Of a stretch of 64,000 bases of DNA, positions 1 through 64,000 are shown in pieces. The stretch covers positions 1,240,001 through 1,304,000 of the forward strand of contig JBLDXI010000020.1 in NCBI GenBank assembly GCA_047495785.1, given 5' to 3'. A model generated the notes under the pieces. That model made no database searches. It worked only from the letters and a program-made list of their open reading frames with translations, and was not told the DNA's origin. The DNA comes from Lepidodermella squamata (lineage: Eukaryota > Animalia > Gastrotricha). How positions within the stretch are numbered: the stretch's first letter is position 1; every line of letters begins with the position of its first letter. The position numbers were made by a program, and so were the translations under genes.

Positions 1-1403
1 ATATGATCGAGCGGTTGATTAAGCAGGCGGGCGGGCAGGTGGTTGAATTGCCGGTTTGCAGCCCGCCGGAAGTTCTCGCGAAAATTACGGTGATTTGCAA
101 GCAGGAGATGACGTCATTCAAGTACTTGTTCGCGATTGCGGCTGGAATTCCATGCGTCTCCTACGAATGGGTCAATGCTTGCCTCGATTCGTGCAGTTTG
201 GTCGACAAAACTAACTTCCTCCTCCCCGCTGCTAGGTATTCGAATAATTCAAAAAGTTTATTGAAAAATAATTTTCGTTTTAAATTTAGGGAAAAAGATG
301 GCAAACTCTATTCGCAGCGAAGCCCCTATACGGTGAGATTTTTTTTTTACGATTTTATGGCTCGTTGAATTTTCATGAGATATTTCTTCCATTTCCTTTT
401 ATTATTGATTTTTTTTACGAAATGCTATTTCACACATATTTTTTTCCATATAATCGTGTTTTTAACCAAATGATTAGGAATTGGGGTTAGGTTAGGTTTT
501 GGGGTCGGTTAGGATTCAGGGCTATGGTTAGGGTTAGGATTAGTTGAGTTTCGGGTTATTTACAAAGTTCGGTTTTTGGGCCTTTGCACTTCCCACTTCC
601 CCAATAACCATTTTCATGCGATAAAATTGACCACGTTTTCGGAACCCCATTTTTCTCTTATACAGGGTGTTCGCGTAATAATACTCTTCTAAAAATAGCT
701 TTGCTACTTTTTGCATGCATTTTAGCTTTTTTGTAGCTATTTTTAGCTCGCTCAGAGTATTATCACGCGAACGCCCTGTATAAACCAAAAACTAGTCATC
801 TGGCATTTTTCTAATGTTTCCAGCTCGAAGTATATGAAAAATAATGTGTATGTAGGAAAGATTGCATCCATTTTATTTTTTATTTTAAACTTTTATCATT
901 TAATTTTCTCAATTTTTTTCAGAAAATATTCAGTGGGACCAAAATCTTTGTGGCTGCCCGGTGCAGAGAATTTTACGTGACGTGGCAGGCGTTGATTGAG
1001 GCGGCTGGGGCGTCAGTTTTGCCGGCGGTTGACGGGGCTGGGTCACCGTTTCGACGTCATTATCTGCACGATGGTGAAAACCAGACGGATGCGATTGATC
1101 AAGAAGCTGTTGATAAGGAGGCTGAGGCCCTTATTCCGACTTGCGATTACGTCATTGTGGGTAAGTATCAATTTCGAAATAAATTTTTTCTCGTTAATTT
1201 ATTGCCGTTTTTCAGAACCTGAGGCTTCATGTGCGCCGTCTCAAGCGACTATAAATGCCGCAGTTTCGAGCAGCGTGCCCCTTGTCACGACTAAATGGCT
1301 TCTCAAATGCTTCCTAACCGGAAAAATGGTCGCACCTAGTGAGGACGCGTCGAAATTTACGTGGTGGGGTGTCTTGCAAGCGAGCGCCTCGGCGTCATCG
1401 TGA
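1..1403 (+). CDS. TP53BP1: 3' end of a 53BP1-like tandem BRCT protein (5' truncated); exons <1-235, 290-332, 923-1160, 1216-1403
   Basis: 'KYLFAIAAGIPCVSYEWVNAC...NFLLPA' resembles 53BP1 BRCT1 (KYFLCLASGIPCVSHVWV...YLLPA). The second BRCT has 'W..LIEAAGA' and 'VPLVTTKWLLKC'. GT-AG junctions keep the frame. Confidence 0.7.
481..545 (+). repeat. Degenerate interstitial telomere-like tract (TTAGG/TTAGGG) in an intron
   Basis: ggggttaggttagg...ggttaggattcagggctatggttagggttaggattag. Confidence 0.55.
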
Positions 1404-2520
1404 ACCTTTGAACCAAGTCCAAGTTGCAAATTATTTCTTAAGATAACAAACAATGTTTTCGACTGATTCGATCGAAATCTCGGTGTTTTTTCTCTCAATT
1501 TTCTATGAAGAACGCACGCACGCATTTGTTTGGCTCAAAACAGAATAATAATTGGCTCAAATCTTGCATATTGGACGAAATTCTTGCCTTCCTTTTACCG
1601 GTCTTCACTTCTATTTGATTTTGTAATACTTGTTGCTGATCGCTGTTGCGCTGTTGTAATTAAAGATCTAATAAAATCCAGTCATTAATAACTCTTGTAG
1701 GAAAATAAAAACATATATTGAAAAGGGTTCTTGAACATTTCTTGAACGACACAGGTAAAAACCGGAAAAAACAGTGTAATCCGTGTTCCAATCGCTTGAG
1801 ATAGTGAAAATGTCACGATTCTCATAATCGAAGAAAAACAACTGTTTATTCACATTTGTATTCGGTCAATCAAAGTGTTTCGAATTTCGACGTCTTCAAA
1901 ACTACGAAATCAGCACTCTTCAATTCTAGACCTACCGTACATTGAGGTGACGCTGGCATATCAATAATCGAAGGTGGAAAGGTAAAGACCGATGAATGGG
2001 GTGCCGTTGGATAGCCTGATAGACTCGGTTTCGGAAAAGGGCATGTGATTTCAATTTATTTGAGGTGGATTCGGTAGAGCAGCCGCGGAAGTTCTACCGT
2101 AAATACACAATTTTACCATTACTTTACCTATGATTACATGTCCCTAAATATGTTTTATTGTACACATCCAGACTGTCCATTTCTTGGGCTTTCCAACGGT
2201 GCCCCACTCACCTTACCACCTTCGAATTTGTGGTATTAGTCACAAGGCAAAAAGGGGCACTAGGAACTGAGGAAAAAATTGACCTTTTTATAGGAAGCCC
2301 TTGGCAATTTCCGGCCAGTCCGAATTTTCCAAAATAAGCTCATTGGAAAGTCGGTCGATAAGTTTTCCAAACCGAATATTGTTCAAGCATTCATTCACTA
2401 GATTTGGACCTTTCCAGAATTGTATGGAACGCAGAAACTCAGTGGGTTAAAATTGCATTATATTTATTCAAAACTCGAGAAAACACTAAATTTATCATCC
2501 ATATCGAGTGCTATATCATT

Positions 2521-5500
2521 TCAGACGTTGGTGAGGTCATTTTCGCGGTACTCATACCAGCGCTGTTGTTCCAGCACCGGCTCGTCCTCGGCGATGGGCC
2601 CTACCGCCAGCTGTTGCAGGTAGGCAGCCGAAGCCGGGTGCGTAGTCGGCCGCGTCAGCATGTCGTACAACGACACGGGCTGTTGCGGCTGCTCGAAAAC
2701 AAACCGGCCGTGCAGTTGCGGCCGCAGCTGCAGCGTCTCAGGCATGCGGTAGAAATTAGCCGGCACGAGGGCGTTGCTAGGCGACCGCAACGCCACAATC
2801 TCACGCACCTGGCTCTCCTCCTCGGTGGTCGACGTCGGCGAGGATGACCCATTGACAGCCTTCAACCTCGCCCTGCGTTGCCGCATCATAGGAACAATCT
2901 CATTTTGCCGAGATGAACACGTCGATAGCGAAGATGACGTCTCACTCGTACACATTTGAGGCGGCGCATGCATCACTGGCGCCACGCTATGGACCTGCGG
3001 TGGCAAGGTCAAACTCCTCGGGACTAAAATTTGGCGATGACTTCCATGCAACTGGCGTCGCATTTGATTCAACTCGTTCGGGTCGCAATATTTCCTTAAA
3101 CAAGCAGCTGCGACGTAGCGGCGCCTTGGGTCGTGCGGGGAAATCGCATCCAACCGGCTTAGCAACATACTCGCTGAAAAATTCGGCATTTCGACCCAGG
3201 GCAAGACGCGGGCTAATAAATCCAGCGAATGTAGCGGCCGGATTGTTTTGTTCGCCGATCCGAGGATGCAACCGGACAGCAGCTCCCGAGCCGCGACTGG
3301 GAAGTCGACCTTCGTTCGCCGGGATAGCCCCATTGCCGCGATTGCGAATTCGATGAATGAGAAGAAAATTCCGAGCACGAGACCGCCAACTAGAATGAAA
3401 AATACGCCGGTTACGTTGTTAAGCTTCAGCGCGCCGTTGACGTCGGATTGCTTCGAGGTTTCCTGTGGGCATTCACCTTTGTCGTACCACCACTTTGTAA
3501 CGAGTTGCTGCACGACACCGATCTCTTTTAGATACAAAACTGCATAGTTTAGTTCTGAAATAAAAAATTAGTAAATCTTGAAAATAATCGAAAATTTCAG
3601 TCGTAGTACCAGCATGCCAGGGTGAACCGATCGGAGTCACGAGACCATATCCTTTCGAATCGAGAAGTGGGCCAACTTGCATAGTGTTACAAGGCCGTCT
3701 TTGGTTGTGATACGCATTCATTACGGATTCTTTTAAAAATTCAAAAATTAATTACTGGACAATTTAAAATCATTAAAAATACCCAATAAAAATGCATAGC
3801 GACCTCCGGATAATCGAACTCTTTCTACACCATCCTGTAACAAACAATTGTAAGGAAATAATTTTTTGAAATTTGTAGACACACCTTCACGGTCTTTACG
3901 AAAACACTTGGTTGCGTTTCATTCATAACTTCGAACATTCGCCGGTAAAGTGGATTGACTGAGGTTTGGAAGAAGCCCTTTGTTGATCCTGAATCTAACG
4001 TGCCATATTGGATTTTGTCCTGCCGAACGAGATCTTCAGCTGATTCGATTGGAACTTCAAGCCGTTCGACCGTCAAAAACGCAGTCATGTTAGCTGTGTA
4101 TGACGAAATTAGAATGAGGCAGAAAAAGTACCACACGGTAGCTAACAGACGGCCAGAAAATGACCTAGATTCAAATTTTTAAAATTTTCAATAATTATTA
4201 AAATTTGAAATTACTTGGGAGAAAATTCTCCGCCCAGGCCAAGAAGAGCGCATAAAGCTGACCAGAATGAATTTCGAAACGGCGTGACCATCTCGCCGTT
4301 ATTCAACCGGCAAAGGATCCACATGCAAACGGCGGTTCCACAGTAAGCAAATAGGGTGCACACCCAAATTGCAGAGGAAAGTGGCTCGAGAAACGAAAAA
4401 ACGCCCGGTTGCTGCTTTTCAGGCTTTTTTATCATAATCGAAATTCCGGTGTTCAATATCGGCTTCGTCATTTGCACTACCCGCTCTCGAGTTGAAGTTA
4501 CTGGGAAAAAATTATTCGATCAACCTTAAAAATATTCGATTTTCCAAAAAATTACTGGTTAAAGGTGCGATAGCAACATGGGCCTCGCCGCGAATAAGTT
4601 CGCCAATCATGCCATTCCAGCGCTTTGACTGTGGCTCAGGCGCGCCATACTGGCCGTCCGCAACGTGGCGAAACATGAACTTGATATTCAGTAGCCGGCC
4701 GATTTCGTCCGCTAGATCGACGCAAAACCCTTCGAATTCATCGTCATTGATGACGAAACGCTTGACACCGGGCGACGGCGTTGTCGTTGGGACACGGCCG
4801 CCACTCGTCCGGTTTCGGACAAATAAAAACGGCGGGCTGTCGATGGTGGTAACATTGAGAATAATCGTAGCTGTTTTCTTGCCATCGCCTTTTTTGTCTT
4901 TATTGCTATCAATCCACTCGCCAGTGTCGCGTAGGATGGCGACGGATCGCAAAGGCTGGTCGAGTGCAACTTCCATAAGGCTCAACAGGTGACCGCGTCG
5001 CCGGCCAGCTGCGTCGAATTTCACCCAACCTGTGAGGCCGTCTGCGCCGAAATTGCTAAGGAATGACTGGCCCTCGTTTCGTTTCATTGTGGTTAAAAAT
5101 GAAGGATGGCAGGAGGAAGCGACGAAATTTTCACCACATTTAGGAACACGTTGCATCAGTGGCTATCATGGAAAGTCGAAAATTGATTAAAAAATAGTAG
5201 TAATTTTTAAATTTATTTGGCTCAAGTTTTGAAATGGCAAATTATGATGGATTCAACAAATTTTTAAATTCTTGAAACTTCGAAATTTAGGTTAAGTAGG
5301 GTGGTTAGGTAGATGACTTTTCGCTTACCGGCTCAAGCAATCCTCTTGTTGTTTGATTGTTCGCCAGTGTTTCGATCAGAGTTTTAAGGTAGAAAACCTG
5401 ATCAAACACCAACGCCTCGGCAGTCTGAAAAAATTAAATTTCTGATAAAAATTGCCGCAAATTTAAAAAATGAAATTAACCGAAATTTGAGGTTGATTAT

Positions 5501-8165
5501 CGAAGGATTCCGGGGGTGGGGGCTTATCCGTCGCACTCTCGTAAAAGGGCGGCGACGGCAAAGCGTCGACCTCATTTGTCCGGTACCAGTAGCGCATTAC
5601 AGAGCGATAAAGTGGCGTCGAAGATGATACCATTTGATAACCATAGATTTTTCCGCCACCCTTTTCAAATCCCGCAAGATCCAGCTCACCAATCACCTAA
5701 GGATTAAGACTCAATTTTTTTAAATGGTTTTTAACAAAAAGATTCTTACAGTATTAACGAGGTAGAATTGATAGGGCGCGGCAGCCATACCCAGGTCTTT
5801 GAGCTGATAAAAAAATTGAAAAAAATATTCAATTAAAATCGTCAAATTACCTCCATCAAGAGCATGTCATATTTTTTCTCCGTGGACATGTCCAGGATGA
5901 ATTTATCGACAAACGGCGAATCTTCCGTGGGCAGGTACCGAGCATTGTGGAAGAGAAGAGGTGACTGAAAGCGTAAGTAAAATAAAACCCATCTTTAAGA
6001 TAGAGGTTTAAACAATTTTACATGATTTATTTGGTCGATGCATATCAAATAGACACGAAAGCGATTCGCGACAGATGACCACCTGTCTAGCCGGTCTTTA
6101 ATCGAACGGTACCGCTCTAGGCCTAAAAAAATCGTAAAAAAAAGTATGAAAAAACGTGAAATTTATCCACCAACCTTCTCTGCCGTCTGCAACATACACA
6201 AAAGTAAGCCACTGCTGGCGAATTATGAAAGAAAACATGGGAGTGAGAACATCGGGTCCGACGTAGCGAATGTTGGAATCAGCAGCATATAGAGAAGGAG
6301 GTAACATCGCCGAGGCTTTTGGTGGAGGTGGCACAGCGATTATCTTCGGGGCGGCTGGTGTTGAAAGCGTCATCATCGACGTCACAGTGCTCGCCAGGGT
6401 CCGCAGCGAGTCGCCCAGGCTGACCGTGACCGAGGCCGCTTTAGGCGAAGGTGTCGTAATGCCAGATTTTGTCAGACCAGCCAAGGTTGTTGTTGGCTTT
6501 GGAGCGATCGGGGTCGGCGGTGCCAGCAATGTAGGCAGGCTCGAGGCGGTGAAAATAGGCAGTGATAGCTCTTTTGCGATTGTGCTGACTAGAGGGTGCG
6601 GCGCCACTGTTAACAATGCGACTAGACCTTTCAAATCGACCCCAGAACCAACGCCACACATTTTCGCGCAAACTTGAATAAAGTAGAATAACAGTGAATA
6701 AAACTGAAATCAAAGCTTTTAATTAAAGAAAAATGTAAGTAACATTTAACTTGGAAACTAAATTTAAACTTGGGATCCCGATGTTCGTACATATTTATGT
6801 ACACGTTTTCGACTATTCGTACATAATTTTAGAAATATGTACAGCTTTTCGACTATTCGTACATAATCATGTACAACTATTTGGCTATTTGTACATATTC
6901 TCAAACCCAATCCTAACCCTAACCCTAACCCTAACCTGAATTAAAATTCAGTTCAAAGCCGAAAATATGTACGAATAGCCAAATAGTTGTACATAATTAT
7001 GTACGAATCGTACGAATAATCGAAAAGCTGTACATATTTCTGAAATTATGTACGAATAGTCGAAAAGCTGTACATAAATATGTACGAACATCCACTTCGT
7101 TAAACTTGGCACCAAACTCGGAAAGTCTCTTCGAATAATTTTACAGAATGATGAAAGGTTTATAATGCGAAGGGAAAAATGAACAGAACTTTCGGGAGAC
7201 AGAAATTTCCCGAAAAAGGGCCGCAATTTTTTTACCCAAAAAGGGCCGAAAATATCAAATGAGTATTACTAAATCAAGTGAAAACTAAGGTAAGATTTGT
7301 AAAATATATTCGAAAATTGCAAAAATTATTCTGTGCAATTTCGCGCCTAAATTTTGTTAAACAGTGGAAATTTAGGGTTCCAACACTAAATTTGAGGCTC
7401 ATGAGCTATATTTCCTCAAATTATGGGTTTTCGAATTTTTATAGCGCTTGGGTTCCCTAACTTTGAGTTTGGATGGTCAAAACTAGTTAGGAAAGAGTGA
7501 TATGAGCGGTCAGTTTACATGTAATACTTTGATCTGCGGAGTAATATCGATTTCTGTTATCGATTTTACAAACCAGTGATTTTTCTGATATCAGAGGAGT
7601 AAAGTCTAGGAAGCCAACAAAAAAACCTGTCCTGGTGGTACCAGGTGGCTAAAAAATAAAATCCTAGGATAGATGCATCATCATCGTACAAGAAAGGAAA
7701 AATCGACATCGCAAAATATCGGACAAATTTAGCACTAAAATGTTAAATTTAGTGATTGAACCTCAATTCTAGCAACGAGAATATTTAGAACCAAAAAATT
7801 AGTAGAGAGATTTACGTTCATCAGCCTCATGGTACATGGCGCTATCTGCCGGTGTATTTTGCGTTGCACTGGCATTTATATAGAACGGCACCAACTCCAC
7901 GGATCCTCCCAGGTTGTTAACAAATGACAAGGCGAGTGCGAACATAGTTTGAGCCTGCGCGTGGTCCGGATGCCTGAGAACACCTGAGCAAATTCGGCGG
8001 TATTCATAATTTTCCAATTGAAGCTCTAAAAACCGAGTTCAACCTACCAACTCTGTAGATCTTTTTCGCCTCTTGAGCTGTTACGTGGGCTAAAATTATC
8101 GTAGCGAAGAAAAATCGTAGAATGAGCAGGTTTTTCCCGCAACTTCTGGACCTCTTTTCCCACAT
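2521..8165 (-). CDS. Ionotropic glutamate receptor, AMPA-like (about 14 coding exons; first 8048-8165, last ending at 2521)
   Basis: Signal peptide ([18 protein letters not shown]) followed by an NTD. S1 '[29 protein letters not shown]'; M1 '[13 protein letters not shown]'; M3 '[12 protein letters not shown]'; S2 'GTLDSGST', 'YAFLLESVMN', 'DSKGYG', 'KWWYDKGEC'; M4 '[17 protein letters not shown]'. C-terminal PDZ-type end -TNV. Confidence 0.95.
6774..7099. mobile_element. MITE/foldback element with ~125-bp GTAC-rich inverted arms and a (CCCTAA)n spacer, in an iGluR intron
   Basis: gatgttcgtacatatttatgtaca... (6780) is the reverse complement of ...tgtacataaatatgtacgaacatc (7092). Spacer contains cctaaccctaaccctaaccctaacc (~6912-6936). 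Flanking 10-bp direct repeat ttaaacttgg at 6764-6773 and 7100-7109. Confidence 0.8.
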
Positions 8166-10710
8166 TATTGCTGCGTGATGCTGGCGTTTTGAAACAGCCA
8201 ATCGTTGCTATAAATTCACGACATCAACCCATGTTGTCGTTTGAAATATAAGGTGTCAATAACCAGGGTTATTCGAGGTCATCATTCTAGGGCAGAAATT
8301 ATCGCTGTCTTATATATGAATACACAAGTGTGTATATGGTGAAGGAAAGTGCACTAATCAAGATGAAATTAAGGCGGCTTTGGTCAAAAGATGATATGCG
8401 GCAATAAAATAATGCAAATTTGATAATCAAGAAAAAAGTGCGAAGACCGCGGGTCGCACGAATATATGCGGCGTCGAAAAAGCCAACAACAGCATCAGGC
8501 GCCGCGCTACGTAGGCGTTCGTCATGGCTCTAATATCGACAAATGTTTTTGTTTCATGCGAAGAGACATAATGGAGTAGTAGTAGTAGTGGTAGTGGATC
8601 AGGGACAAGCTTGCTCGGCCACTTACAACCGCGGCGCATCATGTAAGCCGAGACAACAATGCAGATGAACAAGTTGTTGTAGCCGGCGAATAATGTTTCA
8701 TACACACTAATACTGGCAGAAGAATTCTGGCGCCGGAAAGCGGATATAGCGCGGCGATAGAGACAAGGCGAGGCGCTTAATGCAATTCTCACCGGCAAAC
8801 AGTAGTCGCAAATTCGATTTGAAATGCGTGTTCCGCTGCTGGCTTCCCGCCCATCATCATCATCATCATTTGTATCGCTAATAATGCGCTTAGAATCCTA
8901 CACCGCGCGCGACCGCGGCCAAGCGCGCGCTTGTCAGCCGCGGGTATAAATAATCTACCCGCCACAAGAAAGACCCGCCTGATGTTAAATAATACGGCTC
9001 GGCCCATCAGCTACAGCGAAATTAAAATAATGTTTCATGTTTTGTTGTTGTTGTCGCCGTTTTCATAATTGATATAGCTGTAAGCGAGACTCGAGAAATA
9101 AACAAAATATCTCTTAGCGCAACGAAATTTCCAAAAAAAAGAAAAACCAGTGAGCCGTGTCTTTTTCGAATAATTTTACTTGATCATGATAGTGCGTTGT
9201 TCTCAAGGTCATAGTGATAAGACAAAAAAATCAGGCAAATTAATTATTCACAATTTGGTTCCGCTAAAAGTATGGCCCTCATTTACCCTCGAAAATTCGG
9301 CCAATATTCGAAAAAGAGCGTAATGGGATTTCTTTTTAATGGTGTTGTTTTGTTTTCCGTAAAAATCTCGCACTTTGTTTACGAAGCGATACAAATCAGG
9401 GAAATCCCTAGGGCGCAATTCCCTGACACTTTCCACCCTGAGTCTTCTGATTATAACGCACTGGATCGTGAAAACACCGAATTTACGCTAGAAAAGACAA
9501 AAATCCATCATTCCAAGCCGTTCAACTACAATTATTTATTTTTTCTTTTCGACATGCATAAATGCGCCTTCCGATCATCATCATCATCGTATCATTTAAT
9601 GAACTAGCATGACACTGGTAACATATGCCGCGAGACAAACCTGCACTTCATCGCTTTGTACTGATTTTTTTTGCGACAGGTATATAAACTCTATAATAAT
9701 ATATTTTGTTTTATAATAAAATCATTCAATAATAATATATTGTAAAAGCGCACATTTTTTTACAGTAATTTCTTGGTGAATTTCTCTAGTTTTTTTTCGC
9801 GGAAGAAAGAGACAGAATAGAGAGTCAAAGGTGGGAATATAGAAGCTTGATAACTTATAAGATCCAACTTGAAATCAATCAATAATCGATAACACCAGCA
9901 CACATTGCATGCGTTTTAAAAGCTCGACAAATCAACGTGTTATTTAGTTTTTTTTATACAAATTATAATAAACTTGCTTTGTCAATCAAGCAACTTTTGT
10001 ATAGAATTTCATCAACGGACATCATTTTCTTCAAAAGCGGCTGGGTCCAGCGATTTTGATTTTTGAGACAAGACGACAAAAACGACGAATATGTTAACGG
10101 CGGCCTTGGATAAAATTGAACAGAACGGCCAGATCGTTGTTTAAGGTATAAAAAAACGGCGATTTATCTTCATCTTTTTTAACACACCGCAAATAAAACT
10201 AAAGGCGCGGAGATAGAACAGACGTCAAGTCCCAGGTATTATAAAGATCAAAAATTCATCATTTATAATATAGTACATACAATTTGTGGGGTCGTATCAA
10301 ATAATTTACATTAAAACGCGTTAATGAAAAGAAAAAAGGAGCAAGAAATCAACATTGGCAAAAAGATGATCATGAAGTAGTAAGGCTACAACGACACGAT
10401 GCTGCACGGCTGATGACATTGAATATTAAAGGGCAGAAAACGATGATTGGGTTGTAAAAACCAAGAAGCCATCTACTGCTGCTGTGGAAACAATTTTAGT
10501 AGCGGAACTTGCTTTGAGCCGAAAAATTATATATAGATTAACCATCATCATCATATCTCATTGCCATTGTACTGCGGCGTAAAACAACTGTGTCATTTCA
10601 TGTTTGGGGTTTTTGCATCATCGTGACTGAAAGATTTTTGCACCAAAAGCTGCTCTCTACACAAGTTTTAATCCATTATTTGTATCACGTGACCGTCCGG
10701 CGTTCATGAC

Positions 10711-13700
10711 TCACTGAAATAATAATTTTGTTATGAGTGAGGCGAAAAAAATGTGATTTGGGTTTTTTCGGGGGTTTTCATTTACTTTTGCGACTGAATA
10801 ACGACGAGTGACGGCTTGCGCACCTCGACGTCGTTGGCCGTCGCTTCACCGGAGCGGACATCAGCCTGTTTCAACTGGCGGCTGCGTTCGCGGGGGTCGT
10901 CGACCCGCCAGCGGAACTGGTTTTGGTTCGAATTCGACGCCGGCGATGTCACGTTGTTGCTATGGCTAGGCGGCGACGATTTCTGGCCATTACCAAACAA
11001 CTGCGCCATCGACCGCGCTGTACCCGGCGCGGGTTTCGGCGCCTCAGCCGCCGGATCAACAGGTGGTTTCTCCGCCGGCGCCGCCGTGAATTTATTTAGC
11101 ACAATTTTCTTCGGCGTCGCGACAGGTTTTGCCGGCTGCGCGGGCGGGGTCGAGTTGTTGGAAGAGGCCATCAGCTGCTGAAAGACGTTGCGAACATTTC
11201 TAGCCGCCGACGCTTGCCTCAGCTGCTCGAGTTCGGACAGCGTGTTATCCTCCGCCCGAACCGCGTCTTCGCGCACGATCGGGGTGTTTTCGAACACGGT
11301 CTTCGCGTTCTGCTGGCCGTTCTCCTCGTCACTTCGCACGGATTCGGCGCCGTCGAGCGCGTCACTCGAGCCCGACGCCGGCTTCGCAGAGTCCGCCGAG
11401 ACGGAGGAGTTCGATTGGTGGTGCTCCTCAGAGCTCAGGCGCGGCGTGTGAGATAGGCGTTTCGAAACTTCGCGCGGGTCTTGCACGGCCCATTTCGGCA
11501 ACGGCTTGTCACGGTCGTTGATCTCAGCCGCCGCGGCGATTTCAGCCTCGGGCGTCTTGCACCGCCATTTATTAGCGACGAGCGACGACACAGAGCCTGA
11601 CATAGCCTTGTTCGGCAGGGTTGTCGATTGCGATAAATTGTTTGATTCAAACATTTTTCGCAGATTTTTCGCCGTCCCGGAAACCACCTGTTGCTCCTGC
11701 GCCGGCTGGTTTTGCTGCTGAGACGCATCCAACGAACCGTCGCTTTGCTTCAGATTAGTCTCCCATTGCCGGCGTAACGAAGCTGCAACGCCATGTCGCC
11801 GAACCTCCTCCAATTCTTCCGGCTAAAAAAAAATGAAAAAAATTCGAAACAATCCTCCTTAATTATTGGACAAATTTACCTTGACAGCTTTCACGTCGCT
11901 GTGAACAATTTCGTCATTCTCCTGGTCGTTCGGCTGTTCGGTCAGACTTTGAGTGCGACTTCCATTTTGTTGTTGTTGAGGCTGGAAAGTCGCCTGTTGG
12001 AGGTAGTATTCACGAGGTGGGTACTGAGCAATAGTCAGTGCTACCTCTTCTTCCTCCTCCTCTTCGTCGTCGTTATTTCCGTTGTCGAAAACCTGTTCTT
12101 CCGGCCTTTCGACGCCATTTGACTGGTGGTAACCGTTCTCGTGGCTATCGCCATTAGCATAACCGTTACCTAAAATAAAATAATGGCTAAATATTTAAAA
12201 ATTTGAGAAAACTGACAGAAATTACCACTGTGGATTACGTCGATTGAGTGAGAGATCCGCTGTTTAGGAGGCGCCGATTTGACCTGATTAGCAAAAACCA
12301 TCGAAGATGACATGATTATTGCGGCTTTTGCAATCGTTTTTTTTCAAACACACAAACACGATATGTAATATTTGTGGGTTTTATCTGCCGCAGAGTTTCA
12401 AACGCAAAAAGCTATAATATATAGACATAGAATGGGATTTTTTGATATCAAGCAAGCGGGTAATATGTTAATTTTTTCAAAACAAAACTGAACAAAAACA
12501 AACGGACCACGAGAAATGTACCAACACCAGGGGTAAAAAATTACATCTAATATCGAGTTCAGCCGAGAAATAAAAACAGGATAAAAACTGCCGTAACCCA
12601 AGAAGTTACTTCTACGATTTAGCAGCGTTTTTTTCGGTATCAATAAAGCTGGTATTTAAAAGCGATGTAAGCGGGTTAAACGCGGCAAGAAAAGATGAGT
12701 TGAATCATTGAACTTCTACGACAACACGGTGATAAAAGCGGCTAATATGCGTAGTTACGGCTCGGGCTTGTGAACTCACATCCTCGGTTGTTGCTTGATC
12801 ATTGTCATGCTGATCTTGCGGCGATTCGTGCCCGTCATCGACCTGAGCCTCATCACTGACTACGTCATCGGAATTCTCAATCGCCGAATCATTTCCTTCT
12901 TGAGTATCTGAAGAAAGCGGTTCAGGGGAAGACTCGACAATCACCTCAACTGGCGTAGCCTCGATCGTTTCTGAAGACACGTCGATTTCAGCCTCATTTT
13001 GAGGTGGATCGTCTGGAATTGGTTCAAGCCCGGTTTCAATCACAGCTTCTTGAATCTCAGTGGCTGTTTGTTCCTCCTCAACTATAATATCGTCTGATTT
13101 CGGTTCAGGCTCAGCGATTTCTTCTTCAATGGAGTTTTCCACCAGCTGTTCAGTGGTTTCAACCGGATTACCGATCGGAGTCTCTTCGGTAATTTCAGTT
13201 TCGGCACCTTCGGATTCATCGGGTTTAGTTTCAATTGGTTCCGCCTCGGTTGGCTGGTCATCCTCCTTAACAGGATCTTCTTCAGCCTGCTCGATTGGTT
13301 CAGTAATAGGTTCCTCTGAAACTTCCGCTGTATCAGGCTCCTCTGCAACCTGAGTAGATTCTTCGGGTTGAACTTCAACTTCGACAGCCTCTTCGATAAC
13401 TTCCTGGCTGTTCTCGGCTTCAGGTTGATCTTGAACCTCCTCGACCACTTCCTCTGATTCAACAACTTCATCTAAAACAAGAGCCGCCTCGATCTCTTCA
13501 GTTGCTTCATTCACCGCTCCAGTTTCGCTTTCGTTTTGAGGAGGATCTTCGGAATTTTCAACCACCTCTGCATCAATAGCTTCCTCTTGCGCAGCTTCTT
13601 CAGGTTCCGCAGAGACCTCTAGGTTATCGATAGAGATTTCATCCACAACTGCCTCAACGGCTTCTTCTTCGCCGGTTTCCTCGACAGTATCATTTTGATT

Positions 13701-16700
13701 TTCAACGACCTCTTCCTCGGCAGTTTCATCCTGGGCAGCTTCTTCAGGAGACTTCTCGCCGTTATCATTCGGAACTTCTGCCTCGGAAGCTTCTGGAGCG
13801 GCTTCCGGTAGCTCCTCAGTAGCAGCCGCTTCGAGAGATTCTGTAACGATTTCTTGATCGGCCTCGGCTTGAACTTCCGCTTCCGCCTCAACGGTCTCGT
13901 CAGACTCCACAGGTATAATAGGTTCATCGAAAGACTCGATTACTGACTCCGGTTGAGTTTCCGCGATTTCCTGAGGATCGGCAGCTTCGACTTCGGGGTC
14001 ACAGGGCGCTGTTTCGGCCCCTTCTTGACCTAAATCCTCGGTGTTATCGACCAGCGGCGGGTCGAGAGATGATTCGATAAATTCGTCAGAATCTTGTCGA
14101 AAAGCTGGTTCCGTTTCTTCCACCATTGAATCGGCAGCATCATCTGTAGTAATGAGCTGCACGGCTTCAGTGGGTGTTTCAACCGCGTCTTGACAAATTT
14201 CTGCGTGATTCGCGCCCTCCAGGGGGCCATCAATGTCGTCACAAGCCGTGACGAGATCGGCAGCAAACTGCGGTGAAACCTGCTGCGACGACGCCGAATG
14301 CTGGCCGGATGACGAGAATTCCGACGAGGCCGTCAGTGAGTCAGACATCGCGGTCACGACAGGCGCCGCCTCAATCGAACACTCAACAACAAGCTCATTA
14401 TTAGTAGTAGAAGTAGTAGTAGTAGGCGAAACATCATCATCATGATCAGATTCGACCGGCTAGAACATACACATACACACGCCAAACACATAAAAATGAA
14501 TGAAAAATCATGTAGAGTTGTAACAAAATTCGAGCGCACGCAATAAGAAAAGCGCGCGTTACGCTTCGCGCGCGCAATTTCGCGACCTTTCGCGGCGAAT
14601 GCGCTTTTAAAAGCTGGCGGCGAGCGCGCACAAAGACGACACTACGACGTTTCAGCAGGAATGTGTCGAGAGCGCGCGCGGCAATAATAAGATCTATAAA
14701 ATTTTTCACGCGCGGCAATAAAGCCAACCTGAAGTGTGATGGCGCACTGGCTGGTGGTGCGGTCTTCTGCTGCGGTAGACGACGGGGCCTGCTCGACATA
14801 ACCAGCGTCCTCGTCCTGTTGGCTACTATTCCGCGTCGGCCTCGCGAGGTGGCAAGGCTCCAGCACGATGACACTTTCGGTTAACAACGCAGATGCCGAC
14901 ATATCGTAGTCCTAAAATACCAGCGATTAAATTCGTAGATAGGTCTAAAACTCTCGCAATGTAAAGCTCAAAACCACCGTCCTAGAAATAATTGTTTTGT
15001 AAATGAGTAATAATTAACAGACTGTTGTCTATATACAAGATTTCGCGGGTTAATTAATTCCAGAAAAAATAATGCGATAATTTTTAAGGAGGAGGAGGTG
15101 CTACTGCCGCCGCCGACTGACCGAGCTGTGGCAAATGCAGCCAGCGGTCAGTCAAGCGGGCAAACAAGATTGAGCCGATGATGATGATGATGTGAACAAC
15201 CAACTCGCTGGCTGGCTGAAAATGTAAACACAACCCGGCAGCGCCCCGGAGCAGCCCCTGCCCATCCGCGCAACAACACAGATTAATCAATGGCCGCATC
15301 GCCACAACAGCTGTATTACACGAAACAGGCCCGCGTTTCGCCCGACTCAACAGTAGTAGTAGTAGTAGTTCAAGGTAGTGATACGCCAGTAGTAATTCAG
15401 GCAGGCCCACTGCTGGCATTATGCATTAAAACGCGCGCGCGAATCAGCGCCAGGAACACGTTTCCAAGTCCTTGACTTGATATCACTATACTGCTGCTAT
15501 GTAGTAGTAGGTAATGCTCACAGGTGGCGAGGCGGGCGAAACGAAGCAGGGACATGTCGGTATTTTAAACTCTACACATGGGCAGTAGCAGTAGTAATAT
15601 GCGAGCAAATATTTTCACTACCGGCTCAGGTTTTCACTACAGGCTGCTGATGTGGGAGATAAAATGCAAACTAAGGGTGTAAAAATAGTTAGGCGGCACT
15701 GAAAAACTTCGATACGGGCGCAAAAAAACGACACAGCCGCCAGGCGTCACGTGCATAAATTAATTGCGTCGGTTATTTTTGCTCTAATCAGGAATTCAAT
15801 TTCGCACTGCCATTGATTCTACGAGCAGATAAAACTTTCAGCACTTCTGGTTTACGATTTCCAAAGTTAGGATTTCTCACAAACCGGGTTAAAAAATTCG
15901 GGTAATAAGGGAATACTCAATTAATTCTATTACTACGTGCGCACTATCTGGAGTAATTTTTTGGAAGGTTAAAGAGGCATACCCCTGTGAAAATAGCATA
16001 AAAAAATTGGAATAAAATTCCACCTTAAAAAAACTTAATTACAACCATAAAAAAAATTCCATTTCCCCATGGCAAAATTTTACCATGCGCACCGTATATA
16101 ACATAGCGCTTCTTATTGGCGTAACAAGCTACCTTAATAATCGGGAAAAAACGAAAGGAAATTTAAACGCATATAATTCTGAATTAGAGAAAAATATGTT
16201 AATTTCGACGAAAAATTGCCTACTTGAGCTCGAATATTAATGATCTCAAAAGCTGACTAGAAAAATAATTTTTGATGACTAAAAGCGAGTAGAATTTCGG
16301 TAATAAAAATAACGTGTTCACAATTTGTTTGCATTAGTCTAAAAAAAAATAGCCATGTTAAGGTGGATTCATGGTTGTTACGCCCCAGAAAGCGCAATTT
16401 GTTATATTAATTTCAGGCGATTAATAACAGTGGTTTTTGAGCTTTACAACGCAAGCATGATTCAAGGTGGAAACATGCATAGATATGATGAGGTGATGAC
16501 AAACGGTTGTGAAAAACTCACCGCCTCTTGTAGCTGCTGCTGTTGTTGTTGAGTTTCTGGCACTTCGGTCGCCGTGACGAGTTGTACGACTTCTATTGCG
16601 TGACTAGTATTATTTTCATCCTCCCCTTCGCATTTTTCGCACTCGGCCAATGTTTGTTTTTCGGCTTCAAGTTGTTGTTGTTGTTGTTGTTGTTTTTCCT

Positions 16701-19348
16701 CAACAACAACGCTTTCGTAGTCGGCCGCCGGGTTTTCGCCCGCTGTTTCGCCGTTCTCGACCGGTTTAACCAGAGCTTCATACGAGCCCTCGTCCGCCTC
16801 GTCGAGTTTCGCCTCGCCGCGACTCGCCGAGGTCATGTCAACGTAATCTGACGACTGGCGCCTGACATCTTCAGTCGTCGCTATTAACGCCGGCTCGCCG
16901 TTGAGCCGCGTATTGCTCAACGTGCAGTAATCGTCATCGGCTGTTTCGACCAAAAAATCACTGCCAGCCACCGCCGCAGAGGTAACAACGACTTCGGAGT
17001 CGCGAGACACGCCATTAACATGCCCCGCATTGTCGATGGTCAACCGCTCGTAGTTGCCCTCGTCTTCATTATCGGGCGCCGCCTTAATCGAGACGGGCAT
17101 TAAGCCGTCCTCGTACACATTGCCATCGTCGTCTTTGTCCGCCGCGAGATGGGCGGCGATTGCGTGAGTATTCGCAACGCCGTTTTGCGCGATTTCCTGA
17201 GCCGCTCTCGCGTCCAACACGCTGTACGAGCACTCGTCCTCGTTTTCCGATGCGTCATCCTCCCCATTGCCGTTGTGGGTAAACGCCTGAAAATAAAAAT
17301 TGAAAAATTAACAAAAAATGTTACCTAAATCTGAAAAATTAACTTTATAACAGAATAAATGTAACCCTGGATTAATTCCCATAAAAATCGCCAGAACTGA
17401 TAAACAGGCCTGCGGGTAAAAACGTATTGGAAAGGTATTCGCAAATTGATGACATTCAGGGATTTTGGTCAAACCTAAATAATTTTCAAAAAATAGGTCT
17501 CGAAAATAAATTGTTCATGGAATATTATGAAAAATCTTCCAATTCAAATTCCCGAATAGTGTGACCATTTGAGCGTTCTAATTTTATTTCTAGATCAAAA
17601 TGCATGAATTTCTAAAATGCAAAAAAATAACGATGCGATCAAAAACAGGATACGCAATTTTTAATAAAAATTCCTGAAATCGATAGTTCCAGCTGGTATA
17701 GAAACACAAATTGAATTTCGTTCACGTGAAATTTCATGGAATTTTAGCAAAAATTCTGTATGCCTAATAGGATATTTCAATACAAAAATCCTATTGCGGG
17801 GGAAAATGAAAACAATTATCAACCTCTAAAGAATTGATCGCCAAAAATAAATGCCTTTCTGACATTTAAAATAAATATTTTTGATTAATTATTCGCGTTT
17901 TTCGCTAAAAGCCTAATTACGCACAATTAACGATTACTGACCCAATTTTCGAAAAATGTATAAAAAACACTTCTTCTCGCACGCCACTTGCCTGGTCAGT
18001 CGGAGAGGTGGAAGTTACCCTGAGGAGAACGAGCGGATTCGGCGAATCGTCGCGGCTAAGAAACGACGAGTCCGATGTGGTACTCGTTGTCAGTTCCGAC
18101 GAATCCTCCTCGAGTAGAACGGGCAAATAAGGCACGTTCGAGAGGTTTTCGTCGACAAACTGAACATTCTTCAAGCAATACTGATTAGCAGCGCTTTGCA
18201 AATGCAACTGCGATACGTAAGAAGTATCGTGCTCGGCGCTCATCGCTTTTAAATCGAAACACAATTTTTATACAAGGCCTAGAATAAATTTTTCGCCGAA
18301 AGAAAAATGAAAACAATTGTTCGCAGTAGTATACGAGACGTCGTCGTCGTTAAAGATGGTATCACGCAAAACGCGAGCGCAATACAAATATAGTCAACAA
18401 CAATTAAAAATCGTAGATAAATAATAAATAAATTTAGAACAATAAAAATTTAGTTCAGCTGGGGACTAGCGAGAGGAACGGTGTCGCGGGGTGGCAGCAG
18501 CTGTTTTTGGCTTCTAAACAAACCGCGCGCTCGGTTGGTCAGCCTACCTTAATAACAAAGCCATTACGCTCTCTCGTCAGTTGGATTAATGATAATATTT
18601 CCCTTTCGCCTAATTGAAATGATGGCCGATAGATCGAACGGTCTTATTGAGAGCTTCATTTATAGATCTATTATAAACAACACGGGCCAGTGGGCGGTTG
18701 TGGTGGGCGCGCGGCGAGTGAAGATACATCTTGCCGTTACCACTCTGGCATATGGAGCTGGTTTTCAAGGCAATCGAATCAGCCGGCAGCGCGCGCTTGC
18801 AGTTTGGCATAACCGAATTAAAATAACCGACGAATAATGTATCAATCGCGCGCGAGATGCGCGTGCGCGCTCGTACACAAGAATCGACCGTGCTTGGTTT
18901 AATTAAATAGCAATAAATAGCCGACTGGCGAAAGAAAAGGCGCGTGTTCCGCCTAGTAAACAACCACCTTAATGATTGACCGGCGGCGGCAACTTGTGCG
19001 TGCGAGAAGTTTTTCACGCTGTATAAATATATAACGATTTTTGCATACCTCCTCGTCTTCGAAATCCGGCCTCGTATTACTATTGTTGTTGCTGTTGCCG
19101 CTAGTAAGGTGGGTAGTGCCGTTGGGCGTCGTGATCGACTGGTGATTTTGCGGCTGTGAGCCGTCCAAGGCGAGCGGTTTAAACGACGGAAATTCGTAGA
19201 CAAAAGATCCGCGGTGATTCGAGTCGACTGAGGCGGGTGTCACCAAATCAGAGTCAGCCATTGGCACGGTGGATGAGACGTATTTCGTCATCACGTTATT
19301 CTCCTCGTCGCTCATTTTTCCACTCTCACTGCCAAACTCAGCGGGCAT
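10711..19348 (-). CDS. Large intrinsically disordered acidic protein with alternative first exons and repeated C-terminal putative actin-binding motifs (XIRP/EPLIN-like motif class)
   Basis: Phase-compatible exons at ~19050-19348, ~17970-18243, 16522-~17286, ~14729-14910, 12759-14459 (E-rich), ~12226-12313 plus ~11880-12170, and 10824-11822. Repeats ASLRRQWE, AKNLRKMFE, ARNVRNVFQ, ARSMAQLFG. No folded domain recognised. Confidence 0.7.
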
Positions 19349-21299
19349 TGCTGTCGTCGTCTAAATATAATATATAACACAGGAAAAATTATTCGCATTA
19401 ATAAAACGAGGCCATCGTTATAGTAGGCAGTAAAATAGCAATTATTGATTCTAGGGGGGTTGCATAACGCCGAGTGTGAGGACAACTCGGGGTGTTTGCC
19501 GAGTTAGGGTCACCAGATGGCTGCGAAAATGAGACGACAACGACGACGCCAGTTTTATAATAGGACTTAATATAAATAGCTAGACGTATTATACGCAAAG
19601 CAATTACGACCACTATATAAACTCTTCATGTTGTTCTTCTATTACCTATACATACATATTACAACAAGCAGGGAAATAAATACTAAACAAAAGAACACGC
19701 AAATCGCGCCCTTACCTGGGTCTCCTCAATTGCGTGTTGTTCCATTATTTTTGGCAGGCGAAATTGCTCTAATTACAAGTGGCACAAAATTCCGTTCTTG
19801 CTGAACAGAGATAATAGAAACTCGTTAGCACCTCTTGCAATGTAAAATAACAATTATTATTATTATTATTATTTATATAACAATCTAAACATTGTGGAAT
19901 GAGAAAAAAATTGACATTATTTTCAATTATTACACTGACAACTTCAAACACGTATGGAACGCACTCGAGAATCAAACAAAAGTGTAATAAAAGAGCTGAA
20001 TAATAAAATTTTCAAAAGCACCCGGCAGCCATATTAAAACTGCTGTTGCGTATTTCCAAAAGACTAAACAGCTCGTGGTATGAATCTTATTATTTACACG
20101 ATGATTAAGGCGGCTGCAGATTTGGCCTTGGCACTCCCTAAAAGGGTCGTCGATACTGTGATTAGCTTCAATAATGAACTCGGCGTTACAAACACAGACG
20201 GCGGTGGCGGCATACCTTTGCCTGGGGGCGCTATATCTATACTATTTGGGGGCGGGGGCGAGCCCGGCACACGCTCAAATGTACATACAAACACATACAT
20301 ATATGGGCTCACCAAATTCTGCTGCGCCAGTGAACAAATGTGAGCATGAACGAAATCCTAAGCGAGAGGCAGTTAATCAAGCAGCAATTTATGGATTGAC
20401 ATTGGCGCTTTAGCGACGCCGGCCGCTCTCCGTCGCCAAATCAACAAGTTTTCGGCCAAATTTTAACTAAATTTTCATACATCGAGACGAGACATTCGAT
20501 GGATACTTATATCATCATTATTGTTATTATTATCGCCGACGAGAAAATAACACAACAACAACGTGCAAGTAAGCAGCGGCAATCACTGGAAAACGAGCTG
20601 GATAATATTCGCCAGAGATATCAACAACAAAAAAATATGTTGTAACATTGGCTACGCAGCAAAAAGAGCGTCCCGTCAGTTGATTATGTATTAATGAATA
20701 TAGATTTTTTAGTCAGTAAAATTTCTGCCACTCCGTGCAGTCACTTCAATTTCCCTAGGCAAACAATGACTAGCGACAGATAGCCGGGCTTCGAAATAAC
20801 GATTGCACAGATGGATGTAGACGACGATGCAATGAATATATCGAAAAAAGTGCAATTCGCAACATGGCAGATGAGCACGTACAAAACATATGTGAGTTTG
20901 TGGTATCTTTGCTTTCCAAAAAGAGGATTATTTATTAAACGGTAGGCAGCGTAATCCTGACATGTAAAACGCATTGAGAATTAGCAGCTCATACCCTCGT
21001 TAAAACAAGACGCAATGCTGACATTGTTAGGAAAAAATATGACCATTTGTCAATTGTTTTAAAGACCTAAAAGGCCTAAAGCTTGCTTTTAGCAAATTTT
21101 ATGGCAATTTCTAAACTTTTCACTGTTTTCCAACTTGTTGTAAAATAAAAGGAAATTCATCAATAAACTGCACGCTATAGGTAAGTATGTCGCATTATCC
21201 GAAGTCGGCAGTAAATATAAAATTACAAAAGCCTGAATATGAATTATTCCAAGTCAGCCCATCACATCGGTTTTGACCAGCTGATAGTAGCAATTGAAT

Positions 21300-21650
21300 G
21301 GCGGTGATCCATAATTATGGCCAGAATGATAAAGCGCTTCTTAAAACGTAAAACGTAAGGGAAAACTTCCTTACATGGCGCAAACTAGACGATTCTTAAA
21401 ACTCAGAATTGATGTCAGCGACTGAAGCTGGCACGATTGAAAGATACAAATATAGAATTGCATCTTACGTCTCCTATCAATGATTTATCAAGTTGGTGGG
21501 TGTTCTCACATTGACTTCGAGGTTGAATAGAAATGACGAAAACCAACCACGAACTCTAGAAGACGCTAGAAAATAGGAATACTAGATGGCATTTTAAGCG
21601 GCGGGCCAATGAGAAGCAAGCTAAATAGCCGATTGGAAACTGGGCTGTAA
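21300..21650 (+). mobile_element. Possible degenerate GIY-YIG endonuclease remnant of a Penelope-like retroelement
   Basis: 21372 translates to YMAQTRRFLKLRI (compare YIGQTxRxLxxRI), followed by fragments 'SHIDFE' and 'KLNSRLE' with stops and frameshifts. Confidence 0.35.
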
Positions 21651-24600
21651 AGCTCAAAGATTGAGGATCGAGTTAATTAAGCTGTCACAATAACAGAGAA
21701 CATGGAGAACTGAATTCAGACCTCGCAATCCCTCTCACGTTTTACGTCGACAAGGAAAGGCGAAAAGTGTACACTAACGAGTCCAAATTGTATTGCTAGC
21801 TCGAAAACGAGACCAACGAGGGAAAGTGGACCAAACCGGGAAAAGTGTTCTACTACGAAATGAGCTATAGCAAGATCCGAATGTATTCCGAATCGATACA
21901 TTGCGCATTGGCTGTTGATAGGAGTTACTTTTAAGAAGAGTGAGTAAAGAGTAAAGAATACAGGGAACTTGGAATCGCCACCGATTTTGGAGCCAATGGG
22001 CAGTAGGCGAAGTCGTGAAACTCGAGATCTTTCGTCTTTCGAAGCAGTAAGTTGAAGGAGGTAGGAGGTAGGATAGCAAGAGATTAAATTGGAAAACTGA
22101 CAAGATTAAACCGGCATATCATACATCCGAACGTGTAGGATGGTTGATGTTGTTTTGTTTTTCGACCCTTGCTCATCGCTTAACGCTTCTTAGATCGACA
22201 AAGCTTTAATATTTTAAATTTGGCGCTAACTACTCGGGAAGGGGGACTTCAAGGTCAAATCAAAATTAAGCAAAAATAAATAATAACAAAAACCTTCCTA
22301 CTGAATTTAATAATTGAAACCCTTAAAGACTCCAACATTTTGCAGCTAGCTTTGGGAAATTTTAAAATTTTAGATTTTTAGATTCGAGCTTTGAGCTTCG
22401 AGCCCCTAGTTACGGGTGCCAGGCCAGCTTTATCTTACTATAGACCGTACTAAAGAAAACTCCAGCGCAATGAAAACTGAAAACGAGTTAACCAGCAATG
22501 CGAATTTGAAAACATCTATAATCCATAACTGGTTGAAAAATTACTGTTGGACACAACAGACTCAAACGAAGTTGAAAACCGGATCATGGGACAAACTGTG
22601 CGATTTATCCTCGTCATAGATACCTCATAGAATAATTTAACTGTTATTGCTGCATTCTACTTGCTGGCGATATCAAGTTGTCCAGTGTAATACAATAGTT
22701 TTGCGCTGGAAGTTAAGCTGCTATTCGAATAGATGCAGTCATAGTTTTGATATGAGAAATTTGAACTAAAATTGACGAGAGTATCGCATAAATACCACGC
22801 GATAAAGAAACAAAATATCGTTTTAAAACGAGCAGTACGAAGTCTAGTTTAAATGGGACAATAACTAGCTGGTCAAATTTTAGAGTGCGTATGTGTTTAA
22901 TATAACAATAAAACTATTTATGATGAATTTATGATGCGAAGAAGAAATTCAGGCAGTTGTAATCAGCGGAATCCAAGGTGTTGGTCGTATCGATCTAGCT
23001 GTGCGACAAAATCAGTTTACCTCGCTTTTACCAAAAAACACTCTCAAGGCAACACGATAATTCTGAAGTATTAATGTGCCGCTGAATGGCCCGAGGTTGA
23101 AGTTGAATGAGCGCGAAGCATTCGATGTGCGCGCGTAGACGAGAGCAGTAAAGATTCTCATAAACAATAAACAACAACAAACAACAAATTCACAGTAGAA
23201 AAACGGAAGCTGAGGTTTGGCAGGAAATATTGTAAAATGACTACAGGAATAATTGCTGAGAAATGAAAAGAAAATATGTTAGTGAGCACTCGATGCGCTC
23301 AGTTCAACGAGCAAGATTTTATAACTCGGCGCTTTTTGTCCGCCAAAAACTAAAATAGATATTTCAGAATGAGTTCGAGATTATTGTCTTGCAGTGCTAC
23401 ATATTGACAAAAATAATAACTAGTATGAGCAGAGAAATTGCAAGAATACATTAAATATCGAATGTATTTTAGACATTTGCTGTCCTACTGTAATATGCTG
23501 GCCTCAGAGGGCCATGATTGCGGTCGGGAAGCCTGTTTTTTACCCTGTAATTCGAGAATTAGCGCTAAAATATTCCAGTAATCTAACAGCGTGTCAAATC
23601 TCCTATAAGCAAAAAAGCGCTGGTTCTAGTATTCTCGCGAATAGGATACTTCGGAAAAAATAATTGATAGGCAAGAAAATTGATAACCCTCATCAAGTTT
23701 GGGTGTATGTATAATTTATATTAATTCAGTTATAGTGTATAATATAATGTGGTGGTATATTTAGTGTACTAAAAGCTTCGAGAGAGCATCATTATTACTG
23801 GCGCGACTTGGATGTTTTGTGAGAACGAGACGCGCTAAAAAGCGTCGAGAAACGCACGCGCGCGCAGTGTCTGTTGTAAGAGCCTTTTCTGATGATATTA
23901 TACATTAAAAATTCTTGTTAAAGAAACGGACACGGCATCTCGGCATACGCCGCACACGTCGTGTGGTGGGTTTTTGCATTATATTTATATTATACCAGTT
24001 GGTAGGATTGATGGAGCGATAATATGATGTTGTTAAGAAGATGATGATGACGGCGACAAGAATAGCAAATGACATGTGCTCAGATACATGCGAGCGACGC
24101 GAGACTTGCTTGCTTATTAATACCTATGGATATATCGTGTATTTTGTTCCTTTTTGGTTTATTAGCGACGCGCTTATGTTGGATTTTGGTGGTTGCGGTA
24201 GAGCTTGATGGTGTACAAAAGCGCGCCGGATAGGCGCTCTCGCTTTCTTCTGGCATCATCAACTCGTGTAAAATGGAGTGTAAACTACCTGTGGCCAGCA
24301 GGTAGGTTGGTAGGCAATCATAGGTGCCTACTATGATACGAGCACACCTAAACGGCATCAAACGGTGTGCGCACTCTACGGGGGCGGAGCAGCGTGCAAA
24401 TTGCGACGAGGCGCCATAGAGGAAAGAAGACGCGCACACACACAGGTATAGTAGTTGTGCGGTGGTGGTGGTGGGCAAATCAAACGCTTGGCGCACATTT
24501 TTCAGCCATTAATGCAAACAATATGGCATCTTCACTTGCAATGATGACTTTGTACAGTATCATCGGCCGGCATGTTCAAAACGGCTCTACCTACACTTAC

Positions 24601-25795
24601 GTATACCTGTTGCCACGTGCGAAAAGGTGTGTTTTATTGTTTTGATTATCGTCATCATTAATAAAAGCAAGTTGTTAAACGCTCCTCATTGGTAATAAAT
24701 ACCGCATGATATAAAGTTTTGTTGAAACAATATTGTTGTTATTATATAACATAACAAATCCTCCTCTCGTGAATAAACAGCGCATGCGCTGGCTGATATC
24801 TCTCTGAAAAGGTAAACGTCGTAAATCAATAGGTATAGGTAATGTTATTGTTATATAGGGTTTATACACGAGGCGCAGGTCCTGGGCGTGTGCGTGGGTG
24901 GTCTGGCCAATAAGGCACGGGATTCCCAGATGATATGCGAAAAACGGTTTCTACAAAACTGCATGGGGTTCGGAGCTCTGTTCTTACGACATAAAATTGA
25001 TGCCAGATACATTGCGGCTAATTGGCCGGAAACATGATTTCCAAGGCTATCGGATGAGATCAAAGAAACACCTGTATTAGGACTCAGTTCTATCGATCCA
25101 TGTAAAAGACAAACTATAGTAAAAGATGAAGTCGGGGCCTTACGTTTTCAAATTGAAAATGGAGATTGCCGTAGTTCGAATATTTTACCTGAGAAAGTGA
25201 AAAAACACTTCGACTGAGACTAAAAATTCCCGTTTCGAAGATCCAATTAGCTCGATTAGCTTTCTTGCCTTCTACCCAGCGAATTTTAAGCTGGCGAAGG
25301 AAGCAAGAGTTTTCCACCTTAATCTGGATGATTTAAATAAAGAATTATCGATTTCACTTCCTATCATGGAAAACCCACTCAGATATCGATAGGCGAAGCT
25401 GAAGTCAGATCATTGGGATTCATCACCGAAGTCCGCTCAATAAATTTCTCAATAATGTTTTTCGTTATCAGTTACTGGAGCCGCTTCGCTCCCACCACTT
25501 TTCTTTTATCGAGAGCATTTTCCCAAGAATTTGTCTTCGATTTAATATTCGGTGTACATCCATCGGCTTTGAAGTTGTGGTAGTAGTAGTTCCCTCTAAT
25601 TTTCTCTTTCTCAATGGCAAAATATCGCATTGCATCAAATGGTTTTATTGAGTCAGGCTTCTTTGGGCTCATCGGTTTTTATTTTTGGGGACGACAGGGA
25701 GCAAAAATGCTGAACTTTCCTGTAAATTGGGAATTCAAAAGATAAGAAATTCTCAAGCCGCTACTCAAATTTGAATCCTCAGCAGCAATAAGTTA

Positions 25796-26427
25796 TCACT
25801 TGAATTCGTAATAATATTGAAAGGCATCAGTATAGCCATGATGCTTCAGAAGGCCAGCCTTTGGTACTACACCAGTGCGTTGAAATCCAAGTTTTTCCCA
25901 CACAGCAATTGAAGCTGGATTGGTTGCATACACCAGATTGAAAAATGAGGCTTTATACCCTTGATAAAAACTAAGCTTAAATTTTTCTATCAGGGCAAAA
26001 GATCCATTATACCTAGTTTCTTTCCAAGAATAATAAATAGTTTGGCCAATATTGTTGCCGCGCCTTTACAGCGAAATTCAGGAACGGTCAAGAAACCTCC
26101 GTTGCAAATATGAGAACTCCGGCCGGGAAAATTCGGCTTGATATAAACAGAACCAATCACCCGGAACGGCTCCCTCGCCTCTTTAATGACGAAAGCATCA
26201 TGTGATAGATACGCCGCTCGAAATTGCTCCTCGTTCATCTGGGACTCGTATGGATACGTGTCTCCCTCCTCGATGACATCGTTCAGCAATTTGTGAATAA
26301 CAGCTACATCATTAGGTTCGCACAGCCTGTCAACAACTACTTGAGTGCCATCTTTAAGCGTGTCGTGATGAGGCAGGACGTCTGACAGATCGGCCTTGAT
26401 TTTAGGTCCCTCGATGGTGTATGCCAT
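25796..26427 (-). CDS. GNAT N-acetyltransferase, Mpr1 (L-azetidine-2-carboxylate acetyltransferase)/Spt10-like; exons 26013-26427 and 25796-25959
   Basis: 'IEEGDTYP', 'YIKPNFPGRSSHICNGGF', 'RCKGAA', and after a 53-bp intron 'GYKASFFNLVYATNPAS..VWEKLGF..G.VPKAG.LK..GYTDA'. Confidence 0.88.
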
Positions 26428-26833
26428 TCTGCAATGTCCAGTTCAACTCCCTCAAATTGTAATGGTCCTATTATTTAATTTACATTATTATTATGCGGCG
26501 AAAATGACAGAGGAGAGATAAAGTTCGATAGAGATAACACTGGCCCAGGGATATTATAAGATTATGACAGCTTCTTGAAGTTACGCTCTACTACAAGTAC
26601 ATCGATCACAAACACGACTGCACAGATGAGATTAGTAGAGATAAAAAATCATCTGATCTGATGTTGGGATAAACAAAAAGTGCATTTGTATATGATTTCG
26701 GACTTTCAAGTGGTCATTCCACCGCGAGTTCGTGCCTCATGCATGCGGAAATTCACTAAACTCCCATCTTCACTCAACCAAACAAAACATCCCTGTTGCA
26801 TTTGCTAGGCTTTTAGTTTTATATCAAATAGCC

Positions 26834-27097
26834 ATGCTACACAATTATTTGTGGTTCATTGCATCTATTATGCTCTGGATCTCCGCTGCTACCGATGCAT
26901 ATTCATCGCGTAATTACCAACCAAGCTCGAACAATGTCCAAAGCGGTTACATCCCGCCTTGGTGGCGGACCAAAAAGTCGTCCGATGATAATCAAGGTGA
27001 GTCGGCGTTCTCACAACGTTTTCGCTTATCGAAACCAGCCGAAGCCTTACGACGGCCAATTTCCTTTGGTCAATCAAGAGGCGTGATGTACGGATGA
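26834..27097 (+). CDS. Secreted prepropeptide 1 (87 aa); predicted PISFGQSRGVMY-amide
   Basis: Signal peptide MLHNYLWFIASIMLWISAATDA, KK and RR sites, terminal Gly then TGA. Confidence 0.85.
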   Translation: MLHNYLWFIASIMLWISAATDAYSSRNYQPSSNNVQSGYIPPWWRTKKSSDDNQGESAFSQRFRLSKPAEALRRPISFGQSRGVMYG

Positions 27098-27856
27098 TGA
27101 TGATGAAGTTGGGACATCAAACGTGACCATTCCATCTGTCTCCTATGATCTTCAGCATCTTCAAATTTTGTTATCGCCACAAGTTCGAACTCAAAAGCCA
27201 CTTAAAATTCTCGAACTGTTCGATAAATTTTACTTAAATTTATAAAGTGTGAAATTATTGTTTGATGTTGTGATCGCCTTCCAGCCAATAATACGAGACG
27301 CACCCAGAGAAAAGTACTAAATTATTTTACCAAATAAAAAATGGTTCCGCGTAAGTGATCACGCACTGTTGCTTCTTTTCAGAAAAACCAAAAATTCAAT
27401 TTGGGAAGTGTGAAATTGATTAGGAATCAACTGGTTCAACGTCCTCGAAATATGATGGCTGAAGAGCAGCTATTTAATTCACATTATTTTGTTTTACGGC
27501 GAAAATGGCAGATGAGAGATGATTGAGTTCGATTGAGATAGCAGAGATAACGCTCGCTCGCCCACGGTTAAGATTATGACAACTTCTTGAAGTTACGCTC
27601 TTCTACAAGCGCATCAATCACAAAGATGACTGGGCAGATTAGATTAGTAGAGATTAAAAAAATCATGTGATCTGGTGTTGGGGTAAACAAGAAGTGCATT
27701 TGTATGAGCCCGGACACTTTAAGTGGCGATTCCACCGTGTTAGTGCCTCATATTATACGCATGCGAAAATTCATAAAACTACGTGGTCCTATCTTCACTC
27801 AACCGAATAAAACTCCCGTGTTGCCTTTGCTAGGCGCTTAGTTTTAGCAAATAGTC

Positions 27857-28219
27857 ATGCTCCAAAATTATTTCTGGTTCATTGCATCTATAATGCTCTT
27901 GGTCTCCGTTGCCACCGATGCATATTCGTCAAATGATTATCAGCCAATCTCGATCAGTGCCAGGGGTAGCAAGGGACGCACTCCGGCCTGGTGGCGGGAA
28001 AAAAAGTCGTTCGATGAAAATCGAGGTGAAAATCAACCAAGCTCAAGCAATGCTCGGGGTAGCAAGGGACACACTCCGCCCTGGTGGCGGGAGAAAAAGT
28101 CATCCGATGAAAATCAAGGCGAATCGACGTTCTCACAACGTTTTCGCATGTCGAAACCAGCCGAAGCTTTCCGACGGCCGATTTCCTTTGGTCAATCAAG
28201 AGGCATGATATACGGATGA
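27857..28219 (+). CDS. Secreted prepropeptide 2 (120 aa); predicted PISFGQSRGMIY-amide; carries a 93-bp internal duplication
   Basis: Paralog of gene 1 with a signal peptide and RR-peptide-G-stop end. Confidence 0.85.
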   Translation: MLQNYFWFIASIMLLVSVATDAYSSNDYQPISISARGSKGRTPAWWREKKSFDENRGENQPSSSNARGSKGHTPPWWREKKSSDENQGESTFSQRFRMSKPAEAFRRPISFGQSRGMIYG

Positions 28220-28908
28220 TGACGCTAGGCCATCAAATATGACCATCCACTCTGTTTCATATAATGATCTTCAGCATAATCAATCTTGAAGTTGTTGTTA
28301 TCGCCTCAACTTTGAACTAAAAAAAGCCACTTGAAACTGAAGCCATTTTCGAACTTTTTTTCGAAAAATTTGACGTATACCTTTAATTTATACCTTTTCG
28401 TGAAATTGTGTATGATGTTGTATCGTGTGCCAGCCGATTATACGACATACGACCCCGAGAAAAAGTACCAAATTATATAATGAAACCAAATAAAAAAGGG
28501 ATTCTACGTAATAGGGATCACACACTTTTGCTTTTTCAGAAAAACCAAAAATTCAACTTTGAACCTTTTCCTGGAGTTCTTCTCAAATATAGGAAGTATT
28601 AGGAATCAAATATTTCATATGTTCGAATTATAATGGCTGAAGAACTATTTTTAATTTACATTTATTTTGGCTTGCGGCTAAAATGACAAATGAAAGATGA
28701 TAAAAGTTCGATAGAGATAACGCTGGCCCAAGGTTATCCTAATTATGACCACTTTGTAGTTGCGCTCTTTTATGAGCTTATCGATCATAAACATGGCTAC
28801 ACGTGTCAGTCGTTATTACAAATCAATTTGATGTTAGGAATAAACAAAAATTGCATTCGTATGATCTTGGACTCTAAGTGGACAGTCTTTATTTTATCGG
28901 CTATAGCA

Positions 28909-29187
28909 ATGCTCCAAAATTATTTCTGGCTCATTGCAGCTTTTATGCTCCTGATTTCTGCTGCCACTGATGCATATTCATTATCTGATTACCAACCAAG
29001 CTCAAACAACGTCCAGAGTAACAACAACAGGTACATTCCGCCTTGGTGGCGGACCAAAAAAGCCGCCGATGAAGAACACGGTGAATCGATGTCCTTACAA
29101 CGCATGCACTTCTTGAAGCCAGCCGAAGCCTTACGACGCAAAATTGCCTACGGTCAAACAAGAGGCATGCTTTACGGCAGACGCTAG
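28909..29187 (+). CDS. Secreted prepropeptide 3 (92 aa); predicted (K)IAYGQTRGMLY-amide
   Basis: Signal peptide MLQNYFWLIAAFMLLISAATDA; RRK...YGRR-stop. The true ATG is 28909 by alignment to genes 1 and 2. Confidence 0.88.
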   Translation: MLQNYFWLIAAFMLLISAATDAYSLSDYQPSSNNVQSNNNRYIPPWWRTKKAADEEHGESMSLQRMHFLKPAEALRRKIAYGQTRGMLYGRR

Positions 29188-30103
29188 GACATCAGACATA
29201 TTATTATCCGATGATTCACACGATCTCAAGTTGATGTTGTCGTCACGAGTTCGAGCTCAATAGCCACTTGAAACTGAAGCCAGTCACGACCAGTTCGAAA
29301 TATTTGACTCACCTGTAATTTGCATGTTATTTAAACGTGTGCCGGCCACATTATTATATAAACAGGAAGTATGAAATTGATTAGCAATCAACAAGCGTCA
29401 CCTTATCGAAATGTTATTTTCATCGTTATCGTGTCGAGTTTTTCGCAATAAATAACTCAATAATCTTGCCAACATTTACCGTTATTTTTCCTCAGGGATT
29501 TGGCTATTAGTTTTTTTATCCTGAGTTCTTAAAAAACAGGACGGCAGATGTTTTAGGGCAGTTCCTGATTGGTACTTTGAGAATTTTTCGAAAAAATGCT
29601 GGCTATAAATTGTTAAGAAATGTCTCATTCTTATAGGTGGGCATCGCAGACTATCACGCAAATGTGTTTTCGATGATTTTTCATTTAGGTGCTGCGTGAT
29701 TGCAAACAGCCCACGCGTTTTTGTAGTATTAATTCCCTTGGCATAGGCCTGGTCCCCACTTCACCAAATGGCTGATGCTGCGGAGTGACAGCCAACAATA
29801 ATAACAAAATTTGACCGAACGTCAGAATCAATTCTCTGGAAATTGAAGTGGCTAGCCCACATGCTTGTTTATATCCAATGCCCACAGTATATATACGCCA
29901 AGGCAAGGAGCTCGTCAATGTGAATTACGAACATGCCGTAATATCATGTCATTACATTGTCCAGTTTTTCGCCTCGTCGCCTCCAGCTTCCGGCCCGATT
30001 CGGACAATAATCATTTTTATCAATTTTCGTAGACAGAAAGCCGGCCTAAAATTGTTTCTTCAATTTTGATACATATAGGCTTTCAAAGTATAAAATTTTA
30101 CCC

Positions 30104-30334
30104 ATGGCTAACAAATCTGCTCTGAGTTGGAAAGTTGCTGTTTATTGGCTGGTTGTTATCGCTGTTTTCGCTCTATTGGCGCCTGGTATATCCGCTGGTG
30201 ATGAAGACGAAGACTCGAACTCGGAGGAAACTGGCCGGCATTACGTTTTCATCCCCATGTCAGCATACTCTCGCCGGCTCTTCAAGCGTGTCAATGGTCC
30301 CCAAGCGTCCGGAATTATGTTTGGCCGTCGTTAG
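30104..30334 (+). CDS. Secreted prepropeptide 4 (76 aa); predicted VNGPQASGIMF-amide
   Basis: Hydrophobic signal, acidic spacer, KR-VNGPQASGIMF-GRR-stop. Confidence 0.88.
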   Translation: MANKSALSWKVAVYWLVVIAVFALLAPGISAGDEDEDSNSEETGRHYVFIPMSAYSRRLFKRVNGPQASGIMFGRR

Positions 30335-30723
30335 TGATCTCGTCGAATCATGCCATAATAGATCTCAGAGTTTAAACGCCTTATTTGTGAACACATTTTT
30401 TGATGTTTCTTTTAATTTTAAAATTTAATGGCTAGCCTTAGCAATACTTATACCTGTCAAAATTGTTCGTTCTAACTAAGTTAGGGATACCATAGTATAT
30501 TTGCATATTGAAAAAATAAAACATCGGATCAATTTTTCTTTGCAATCGTTATGGTTTTATCAATGAACTGGTTAATGTGACGCTGTAATGGGAGAAGAGC
30601 GCGTGCCTCTCATTTTCAAGAATCAAGTTTTTTTCAATGCATTTTTCTGTTAAAATTCGAGCAAAAAGAAGCTTCGAGAATCTCAACTAAAATTTCATAT
30701 TCTCCTTATTAGGCAAATTATTA

Positions 30724-30927
30724 ATGAAAAGCTCCTGTTGGAAGTTGTGGACAATCAGCCTCTGGTTATTACTAATTTTGTTGCTGATAACGGTTTCTTA
30801 CGGCGATACTACAACCGAACAAATTATTGGGACGAATGAAGCGGAAAAGTTGACAAGCGAGACTCCTGATTCAAAGGCGAATCCCACCAAACGCGCACCT
30901 CTCTCCGGAATAATGTTTGGCCGCTGA
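30724..30927 (+). CDS. Secreted prepropeptide 5 (67 aa); predicted APLSGIMF-amide
   Basis: Signal peptide, KR-APLSGIMF-GR-stop. Confidence 0.88.
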   Translation: MKSSCWKLWTISLWLLLILLLITVSYGDTTTEQIIGTNEAEKLTSETPDSKANPTKRAPLSGIMFGR

Positions 30928-31488
30928 TCAATAGAATCATTTATATATAACTTATAAATAATATCAAAAGTCATCACCGAATATTTTTACTTAACAAAAG
31001 TTGTGCCCGAATAAAAGCCTTGCATTTATTGGTATAAATTGAGTTCGATTTCGAAGGTTCCAGAAAGCGGGCGAATTAATTTGGTACATCTGGACTGATT
31101 TTCAAGAGGCGGATAAACATGTCTCGCCGTGAATAAGTGGCTAATAATTGACATATTATTCGCCGACCCACGCGGATAAATCAGGCGTGAAGCGTAGCCA
31201 CCGGCACTGTGGGGGCACTTAACAAATCAATCAAAAAATGGCCGCAAGTGTCCATTTTTAGCCGCAAAAAACATCAGCGAGGTCAGTCATATTTATACGA
31301 ACACTTAAATTGCGTTCGCATCATTTTTCCGAATTCTTTTGTCAAGAGGAAGTGAATTATTACAGCCCCCACGCTTGCCAGAAGATCCCAGAAAAATTTC
31401 TTCAATAGCTCCAAATAATGTTTTGTTAATCGCGAAATTAATTGTTTCGAATAGGAGCCTTTAGAACATTTTCAATTTCAAACCAGAA

Positions 31489-31650
31489 ATGTCTGCCTTC
31501 CAATACTTTCTTCCTCTCTTCTTGTTGGTCTGCCTGGCAGTGATCAACATGGCAATTGCCGATGAAGAGTTGGACTTCGACGGCGAAGACAAATATGACG
31601 TCTATCCTATCAAGTCATTCGCCAAGCGAGTTCGCATCTTCCGAGGATGA
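31489..31650 (+). CDS. Secreted prepropeptide 6 (53 aa, absent from the ORF track); predicted VRIFR-amide
   Basis: Manual translation: MSAFQYFLPLFLLVCLAVINMAIA-DEELDFDGEDKYDVYPIKSFA-KR-VRIFR-G-stop. AATAAA at ~31749. Confidence 0.8.
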   Translation: MSAFQYFLPLFLLVCLAVINMAIADEELDFDGEDKYDVYPIKSFAKRVRIFRG

Positions 31651-32019
31651 TACTCTCAATGTTCATCACAGTATTCAACTCAATTCATTTCAGTCAGGAA
31701 CCTATTTTTTTGCATGCATTTACCACCTAAAATATTCCTAATATCGCAAATAAAATTACAATTGTTTGTGTTCAAGTTTGGTTATATGTAAACATCGATG
31801 GAGAGACGCTGAGTAGTACGAGACCAATCAATGATAAAAAGATAACCAACGATGTGCCGGCTATAGCTGAGGCCAACTGAGACACCCTCTGGTCACAAAC
31901 TCATGTTGTTATTCTGCGGTCCACTGATGAAAAATTTCGCGTAGGCAAGAGCCGGTTACTTTTTAAGGGCGGCAAAAATAAAGCAACCGGCAAGAACTCA
32001 AGTTCATACTCGCTTAAAA

Positions 32020-32286
32020 ATGGTTTCATTCAAAACAACGCGCTACGTAATACCGACGATATTGGTCATAGCCTTCATTGCGAACTTTCTGGTGGAACCG
32101 ATTCACAGTCAAGGTGTCGGCCACCGCGAGGATTGGTCGATATTGCCATTGCTGAAATTTTACGCAAATTCAAAACGCAGCAATCCGTCTGATTCCGCGT
32201 CGAAAGGCGGCTATCTGTACCTCAGTAATGGCAATCGAAACAGGCATTTTTATGGCCAAGCTGGTGGCATTCTGTACGGACGTTAG
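32020..32286 (+). CDS. Secreted prepropeptide 7 (88 aa); predicted HFYGQAGGILY-amide
   Basis: Signal peptide, KR site, RNR-HFYGQAGGILY-GR-stop. Confidence 0.85.
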   Translation: MVSFKTTRYVIPTILVIAFIANFLVEPIHSQGVGHREDWSILPLLKFYANSKRSNPSDSASKGGYLYLSNGNRNRHFYGQAGGILYGR

Positions 32287-32667
32287 ATAACATTTCATAA
32301 TATTATGAATTTTTAGCTGTTTTGAAATAAAATTTGTTGTTTTTTTGAGCAATTTTTCGCACGTAAAAGTGTTCGAAATCGTGCCAGGATTTTTTGCTTC
32401 GATCAATAAATGATTTCATTTGACCACTTCATGTGTCAATGGAGAGACGTCAACATCATCTGGAGGCTAAATAACTGACAAGTGCACATGACCAATCCAA
32501 TGGCCATCAGCCTGGATCTTCGATTTTCTGTAGCCAAAGACGTAACAATTTTTTGTATCGCGAGCCAGTCTATTTTTGTACCATTATTCAAACCAATTGA
32601 CAAGTTAATTATTATACACAAAACTTTTCTGTTCTCAAGACGGTTTGATCATTGTTACTCAAGAAAA

Positions 32668-32967
32668 ATGTATCTCATACTCTTGATACCTATTTTATCG
32701 GCGATTTTGGTACTACCAGCATCTCGAGGCGATCAAATCTTGGATAATTTTGTCAACGAAAACGAAGACGAGATTTTTCTAGCTCCGCTAAGCTATTTCA
32801 GCCAGCGCGAGCCGTCGGATTGGCCCACCCACGCGGTTGTAGTCGCTAAAAAATCTGCGAATTTTGCCGACAATGAAGAAGCCGAATTTGAGCTGATGCG
32901 GCGAATGATAGCGCATGGCAGTCAAACACGGAGCCTACCGTTTTATGGCCGCCGGCGCAGGCGATAA
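32668..32967 (+). CDS. Secreted prepropeptide 8 (99 aa); predicted MIAHGSQTRSLPFY-amide
   Basis: Signal peptide MYLILLIPILSAILVLPASRG, acidic spacer, KK, RR-...FY-GRRRRR-stop. Confidence 0.82.
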   Translation: MYLILLIPILSAILVLPASRGDQILDNFVNENEDEIFLAPLSYFSQREPSDWPTHAVVVAKKSANFADNEEAEFELMRRMIAHGSQTRSLPFYGRRRRR

Positions 32968-33284
32968 ACAGTTCAGAAAATTATATCACCTAAATCTCTC
33001 TGTTGTCTTGTACCAATATCGAGTAAGCAGCCTATTTCGGTAACCGATAAATAAATCAAAATTTTAGCGTTGTTAAACTGAAGTGTTGGTGTTGTTGTTT
33101 GAAAAAAGGAAAATGGCACAGAATCGCTACTGTGAACCAGGTCCAGGTTGATTGATTCCCATTTCTGGTAGGTGAGAAACTTCTCTTCTCGACGGACAAT
33201 TTTACGATCCGGTTTATACAATAGTTTTTCCTACCTCGGATATTCTGCCAACCATCAGCAGTTGTTTAGCACTATAGAAGTCCG

Positions 33285-33488
33285 ATGCATGACGCTTTTG
33301 CTCTGATGAGCAAGCTTTACGATTCTGACGAGCAACAGAAAAGCGCAGAAATAAAAAAAAAGTCCGCGAAATTCACACGCCCGGCTTGGGAAACCGACTT
33401 GGAGCGGGAACTTCAAAGACAAAAGGAAGTTCGTGGACACGTTATATTATATCCTGCTTTTGATAATAGCGAGTTGCCTCCACCGTAG
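33285..33488 (+). CDS. Possible small charged protein (67 aa), function unknown
   Basis: ATG just after an AG acceptor-like site, coding-like composition and AATAAA just downstream. No recognisable domain. Confidence 0.35.
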   Translation: MHDAFALMSKLYDSDEQQKSAEIKKKSAKFTRPAWETDLERELQRQKEVRGHVILYPAFDNSELPPP

Positions 33489-33631
33489 CTGGCACATTCA
33501 AAAAAATAAAGCATTATGTTAATTGGCTCATGTAAGTAATTGTTTCGAGTATTCTCACGTTAATTACTGCCGAAAATTAATGGCTGACAAGTTGTACACT
33601 CATTCATGCGTTTAATTATAATTAATGAAAA

Positions 33632-33973
33632 ATGGGGAATTTCCCTACAACTGACGACCCTACCAATGTTTCGGCTTATATTAATATAATTTTCGGCATT
33701 TTATCAATTTTCGGGATAGTTGCTGTCATTGTAGCAATGGCTATTCATTTTTCCCCCGACAGATTAGTCACTCAGCCTATGGAGACAACAACAACGGAGG
33801 ATCCAATCAAAACCCTACCGACTACGACAGTCTTCAGCTGGCCACCACCGGAGAAACCTGACTCAGACACTCCTCCACCCTATTTCCTTGCCGTCACATC
33901 ACCGGCCCCGCGACAGGATGTCAACTATATGCCGCGGAACCTAGGACGATGGCCGTCCGTGTTCCCATCTTGA
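33632..33973 (+). CDS. Small single-pass membrane protein A with a Thr/Pro-rich tail
   Basis: MGNFPTTDDPTNVSAYI + TM + IHFSP; clear paralog of 34261-34674. Confidence 0.75.
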   Translation: MGNFPTTDDPTNVSAYINIIFGILSIFGIVAVIVAMAIHFSPDRLVTQPMETTTTEDPIKTLPTTTVFSWPPPEKPDSDTPPPYFLAVTSPAPRQDVNYMPRNLGRWPSVFPS

Positions 33974-34260
33974 CCACAGCGCTGCCTGAAACGCTGAATT
34001 TGCATCAAAATTAATTCCGACTGTTTCAACTATTTTAACGAAATTAATTCTTTTGTTTGCAATAAAGTTAATAGGATTAATTTTTGCTTTGTTTTTTATA
34101 CAAAAAAGTTTTGAAATCCCTTCGCGTATGACCCGCTTTTTACATTGTGATTGTCAAGTGTTTAGACCATTGTCCCGGATTGAGATGAATACGACGGTAT
34201 GAAAAATTTCAAGGCTAGACATTTGCCATCATTTTGTCTCATGAAAATTGAACAGCTGCG

Positions 34261-34674
34261 ATGGGAGCTTTTCCGACATCGAATGACGCGACAAACATTG
34301 CGGCATATATCGCCATCGTTATCGGCATTTTATGTATCATCGGCATCATTGTAGTTTGTGTAGCGGTCGGAATTCACACATCACCCGAGTATCTCAATAG
34401 TACATCTACAACAGAAGGGACAACCACGGCGGCGCCAACAACTCACGCACCAGCGCCAGTAGCAGCTACTACGACGGCAGGTCGACGTGCGAAAAAAGTC
34501 GAAAAAATTCGCCTTCCCAGCTTTCTATTCAAAATTGGGGACGACGAATGGGCTGCAATCGGAGTTTCAGAAGACAGTATGCCGGGAGAAGAATTTTTCG
34601 AGTCTTCAAATTCTACTGCAAACGGAACCGTCGTAGTCCTGGACGATGACAGCAGTTATGAATACTACGACTAG
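34261..34674 (+). CDS. Small single-pass membrane protein B with a Thr-rich stalk
   Basis: MGAFPTSNDATNIAAYI + TM + IHTSP; paralog of 33632-33973. Confidence 0.75.
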   Translation: MGAFPTSNDATNIAAYIAIVIGILCIIGIIVVCVAVGIHTSPEYLNSTSTTEGTTTAAPTTHAPAPVAATTTAGRRAKKVEKIRLPSFLFKIGDDEWAAIGVSEDSMPGEEFFESSNSTANGTVVVLDDDSSYEYYD

Positions 34675-34700
34675 CTTTTGAATATATAGGTATTATGAAT

Positions 34701-35005
34701 CAGAATATTATCTTTTACCGGAACCAAATTTACGGGGTGCGGAACCTAATTTGCATGTCGCGGAACCAAACTCAAAATATGTAAAGAGTCACATTTCGAA
34801 TAATTTTTGGAATTTGAGGCAAAGCATGATTTCAGAATTTTACGCTGAATTCAATGACTAATTATTCAGAATTATAATATTGGTCAGCCATGGTACCCTT
34901 GTAAGTTCCGAAAATTGGTTTTAGCCCCATTAAAAATCCATTTGGTCCGTTAAATAATAGTTGGTTCCGCTCACCGTAAACTTGGTTCCAGTAAAAGGAG
35001 GACTC
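34701..35005. mobile_element. MITE-like element with ~36-bp imperfect TIRs (GGAACC sub-repeats)
   Basis: cttttaccggaaccaaatttacggggtgcggaacc (34712) against ggttccgctcaccgtaaacttggttccagtaaaag (to 34997). 9-bp direct repeat attatgaat at 34692-34700 and 35006-35014. Confidence 0.7.
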
Positions 35006-35096
35006 ATTATGAATAAAAGTCTGATTTAATAATTTAGTTGGTTGGTTTTCCAATTTAATAGGCTAATCAGTTGAATCGTTATACTGTGCCTCCTTT

Positions 35097-35289
35097 GGCA
35101 GACATAACAGCAAACAGCAAACAGACATAACGTCATAACAGCAAATACCCAAAACAGCAAACGCGACAAATCAGCAAATTTTTCAACTTGCGACTTAACA
35201 GCAGAAATACGATGCATCTTTTACATAATAAGTTTTCGCTGTTTTGTCGCATTCGATGTTCTGCGAAGTTGCTGTTTTGTCGCCGTACC
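35097..35289. mobile_element. MITE-like element with AACAGCA sub-repeats
   Basis: Left ggcagacataacagcaa against right ttgctgttttgtcgcc. 8-bp direct repeat cctccttt at 35089-35096 and 35290-35297. Confidence 0.55.
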
Positions 35290-36054
35290 CCTCCTTTTTG
35301 TTACCTGGACCGTTTTCTATACAAGCGTATTTCCGCCTCTCAGCACCATTGGCTCCTTAAAAGTCTCAAAAAAACGCAGAAAATCACTCAATTATTTCTC
35401 CATTCAATCTCAAAAGTCGTTTGGTTCTATTTTTTTCTCTTTTTTATTTACTAAGAAATGACAGCTTAATGCACGAATTAATATGGAAACGCCAAATATT
35501 TTGCAACGCAAATAATGTTCCTGATTGTTCACTCACTTTTCAAGCGAAATACCGGACTCAGTGTTAACCACGTTTCAATCATAAGGGTAAAAACCTTGCA
35601 GCTCAATTACGATTACTAAGAGGCAAGAAAATATATTTCAATCTTTCTTCGCCGATATTTCGAGGACATACATATGTTGTGTCGAGAGGAAATATGTATT
35701 AAGGTCAGACCTCAATGCTTTATCGCAATAAAATCATTTGCGTTAAGCTACTTGAATATGGCGTCATTTTTTGAAAAATAGATCTCGTGGATATTATGCT
35801 AGTTAAACACAAAAAATATTGTTTGATTAAGGCTTCCATCTAGTAGCAGACCATTTTCAGCAGGCAGTTGGTGCGACAAGTGATGACTGGTGTAGCGATT
35901 ATACGGATAATGATCTCAAGGTGCATGGGCACGCATACAAAATGAATATATAACGAAAGAAAACAATCAACGGTGTTTATACGAGGGCGGATCAAAAAAA
36001 AACAATCTTAGTCCTTGGGTTCGCTGATGACAAAGGGCCATCCCTTCAGCCATT

Positions 36055-37787
36055 CTAATGCTCGTTCAGGCAGGTCGTGCGAACGATCATCTCCGTGACC
36101 GAGTACGGGTCGCAGTTGCTGGCCGGGCGACGGTCTTCGAGGTAGCCATAGCCGTCATGGAAGGTTTGGCGAGGAACGCGAACCGAGCTGCCGCGGTTGG
36201 CGACGCCCCACGAGAATTTGCCGATGTGAGCCGTTTCGTGGTGGCCGGTCAGACGACGCTTGTTGTCCTCGCCGCCCTTCGCGTCGTACTTGACGATGTG
36301 CTCCATGTGACGCTTCTCCAACTTGGCAATGGCTTCTTCGATTGCCCTGAAAAAAGATGCAAAAAATTAAAAAAAAAATACGAAAAATATGAACTTAAAA
36401 ATTCTTTTGGTGTAACAGTAAACCCGAATTTCAAAAACTCGACCAAAAGTCACCAAAATCGAATATTATCGGGAAATCAAGGAAAAACCGGGTGCCTGAT
36501 GGAATTTCTGAGAGATTCTGATCATTGCTCATTTCGAAAAGTAATAAGGATCCTATGCCTACTTTACCTACATACTTGTGAGAAAATAGCATAGAAAGTT
36601 GAAATAAAAAATTCCATCTTAAAAAATTGCACAGAGCCATAGAAAAATTCGAAACTGGGAATTAAAATCGAATTCTTGTTCCTTTAAAACTCAAAAATGA
36701 AACTCTTCAACTAGAAAATTCGATTGATGTAACGAGTTAAGAAAATATATGAATTTTTCTTCCAAAGTTTAGAAATTCTCCATCAAAATAGCTCAAAAAT
36801 GACGAAAGCTCTCCTGCAATTGCTCCCGATTTTTTAAAAGCTCGAACATCCCAGAATCAATGAATTTCAACTCAAGCATTAAATAAGACAAATTTAAAGG
36901 AATTAAGGAAAATTACTTGTAGCCAATGCCAGGGGTGCGCATGGCGACCGTGGAATAGTTGCAGTGAGCACCAGCGCCGTTCCAGTCACCGGGGATCGGC
37001 TTGCAATCGTAGGTGATGACGACGCCGAAGTCTTCAGCGATGCGGTCGAGCAGGTAGCGGGCAACCCACAGCTGGTCGCCCATTTCAATGCCCTCGCACG
37101 GGCCGACCTGGAACTCCCATTGAGCGGGCATCACCTCCGAGTTGGTGCCGGCGATCTTGATGTTGGCGAAGAGGCACGCCTTGAAGTGCGCCTCCATGAT
37201 GTCGCGGCCGAAGGTCTTGCCGGCGCCAACCGCGCAGTAGTAGGGTCCCTGCGGGCCTGGGTAGCCGTTCTTCGGCCAGCCGAGGGGATGCTTGTCCACG
37301 TCGAGCATCGTGTACTCCTGCTCGATACCGAACCACGGCACTTGATCCTTGGCAGCATCCATCGCCTCCTTGCACGATTTGCGATGGTTAGTGCCTAGGA
37401 AAATCGACAAAAAAATTCAAAATGAATCACGAAAGCAAATTTTTCCAACTTACTGACTGGCTTTCCTTCGAAGTCGTAGACATCACACAGAACGATCTTG
37501 TTATTGCCGCGGAGGAATGGATCGGGGTACATAGCTACCGGGTACATATAGGTGTCGCTGTTGTGACCCGACGCCTGGCCAGTCGAGGAGCCGTCGAAAT
37601 TCCACACCGGCAGTTCGGAGACCGCCTTGGGCTCGGCATCGAGGGCACGCGACTTGCCGCGAACCGCCTCGCCAGTGCCGTCGATCCAGATGTAGGTGGC
37701 AATGGACTTGCCCCGCTGGTCGAGCTCCATGTAGTGGTTGTAGACCGCCTTGTTCAGGGTCTGATGCGGACCAAGCATGGCTGACAT
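36055..37787 (-). CDS. GLUL: Glutamine synthetase (GSII); exons 37454-37787, 36917-37394, 36055-36346
   Basis: 'YIWIDGTGE', '[11 protein letters not shown]', 'PWFGIEQEY', '[17 protein letters not shown]', '[18 protein letters not shown]', 'RLTGHHETA', '[14 protein letters not shown]'. Confidence 0.98.
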
Positions 37788-40700
37788 CGCAGTAACAACG
37801 TAACAAAACTACTTATTAAATAAAATCAAAACAAATCACCATAAAAATTGACAGTAAGGCTTTTGACGAGCTACTTAAATAGCAGGCCTAGTGGGACGGT
37901 GCGGCCACACCCCTGGCGTTAGGCGTGCCAAGAGGCGCGTCAACAGCCACGTGGAAACATTGCATAACAACGTAGCAGTTTTTATGTTGGTCAGAGGAAA
38001 TTTAACCTACTAATGCGAAATAGCGGACTGGCCTTATGCCAACCCAATTATCGCCGCGATTTTCAGGCCAAATCGTCATATAAAAAATAGAGAAGCGCAG
38101 CATCTAATCAACACGCACGTGCTACTAATAAGCGGCTGACCCGGGTCAAACACCATAAATAGAAATTGCTAGGTCACTCGTCCGTTCATATTCACATAAA
38201 AGGAACGCGCGCAAGGCAAGAACACTAGATTACTGCCTGGTCGCTATTATTTGAAGCTATACATTCAGAAATCGAATTTAAAACACGTGCCCAAGTCTCT
38301 CAGGGAATTCAATGCGAATTTTCTTTCAAGAAAACACCGCAGAAATTCTCCCATCAAATTATTTCCATCCTATTCTCAGCAGAAAAATAGACAAGTGCTT
38401 CTAGTTATATTATCGATAGCATGGTTCGAAAACTACCGGGTATATTTTCTAACTAGTTTGTCCCTACCAATTCGAGCGTGACTGGTGTGGCATCTAAACA
38501 GCGGATAATTTATAGCCTGAGAATATAGGGTTGAACTGAAAAATAAAAATTAGCAAGGGGCGCATTATCAGCAGTCTGGAATTGGTTTTTTTCATACTCG
38601 CTATAGATGCCAACTACGCATTAGATAAGCCTTTTTGAAAAATGTAGTGCGGTGTATTTTATAGCACGTACCAAAAAACACGGTGTGGCAGGTTATGCGT
38701 ATTTCTTGCATTTGCACAGCTCGGCGCAAATGCCTGTAATAAATTGTCATTACCGTTTTTTTCTTGGCGCACGTGAATTTTCTCGCAAAAAAAACGAACT
38801 ATATAGGTGCGTCGAGCGATAAAAAACCACACGCCAGGCAAGCGGTGCAGAAAAAAAACAACCCCAGCTACGAGGGATCAGCGTTGTCGGACGCGCTCGT
38901 ATATGGTAGGTAATTGGAACAATGTATAATATACGAGAGAAACGCATGATGAAAAGCCGATCCTAGCTCTCGTGGTAGCGCCCGCGAGCTAATGAAAACA
39001 ATAATAATACGAAACAAGGTTTTCCACTGATCGTGGAAATAATAATGCGCACATTATACACCGCTCGATGAATATTCTATTTACGCCACCACTGCAAGCT
39101 GCAGTGAAGGGGAAAACGCTACGTTCCAAAAAGCAGCGTAGAATTGTGTTGGCCTGGGTCAATGTGTACACTTGTAAGAGCAGATCGAGGGACACAAGAA
39201 AACGCTGCCAGCTCACAAATTGCTGATTTTAATTATTTACATGTGCACGCACAGTGTCAAATATTTTTCTTCACGGGTGGGTGCTACTGGTAAAAAGAAA
39301 ACCACTGAATAATAAAAGAAAGAAAATCTCACCCACCAGCTCTCACCCAATAGAATCACTCGAAACATCGGATTGAGAATAAGGTTTCTGTTTCGCACAT
39401 GGGGTTCGCCTTATTATGTGCTGCTCTTTCACATAATACGTAGAAAATGAGGGAGTTTCAGCAAAAACATCAATGCAAATCAGATCACTTGAATTTTCAA
39501 ATTTTCCATTTCCCATCGAGACTTTTCAATTGCAGCAAGGAGTTACAGTTCTCAAGTTTGAAATAGGTTCCTAAACGGATGAAAACTTTGATTAGGCCAA
39601 GGCCCGAAGTAACAGCAAAAGTTCTGCTGTTACGTTACCACCATAGCGTCTTGCATTTAATTCAGACGCCTTTAAAACGGTTTGAGTCAAAATTGGCTGT
39701 CATACCTATCAGCCGATATTTTATCCCATCATAATAATACCTTTTTTATACTCACAAAATGAAGCTAGAAGACGCTCAGGTCCAGCTACTCACCAAGACA
39801 CTGTTCAATTTTTGTCAGTTATGATCGAGATGGGATGACAGCGTTCCGGCAACTGCTTATCACCAGACCTGCGGACCGCAGTCACGACGCTGGCTAAGGT
39901 CTCTGATGACGAAGGGGACCTAGAACAGGAATATTAAGGCAGCATTCAACGTCGCTTATCTGCGAGGATTTTTCGAGGATTTAATTCTGCAAAACGGGTG
40001 CAAAAGCATCGCTGCCAGCAGATTTCTTGTTTGAAAGCTGTTTCGAGTTTTAAATTAGATGCAGCAGAATGGAAATGACAAAGCAACATAAGGTACCATC
40101 ACCTCCATAGCTGGTTATTTTTTTATGTCAAGAGGACACGCACATATTCATCCCGTAAATCCAAAGTTGAATGGCTCGCATGAATGAATAGTCATAATTT
40201 TAAAGTGTATCCAAACACCAGGGCAGAATAATCACTTAGAAAACTGGCTTAGAATTTGAAAGCTTTAACAACATAACCATAAGATCAGCGTACAAAGTGG
40301 CAAGTGGCTAGTCTGACGTCTGACTAGCATCCATGAGGACTGTACTGGCTGCAAGCTCTTCTCCTGAACGCCCGAAAGGGCGCCGGGAGAAATTCAACAT
40401 AGCAGCCGCTCGCACTTTAGAGTAAATAAACTGACTCAACTACCGCCTCCATACGTTTTGAACCTCGGATCTCAAAGAATCAAATTCAAATCTTCGGCAA
40501 AGAAAAGCCAATCGAAGGCGAGTCGAAGAAAATATTAGACAATCGGAAATACCGTAAAGGTAGATTGTTTACTGTCGCTGGTTCGTTAGTAAGAATTCTA
40601 AGAGGATCGTGACTAGTGATTCCTGTACAGAAATAAGTAAGTGGTTTGCCAAGAAGAGAAATGTAAGTTTTGTAACGGAGCTGAAGAAAATTCTATTGGT

Positions 40701-41728
40701 AAGAAGTTTTAATGATGTGGATCTGAGATCAAAGGTTAGAGCTTCGAAACGTTTTGCAATACCAAACTCTGAAGTTCTATGGCTTCTGGATGCTATAGTT
40801 GGAATGAGTACGCCAGAAGAGAGTGCAAATAAAGAATTTAATTCATCTCTAACCAGTGGGTTTTTACACTGTGTCAGGTCGCAAACGAAAAGGACTGAAT
40901 ACAACTTGGCTATAATATGAAATGCTAGGTGGTAGAATGCGAACAGCTTTGAGAGTTTAGAGTTTTGAAACAGAGAATGGCACTGACTGAACGGTACTGA
41001 ATGGTATGTAGTATGTCCACAATTGACTCAGCCAACTCACAATGAACCATAACGAAACTTTCCTAATGTTCATATTTAGCGCGCTTTATTTGTCAAGGTC
41101 GGAATTTTAAAAAATTTCAGGAATTGGTCAAAAACATTTTTAAAATCAACATATTCTAATTTGATCTTATTATAAATTTAACTTACGTCAATGTCGATTA
41201 AAGCTATAATATAATTCATTTTTTTTATAATAATAAATCGTTTCCGATCTCATTTTAGGTGTTAGTTTCCCTCAACCCGTTTTATCCTATTTCATCATTT
41301 TCTTGTTTTATTGTTAAATTTGCTGCCACGTATCGAACTGCTTTTGCGACGTGTCATCCAGCTTTGTGGCTGATTTTGTTGTACATAATCAGAAATAAGA
41401 CCTCAGTCGAAGAAAACCGCCAAAGAATCCGGAATCCGCGATCGATCCCTAACACTTAACATCTGGATTTTAAATCCTATGGTTTCACTGGGCTTTCTTT
41501 ATCAGACATTTCATCTCGTTAAATATGATTGGTATTCAATTATATCTCAAACTCCGGCTTTCATGAGTTATGGATTCCAAGTTTTAATCGCTATGAATTT
41601 CCTCTCATTTCTCATTTCCTTTGGGACTTCGTAGGATTTTGAGGCTTTCGACTGAGTGACTTACCAGTATTATACCTATATAGGTAGTGGAAGATAAAAA
41701 TTCTGATTATTTATGTGTGCATATTAGA

Positions 41729-42064
41729 ATGTTTTTATTCGGTCGATCTAAGAAGAAAGAAGCCAACGAGACAGGCCAGGTTGTTGCCGGTTCTAAATCT
41801 GCGGAAAACTTTGTTCTTGTCGGGGCTAGCGAGTCTCATACATCAAGCAATCCTCAAGCCAATGACGTCATGGTATCCAGCAAAAACGTATTTAAACCCG
41901 TGAACCCTCTCGATGGTATCCCACTGACCGTTCAACTCACTGATAGCGGAAATCTCCGTAGCATTGGTCCTGCAGATTCACTAATTTTGCCTTACTCTTG
42001 CGATTGGAACTCTCTTACATACGAGTTCCAGTTAGAGCATCGTGTCTTACGTGATTTCCGATGA
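41729..42064 (+). CDS. UMAD1: UMA-domain ESCRT-I subunit (UMAD1-like), 111 aa
   Basis: N-terminal 'MFLFG..KK', 'NFVLVG', 'LDGIPLTV' and C-terminal 'YEFQLEHRVL' match the UMAD1 layout (GFVLLG, DVPFTL, YDFTLENSVL). Confidence 0.75.
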   Translation: MFLFGRSKKKEANETGQVVAGSKSAENFVLVGASESHTSSNPQANDVMVSSKNVFKPVNPLDGIPLTVQLTDSGNLRSIGPADSLILPYSCDWNSLTYEFQLEHRVLRDFR

Positions 42065-42188
42065 TCTATTAGTTAGCAGTGATATTATTTATATTTCGCT
42101 CCCTTTCGTTATTGACGACTTGGAATATGTCTTAATCGATTAAATATTGATGCCTTGTGATTTTTTGCATGATTTAGACGATTAAATA

Positions 42189-43430
42189 ATGGACAGCCAG
42201 GGCAATAAGGTCATTGTCTGTGACAACGGTTCTGGGGTAAGCTGAATTGTTTCTTAAGTTAGACTTCAAGGTCCTAGTTTTTATTTTTGTTAGTTTATGA
42301 AATGCGGATACGCCGGGTCGAACTTTCCGGAATTCGTAATTCCCAGTGTTATTGGTCGTCCAGTTCTGCGATATAAAGCTAAGCTTAGCGACGAAACGGA
42401 ACTAAAAGACATCATGGTCGGAGCCGAGGCTACACAACATCGCCACTTGCTTGAGTGCATTTACCCCATCGAAAATGGCATTGTCCGCGAATGGGATGAC
42501 ATGCAACTGCTATGGGATCAAGGATTTTCGAAAGAATTCTTGGACGTCGACCCTAAAAACGCCAAAATTTTGCTGACAGAACCGCCGATGAACCCGGGCA
42601 AAAATCGGGAGCGAATGCTTGAAGTAATGTTCGAGAAATACGGTTTTAAGGAAGTTTACATAGGCACACAAGCCGCATTGGCCTTGTATTCCGAGGGTCT
42701 CGTAACCGGAGTTATGGTGGATTCCGGCGATGGTGTAACCCACATTTGCCCTGTTTATGAAGGGTTCGCCTTGCCTCACCTTACACGTCGCCTGGATATT
42801 GCTGGTCGTGATATCACGCGTTATTTAATCAAACTGTTGTTAGCTCGCGGTTACGCCTTGAATCATTCCGCGGATTTCGAAACCGTACGGACGATGAAAG
42901 AAAAACTGTGCTACGTTGCGTTTGACATTGGCGCTGAAACCGATCTGGCGCAACAAACGACGGTTTTATCCGCAACTTATACATTGCCCGATGGCAGGAC
43001 GTTGCGACTAGGTGCTGAGCGATTCCAGGCTCCGGAAGTGCTATTCCAACCCCATTTAATGGGCTGTGAGACGCAAGGACTTGCCGAATTGCTATTCGGC
43101 ACTATTCAAGCGGCTGATCTTGACTTGCGGCCCGAGTTCTACCGCCACGTGCTGTTATCTGGCGGTTCAACTATGTACCCTGGTCTTCCATCGCGTTTGG
43201 AACGCGAAATGAGTCAATTGTACCTGGAGCGGGTTTTGAAGGGTGACAAGGAGAAGCTGTCGAAATTCAAGCTGAGGATCCAGGACCCGCCTCGCCGTAA
43301 GCACATGGTCTTCACCGGCGGTGCTTTGCTGGCTAATTTGATGAAGGACCGACCTGCTTTCTGGGTTTCTAAAGCCGACTGGGCGGAGAAGGGCCCGAAG
43401 GTTGTTGAGAAGTTCGGCGTCAAGTTGTAA
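42189..43430 (+). CDS. ACTR2: Actin-related protein 2; exons 42189-42236 and 42294-43430
   Basis: [28 protein letters not shown], '[22 protein letters not shown]', '[12 protein letters not shown]'. Confidence 0.97.
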
Positions 43431-43783
43431 ACGAGAATTGATTTTACTGCTTCTTGAATTCGCTTATTCTATGTAGAAATGATCGACCATCGCCTTGAAA
43501 AGAGCATTTGCTTTCATTATATGTATTATTGTAATCGCGCTCTAATCTATTGTAAAAAAAAATGATATGCTGCTGTTGTCCCGAAGGAGGCGAATTTTCT
43601 ACAATTATTTCTGCCATGTCCATTACCATTATATTACCATATCGATTGCTTTGTCAATACGCTGAAAGTGCAAATTTCAAAGAAAAATAGACGCTTGTCG
43701 AAAAACGATTTTTCAATAACAATGAACAACTGTGACATGTTATATTTTTTTCAAATTTTTTTAGGTGGATTATTATTGATTGA

Positions 43784-45294
43784 ATGGATTGGTGGACGGC
43801 GTGGTCCAATCCAGACGTTGCCGCCTTCGCCGGCGAAAATGGCAGCAGCAGGATGTCGCCTTTTGCGCTGTCGTCTGTTGCTATCGTAATTTTGTCTGGT
43901 CTCGCTTACAAAGTCACTTACCGCCTGATTCCTCTGCTAACCGATCTATTTGTTAATGCCGGCCGGTTCGGCTACGATTTGTCGAAAAAGACAAGATATA
44001 AAGTGTTAGTTGATGGATGATCGATAATTTCTTTTTGAAATTTTTTTATGACTTTCCAGACCCGAAAGTATGGGCATTGTATGCGGAACGATTTATCTCA
44101 TTGCTATGTTCTTGTTCATTCCGTTCCCGTTTGTCGACTACTTTGTCGGCGAGACGAAGCAGTTTGCTTACAGCAGAGTAAGAATAATTCTTAGAAAAAA
44201 ATATCATCTACCTTAATAATTTTTGTATTTAGTTTGTCGATTATTTATCAGGCCTTCTGTCTGTTTGCTGCATGTTGCTGCTCGGTTTCGCCGATGATGT
44301 TCTTGATTTGAGGTGGAGACACAAGCTAATGCTGCCAACCTTGGCCTCACTTCCGCTTTTGATGACTTACTTCGTCAACTCGAATATGACCGTAGTCGTC
44401 ATGCCTGCTTTTATTCGTGCAATCACCGGAAAATTTGTCGATATTGGTAGGTTAAATCGACTATTTGAATAATTCGCAAAAAAATTTCAATTATTTTCAG
44501 GTATTCTTTATTACCTATACATGTGTATGTTGGCTGTATTCTGCACCAATGCGATCAATATTTTGGCCGGGGTTAATGGTATCGAATGCGGGCAAAGTGT
44601 TGTCATAGCAATCAGTATTGCTGTTTTCAACTGCTTCGAATTAACCGGAGCTTACTTCAGAAATCACCTGTTTTCTCTTGGCCTGATTCTACCTTATATT
44701 GCCGTCTCATTCGCTCTTTTACGTCATAACTGGTTTGTTTTAAAATATCCAGCTTAATTTTATTTGAATATTTCGATTTTTCTTAGGTACCCATCTAAGG
44801 TGTTTGTTGGTGATACTTTTTGCTATTTCTCTGGCATGATTTTCGCCGTTTCGGCAATTTTGGGCCATTTTTCGAAGACGCTGTTGCTGTTTTTCATTCC
44901 GCAAATTTTCAATTTCATCTTCTCGTGCCCGCAGTTGTTTCACCTGCTACCGTGCCCGCGTCATCGGATGCCGAAATTCGACCCCGAGGCCGATAAATTG
45001 CAGGCGTCTACATTTATTGTGAAGCCTGACGCTCTATCGACTTTGCCTCGATTGATTCTTCGAATCGCAACACTGCTCGGGTTGGTTCGAGTAACCCCGA
45101 CTGTGAAAGACGGCGATGATAAAAACTGGGTTGAAGTGACAAATTTCACTATTATCAACTTGGTGCTAAAGTTGTTCGGGCCGATGCATGAGAGAAATGT
45201 GACGACGTTGCTGTTGATACTGCAAGCTATTTGTTCAGTGATCGCATTCGTAATTCGGTACCCACTTGCCAATATGCTGTACACGCCTCAGTGA
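43784..45294 (+). CDS. DPAGT1: UDP-GlcNAc:dolichyl-phosphate GlcNAc-1-P transferase; exons 43784-44004, 44060-44177, 44233-44446, 44501-44732, 44787-45294
   Basis: 'PESMG', 'GFADDVLDLRWRHK', 'FCTNAINILAGVNGIE', 'YPSKVFVGDTFCYF', 'PCPRHRMP'. Confidence 0.97.
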
Positions 45295-46050
45295 AAATTC
45301 GTGGTCGTAACATGATCGATACCCTGAAGTTTCCTGATTACGAAAAATCGAATGAAAAATATGTGCATCTACTTGTGAAGACTTATATTATCATTATATT
45401 GCTGAATTCGGTTGATCGGTGATTTCTTTTTCTTTTTGATAAATATAAATAAATAATATAATGTGCTTCTCGAGTTGCATCACTACGAGGCAAATCTCAC
45501 TTCTAACACTCACACTTTCCGTTTTTGAGCTGCTGTCAATGATTTTTTCGAAAATGAAAATAAAATTGAAATATCAAGCTGTTTTCACCGTGCATTTTTC
45601 GAAAATTTCAAGGTGCACAGGTTTTTTCGATTTTCGCAGATATCAGATACTAACCAGCGTTACCAGCCGGCTGCCGGTCTAATCTCAGAAAAGCTCGCGG
45701 GAAATCGAAGAGAGGCATCGCGGCATCCAGCTTCGAAGCAGAAACGATGCGATACGAATGAAACGAATATTGACCAATGCAATAGCCATCATCCTCGATC
45801 TTCGAATTTTGTAGTATGGTGCGCCGAAATCGTTCACACAATTGTTCTCTAGACGAACACATATTCAGTGTATTCAATTTTTCAATAATCCTAAATGTGC
45901 CGCACGGACTTCGATAGGACACAGATCGATAGCCCTTAATTATAGCAATCGATTGATAATATAATGATACATAGTTACTCTCCCGGTTCGGCCATTATTT
46001 TGGTGAAATATAGGTAATTCTCATACCCTAAAGGCTCAAATCCCTTATAG

Positions 46051-46349
46051 GCGTACAATATCATACTGCTGCTTATTTTTCGACGATCTTGGTACTATCA
46101 GCATCTCGAGGCGACCCAATCTTGGATAACTACGTCAACGAAAACGAAGACGAGGTCTCTAGTTCCATTATAAGCTATTTCAGCAAACACGAGCCGTCAA
46201 GCTGGCCCACCCACGCGGTTGTAGTCGCTAAAAAATCTGCGACTTCAGCAGACAATGAAGAAGCCGAGGATGAGCTGATGATAGCGAATGGCAGATGGCA
46301 GTCAAACCGCCGACCGCCGACGCAGGCAATAGACAGTTCAGAAAATTAA
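46051..46349 (+). pseudogene. Degenerate copy of prepropeptide 8
   Basis: Near-identical propeptide (ILDNYVNENEDE..WPTHAVVVAKKSA..DNEEAE). The ATG position is GCG, the RR site is deleted, and indels destroy the FY-GRRRRR end. Confidence 0.75.
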
Positions 46350-46744
46350 ATCACTCAAACTATATGCTGTATTGCACTATTATGGAATAAATTTGCGGTA
46401 AACAATAAATAAATGACAATTTTGGCGTTGCTAAATTGCTGCGTGTTTGATGTCGGGTAAACAAAAGAAAGAGACAAGGCCGGAGCAATCATCTATGAAC
46501 TGGAACACTAAATGAGAACGCACTATTGCGCAAAATCCTCAACTCAAGCCGCGAGTAAGTGGCATATTTCCACCAATTTTAAAGACTCCTACGCCCAGGT
46601 CTAGTCCACTATCTCAAAACACATCACAAGAGAAGAAATTCGTCATATTTCAAGCCTGCAAAGGTGATGCGACCCTTTTTCATTGCAACTTTCCTGAATT
46701 TTGACAGGTCTTAAAAATTAGTTAGTAGCTCAGCCGATCTGCCA

Positions 46745-47017
46745 ATGAGGTTAACATTCGTCCACCTCTTCATTTTCGGCCTGCTGTGGTCATTGGCTCA
46801 ACCGACTGGTGTCGCAAATCTGACAACTCAGTCTGATTACTTCACTGCTTCGACCTTGACAGCTCTTCACCAACCTACAGCTAGACCACGCAGGTTGGGC
46901 AGGGCAAAAATGTTGCCGGAGAACTACACGAAAAATGCAGCAGCGAATTGGCCGGAACTGGTTCAGCGCATAATTTACGGTCAGGCCAGAGGAATGATTC
47001 TATACGGACGTCGATGA
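46745..47017 (+). CDS. Secreted prepropeptide 9 (90 aa); predicted IIYGQARGMILY-amide
   Basis: Signal peptide MRLTFVHLFIFGLLWSLA; R-IIYGQARGMILY-GRR-stop; AATAAA at ~47050. Confidence 0.87.
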   Translation: MRLTFVHLFIFGLLWSLAQPTGVANLTTQSDYFTASTLTALHQPTARPRRLGRAKMLPENYTKNAAANWPELVQRIIYGQARGMILYGRR

Positions 47018-48118
47018 TTCTTTTCTGTATGCTTTTATGTTTCAAAATGAATAAAACAAAATAGCCGTCCCGCATTTGATGTTTTTACTGCACTCTTTAA
47101 AACATCATTATAATATTAAACTGTTATCATTATAATAATAGCAATAAGGACTGGATATGATGCAATATAATAATTATATAATATTGAATGCCGCAGAAAG
47201 AGAGAAAACAACGTCGTGATGCATGTTCCGTGAATGTAAAAGGAGGCGACAGGCGAAATTTGAAAAAAGAGCCAACATGCGTCCGCCCACCAGTAGTCGA
47301 ATCATTTATTAAAGCTATTTTTTACAGCAATATATGCTAACAAAGTCAATCGAGGGAATTTACATCTCCAATCTTACATAGGTTTTTACAGCAACTAAAA
47401 CGTCAGATGCAGCGTGAAATGAGCACATAACAGGTTGATCGCAAATAGAAGATTTTTTGTGTAGAAATGAAAAATTAATTTCTGAAATATGCGTCTTTGC
47501 ATCAACTCAGTGTAGCGCTTTGCGATGAAGAAACTGGATGAAGACAAGGATAACGATTGATCGAACAACACATGTGGTTAATGTCACGGTGCGGCGGTCG
47601 TGGTGACCACGGAAACAAAAAAATCTCACTGTTGATGAAATAAGAAGAAAAAAAGAAAAGGGTGTGTTCGCGTGGCATTTTTTTCCGAGAAAACATGAAA
47701 ATAGGAAACAAAAGCGTGGAAGAAATCTGCGTTTCTTTCTGCGGCATTTCATTGTTCATATAATAAAAAACAACAACGTAAAGATGAGAGCGCGGATTCA
47801 TCGAACGGAGCTTAAAATTCAAAAACTAAAGAAAGGCTCGAATTTTGGATCTGTAGAACAAATAGTAATAATTTATAATTTGATTACAACTACACCTTCG
47901 CGATTTTAAAACACGACGTATAATAATGTAACGAAGACAATGAAGCACAGCCTGCAAATTATTAAAGCACGCAAAAAGAAAGAAGAATCTGCTCGGCCTC
48001 CCTCTCTATTTTTTTATAACAAGCAACCTTTCAGGGTGTTTTGATAGCATTTTTCGGGTCAACTAAAAATTGTCGAAATATTGCCATATTTCCGTGAGTT
48101 GAATTGATTGATTTTATA

Positions 48119-51100
48119 TCACCGCCTATGGTGATGAATTGCAGATCCAGATGGGATTGGAAGGTGCGAGTCTCCCTGCATGTTCGAGACCATAAGATCA
48201 CGCGGCATCACGCTGTCGGCCGAGAACTGACCAGCCGCGGCGAGACGCTGGTGCCAAGACCCGGACCTCGGCATGCCGAAACCGCCGCCCGATGCCGAAA
48301 ACGCGCCAGACGCCGGTTGCCGGTCCGTCGCGACCGCCAGTAACCGAATGAATTCGCGCTCGAGGAGTTGCCTCGCCTCAGAGTCCTGCGCTGGTATTTG
48401 CAGGGCAAGAGCGAGGCACGCGGCTGTGAATGTATCGTCCAGCGCAATTAGGGCACCATGAACACCTGAGTCGACCAGGTTCTGCGCATATTCGCGCAAC
48501 CCTAGCTCCCTCACCCATTTTATCAACCGATCGTTCGACCATACCAGCACATCGTGCCATTCAATTTGCATGGCAGCGGCCTCGCGGCGCCGCTCCAATT
48601 CGGCCCGGTTGTAATTCAGCCGTTTCAGACACTGAATGCCGTATTGAAGACTGGTTCTGTGGAAGCTGTTGATCATTTTAAGGTGGTTGCGAAGATCTTT
48701 TTTCGTCAAATGCTCCAGCATGCGAGCATCGACGAGACACTCCATGAAATAGGGCCGGTGCTGCGCCAGGCCTAGAGATGGCAACCAGTAATTCCCGATC
48801 CACTCGTGGTTCATTTCGCCGAACGCTGATATCGAATGCGGCCGGGGTATACTCGAACCAGGTTGAACCGTTGTAAGAGCGACCATCTCCTGAATAGCGA
48901 GGCGGAGTTTGAGGCGGTGCAACGGGTTGGTGATACCGACTTCTTGCTGGATTTCCTGGTCACTCAGCGCGGCCATGATCGCCCCGGATTTGACATTGGC
49001 CCGACACGCGGCGACGTACCATGGCGGCATTCCGACCCACAATTCGAGCCAGGCTACAATGGTAGGTCCGTTCCACTGAGTGAACGGAGTGCCGGCTTTA
49101 ATGACCGATTCGAGGAGTTCATGCTTCTTGCCCTGGCGATTATCGATAGTCCGGTACGAATAGGGATCATCTATTGGTTGTTGATTGAAAGCTCCGGGTT
49201 GTTGCTGTTGTTGGTATCTCGGCGATGAAAACGCGCTAGTTTGGCTGGAAGGCAGTTCCATCGATCCGTTTTGCATGCCTAAAATTAGTAAAAAAAATAT
49301 TTTAGAAAATCCCGCAAGATTATTGATTAAAAAACAAAAGCAAATGAAAAATAACGCAAGTTGCCAAAAAAATTAAACTGCCTTGGAAAATCAAGTGCCC
49401 AAAAATTAAATTCAAAATCTCCGAATTATTGCGAACGAACCAGATCCCGCGCACATGTAAAGTGAGCATGAAAACAGGCGATTATCGTGTTTTGAGGCGG
49501 CGACTGACTTCTGTAAGTCAGACGCCACAGTGGAGATGAGAATGGCGCGAGAGCCGCTATCACTCGACTCATTTTCGGGCGCGCAATTCTCAGCGCTACT
49601 CATATTGCTCGAAGATGACGCTTTTCAAATAACAAGGACGGGAAAAAAATAATTAGTGCATGCATTTTACACAATTATTGCTTGAAAACTAGTTTATTGC
49701 AAGTAAATCTATAGTTTTAGCTGCGCTAACCAGATAACGGCATTTGCTGTTGCGAGGCTGATTTTTTCGACGCGGAAGATGACGAGAAAATGCGACCGAG
49801 TGACGACTTGAAGCCGCCGGATGACTTTTTCGAGGGTTGTTGCTGTTGCTGCTGCTGCATTTGAACCGACATCATTTGGTGATGCATCATCTGAGGGCTG
49901 TATTGCTGATTTTGCTGCGGGTTCATTCGAGACGCCTGTGGGGGCGGTACCATCGACGAGTAGCCGGAAGAATACGCACCGGCACTTGGCGACGACGAAA
50001 AGCCCATGTCTTGCCCACTTGATGCCAAATTCATCGGATGACTCGCTGAGGGTGCGGTTGAAGATGTATGCAGCATGCTAATCGAAGACGATACCGCATA
50101 TTGCGATTGCGAATTCGTCGATAGCTGAAAAAATCCAAAATAAATTAGATTGAAGAAGCAAAAACATTGAAATCTACTAGCAATAAGATTTAAAAATGAA
50201 ATCAATCAGCCAAAAACCACAATTTTAAAGATACAACATGTTCCACCATGCGTGAACTATCAAAGCCAGAGTGAATAATTTATCCAATCCATGTCAAACG
50301 TAAAAGCGCAAAAACCGAAAAGCCATTGAAAAACCAGGAAAATTAAATGAGAGAAAACTGATATGATTCGTATAGAACAGTTCAGCAAATTTAGACGAGA
50401 CACATCGAGAAACTCCTTGTATTTAAGGCAATCTACTACCTTGGGCGACGAGTGCAACGGGGAGTACGATGGTGACTGCGTGGAGCTGGCGGCAGTCGCG
50501 TAATTATTCCGGTAAATTTGCTTCTGAAGGACGTTAAGCAACTTGGGCTCGCCGCCAGCCCCTGTTGCACTGATCTGGGGGCTACTCTGAGTCGCTGGAA
50601 CGCGTCTATTCAGCTACAGTAGTGCAAGAGCGATCAGAATTTGGTCACAAGTGAGAAAATGGGATTAGTCACATTTATAAACCAGGTTACACAAAATTAA
50701 AATACGACCGCCCGATGAAGTTTCAAATAAAAATGAAAAAGATAACGTTTTAGAGATTTTTCGCATAAATTTTGAAAATTTGAATATAATGAAAAAATTT
50801 ACCATCGGAGTTCGACCAGGCTGCATGTTGAGAGGGGGTGGCACTGGGGGAGGGGTGGGACTGCCTCTGCTGACGATTGAGTCCATTGAATAGCCGGGGC
50901 CGGGCACCATACCGCCAAGCGATCGATTGCTCGAGCTAACTTTGCTCGAATCCAGCAGCTGACCGGTTCGCATATCAGCCGACATTTTTTGTTCCTGAAT
51001 CATGCGAATCTCATCGTTGATCGCCTCGAGTTGTTTCTGAAGCAACCGCGCTAGCTGCTGCGCATCGCTCGGAACTTCGAGGCCATTCGCATCGGTATCG

Positions 51101-54100
51101 GAGCCCATATCAGCGCCGAGAGCCATCATTTCGAGATCATTCGCCGCCGCGCTCAGCATACTGTCCGATATCGGTATCCCAGACCCAGGCATTTGCGAAC
51201 CACCCTGCATTCCCACATCAGGTCCATTTCGACCAAATGAGAACGCCTGTGTCACTGAGGCTAGCACGTTTTCCTGCTCGAGCCGTTCCCAGTCTTGCTC
51301 GTTCAGTGTATACACCTTAAAAAAATTAGAAAAAATATTAAAAAAAATTCCAAAGAAAATTATTGGCGTTAGATAACTATATATAGTACAGTGCATAGGG
51401 TTTAGAAAAATCTGCTGCTAACCAAAGCACAACAAATTATTTATAGAGTGGATAATCATGCTAGACCTAGATATTGTAAACAGCTATTGTCCTATTAAGG
51501 TGGACGACATCAAAAACTGTGCTAATTTTTGTAATCACGCCACGACGTGTAAGAACTCATCACGCCACACGACGAAAATGAGAGAACCTTCTTCATCGCA
51601 GGGTTTCGAGATCTGTAGGGCGAAGTTGGCGGTGGTGGTAGAAGCTGGCTGAGTTGCTCGCCAGTTAGCGTGGTGGCGCCCGATGCCGTGAGAAGAGAAG
51701 CGGACAGCCCTGATTGGGGCTGTTGCTGTTGAATTATCACCGGAGGGAATCTCACTTTCACGTTATGCTGCAACTGCCCACCAGGTTCACAATTATTATC
51801 GTTAAGGCCTGATGGCAACGACGGCGCACCACGCACTCCTGGCAGCGTCGAGTACTTTGCAAGAAAGAAGAAGGGTTAAAAAATCCATGCGATTAATAGA
51901 AACGATATATCCCAGAGAGGTATATTTAGAAAGAAAAACCATTCACCGAGTTAAAATTCCAATAGCAAGCCATCACCGGTAGAAGTTATATATAGAGTTA
52001 TAAATTATGTGCAAGCTGTTAATTGTTGTCTGCCCTCTAGTGTTAAGACGTCGCTTGACTGTCTTGTCGTCATCATTACCTGAGCCGGGTCATCGTAACT
52101 ACTCTGGAAAGCCGGTCGAAGTTTGTACTCCTCGTCCGGCAACAAAGCGGCGCTGGCTTCTGCAACCGTCACCGACGACAAAAAGTCGCGGCGACGTCGC
52201 AGAAATTCCTCCACTTCGCCGTCAATCGCCGATGTCGAAGGATAGATAAAACCCGGGTCCAGTTCGAGAGGCTTTACATAATTGAACGAGGTCATAACCC
52301 AAACATAATCACATGCATTATTAAACCAAATTATAACAAGAGGTAAAAAATTAAATTATTCGAACAAAAATCCCGAACCGTATTTTTTAAATTAATTTCT
52401 CATATACGCTTACCTTGAGCGGGTCGTTAAGGGTTGATAAGGAGCGACCAGAAACACCCCGGAATAGAACTTGTTGCGTTTGTTGGTCAATTGTTGTCGA
52501 TGTGAGATCGATAGGCTCGTATCCATTGCTCATTGTTCCATTAAGGTGGCCGGTCGACATTGAGTTGCTATGGTTAAGGTGGTTGAGAGTCGCTGCAGAG
52601 TGCTGCCGCTCAGACAGCATCGAATCTAGATGTTGCTTGGTCATATGCAGCTCTTCACTGGCCCGATCGCGCTGCATTTCCAACTCGGTGGCTAAGGCTT
52701 TCAACCTATCCAGATCGCTATTTAATTGCCGCTTCTCTTCCAGAGCTTGAACTCGTTCTCGCAACTGAGCCTGCAACCTTTCGTTCGATTCTGCCATCAA
52801 TTTGTCGACAGTAGCTGATAATCGAGAGTTATTTTCATCGCTTAATTGAACTCTTTGACGGGCTCGTTTCAACTCGGCTTGAAGTTCGTTCATTTGCGAC
52901 TCCATTTGCTTCATGCGCTCTTCGACAGTCCCCCGGTTCTCTTCAGCTTGGTTCAATGCTTGAACGTGGGAGGCAAGTTCGGATTTAACGATAGGTAACG
53001 CGTCCGCTTTAGCCATCGCCGACTGCAACCGATGCTCAGCCAACTCTTTCATCTCCTCCGTCTGGCGCAGTTTGTCTTCAGCAGTTCGCGCCCTGACGTC
53101 CAAATTCGCCAAATCGGCCTCGAGGCGGTCTTTCACTGTTTGCAGCGACGTTATCTCACGCTGAGCCATCGCATATTTCCTTTCGAGGGAAGTGAATCTC
53201 TCTTCTAGCTCTTTCCTTTGCGTGTGAATTTGCGGCAATTCCCGCTCCAGCATTTCTATCGAATGCTTATTCGAGCTTAAACTGGCAAATGCAGCTGATA
53301 AGGTGGATTCTTTATCTTGTAGTTTGGTTTGCAAATCAACAATTTGCTGTTTTAGATCACCGATTTCGCTCGTTTGTTGAGATATTGTCTCCTGCATCGA
53401 CGTCAATTTCTGAACGGTCGATTCAGGCTCAGAGGTGCCACTCGCCATCTGCACGAATTCTGATTGCTGCTTCAATTCGACCACCAGTTCCTCGTAAGTC
53501 GCGGTATTTGTCGACTGCGAGGAAGTTGAGACCACGTAAGTCGACGCCACTGGAGATGTGACTGTCCCAACGTTGACTGACGCTTGAGAATCGGCGGCGT
53601 TACCTAACGAGCTATTCCTAGTTCTTTCAGACTGTTCACGGAGGAGGAAGACTTCAGCATTTGCGGATGACAGCTCATCTTCGAGCTCAGCAACCCTTTG
53701 AAGAGCGAGATGCAGCCGACTTTTCACCTTCTCATCAAGTGCTTTATGGTGCTCGAATAGCGATTTCAACGCCTTCAACACTTCAACCTCGGAAGACACG
53801 CCCGATTGGTTGCTAGCCTGTCGTTTGACGACTGTGACTCTCAGCGACCGTTCGTGCCTCGCGACCAAAGATTCGAGGTGTTCGAGAAGTAGCCGAGTGT
53901 TGTTCCGCTCAGATTTTAGATCTTCAATCTCTTCTTCGCGCTCTTTCACGTGCTCTTTGAGCATCATCACCTCCTTAGTCAGCTCGGTAGCATCCTGAAA
54001 TTGAAAAAAATATTTTAACGATTTTCATTATATTACGCAATTTGCTCGTAGAAAATACCCTAGATTTCACGCGTTCAAATCAAATTTAGTCACATGATAA

Positions 54101-55404
54101 AATTGGATTGCAATCTCCTCGCATATATCTTCAGACAGACTATCCCTGAGCTCTCATTTTCGGTGCTAGGCCTGATGGCTTTAGAATAAAGCGCGGTATC
54201 CATCTCAATAAATAGTACGCTGCCAAAATAAAATTGTTGGTTGATGAATGACGAATTTTTATATCAATTTTAATTCGGAATTTTCAAATATTGGCGTTTT
54301 TATGATGCACACCGCGTGCCTGGTTTTGAGTTAGCCTTGTATTGCGTGACAGCCCTGAGCGTGCATTACGCATGACCATTAATTTTTTCTGCACTGCCAT
54401 GTTTAGAGTATAACGTCTTGATATATCTGTCACAGCCCCTCGAAATAACGGCCAAGTTTTTTGCGTGATATCCGAGAGTAATCGAAGTCACTCGAGTGAC
54501 TTTTTAACCACACCGAAAAGGCAGCGGCGCGTAGGTAGGTACAAAACAACAACCGATAATATTTACACAGACCTATCACGCGCTTATTACGATACAAATG
54601 CCGGCTGAGGTGAGGTAGGCAGGCGCAGGCCGGCACTGACTGACTGCAGCCGGTTTCGCAGTACAGCGCAGATAAACAACGAGTTAAGAGGTGCGATCTA
54701 ATAATGCAGCAATAACCCGGCCACTGTTCGCGCGGTTGGCTTTTTATCGACCCGCCGGGAGAGCTTGTTATATGCAAATAGGATTTTACACAATGCAAAT
54801 GCAATATTTGCGACGAAAAGCTAATAATAATAATAATAGTAATCATTCGGCCCCGTGGGGCTCGGAAAAATGCACACAATAAATTCAATATTAGTCGGCA
54901 AATGAAACAAACCTTTGGCCAATCGGGCTGGAGCTGTTGCCGCAGGAGGTCGCGCTCTTTTTCCGCCTCCAGTAGCCGCTGACGTAGATCTCGTAACTGT
55001 TCTTCGAGAGTAGCGACGCGCTCGATGAGTCTATCACGTTCCTCGAGCATGCCAACCATAAGTTGTTCGAAATTTGTCTCCCGCGCGTCGGCTGAAAACG
55101 TAATACCTAGGGAGGAAAGCGCCGAAATGGGCCCCGAGTGCTGATCGGAATTGCCAGAGCCATTTTCACTCGAAGTAGGCACAATTACTCCGCTATTCGC
55201 GACCCGTTTAACAGGCGCGACGGAATAACCGCCCTGGTTATCACCATTTAAATCGCCATAATAATCCGCTCCTCCATTTTGTTCATTCTGGTCGTAGCCG
55301 TTTAACATATCATCTTCTTCTTCGCCATCGCCAAAGCCGCCATTTCGGTCCATTTGCAGTGACGAGGCGTCTTCAACGATAGTGGGCATAATATCATAAC
55401 TCAT
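48119..55404 (-). CDS. PPFIA: Liprin-alpha (SYD-2/PPFIA); core exons 54913-55404, 52414-53994, 50803-51315, 49731-50124, 48119-49278, plus probable cassette exons 50440-50613 and 49441-49620
   Basis: 'DIMPTIVED', '[16 protein letters not shown]', '[24 protein letters not shown]', '[23 protein letters not shown]', and three SAM domains ('[23 protein letters not shown]', '[16 protein letters not shown]', 'VLVWSNDR'). Confidence 0.97.
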
Positions 55405-58400
55405 TTTTTGCGTATTTTCTTATTCTTCCCACGGCTAAGATCCAATTTCACAACCAGACACGCGAACCGACCACTTTAGTTCTTCACGTCCAAGTACACA
55501 TCATTTTTTTCTCAAAAATCATGAGCTATATAAAAAATAATGAAATCAAGATGAAATCGATAAACTGTAGGGACAAACAATCCGGCACTTGACTTGATAA
55601 ATGAAGAAATGTGCCGTCGCTATACTAATGCATAGTATGTATAAATTCTACCAAGAACTGATCAATTATAGCGCATTTGAATAATCCATATTACAAGAAT
55701 ATATTATGATGTCATCGCTATAAGCGAGGGACATGCGCATAAAATCTATGCCACATACAAATTTTGTTTGTTTACTGACAGCGTCTACGCACAGTGGAGG
55801 CCAAATCTTGCCGCGGTACCAAGGCCGGCACTGTAAGAATCTCCAACGAAATAGATCGATAAAGATTAAGATCTATCGACTACTATAAGCACGAAAGCGT
55901 TTCAGCCACACTACATGCTGGCAGTTTACAGGAAGGAGATATAGAATGAGATTGACACACAAGCAATGACAAAACTCCTATACTATGCGCTACTGAGAGA
56001 AGAAGATTGCGAATAATATTTTCACTTTCTTCAATACAACTACAGCAGAGCACTATTTACTGTACCACACCCGAATTCTCTCAAGAGAATCAGTGAAACC
56101 ACACTGATCAATGAGATGTGTGAGGCTATGCACGATATAACCCCACACATACACACCCTAGCTACGCGAGGGCAATATGTTTGCCTGTAAATAATCAGAA
56201 CCAGATACATAGCTTTGTGGAGCAGCAGATCTGCGCCAAGATGATTACCTCCATCAAGACTTTTTGTTTCTAAATAATTTCAGCGATCTTCATCGCCTAA
56301 TGACTGTTGAACGAAAAAAGCCGACAAGTACTCGGCGGGTATTAAGAACAAATGTAAACTAGCAAAAAACGATAAACTTAATGGGCTATCCAAGTATTAT
56401 TTTCGACTGAGTGACGATTTCGTTAATAATACATTTTCCAGTTTATTCCACGGCCACGAATATGAATCAGTTTGAGTTTTAATCCTTCAAATCGGGTCAT
56501 AGAAAAGTTATATCTGCAAATCAACCAACTGGTAAGAATTGTTAATAATAACAATAATAATAATGATAATATAAGCAAAATAATAATCAGCAAAAATTGG
56601 ATGGGCAAAATTTCGCTTAGAAATACAGACGCTTTTATGTCGACGTGCAGGCCCTTTCAAAGTCGAAAAATATAGATGTTCCGATATAAACGGATGGGAG
56701 TGTTAAACCTATACAAAAACCAGTGTATATAAATGTGCTAATAACTGTGGCATTTAGGCATATTTAAGCATCAAATGCGACAAGATTGGAAATTGGCCCA
56801 ATAGTCCAACATTTTGTTGTCAGTCGCATTGAGAGTTCGACAAAAACGACAAAATGCAAACTAAACATTCTACCTAAAAGTTCTTTCAAATTCAAACACA
56901 ACAGTTGGAGAAAAACATTTCATGTCAAAAAATTTTAATCACATCTAGTCAAGCAATAGGTGATAAATCCAGCGCAAAACGCGATTTTTGCGCTGTAAAA
57001 TCATTTTTGTCAACTTAGTGAACATGGTTCATTGGGGCCTTGAGTTTTAATGCCACCGGATTGTCTAGTTTCCTCATGATTAAACGCCAAGTTAGAAGGT
57101 CACGGCGTCATGAGAGCGATCAACGTAAGTTTATTGATAATTTTAAATGTCGAAAATTTAGGAATATTATAAGCTTACTATGCAAGTGGAGCAATGAGTT
57201 CCGATTCATATATCTTTCCTTATAGAATACAGTAAACACAGTCGCAGCAAAAGAGGGAAAGCCAGGGGCGAGGGAAAGTCTTTCAGCTATCAGCGAATCA
57301 GATTTGATGCACTGATCTCTGCCAGCCACACTACGCGCAAGATGTGTGACGCAATTTGTTCAGATCCATTACGCCTTTGCCTATGGAAGCGTCGACATCT
57401 TGCGAGGGTATTAAAATAAGTAAGAATCGGTTATCGGATGTCGGACACGAGATACGAGCCATTATCCAAGATCCAGGTTAACCATTAGAACGCATTTCTC
57501 AAACCTTACAAACCTCCACATCAAAAGATAGTACGAAAAAGCGAAAAACTTTTTTCAGCGTGTCAAGCCGTGAAAAATAAAAGGTGAAATCTGACAAAAA
57601 GGCACCGTATAACGAAACAAGAACTCGATTGATTTAAGGGCGCTGGGACTAAGTGGCATTAGTACCATATTTACGCAAAAGTTAAACTGAAAGCGGCAGC
57701 AATAACCAAAGAGATCGGCGATTTCTCTCCGGACATGGGCAAAGACGACGATCTAAACCTAGCAATATGTGCGATGCGGCAAGCCAAGATAAATATACAG
57801 TCCACGCGGAACGTAAATGTGAAGATCAGTATTTCCATGGGAGATGAGCGTGACAAAAGCTCGAAATATAAGGTGTGTAGCTTTTTTGAAGACGCTGAAA
57901 TTGATACGCGCCGCTCGATGCTAGCAGCTAGCAGACTTTGGCGCTTTCGGAGCCGCCTCTCTCCTCTCATCTCTGAAACTCAAAAGACGCCTCGCTTTTT
58001 AGCGCTTTATTTTTTATCACAGTTATTTATGTTTGTCCTCTATGGCATGATCAACAAATAATTTAAAATCATTACGGGATTTTGCATTTTGCTGATTTGA
58101 ATTTCGCAAAGCGCGCCTGATCTTGCGGCTTTGCGCTCTTCTTCGGCAAGTCGTTTCGTTTTCGTCGGCAGCGTCATATCTCACCGAAAACCCAAAGATC
58201 CTCAGCGACAAACTTCTGAAAGAACTGCTGAAATATGTGAAAGATTTCGTCTACGCAAAGAAGAGGTAAGGTGGCGACTTACCTCGGCGCGTCCATCTGT
58301 GACTGTTGGATGAAAGACCGCCTTCCGCTCGCCGCTCGCAGTCCGAGAGGTCCACTCAAGATCGAGCCTTCGTCATCTGTGGTTAGGAGGCCTGGAGCTG

Positions 58401-58870
58401 GGTCGATCCCTTTATTCGCAAGATTACCGGCTCGAAAGCCTGTCGCAAAGCCACCTACTTGCAGCAATTTTTCATCGAGTCTGAATAGACCAAATGGAGA
58501 TCGTAGCTCTATTATTAGGCTTAATATATTTTTGTATCCTATTGTGCCTTTTCTGCGCCTAACACCGAATTATCGGCGACAGGTCTAACTCATCAAGCCT
58601 AGCCCTGTTGAATCACCAGCATTGGTGTCAGGGTCTAACACCCATCCATTTGAATGGACTCATCCACCATCTGATTCCAGGTAGCAACGAGGTTAGCAGT
58701 TACCAGCGATAAGCTTACTTAACTATTTAGGCTGAACGGTGATTCATTTTCAATGTTCGCGAGAAAGCAGCGGCATGAATGTTAAACTGGATGTGCATTG
58801 CATAGTTTCATGTTTACTGACATTTGACATTACGTGACTTTGTCCGATTCTCTTATAGGAGGCCGTTGAC

Positions 58871-60322
58871 ATGGACTGGGAGATCATCGGTTCGATTCTC
58901 ATATTATTGCTAGCTTTTGCCCTCCTGATACTCAATGTGAGCACAATGGAGAAAGCTGAGAACGATGAGCGTCTTCGGAAACTGCAAGTAAAGTATCTGG
59001 TTGTCTACTCACTTGCCGTGGCTGCAGATTGGCTTCAAGGTCCATACATGTACGCCCTGTACGAATCTTACGGTTTATCTGTTCATCTGATAAACCTCCT
59101 ATTTGTTGGTGGTTTTGGAGCCAGCTTAGTCGCTGGAACTTTTGTTGGATCTTTTGCTGACAAGTGAGTTGTTACAGCTCTATAGAAACCAACTTATTAA
59201 ACTTATTTATAATTTAGATATGGCCGACGATTCAATGTTATGGTCTACGTTGCTCTTTACGTCGTGTCTTGTATAACAAAGCACTCATCATCATTTTTAA
59301 TCCTGTTTTTGGGAAGAATCACCGGTGGCATTGCCACGTCGATATTATTCAGCGCTTTCGAATCATGGCTGGTATACGAGCATAAAAATAGTGGATTGTC
59401 ACCTGATCTTCTGTCGAGCACGTTTTCGTATGCTACCCTTCTCAACTCGGCTATGGCAATCATCAGTGGATTTCTTGCTCAAATGGTGGTTAATACCACG
59501 GGTGCTTACGTTTCTTCGTTTGATGCATCAATTGTTGTGCTACTTATATGCGGTGTTCTCGCGTACAAGCTGTGGGGCGAAAATTTCGGAGACGTCGACA
59601 AACCAATGAGTGATACGTTAAAATCGTCGTGGAACATCATTATGTCATCTGCAGATCGGAGGCCGTTACTTCTCGGCATCGCAATTGCCCTTTTTGAGGC
59701 AGCCATGTACATGTTTGTGCTGGAATGGACCCCAGCGTTGAAAGCTGCGTATTTAAGCAACCATCCCGTCGCAAAACATGCTGATTTTGAGAGTGGAGAT
59801 GGTGAAACTAAAACTGAAGTAACTCAGAAGGAGAATGTTAGCATTCCCTATGGATTAATTTTCGCTGCTTTCATGGTTGCTTGTATGGCAGGATCTGTAT
59901 TTTTTAAATATTTGAAGCGCTCCTTTCCGGTGGAGAAATTTATAACAGCGTCTGTAGCTGTCAGTGCCGTCTGCCTACTATGCCCCATCTTGCCTGGGGT
60001 TTCATCGAGCTTTTCTACTCTGTTACTCGCATTTTTAGTCTTCGAAATTTGTGTCGGCGTGTTTTGGCCATCGACCGCAACACTGCGATCCGTTTATCTC
60101 GCCGAGGAAAGCCGGTGCACAATAATGAATTTCTATCGCGTTCCGCTGAATTTAGCCGTTGTTTTGGTTCTTTGTTTTGATCTAAATTATATCAGCGTTT
60201 TTATGCTGGCTGTTGGATGTTTATTCATTTCTGCGACATGCTTCGGCATTTTAGAAATTCTGAGAAGCCGTTCAATTTCTGTAAATGCTTATCATCTTTC
60301 ACCATCCGAGGCTGCTGCGTAA
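58871..60322 (+). CDS. MFSD5: MFS molybdate-anion transporter (MFSD5-like); exons 58871-59163 and 59218-60322
   Basis: 'YL.VY.LA.AADWLQGPY.Y.LY', 'ADKYGRR', 'GGIATSILFSAFESW', 'WGENFG', 'FE.AMY.FV..WTP', 'NFYRVPLN'. Confidence 0.93.
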
Positions 60323-61301
60323 GTTTTGCGCGCTGACTTGACTCTTAAGGCTTGGAATCTTGAGATTTTGTTTTCCTCATCAGGAAAGTTGCAATGTTGT
60401 GAGGGAAGGATTGTTCTGTAGAATGCGTGCTAAATTCGACGAGCAACTCGTAAATAACCGTTATTCGCTTTGACTGGTTTGTTTTGGGGCTTTCATACTA
60501 ATTCTGCGGGAATACAAAATGAATATAATATTGTTATACCAGTTATGAAACCGTATATACATTCTATTTCACTTGATCACAGTCTATTATTTATTTGCCG
60601 ACACTGCTGTTTGGTAGCCGATAACTTGCTTACTACATGATATTACATCAATCGATCTTCCTTTTTAAAGCATTCTACTGCCAACATCGAAAGTCGTTAC
60701 TAAGAAATATTTTGAATAAAATTTACAATTTGAGGAACGTGTGCCTTTTTTACGGAGCTGATTTTGCCGATTGAACAACTATAGTATAGAAAAATGAAAA
60801 ATGAGAAAATGAGAAACGAAAACCAGGGAGCTTTAAGGATGTTATTTTCGGTTCTGCCGTTACGTTAAAAGTTCCGAAGGTGGTAGCAAAATTAACGAGA
60901 GGGCTAAAAACACGCCTGCTTCAATTCCTATTTCGAGCTGTATCATTTAGCTGTATTCAGGTTGGTTTCAAGCCTGCTAAATGGCTTTCCGAGAGGTCAA
61001 CCAGCGAGATCTTTAATTAAAACACAGTTGGCGCCAGCTTTCGCGGCTTCCGTCTGTTCAATGTTACACGCGTCTACTTACAACTGCTGAAAATCTGTCG
61101 CGTGCTTTGGCGCCATTTTCCAATTTCAAAGAGGTGAAAACACATCTCAACGAATTCATACCATTATTTTCCATCTCAGCTACAACATTAAATTCCAAAA
61201 TTTAAGCAACGTTCGTCCGCACATTTATAATTTTTTTCTCCCCTATAATAGGCAGAACAATTACCATCACAGAGAGGCGTTCGATTGAGACGAGCCGAAC
61301 C

Positions 61302-62624
61302 ATGCTGAAAGACGCGCTAATGCCGGTGATCCTACTGGCGCTGTTCGCAACAGCAGCTAAAGCGGGCGAAATTTCTGACGATCGAATCGTTGACGATTTC
61401 CCAGCAGATGCCGCGCCCACCGTCCAGCCCGCGAAGACTGTAAACAAAACCGGTGATCGCTCTGGCTTCGAGCCCATGAACCCTACATTCGGCTCAGATG
61501 GTTACGCAAGTAGGTTGATCAATAAATCTTTGAAAAAATACGTAATCTAAATAATCCAGGTGGTGGCTATGGCGGAAGCTCGATTGCCGATTGTCAGAGT
61601 TTGCGCTACCGAAACAAGTGTTACTTCTTGGCGTTGTCTCAAGAAAGTTGGCACACTGCTCGCGACTACTGCAGCCGTATTGGCCACACGCTAGCTCGAA
61701 TTCAATCCTCGGACGAAGCTACCTTCCTCGCTTCCTACCTGTTTGAAGGCGGCCACAACAACTATTGGGTCGACTTGAACGACGAACGTACCGAGGGCGT
61801 TTGGACGCATTCGGACAACTCGCCAGGTTTTACTGATTGGTGGGGCCCGAACGAGCCCAATGGAAATCGCGGTGAAAACTGCGGTCTTCTGGTATAAAAA
61901 GCATTATTTTCCTCTACAAATTGCCGACTGATATGCTTTAATTTTCCAGGGCATCGGTCGCGATCGCATCGGCCGCCTGATCGACGAGCCTTGTGGTGAA
62001 TGGCGCCGATACATTTGCCAGCGCCAATCCGAGAACGTTTGCCGTCGCGCCGGCTACAAGCGAAAATGCTACTGGTTTTCGGTGCAACCGGCAACGTGGT
62101 TCAACGCCCGTGAGTATTGCGCCACAATGGGCCAACGTCTTGCCCGTGTTACCGCCACTGACGAGCTCAACTTTTTGGCCCGTATCATGCCGCGCCCGAG
62201 CTGGATCGACCTGCGTTATGGCGGCCAGGGCGTCGGTTGGTCATATGCCGATGGTAGCAGCGTGAACAACGCCGCTTCGTTCTTCGGCGGTGCCGGCTAC
62301 ATGGGTGGCTTTGGAATGGGACCTCGTTGCGCCGAGCTACGCCGCTACAACCAAAAGGAGGGCCGAAGCGTTGCGGCTGAATGCAACAAACTGAATCAGT
62401 TCATCTGCGAAAGCGAAAGTTTGCCGCAAGGCGCGGAAATGGATAACCCCGAGGACATGCCCGGTTCTGTGTTCGGCTCACCCATGGGCGGCCCGGCTAT
62501 GGGCCCTGGTGGCCCTGTCAATCCGCTTGACCCGTCCATGAGCGGTGGCATGGCTGGTATGGGAATGCCGGGAGCTGTCAATGAGTTCGGTGGCTACGGA
62601 ATGGCTGGTGGTTTTGGCCGTTGA
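61302..62624 (+). CDS. Secreted protein with two C-type lectin domains and a Gly/Met/Pro-rich tail; exons 61302-61509, 61560-61891, 61950-62624
   Basis: Signal peptide; 'CYF...SWHTARDYC...LARI...WVDL...W.PNEPNG...ENC'; second CTLD 'CYWF..ATWFNAREYC..LARV..WIDL..FICE'. Confidence 0.92.
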
Positions 62625-63486
62625 TTTGTTTTCGCCCCTCAAAAACTGCCTTTTTATCTTCGCCTAACAAATCAAAATGATCTAGTGTCACTCTTTGCTA
62701 CTTCGTGAATTTTTGTTGTCAGTTTTATCCTTTATGATGTTAGCTTGAAGTCAAAATAAGATGCTTTTACTGGAACACAATGATTCTAAACACAATTCCA
62801 ATGGAATAAAATCAGCAATTTTTAATGGTGTATTTTAATGCTTGGTCAATGGAAAACTATCTCAAATGATGAGCTGCAGATCACGCTCCAGAATTGTTCC
62901 AGGTTTCCTAACGGGGGAAGTTTGGAAACGAGGGGATTCGAATCTGGGATAGCAGCTATCTATCACTCACTAGTATCCGCGAGTTTTTATGACCACTTTG
63001 AAACTAGGCTCATTGAACTTTCAGGTCCAATTATAGGGGATCTACCTGAATTATTCGAATGCTGTCATCAACTTTCGAAGCTCCAGCAGTTCAAGAATAA
63101 TTCAGTACCTTTACCTCCATTATATTGTCATATTTCGTCCAAAAACATTAATGGGCACATCAAAGGGCAATATCCATTCAGCAGTTGTAGCCATGTTATG
63201 AATCGGCGTTAATGTTACGCAACGGTTAAATCGTGTGCCTAAGGCGCGAGCGTGTTTCAAGGGCGCACGCGCGCTGTATCAGTCGGTCGTTCGAGTTGGA
63301 AAAATTCGCGCTTTTTTCGAACAAAACAATGATTTTGTAAAGGCGCGACTCAATTCTGAAAAACAACTTGTCTGATTTTCCTGACAATCCTACAGCGCGT
63401 TACCCGTCTTATCTCACGTGAAACCTTGACGGCCGGCTGAACCTTTATTAATTTAATTTCTCCAACTTGTTTCTCTCTGTTATAGA

Positions 63487-64000
63487 ATGAATTTAGCGGC
63501 ATTTGCTACGATTCTGCTTGCCGCTTCAGTTGCAGCGTCAGGTAGGCTGTGGCCTAATTTTCTTGATTGATAATGATAGATTGAACCTATTCTAGATGCC
63601 TCGGACAGCTGTGAAATGGACCTGGTTTTCAGCATCGATCATTCGACGACTTACACCAGCGAACAGTTCGAATTGATCAAACAGCTTATTCTCAACACTT
63701 ACAAGAAGTTGAAGGAGAGCAGTCAGAAAATCAAGGTAAAATTACAATTTTTATTGATTGCGTGAATTTTTCTGATTTTTCTAGAGCAGCTTGTTATCAT
63801 TTGGTGAAAACGGAGCGGAGAGCTTGGTTAATTTTAACCAAGATGAACCCGATATCGAAAACTCGATTAAGAGCCTTGAAGCAAAGGGCGGCCGTCCCGC
63901 CTTGATGAAGGCCCTCCAAATGATCCAGAATTTTTACAAGGAGCGCGCCGATCTCAGGCCATCGGCTGAGAAGAAAGCTATTATTTTCATGGCTGGCGAG
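63487..64000 (+). CDS. Secreted VWA-domain protein (3' truncated); exons 63487-63541, 63596-63734, 63785->64000
   Basis: Manual splice: MNLAAFATILLAASVAAS-DASDSCEMDLVFSIDHSTT...FELIKQLI...SLLSFG...GG.PALMKAL...RPSAEKKAIIFM. Confidence 0.8.

Follow-up and report, generated by a model that had tools for sequence, protein, structure and literature searches.

The window that we analysed, a 64,000-nucleotide stretch of Lepidodermella squamata contig JBLDXI010000020.1, holds a set of short, co-oriented genes, each encoding a candidate secreted peptide precursor. A first-pass annotation of this DNA had proposed nine intron-free ORFs on the plus strand, and all nine are present in the window with the C-termini it described. 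We refer to them as g1 to g9.

26834..27097, + strand: g1 precursor, 87 aa, with signal peptide, PPWWRT-KK segment, spacer, RR and terminal Gly
27056-27091, + strand: g1 predicted peptide, PISFGQSRGVMY-amide
27857..28219, + strand: g2 precursor, 120 aa, tandem duplicate of g1
28178-28213, + strand: g2 predicted peptide, PISFGQSRGMIY-amide
28909..29187, + strand: g3 precursor, 92 aa
29143-29175, + strand: g3 predicted peptide, IAYGQTRGMLY-amide, then GRR
30078..30079, + strand: g4 splice acceptor (AG/G), joining a leader to the g4 mRNA
30104..30334, + strand: g4 precursor, 76 aa, with acidic spacer and KR
30290-30322, + strand: g4 predicted peptide, VNGPQASGIMF-amide, then GRR
30724..30927, + strand: g5 precursor, 67 aa, with KR
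30895-30918, + strand: g5 predicted peptide, APLSGIMF-amide, then GR
31489..31650, + strand: g6 precursor, 53 aa, with an acidic spacer like those of g4 and g8
31630-31644, + strand: g6 predicted peptide, VRIFR-amide, with a longer cationic form if KR is left uncut
31749, + strand: AATAAA signal of the g6 mRNA, with the poly(A) addition site at 31770
32020..32286, + strand: g7 precursor, 88 aa
32245-32277, + strand: g7 predicted peptide, HFYGQAGGILY-amide after a single Arg (RNR)
+ strand: g7 possible alternative product, a longer form cut from KR at 52-53
32668..32967, + strand: g8 precursor, 99 aa
32905-32946, + strand: g8 predicted peptide, MIAHGSQTRSLPFY-amide, then GRRRRR
~46050..46349, + strand: broken paralogue of g8, a tenth copy, 87-89% identity
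46745..47017, + strand: g9 precursor, 90 aa
46970-47005, + strand: g9 predicted peptide, IIYGQARGMILY-amide preceded by a single Arg; cutting at RR (49-50) would give a longer form

The signal peptides claimed for these ORFs are supported by a hydropathy heuristic: in all nine, a single stretch near the N-terminus is hydrophobic (Kyte-Doolittle means of 2.1-3.5 for the best 10 residues), and the rest of each protein is hydrophilic. Every ORF also ends, as reported, in a Gly followed by basic residues or directly by the stop codon, with a bare Gly in g1, g2 and g6. The annotation had read this ending as an amidation signal, and the terminal Gly, with or without basic residues, indeed lies in real genes for predicted secreted precursors, at least seven of them transcribed. 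The motif G-[VMIL]-[MIL]-L?-[YF]-G is present in seven of the nine ORFs, again as described, with one further chance occurrence on the minus strand. Between 26701 and 33100, a strict filter for a signal-like start plus a G[KR]* end retains six ORFs and narrowly excludes g1 and g6; in 300 dinucleotide shuffles the mean count was 0.05, and no shuffle gave more than 2. This precursor anatomy is far above chance.

Clean dibasic sites precede the peptide in g3, g4, g5, g6 and g8. Non-canonical sites are found in g1 and g2, where RR is followed by Pro, and in g7 and g9, which have a single Arg; g7, g8 and g9 have a dibasic site upstream as well. Pro directly after RR disfavours convertase cleavage. 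Because of the RR-Pro and single-Arg sites, longer forms are likely from g1, g2, g7 and g9. The exact mature peptides first assigned are overstated, and the N-terminal cuts in these four genes are doubtful. The description of the precursors as carrying a single peptide is also overstated, given the upstream dibasic sites of g7, g8 and g9, and does not fit g1-3, which hold a conserved PPWWR(T/E)-KK segment that is duplicated in g2. As judged from its sequence, this segment may be released as a second, non-amidated peptide.

Evidence for transcription comes from two RNA-type runs, X2 and X3 (2014 and 2015), examined alongside a DNA run, X1. Run coverage was mapped over a 6,000-letter stretch that begins 136 nt into g1 and stops short of g9. 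Transcripts, on which the first reading of the locus depended, cover seven of the eight mapped genes (g1-g6 and g8), and the RNA-type coverage takes in ORFs and UTRs and leaves the spacers between genes largely bare. The deepest contigs of both RNA-type runs fall on g4. An X2 contig (27867-28498) and X3 pieces represent g2, an X3 contig (28732-29164) and X2 pieces represent g3, and g6 is covered in both runs. X2 also covers the 3' half of g1 and, at low depth, g5 and g8, while g7 has zero depth in both X2 and X3. The g6 mRNA is polyadenylated, as seen in a 22-A loose end in X2, 21 nt after AATAAA. For g4, X2 and X3 have an identical loose end before 30077, marking a leader whose sequence has no match anywhere in the window at 3 mismatches, and no GT[AG]AG donor occurs in 29188-30078. 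The g4 acceptor is probably a spliced-leader trans-splice site. The genes share no upstream motif beyond AT-rich words.

Growth of the family by gene duplication, as had been proposed, is borne out by g1-3, which are 1-kb tandem duplicates with 75-83% identity over the ORF and 68-80% over the flanks. The propeptides, said to diverge widely, do so across the whole set but not within this trio. Indels inside the g1-3 ORFs are multiples of three, dN/dS is 0.29-0.40, and the three genes are under purifying selection. An in-frame 93-nt internal duplication in g2 (27934-28119) gives rise to its two P(A/P)WWRE-KK segments. In g4, the four strain differences listed comprise three synonymous changes and one E to D. 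A dN/dS check went against the notion of a conserved mature peptide: in g1-3 its conservation is no better than that of the spacer, and g1 versus g3 gives a mature-peptide dN/dS of 0.88 (13 codons). Exocrine peptides that evolve fast show this pattern too. The count of about nine genes is right for ORFs but overlooked the tenth, broken copy of g8. This copy has no in-frame ATG and a 1-nt deletion within the signal-peptide part, and its peptide-coding part is partly deleted, out of frame and devoid of the amidation Gly. Its variant end is also present in DNA run X1, as a loose end at 32898.

No homologue emerged from word-index searches that used g4 or the alignment of all nine sequences as query, from HMMER run in full against 1.84 billion representatives, from exact look-up, or from Pfam, NCBIfam and PDB. 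Such blanks are not proof of absence, because proteins of similar length are all that these searches can detect, and their power is low for precursors that are short and evolve fast. The motif words are absent from the accessible portions of the supplements to lophotrochozoan neuropeptide surveys, and our literature search returned no description of neuropeptides from Lepidodermella squamata. The flanking GNAT gene led to 38 distant loci (31-60% identity, partial matches), with neither a precursor nor synteny. In the closest relative found (loci L001-L004), Arp2 is 92% identical and the order glutamine synthetase, Arp2, glycosyltransferase gene is kept; the stretch compared there contains no precursor beside that gene order, and no counterpart of g9 lies next to the same flanking gene. 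The signalling system was put forward as undescribed, which holds for the sequences but not for the type of locus, which is known from the Planarins (PMC2953531).

The SGIMF ends do resemble SIFamide-family peptides, as had been suggested, for example IMFamide, NYKNAPMNGIMFamide (PMC4926255). With P-x-x-S-G-I-M-F-amide or A-P-x-S-G-I-M-F-amide at their ends, the g4 and g5 peptides are near the APMNGIMF of IMFamide (6/8 identical in g5) and close to the spiralian SIFamide-family end P-x-x-[NS]-[SN]-L-[FL]-F-amide. Against a SIFamide/FFamide profile, g4, the gene most like that family, gives p 0.0004, or 0.0016 with spiralian members only, g5 gives p 0.0003-0.036, and the other seven peptides give p 0.07-0.68; allowing for multiple testing, the g4 and g5 values are no more than suggestive. 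The g4 score is within the range of true members and 14 unrelated peptides lie outside it (best p 0.017), while some 500 implicit comparisons would yield an estimated 0.2-0.8 chance matches at the g4/g5 level. The match consists of a short hydrophobic C-terminus, and g4 also fits molluscan LASGLVamide at 4/7 positions when shifted by one.

The precursor layout was said to be unlike that of SIFamide, and our comparison with arthropod, mollusc, annelid and nemertean precursors agrees. Both kinds of precursor are short, with one or two amidated peptides. In the SIFamide-family precursors compared, however, the signal peptide leads straight into the peptide or peptides, and behind these comes a tail that usually carries two cysteines, whereas here a spacer of ~23-85 residues comes first, the peptide comes last, and 7/9 peptides are off-profile. 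The two-cysteine C-terminal associated peptide is absent, the ORFs ending after G(R)n, and no cysteines occur outside the signal peptides in the nine precursors. Because the cysteine-pair tail is missing, we do not file g4 and g5 as SIFamide/FFamide members. Duplication with C-terminal drift is known in the SIFamide family (IMFamide, SMYamide; 10.1101/2020.09.17.302331), and we found no report in the literature of a nine-gene cluster within it. A SIFamide/FFamide-type gene whose cysteine tail was lost is the likeliest seed of the cluster, quite possibly though short of probably the true one; g4 and g5 would then be nearest the ancestral peptide. We regard it as rather unlikely that the cluster represents the SIFamide locus of the gastrotrich itself, with the tail lost, the peptide now C-terminal, a radiation into about nine single-ligand genes, a new G-Q-x-R-G-x-x-Y-amide motif and, possibly, receptor radiation or signalling between individuals. 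If true, this would be one case of a genome-wide gene-array peptide repertoire, as opposed to repeats within one precursor.

Several other peptide systems invite comparison. Schistosoma npp-27 shares the arrangement of signal peptide, long spacer, KR and one C-terminal peptide, and we take NPP-27 to be the flatworm SIFamide homologue. The g7 peptide and flatworm NPP-27/1020HH (VPPYITGGIRY, QSYLTGGIRY) have Y...GGI-x-Y in common (4/10 identical, p 0.02 uncorrected), but the flatworm peptides are non-amidated and the similarity is weak. C. elegans NLP-10 (SIFP-1) peptides end in GGMY-amide, which resembles the G-M-x-Y-amide ends of the cluster; NLP-10 is one gene with several peptide copies per precursor, and it is not known to form a cluster. 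DH31 and PDF precursors also consist of signal, spacer, basic site and one C-terminal amidated peptide, and by language-model features g3 and g4 group with prohormones that carry one amidated peptide (DH31, PDF, NPF, NPFF, PrRP; scores 0.83-0.92). DH31 and PDF come out on top, yet the matches are spread over many hormone families with none favoured, and fewer features are shared than is typical between members of one family. Mature DH31 has 31 residues and PDF 18, with other C-termini. For DH31, PDF and NPF there is no Pfam match at E up to 1, and peptide length and C-terminus are not family-typical. A DH31 origin, suggested by an FGxSRG resemblance, was rejected on length, C-terminus and the lack of a Pfam match.

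The Planarins of Schmidtea mediterranea (spp-6, -7, -8, -9 and -17) are prohormones expanded by duplication, partly linked in the genome, with expression in the nervous system and close to it (PMC2953531), and flatworms are the sister phylum of gastrotrichs (PMC11660948). Like the present genes, they are a lineage-specific family of small prohormones. They differ in that there is no evident sequence similarity, in having two non-amidated peptides per precursor and in the opposite orientation of spp-6 and spp-7. By-eye comparison found neither Planarin peptide type (GFGFNRN, LIDPMTFG) in the nine precursors. The Planarins serve, by analogy, as a sister-phylum precedent for prohormone families expanded by duplication, which are a familiar kind of gene.

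We favour, as the probable explanation, a lineage-specific family of signalling-peptide genes that arose via local tandem duplication and whose peptides act internally. Each gene would give a short mRNA, to which, at least for g4, a leader would be trans-spliced. From established knowledge of the pathway, the signal peptide would direct the precursor into the secretory pathway, prohormone convertases would cut at basic sites, a carboxypeptidase would trim the trailing Arg, and PAM would convert the terminal Gly to an amide. The predicted product consensus is x-G-Q-[AST]-[RGS]-G-hydrophobic-hydrophobic-[YF]-amide. Calculated monoisotopic MH+ values for the predicted amides are 1340.68 (g1), 1354.69 (g2), 1271.66 (g3), 1119.56 (g4), 834.45 (g5), 689.46 (g6), 1224.62 (g7), 1606.82 (g8) and 1396.78 (g9). 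Such a peptide might signal via a rhodopsin-type GPCR in the nervous or endocrine system; we infer this receptor class and site of action, as we do a SIFamide origin.

The similarity among the peptides suggests that eight of them constitute one family linked through g4, with VRIFR-amide (g6) outside. The g3 peptide resembles those of g7, g8 and g9 (each p 0.0005), and g4 and g5 resemble each other (p 0.0015). It is distinctly unlikely, in our view, that two or three unrelated families are mixed here (SGIMF-amide in g4/g5; GQxRG-Y-amide in g1-3 and g7-9; g6) with only a generic prohormone layout in common. The SIFamide likeness would then be confined to g4/g5 or be convergent, and either signalling role would be compatible. 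Between-group spacers are unalignable, save weakly among g4, g6 and g8 (g4-g6 p about 0.006, g6-g8 p about 0.02, uncorrected), the SIFamide profile is not matched by g1-3 and g7-9 (p 0.07-0.5), and the g6 peptide, which the annotation had counted in the family, matches none of the others. However, g4 bridges the groups, its Q-A-S-G-I-M-F corresponding to Q-A-G-G-I-L-Y in g7 (g3-g4 p 0.003, g4-g7 p 0.0045), and the genes are all adjacent, co-oriented and intron-free.

The same processing could also serve peptides released to the outside (pheromone, reproductive, or epidermal or adhesive-gland products) that act on conspecifics or other organisms and diversify as exocrine loci do. Rapid gene turnover (three recent duplicates and one broken copy), a mature peptide under no special conservation and the lack of a homologue even in the relative whose Arp2 is 92% identical, where no g9 counterpart lies beside the same flanking gene, would all suit such a role. 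Yet nothing places the transcripts in glands, the peptides resemble ordinary amidated GPCR ligands, and an expansion of this kind can be neural, as in the Planarins (PMC2953531); we judge an exocrine role unlikely. Far less likely still are host-defence (antimicrobial) peptides: cationic amides that acidic pro-regions would release, among them the PPWWR segments, rich in Trp and Arg, and the cationic 17-residue g6 C-terminus if left uncut. Although g6 weakly matches a frog-skin peptide signal/pro region (E 0.046, below cut-off) and the last 19 residues carry a net charge of +2 to +6 before trimming, the predicted mature peptides reach only +1 to +3, the hydrophobic moment is not above that of shuffles (p 0.27-0.90), and what the peptides have in common is the C-terminal motif rather than charge. 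The probable source genome was obtained by multiple displacement amplification, a method that produces chimeras (PMC11660948), and one copy is broken, so amplification duplicates or dead ORFs were also considered. The copies differ by 12-30% rather than about 0, X1 covers the whole mapped stretch, genes are present in the RNA-type runs of both years, and dN/dS is below 1. On these grounds we rejected an amplification artefact, and consider artefactual or dead genes extremely improbable.

If g4 and g5 are SIFamide orthologues, the locus would show a change in layout of a conserved precursor in the gastrotrich-flatworm lineage, and one ligand gene seeding a new peptide family. If they are not, it would be another lineage-specific prohormone family, of value for annotation and without a new mechanism. 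The locus offers concrete, synthesizable ligands from an animal that probably belongs to the flatworms' sister phylum.

Re-reading the window sequence bore out the nine plus-strand ORFs of the first-pass annotation (g1-g9), both in position and in their C-termini; the start codon of g8 is the ATG at 32668. All nine open with a single hydrophobic stretch followed by a hydrophilic remainder, and none contains cysteine outside the signal peptide. Eight of the genes (g1-g8, 26834-32967) lie head to tail, with spacers of 370-920 nt, and g9 follows at 46745-47017. Under a strict filter (signal-like start plus G[KR]* end), 26701-33100 holds 6 ORFs, for which shuffles give an expectation of 0.05 and a maximum of 2 (n=300); two ORFs elsewhere in the window also pass. 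An artefact explanation of the cluster was considered and excluded.

The genes neighbouring the cluster are metazoan, in a window with a GC content of ~43%:

25990-26427, minus strand: GNAT acetyltransferase exon whose transcription runs away from g1, only 407 nt from the g1 start
33632-33973 and 34261-34674, plus strand: two paralogous intron-free ORFs directly downstream of the cluster
42297-43430, plus strand: divergent, intron-free Arp2 with ~70% identity to named Arp2 proteins of animals

The two paralogous ORFs share 58% identity over their first 45 aa, match no Pfam family, and each have a single hydrophobic segment at the N-terminus and a mucin-like tail rich in Thr and Pro. The Arp2 is 92% identical to a protein from ENA metagenomes. 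In this related animal, several tandem glutamine synthetase genes surround the Arp2 block (L001 6455-12923; L002 4671-5405), whereas the window has one, at about 36050-37790. A tenth member of the set, a broken copy of g8 (87-89% identity), lies immediately upstream of g9 at ~46050-46349, 13.4 kb from the cluster; it lacks an in-frame start, has lost 1 nt within the signal part, and its peptide region is disrupted. Because glutamine synthetase genes occupy this place in the related animal, the pair formed by the g8 copy and g9 looks like a lineage-specific insertion here, or a loss in the related animal.

Sequencing runs dated 2024, 2015 and 2014 match the g1-g8 stretch. A DNA run (X1) covers all of the part compared, whereas two others (X2 and X3) have their contigs on ORFs and UTRs, with the spacers mostly left uncovered; these two thus behave as RNA, a status taken from this behaviour and not from the run records. 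Within the compared stretch, which ends before g9, X2 and X3 cover g1-g6 and g8, with zero cover of g7 in both, and X2 shows polyadenylation at 31770, 21 nt past AATAAA. The deepest contigs in both runs are those of g4, although contig depth cannot rank the genes. These two independent runs also share the same foreign letters before the AG at 30077-30078, 25 nt ahead of the g4 start. Since these letters match nowhere in the window and no cis donor was found in the upstream spacer, the g4 leader points to spliced-leader trans-splicing. Similar AG/G sites lie 12-38 nt ahead of the starts of g1, g2, g5, g6 and g9.

Three duplicated units of ~1.05 kb each, flanks included, make up g1-g3, and the repeat extends nearly to the start of the GNAT gene. 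Pairwise dN/dS values are 0.29, 0.39 and 0.40, and the ORF-internal indels preserve the reading frame, including a duplication of 93 nt in g2. The precursor genes are alive. In g1-g3 conservation is strongest in KPAEA(L/F)RR and PPWWR(T/E)KK, not in the predicted 11-12-mer, although few codons are involved.

In the predicted peptide list the amidated C-termini can be relied on, while some of the exact lengths are doubtful. Because Pro follows RR in g1 and g2 and the sites in g7 and g9 are single Arg, the true products of these four genes may be longer than listed. The proposal of one peptide per precursor is doubtful for g1-g3, where cleavage at the KK that follows a tryptophan pair would yield a further, non-amidated peptide, whose segment is present twice in g2. 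In local alignments scored against shuffles, the C-terminal peptide joins g1, g2, g3, g7, g8 and g9 (p 0.0005 each for g3-g7, g3-g8, g3-g9 and g8-g9) and links g4 to g3, g5, g7 and g9 (p 0.0015-0.013, uncorrected), with the consensus x-G-Q-[AST]-[RGS]-G-hydrophobic-hydrophobic-[YF]-amide. The peptide of g6 has no match among the other eight, but the acidic spacer of this gene is similar to the spacers of g4 (p about 0.006) and g8 (p about 0.02). As the g6 'peptide' aligns with the basic stretch preceding the g4 peptide, g6 may be a truncated paralogue with a newly gained amidated end.

No relative of the precursors was found by sequence search (Pfam, NCBIfam, PDB, HMMER, word-index or exact look-up) or by synteny with other loci. 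By language-model features, g3 and g4 fall among amidated prohormones with a single peptide (DH31, PDF, NPF, NPFF, PrRP, gastrin), with no one family favoured. The likeness to SIFamide suggested earlier survives for the C-termini of g4 and g5 only. Against a profile of 15 SIFamide/FFamide octamers, g4 scores 15.3 (p 0.0004; lowest member 13.4; p 0.0016 on a spiralian-only profile), and g5 gives p 0.0003 with IMFamide included and 0.0095 without it; the remaining seven peptides and 14 control peptides score below this level. Against membership, the comparison is one among several hundred possible ones, and a shift by one position gives g4 a likeness to LASGLVamide as well. Schistosoma npp-27, presumably linked to SIFamide, has a single C-terminal peptide and no tail, which counts for a changed layout in this lineage. 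The layout also speaks against membership: in the SIFamide/FFamide precursors compared, the peptide(s) directly follow the signal peptide and a tail with two cysteines is present in nearly all; in the cluster genes the peptide is C-terminal, as had been noted, and the tail is missing. Spiralian forms end P-x-x-[NS]-[SN]-L-[FL]-F-amide (PMC8557429 supplement; PMC4200219). The best single match, which likewise tells against membership, is to a derived moth paralogue, IMFamide (NYKNAPMNGIMFamide), a SIFamide duplicate in Lepidoptera (PMC4926255; 10.1101/2020.09.17.302331). NLP-10 of C. elegans is an established ligand of a SIFamide-type receptor (PMC11004728). A SIFamide origin is possible, if somewhat doubtful, and the cluster genes are not assigned to that family.

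Most likely, the precursors would enter the secretory pathway, where convertases would cleave them and trimming and amidation would follow, to give peptides acting on GPCRs inside the animal. The main rival, external release as pheromone-like or gland peptides, is favoured by the fast gene turnover but seems unlikely overall; that the cluster mixes families, which would be compatible with an internal or an external role, is also rather improbable, and an antimicrobial role is poorly supported. The searched literature yielded no description of the peptides and no neuropeptide survey of this animal. The peptides are thus undescribed there, as proposed, but the kind of locus is already known: the Planarins of the sister phylum are likewise a family of prohormone genes that arose by duplication, some of them linked (PMC2953531).

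Elsewhere in the window, a palindromic element at 6780-7092 (83-nt arms, 95% complementary, with repeats of 32-47 nt inside) resembles a MITE or fold-back element. An acidic, repetitive ORF of 550 codons at 12705-14357 (minus strand) is extremely Glu-rich. At 62082-62624 (plus strand), a C-type lectin domain precedes a Gly/Met/Pro-rich tail whose FGR-stop end is a possible amidation signal.
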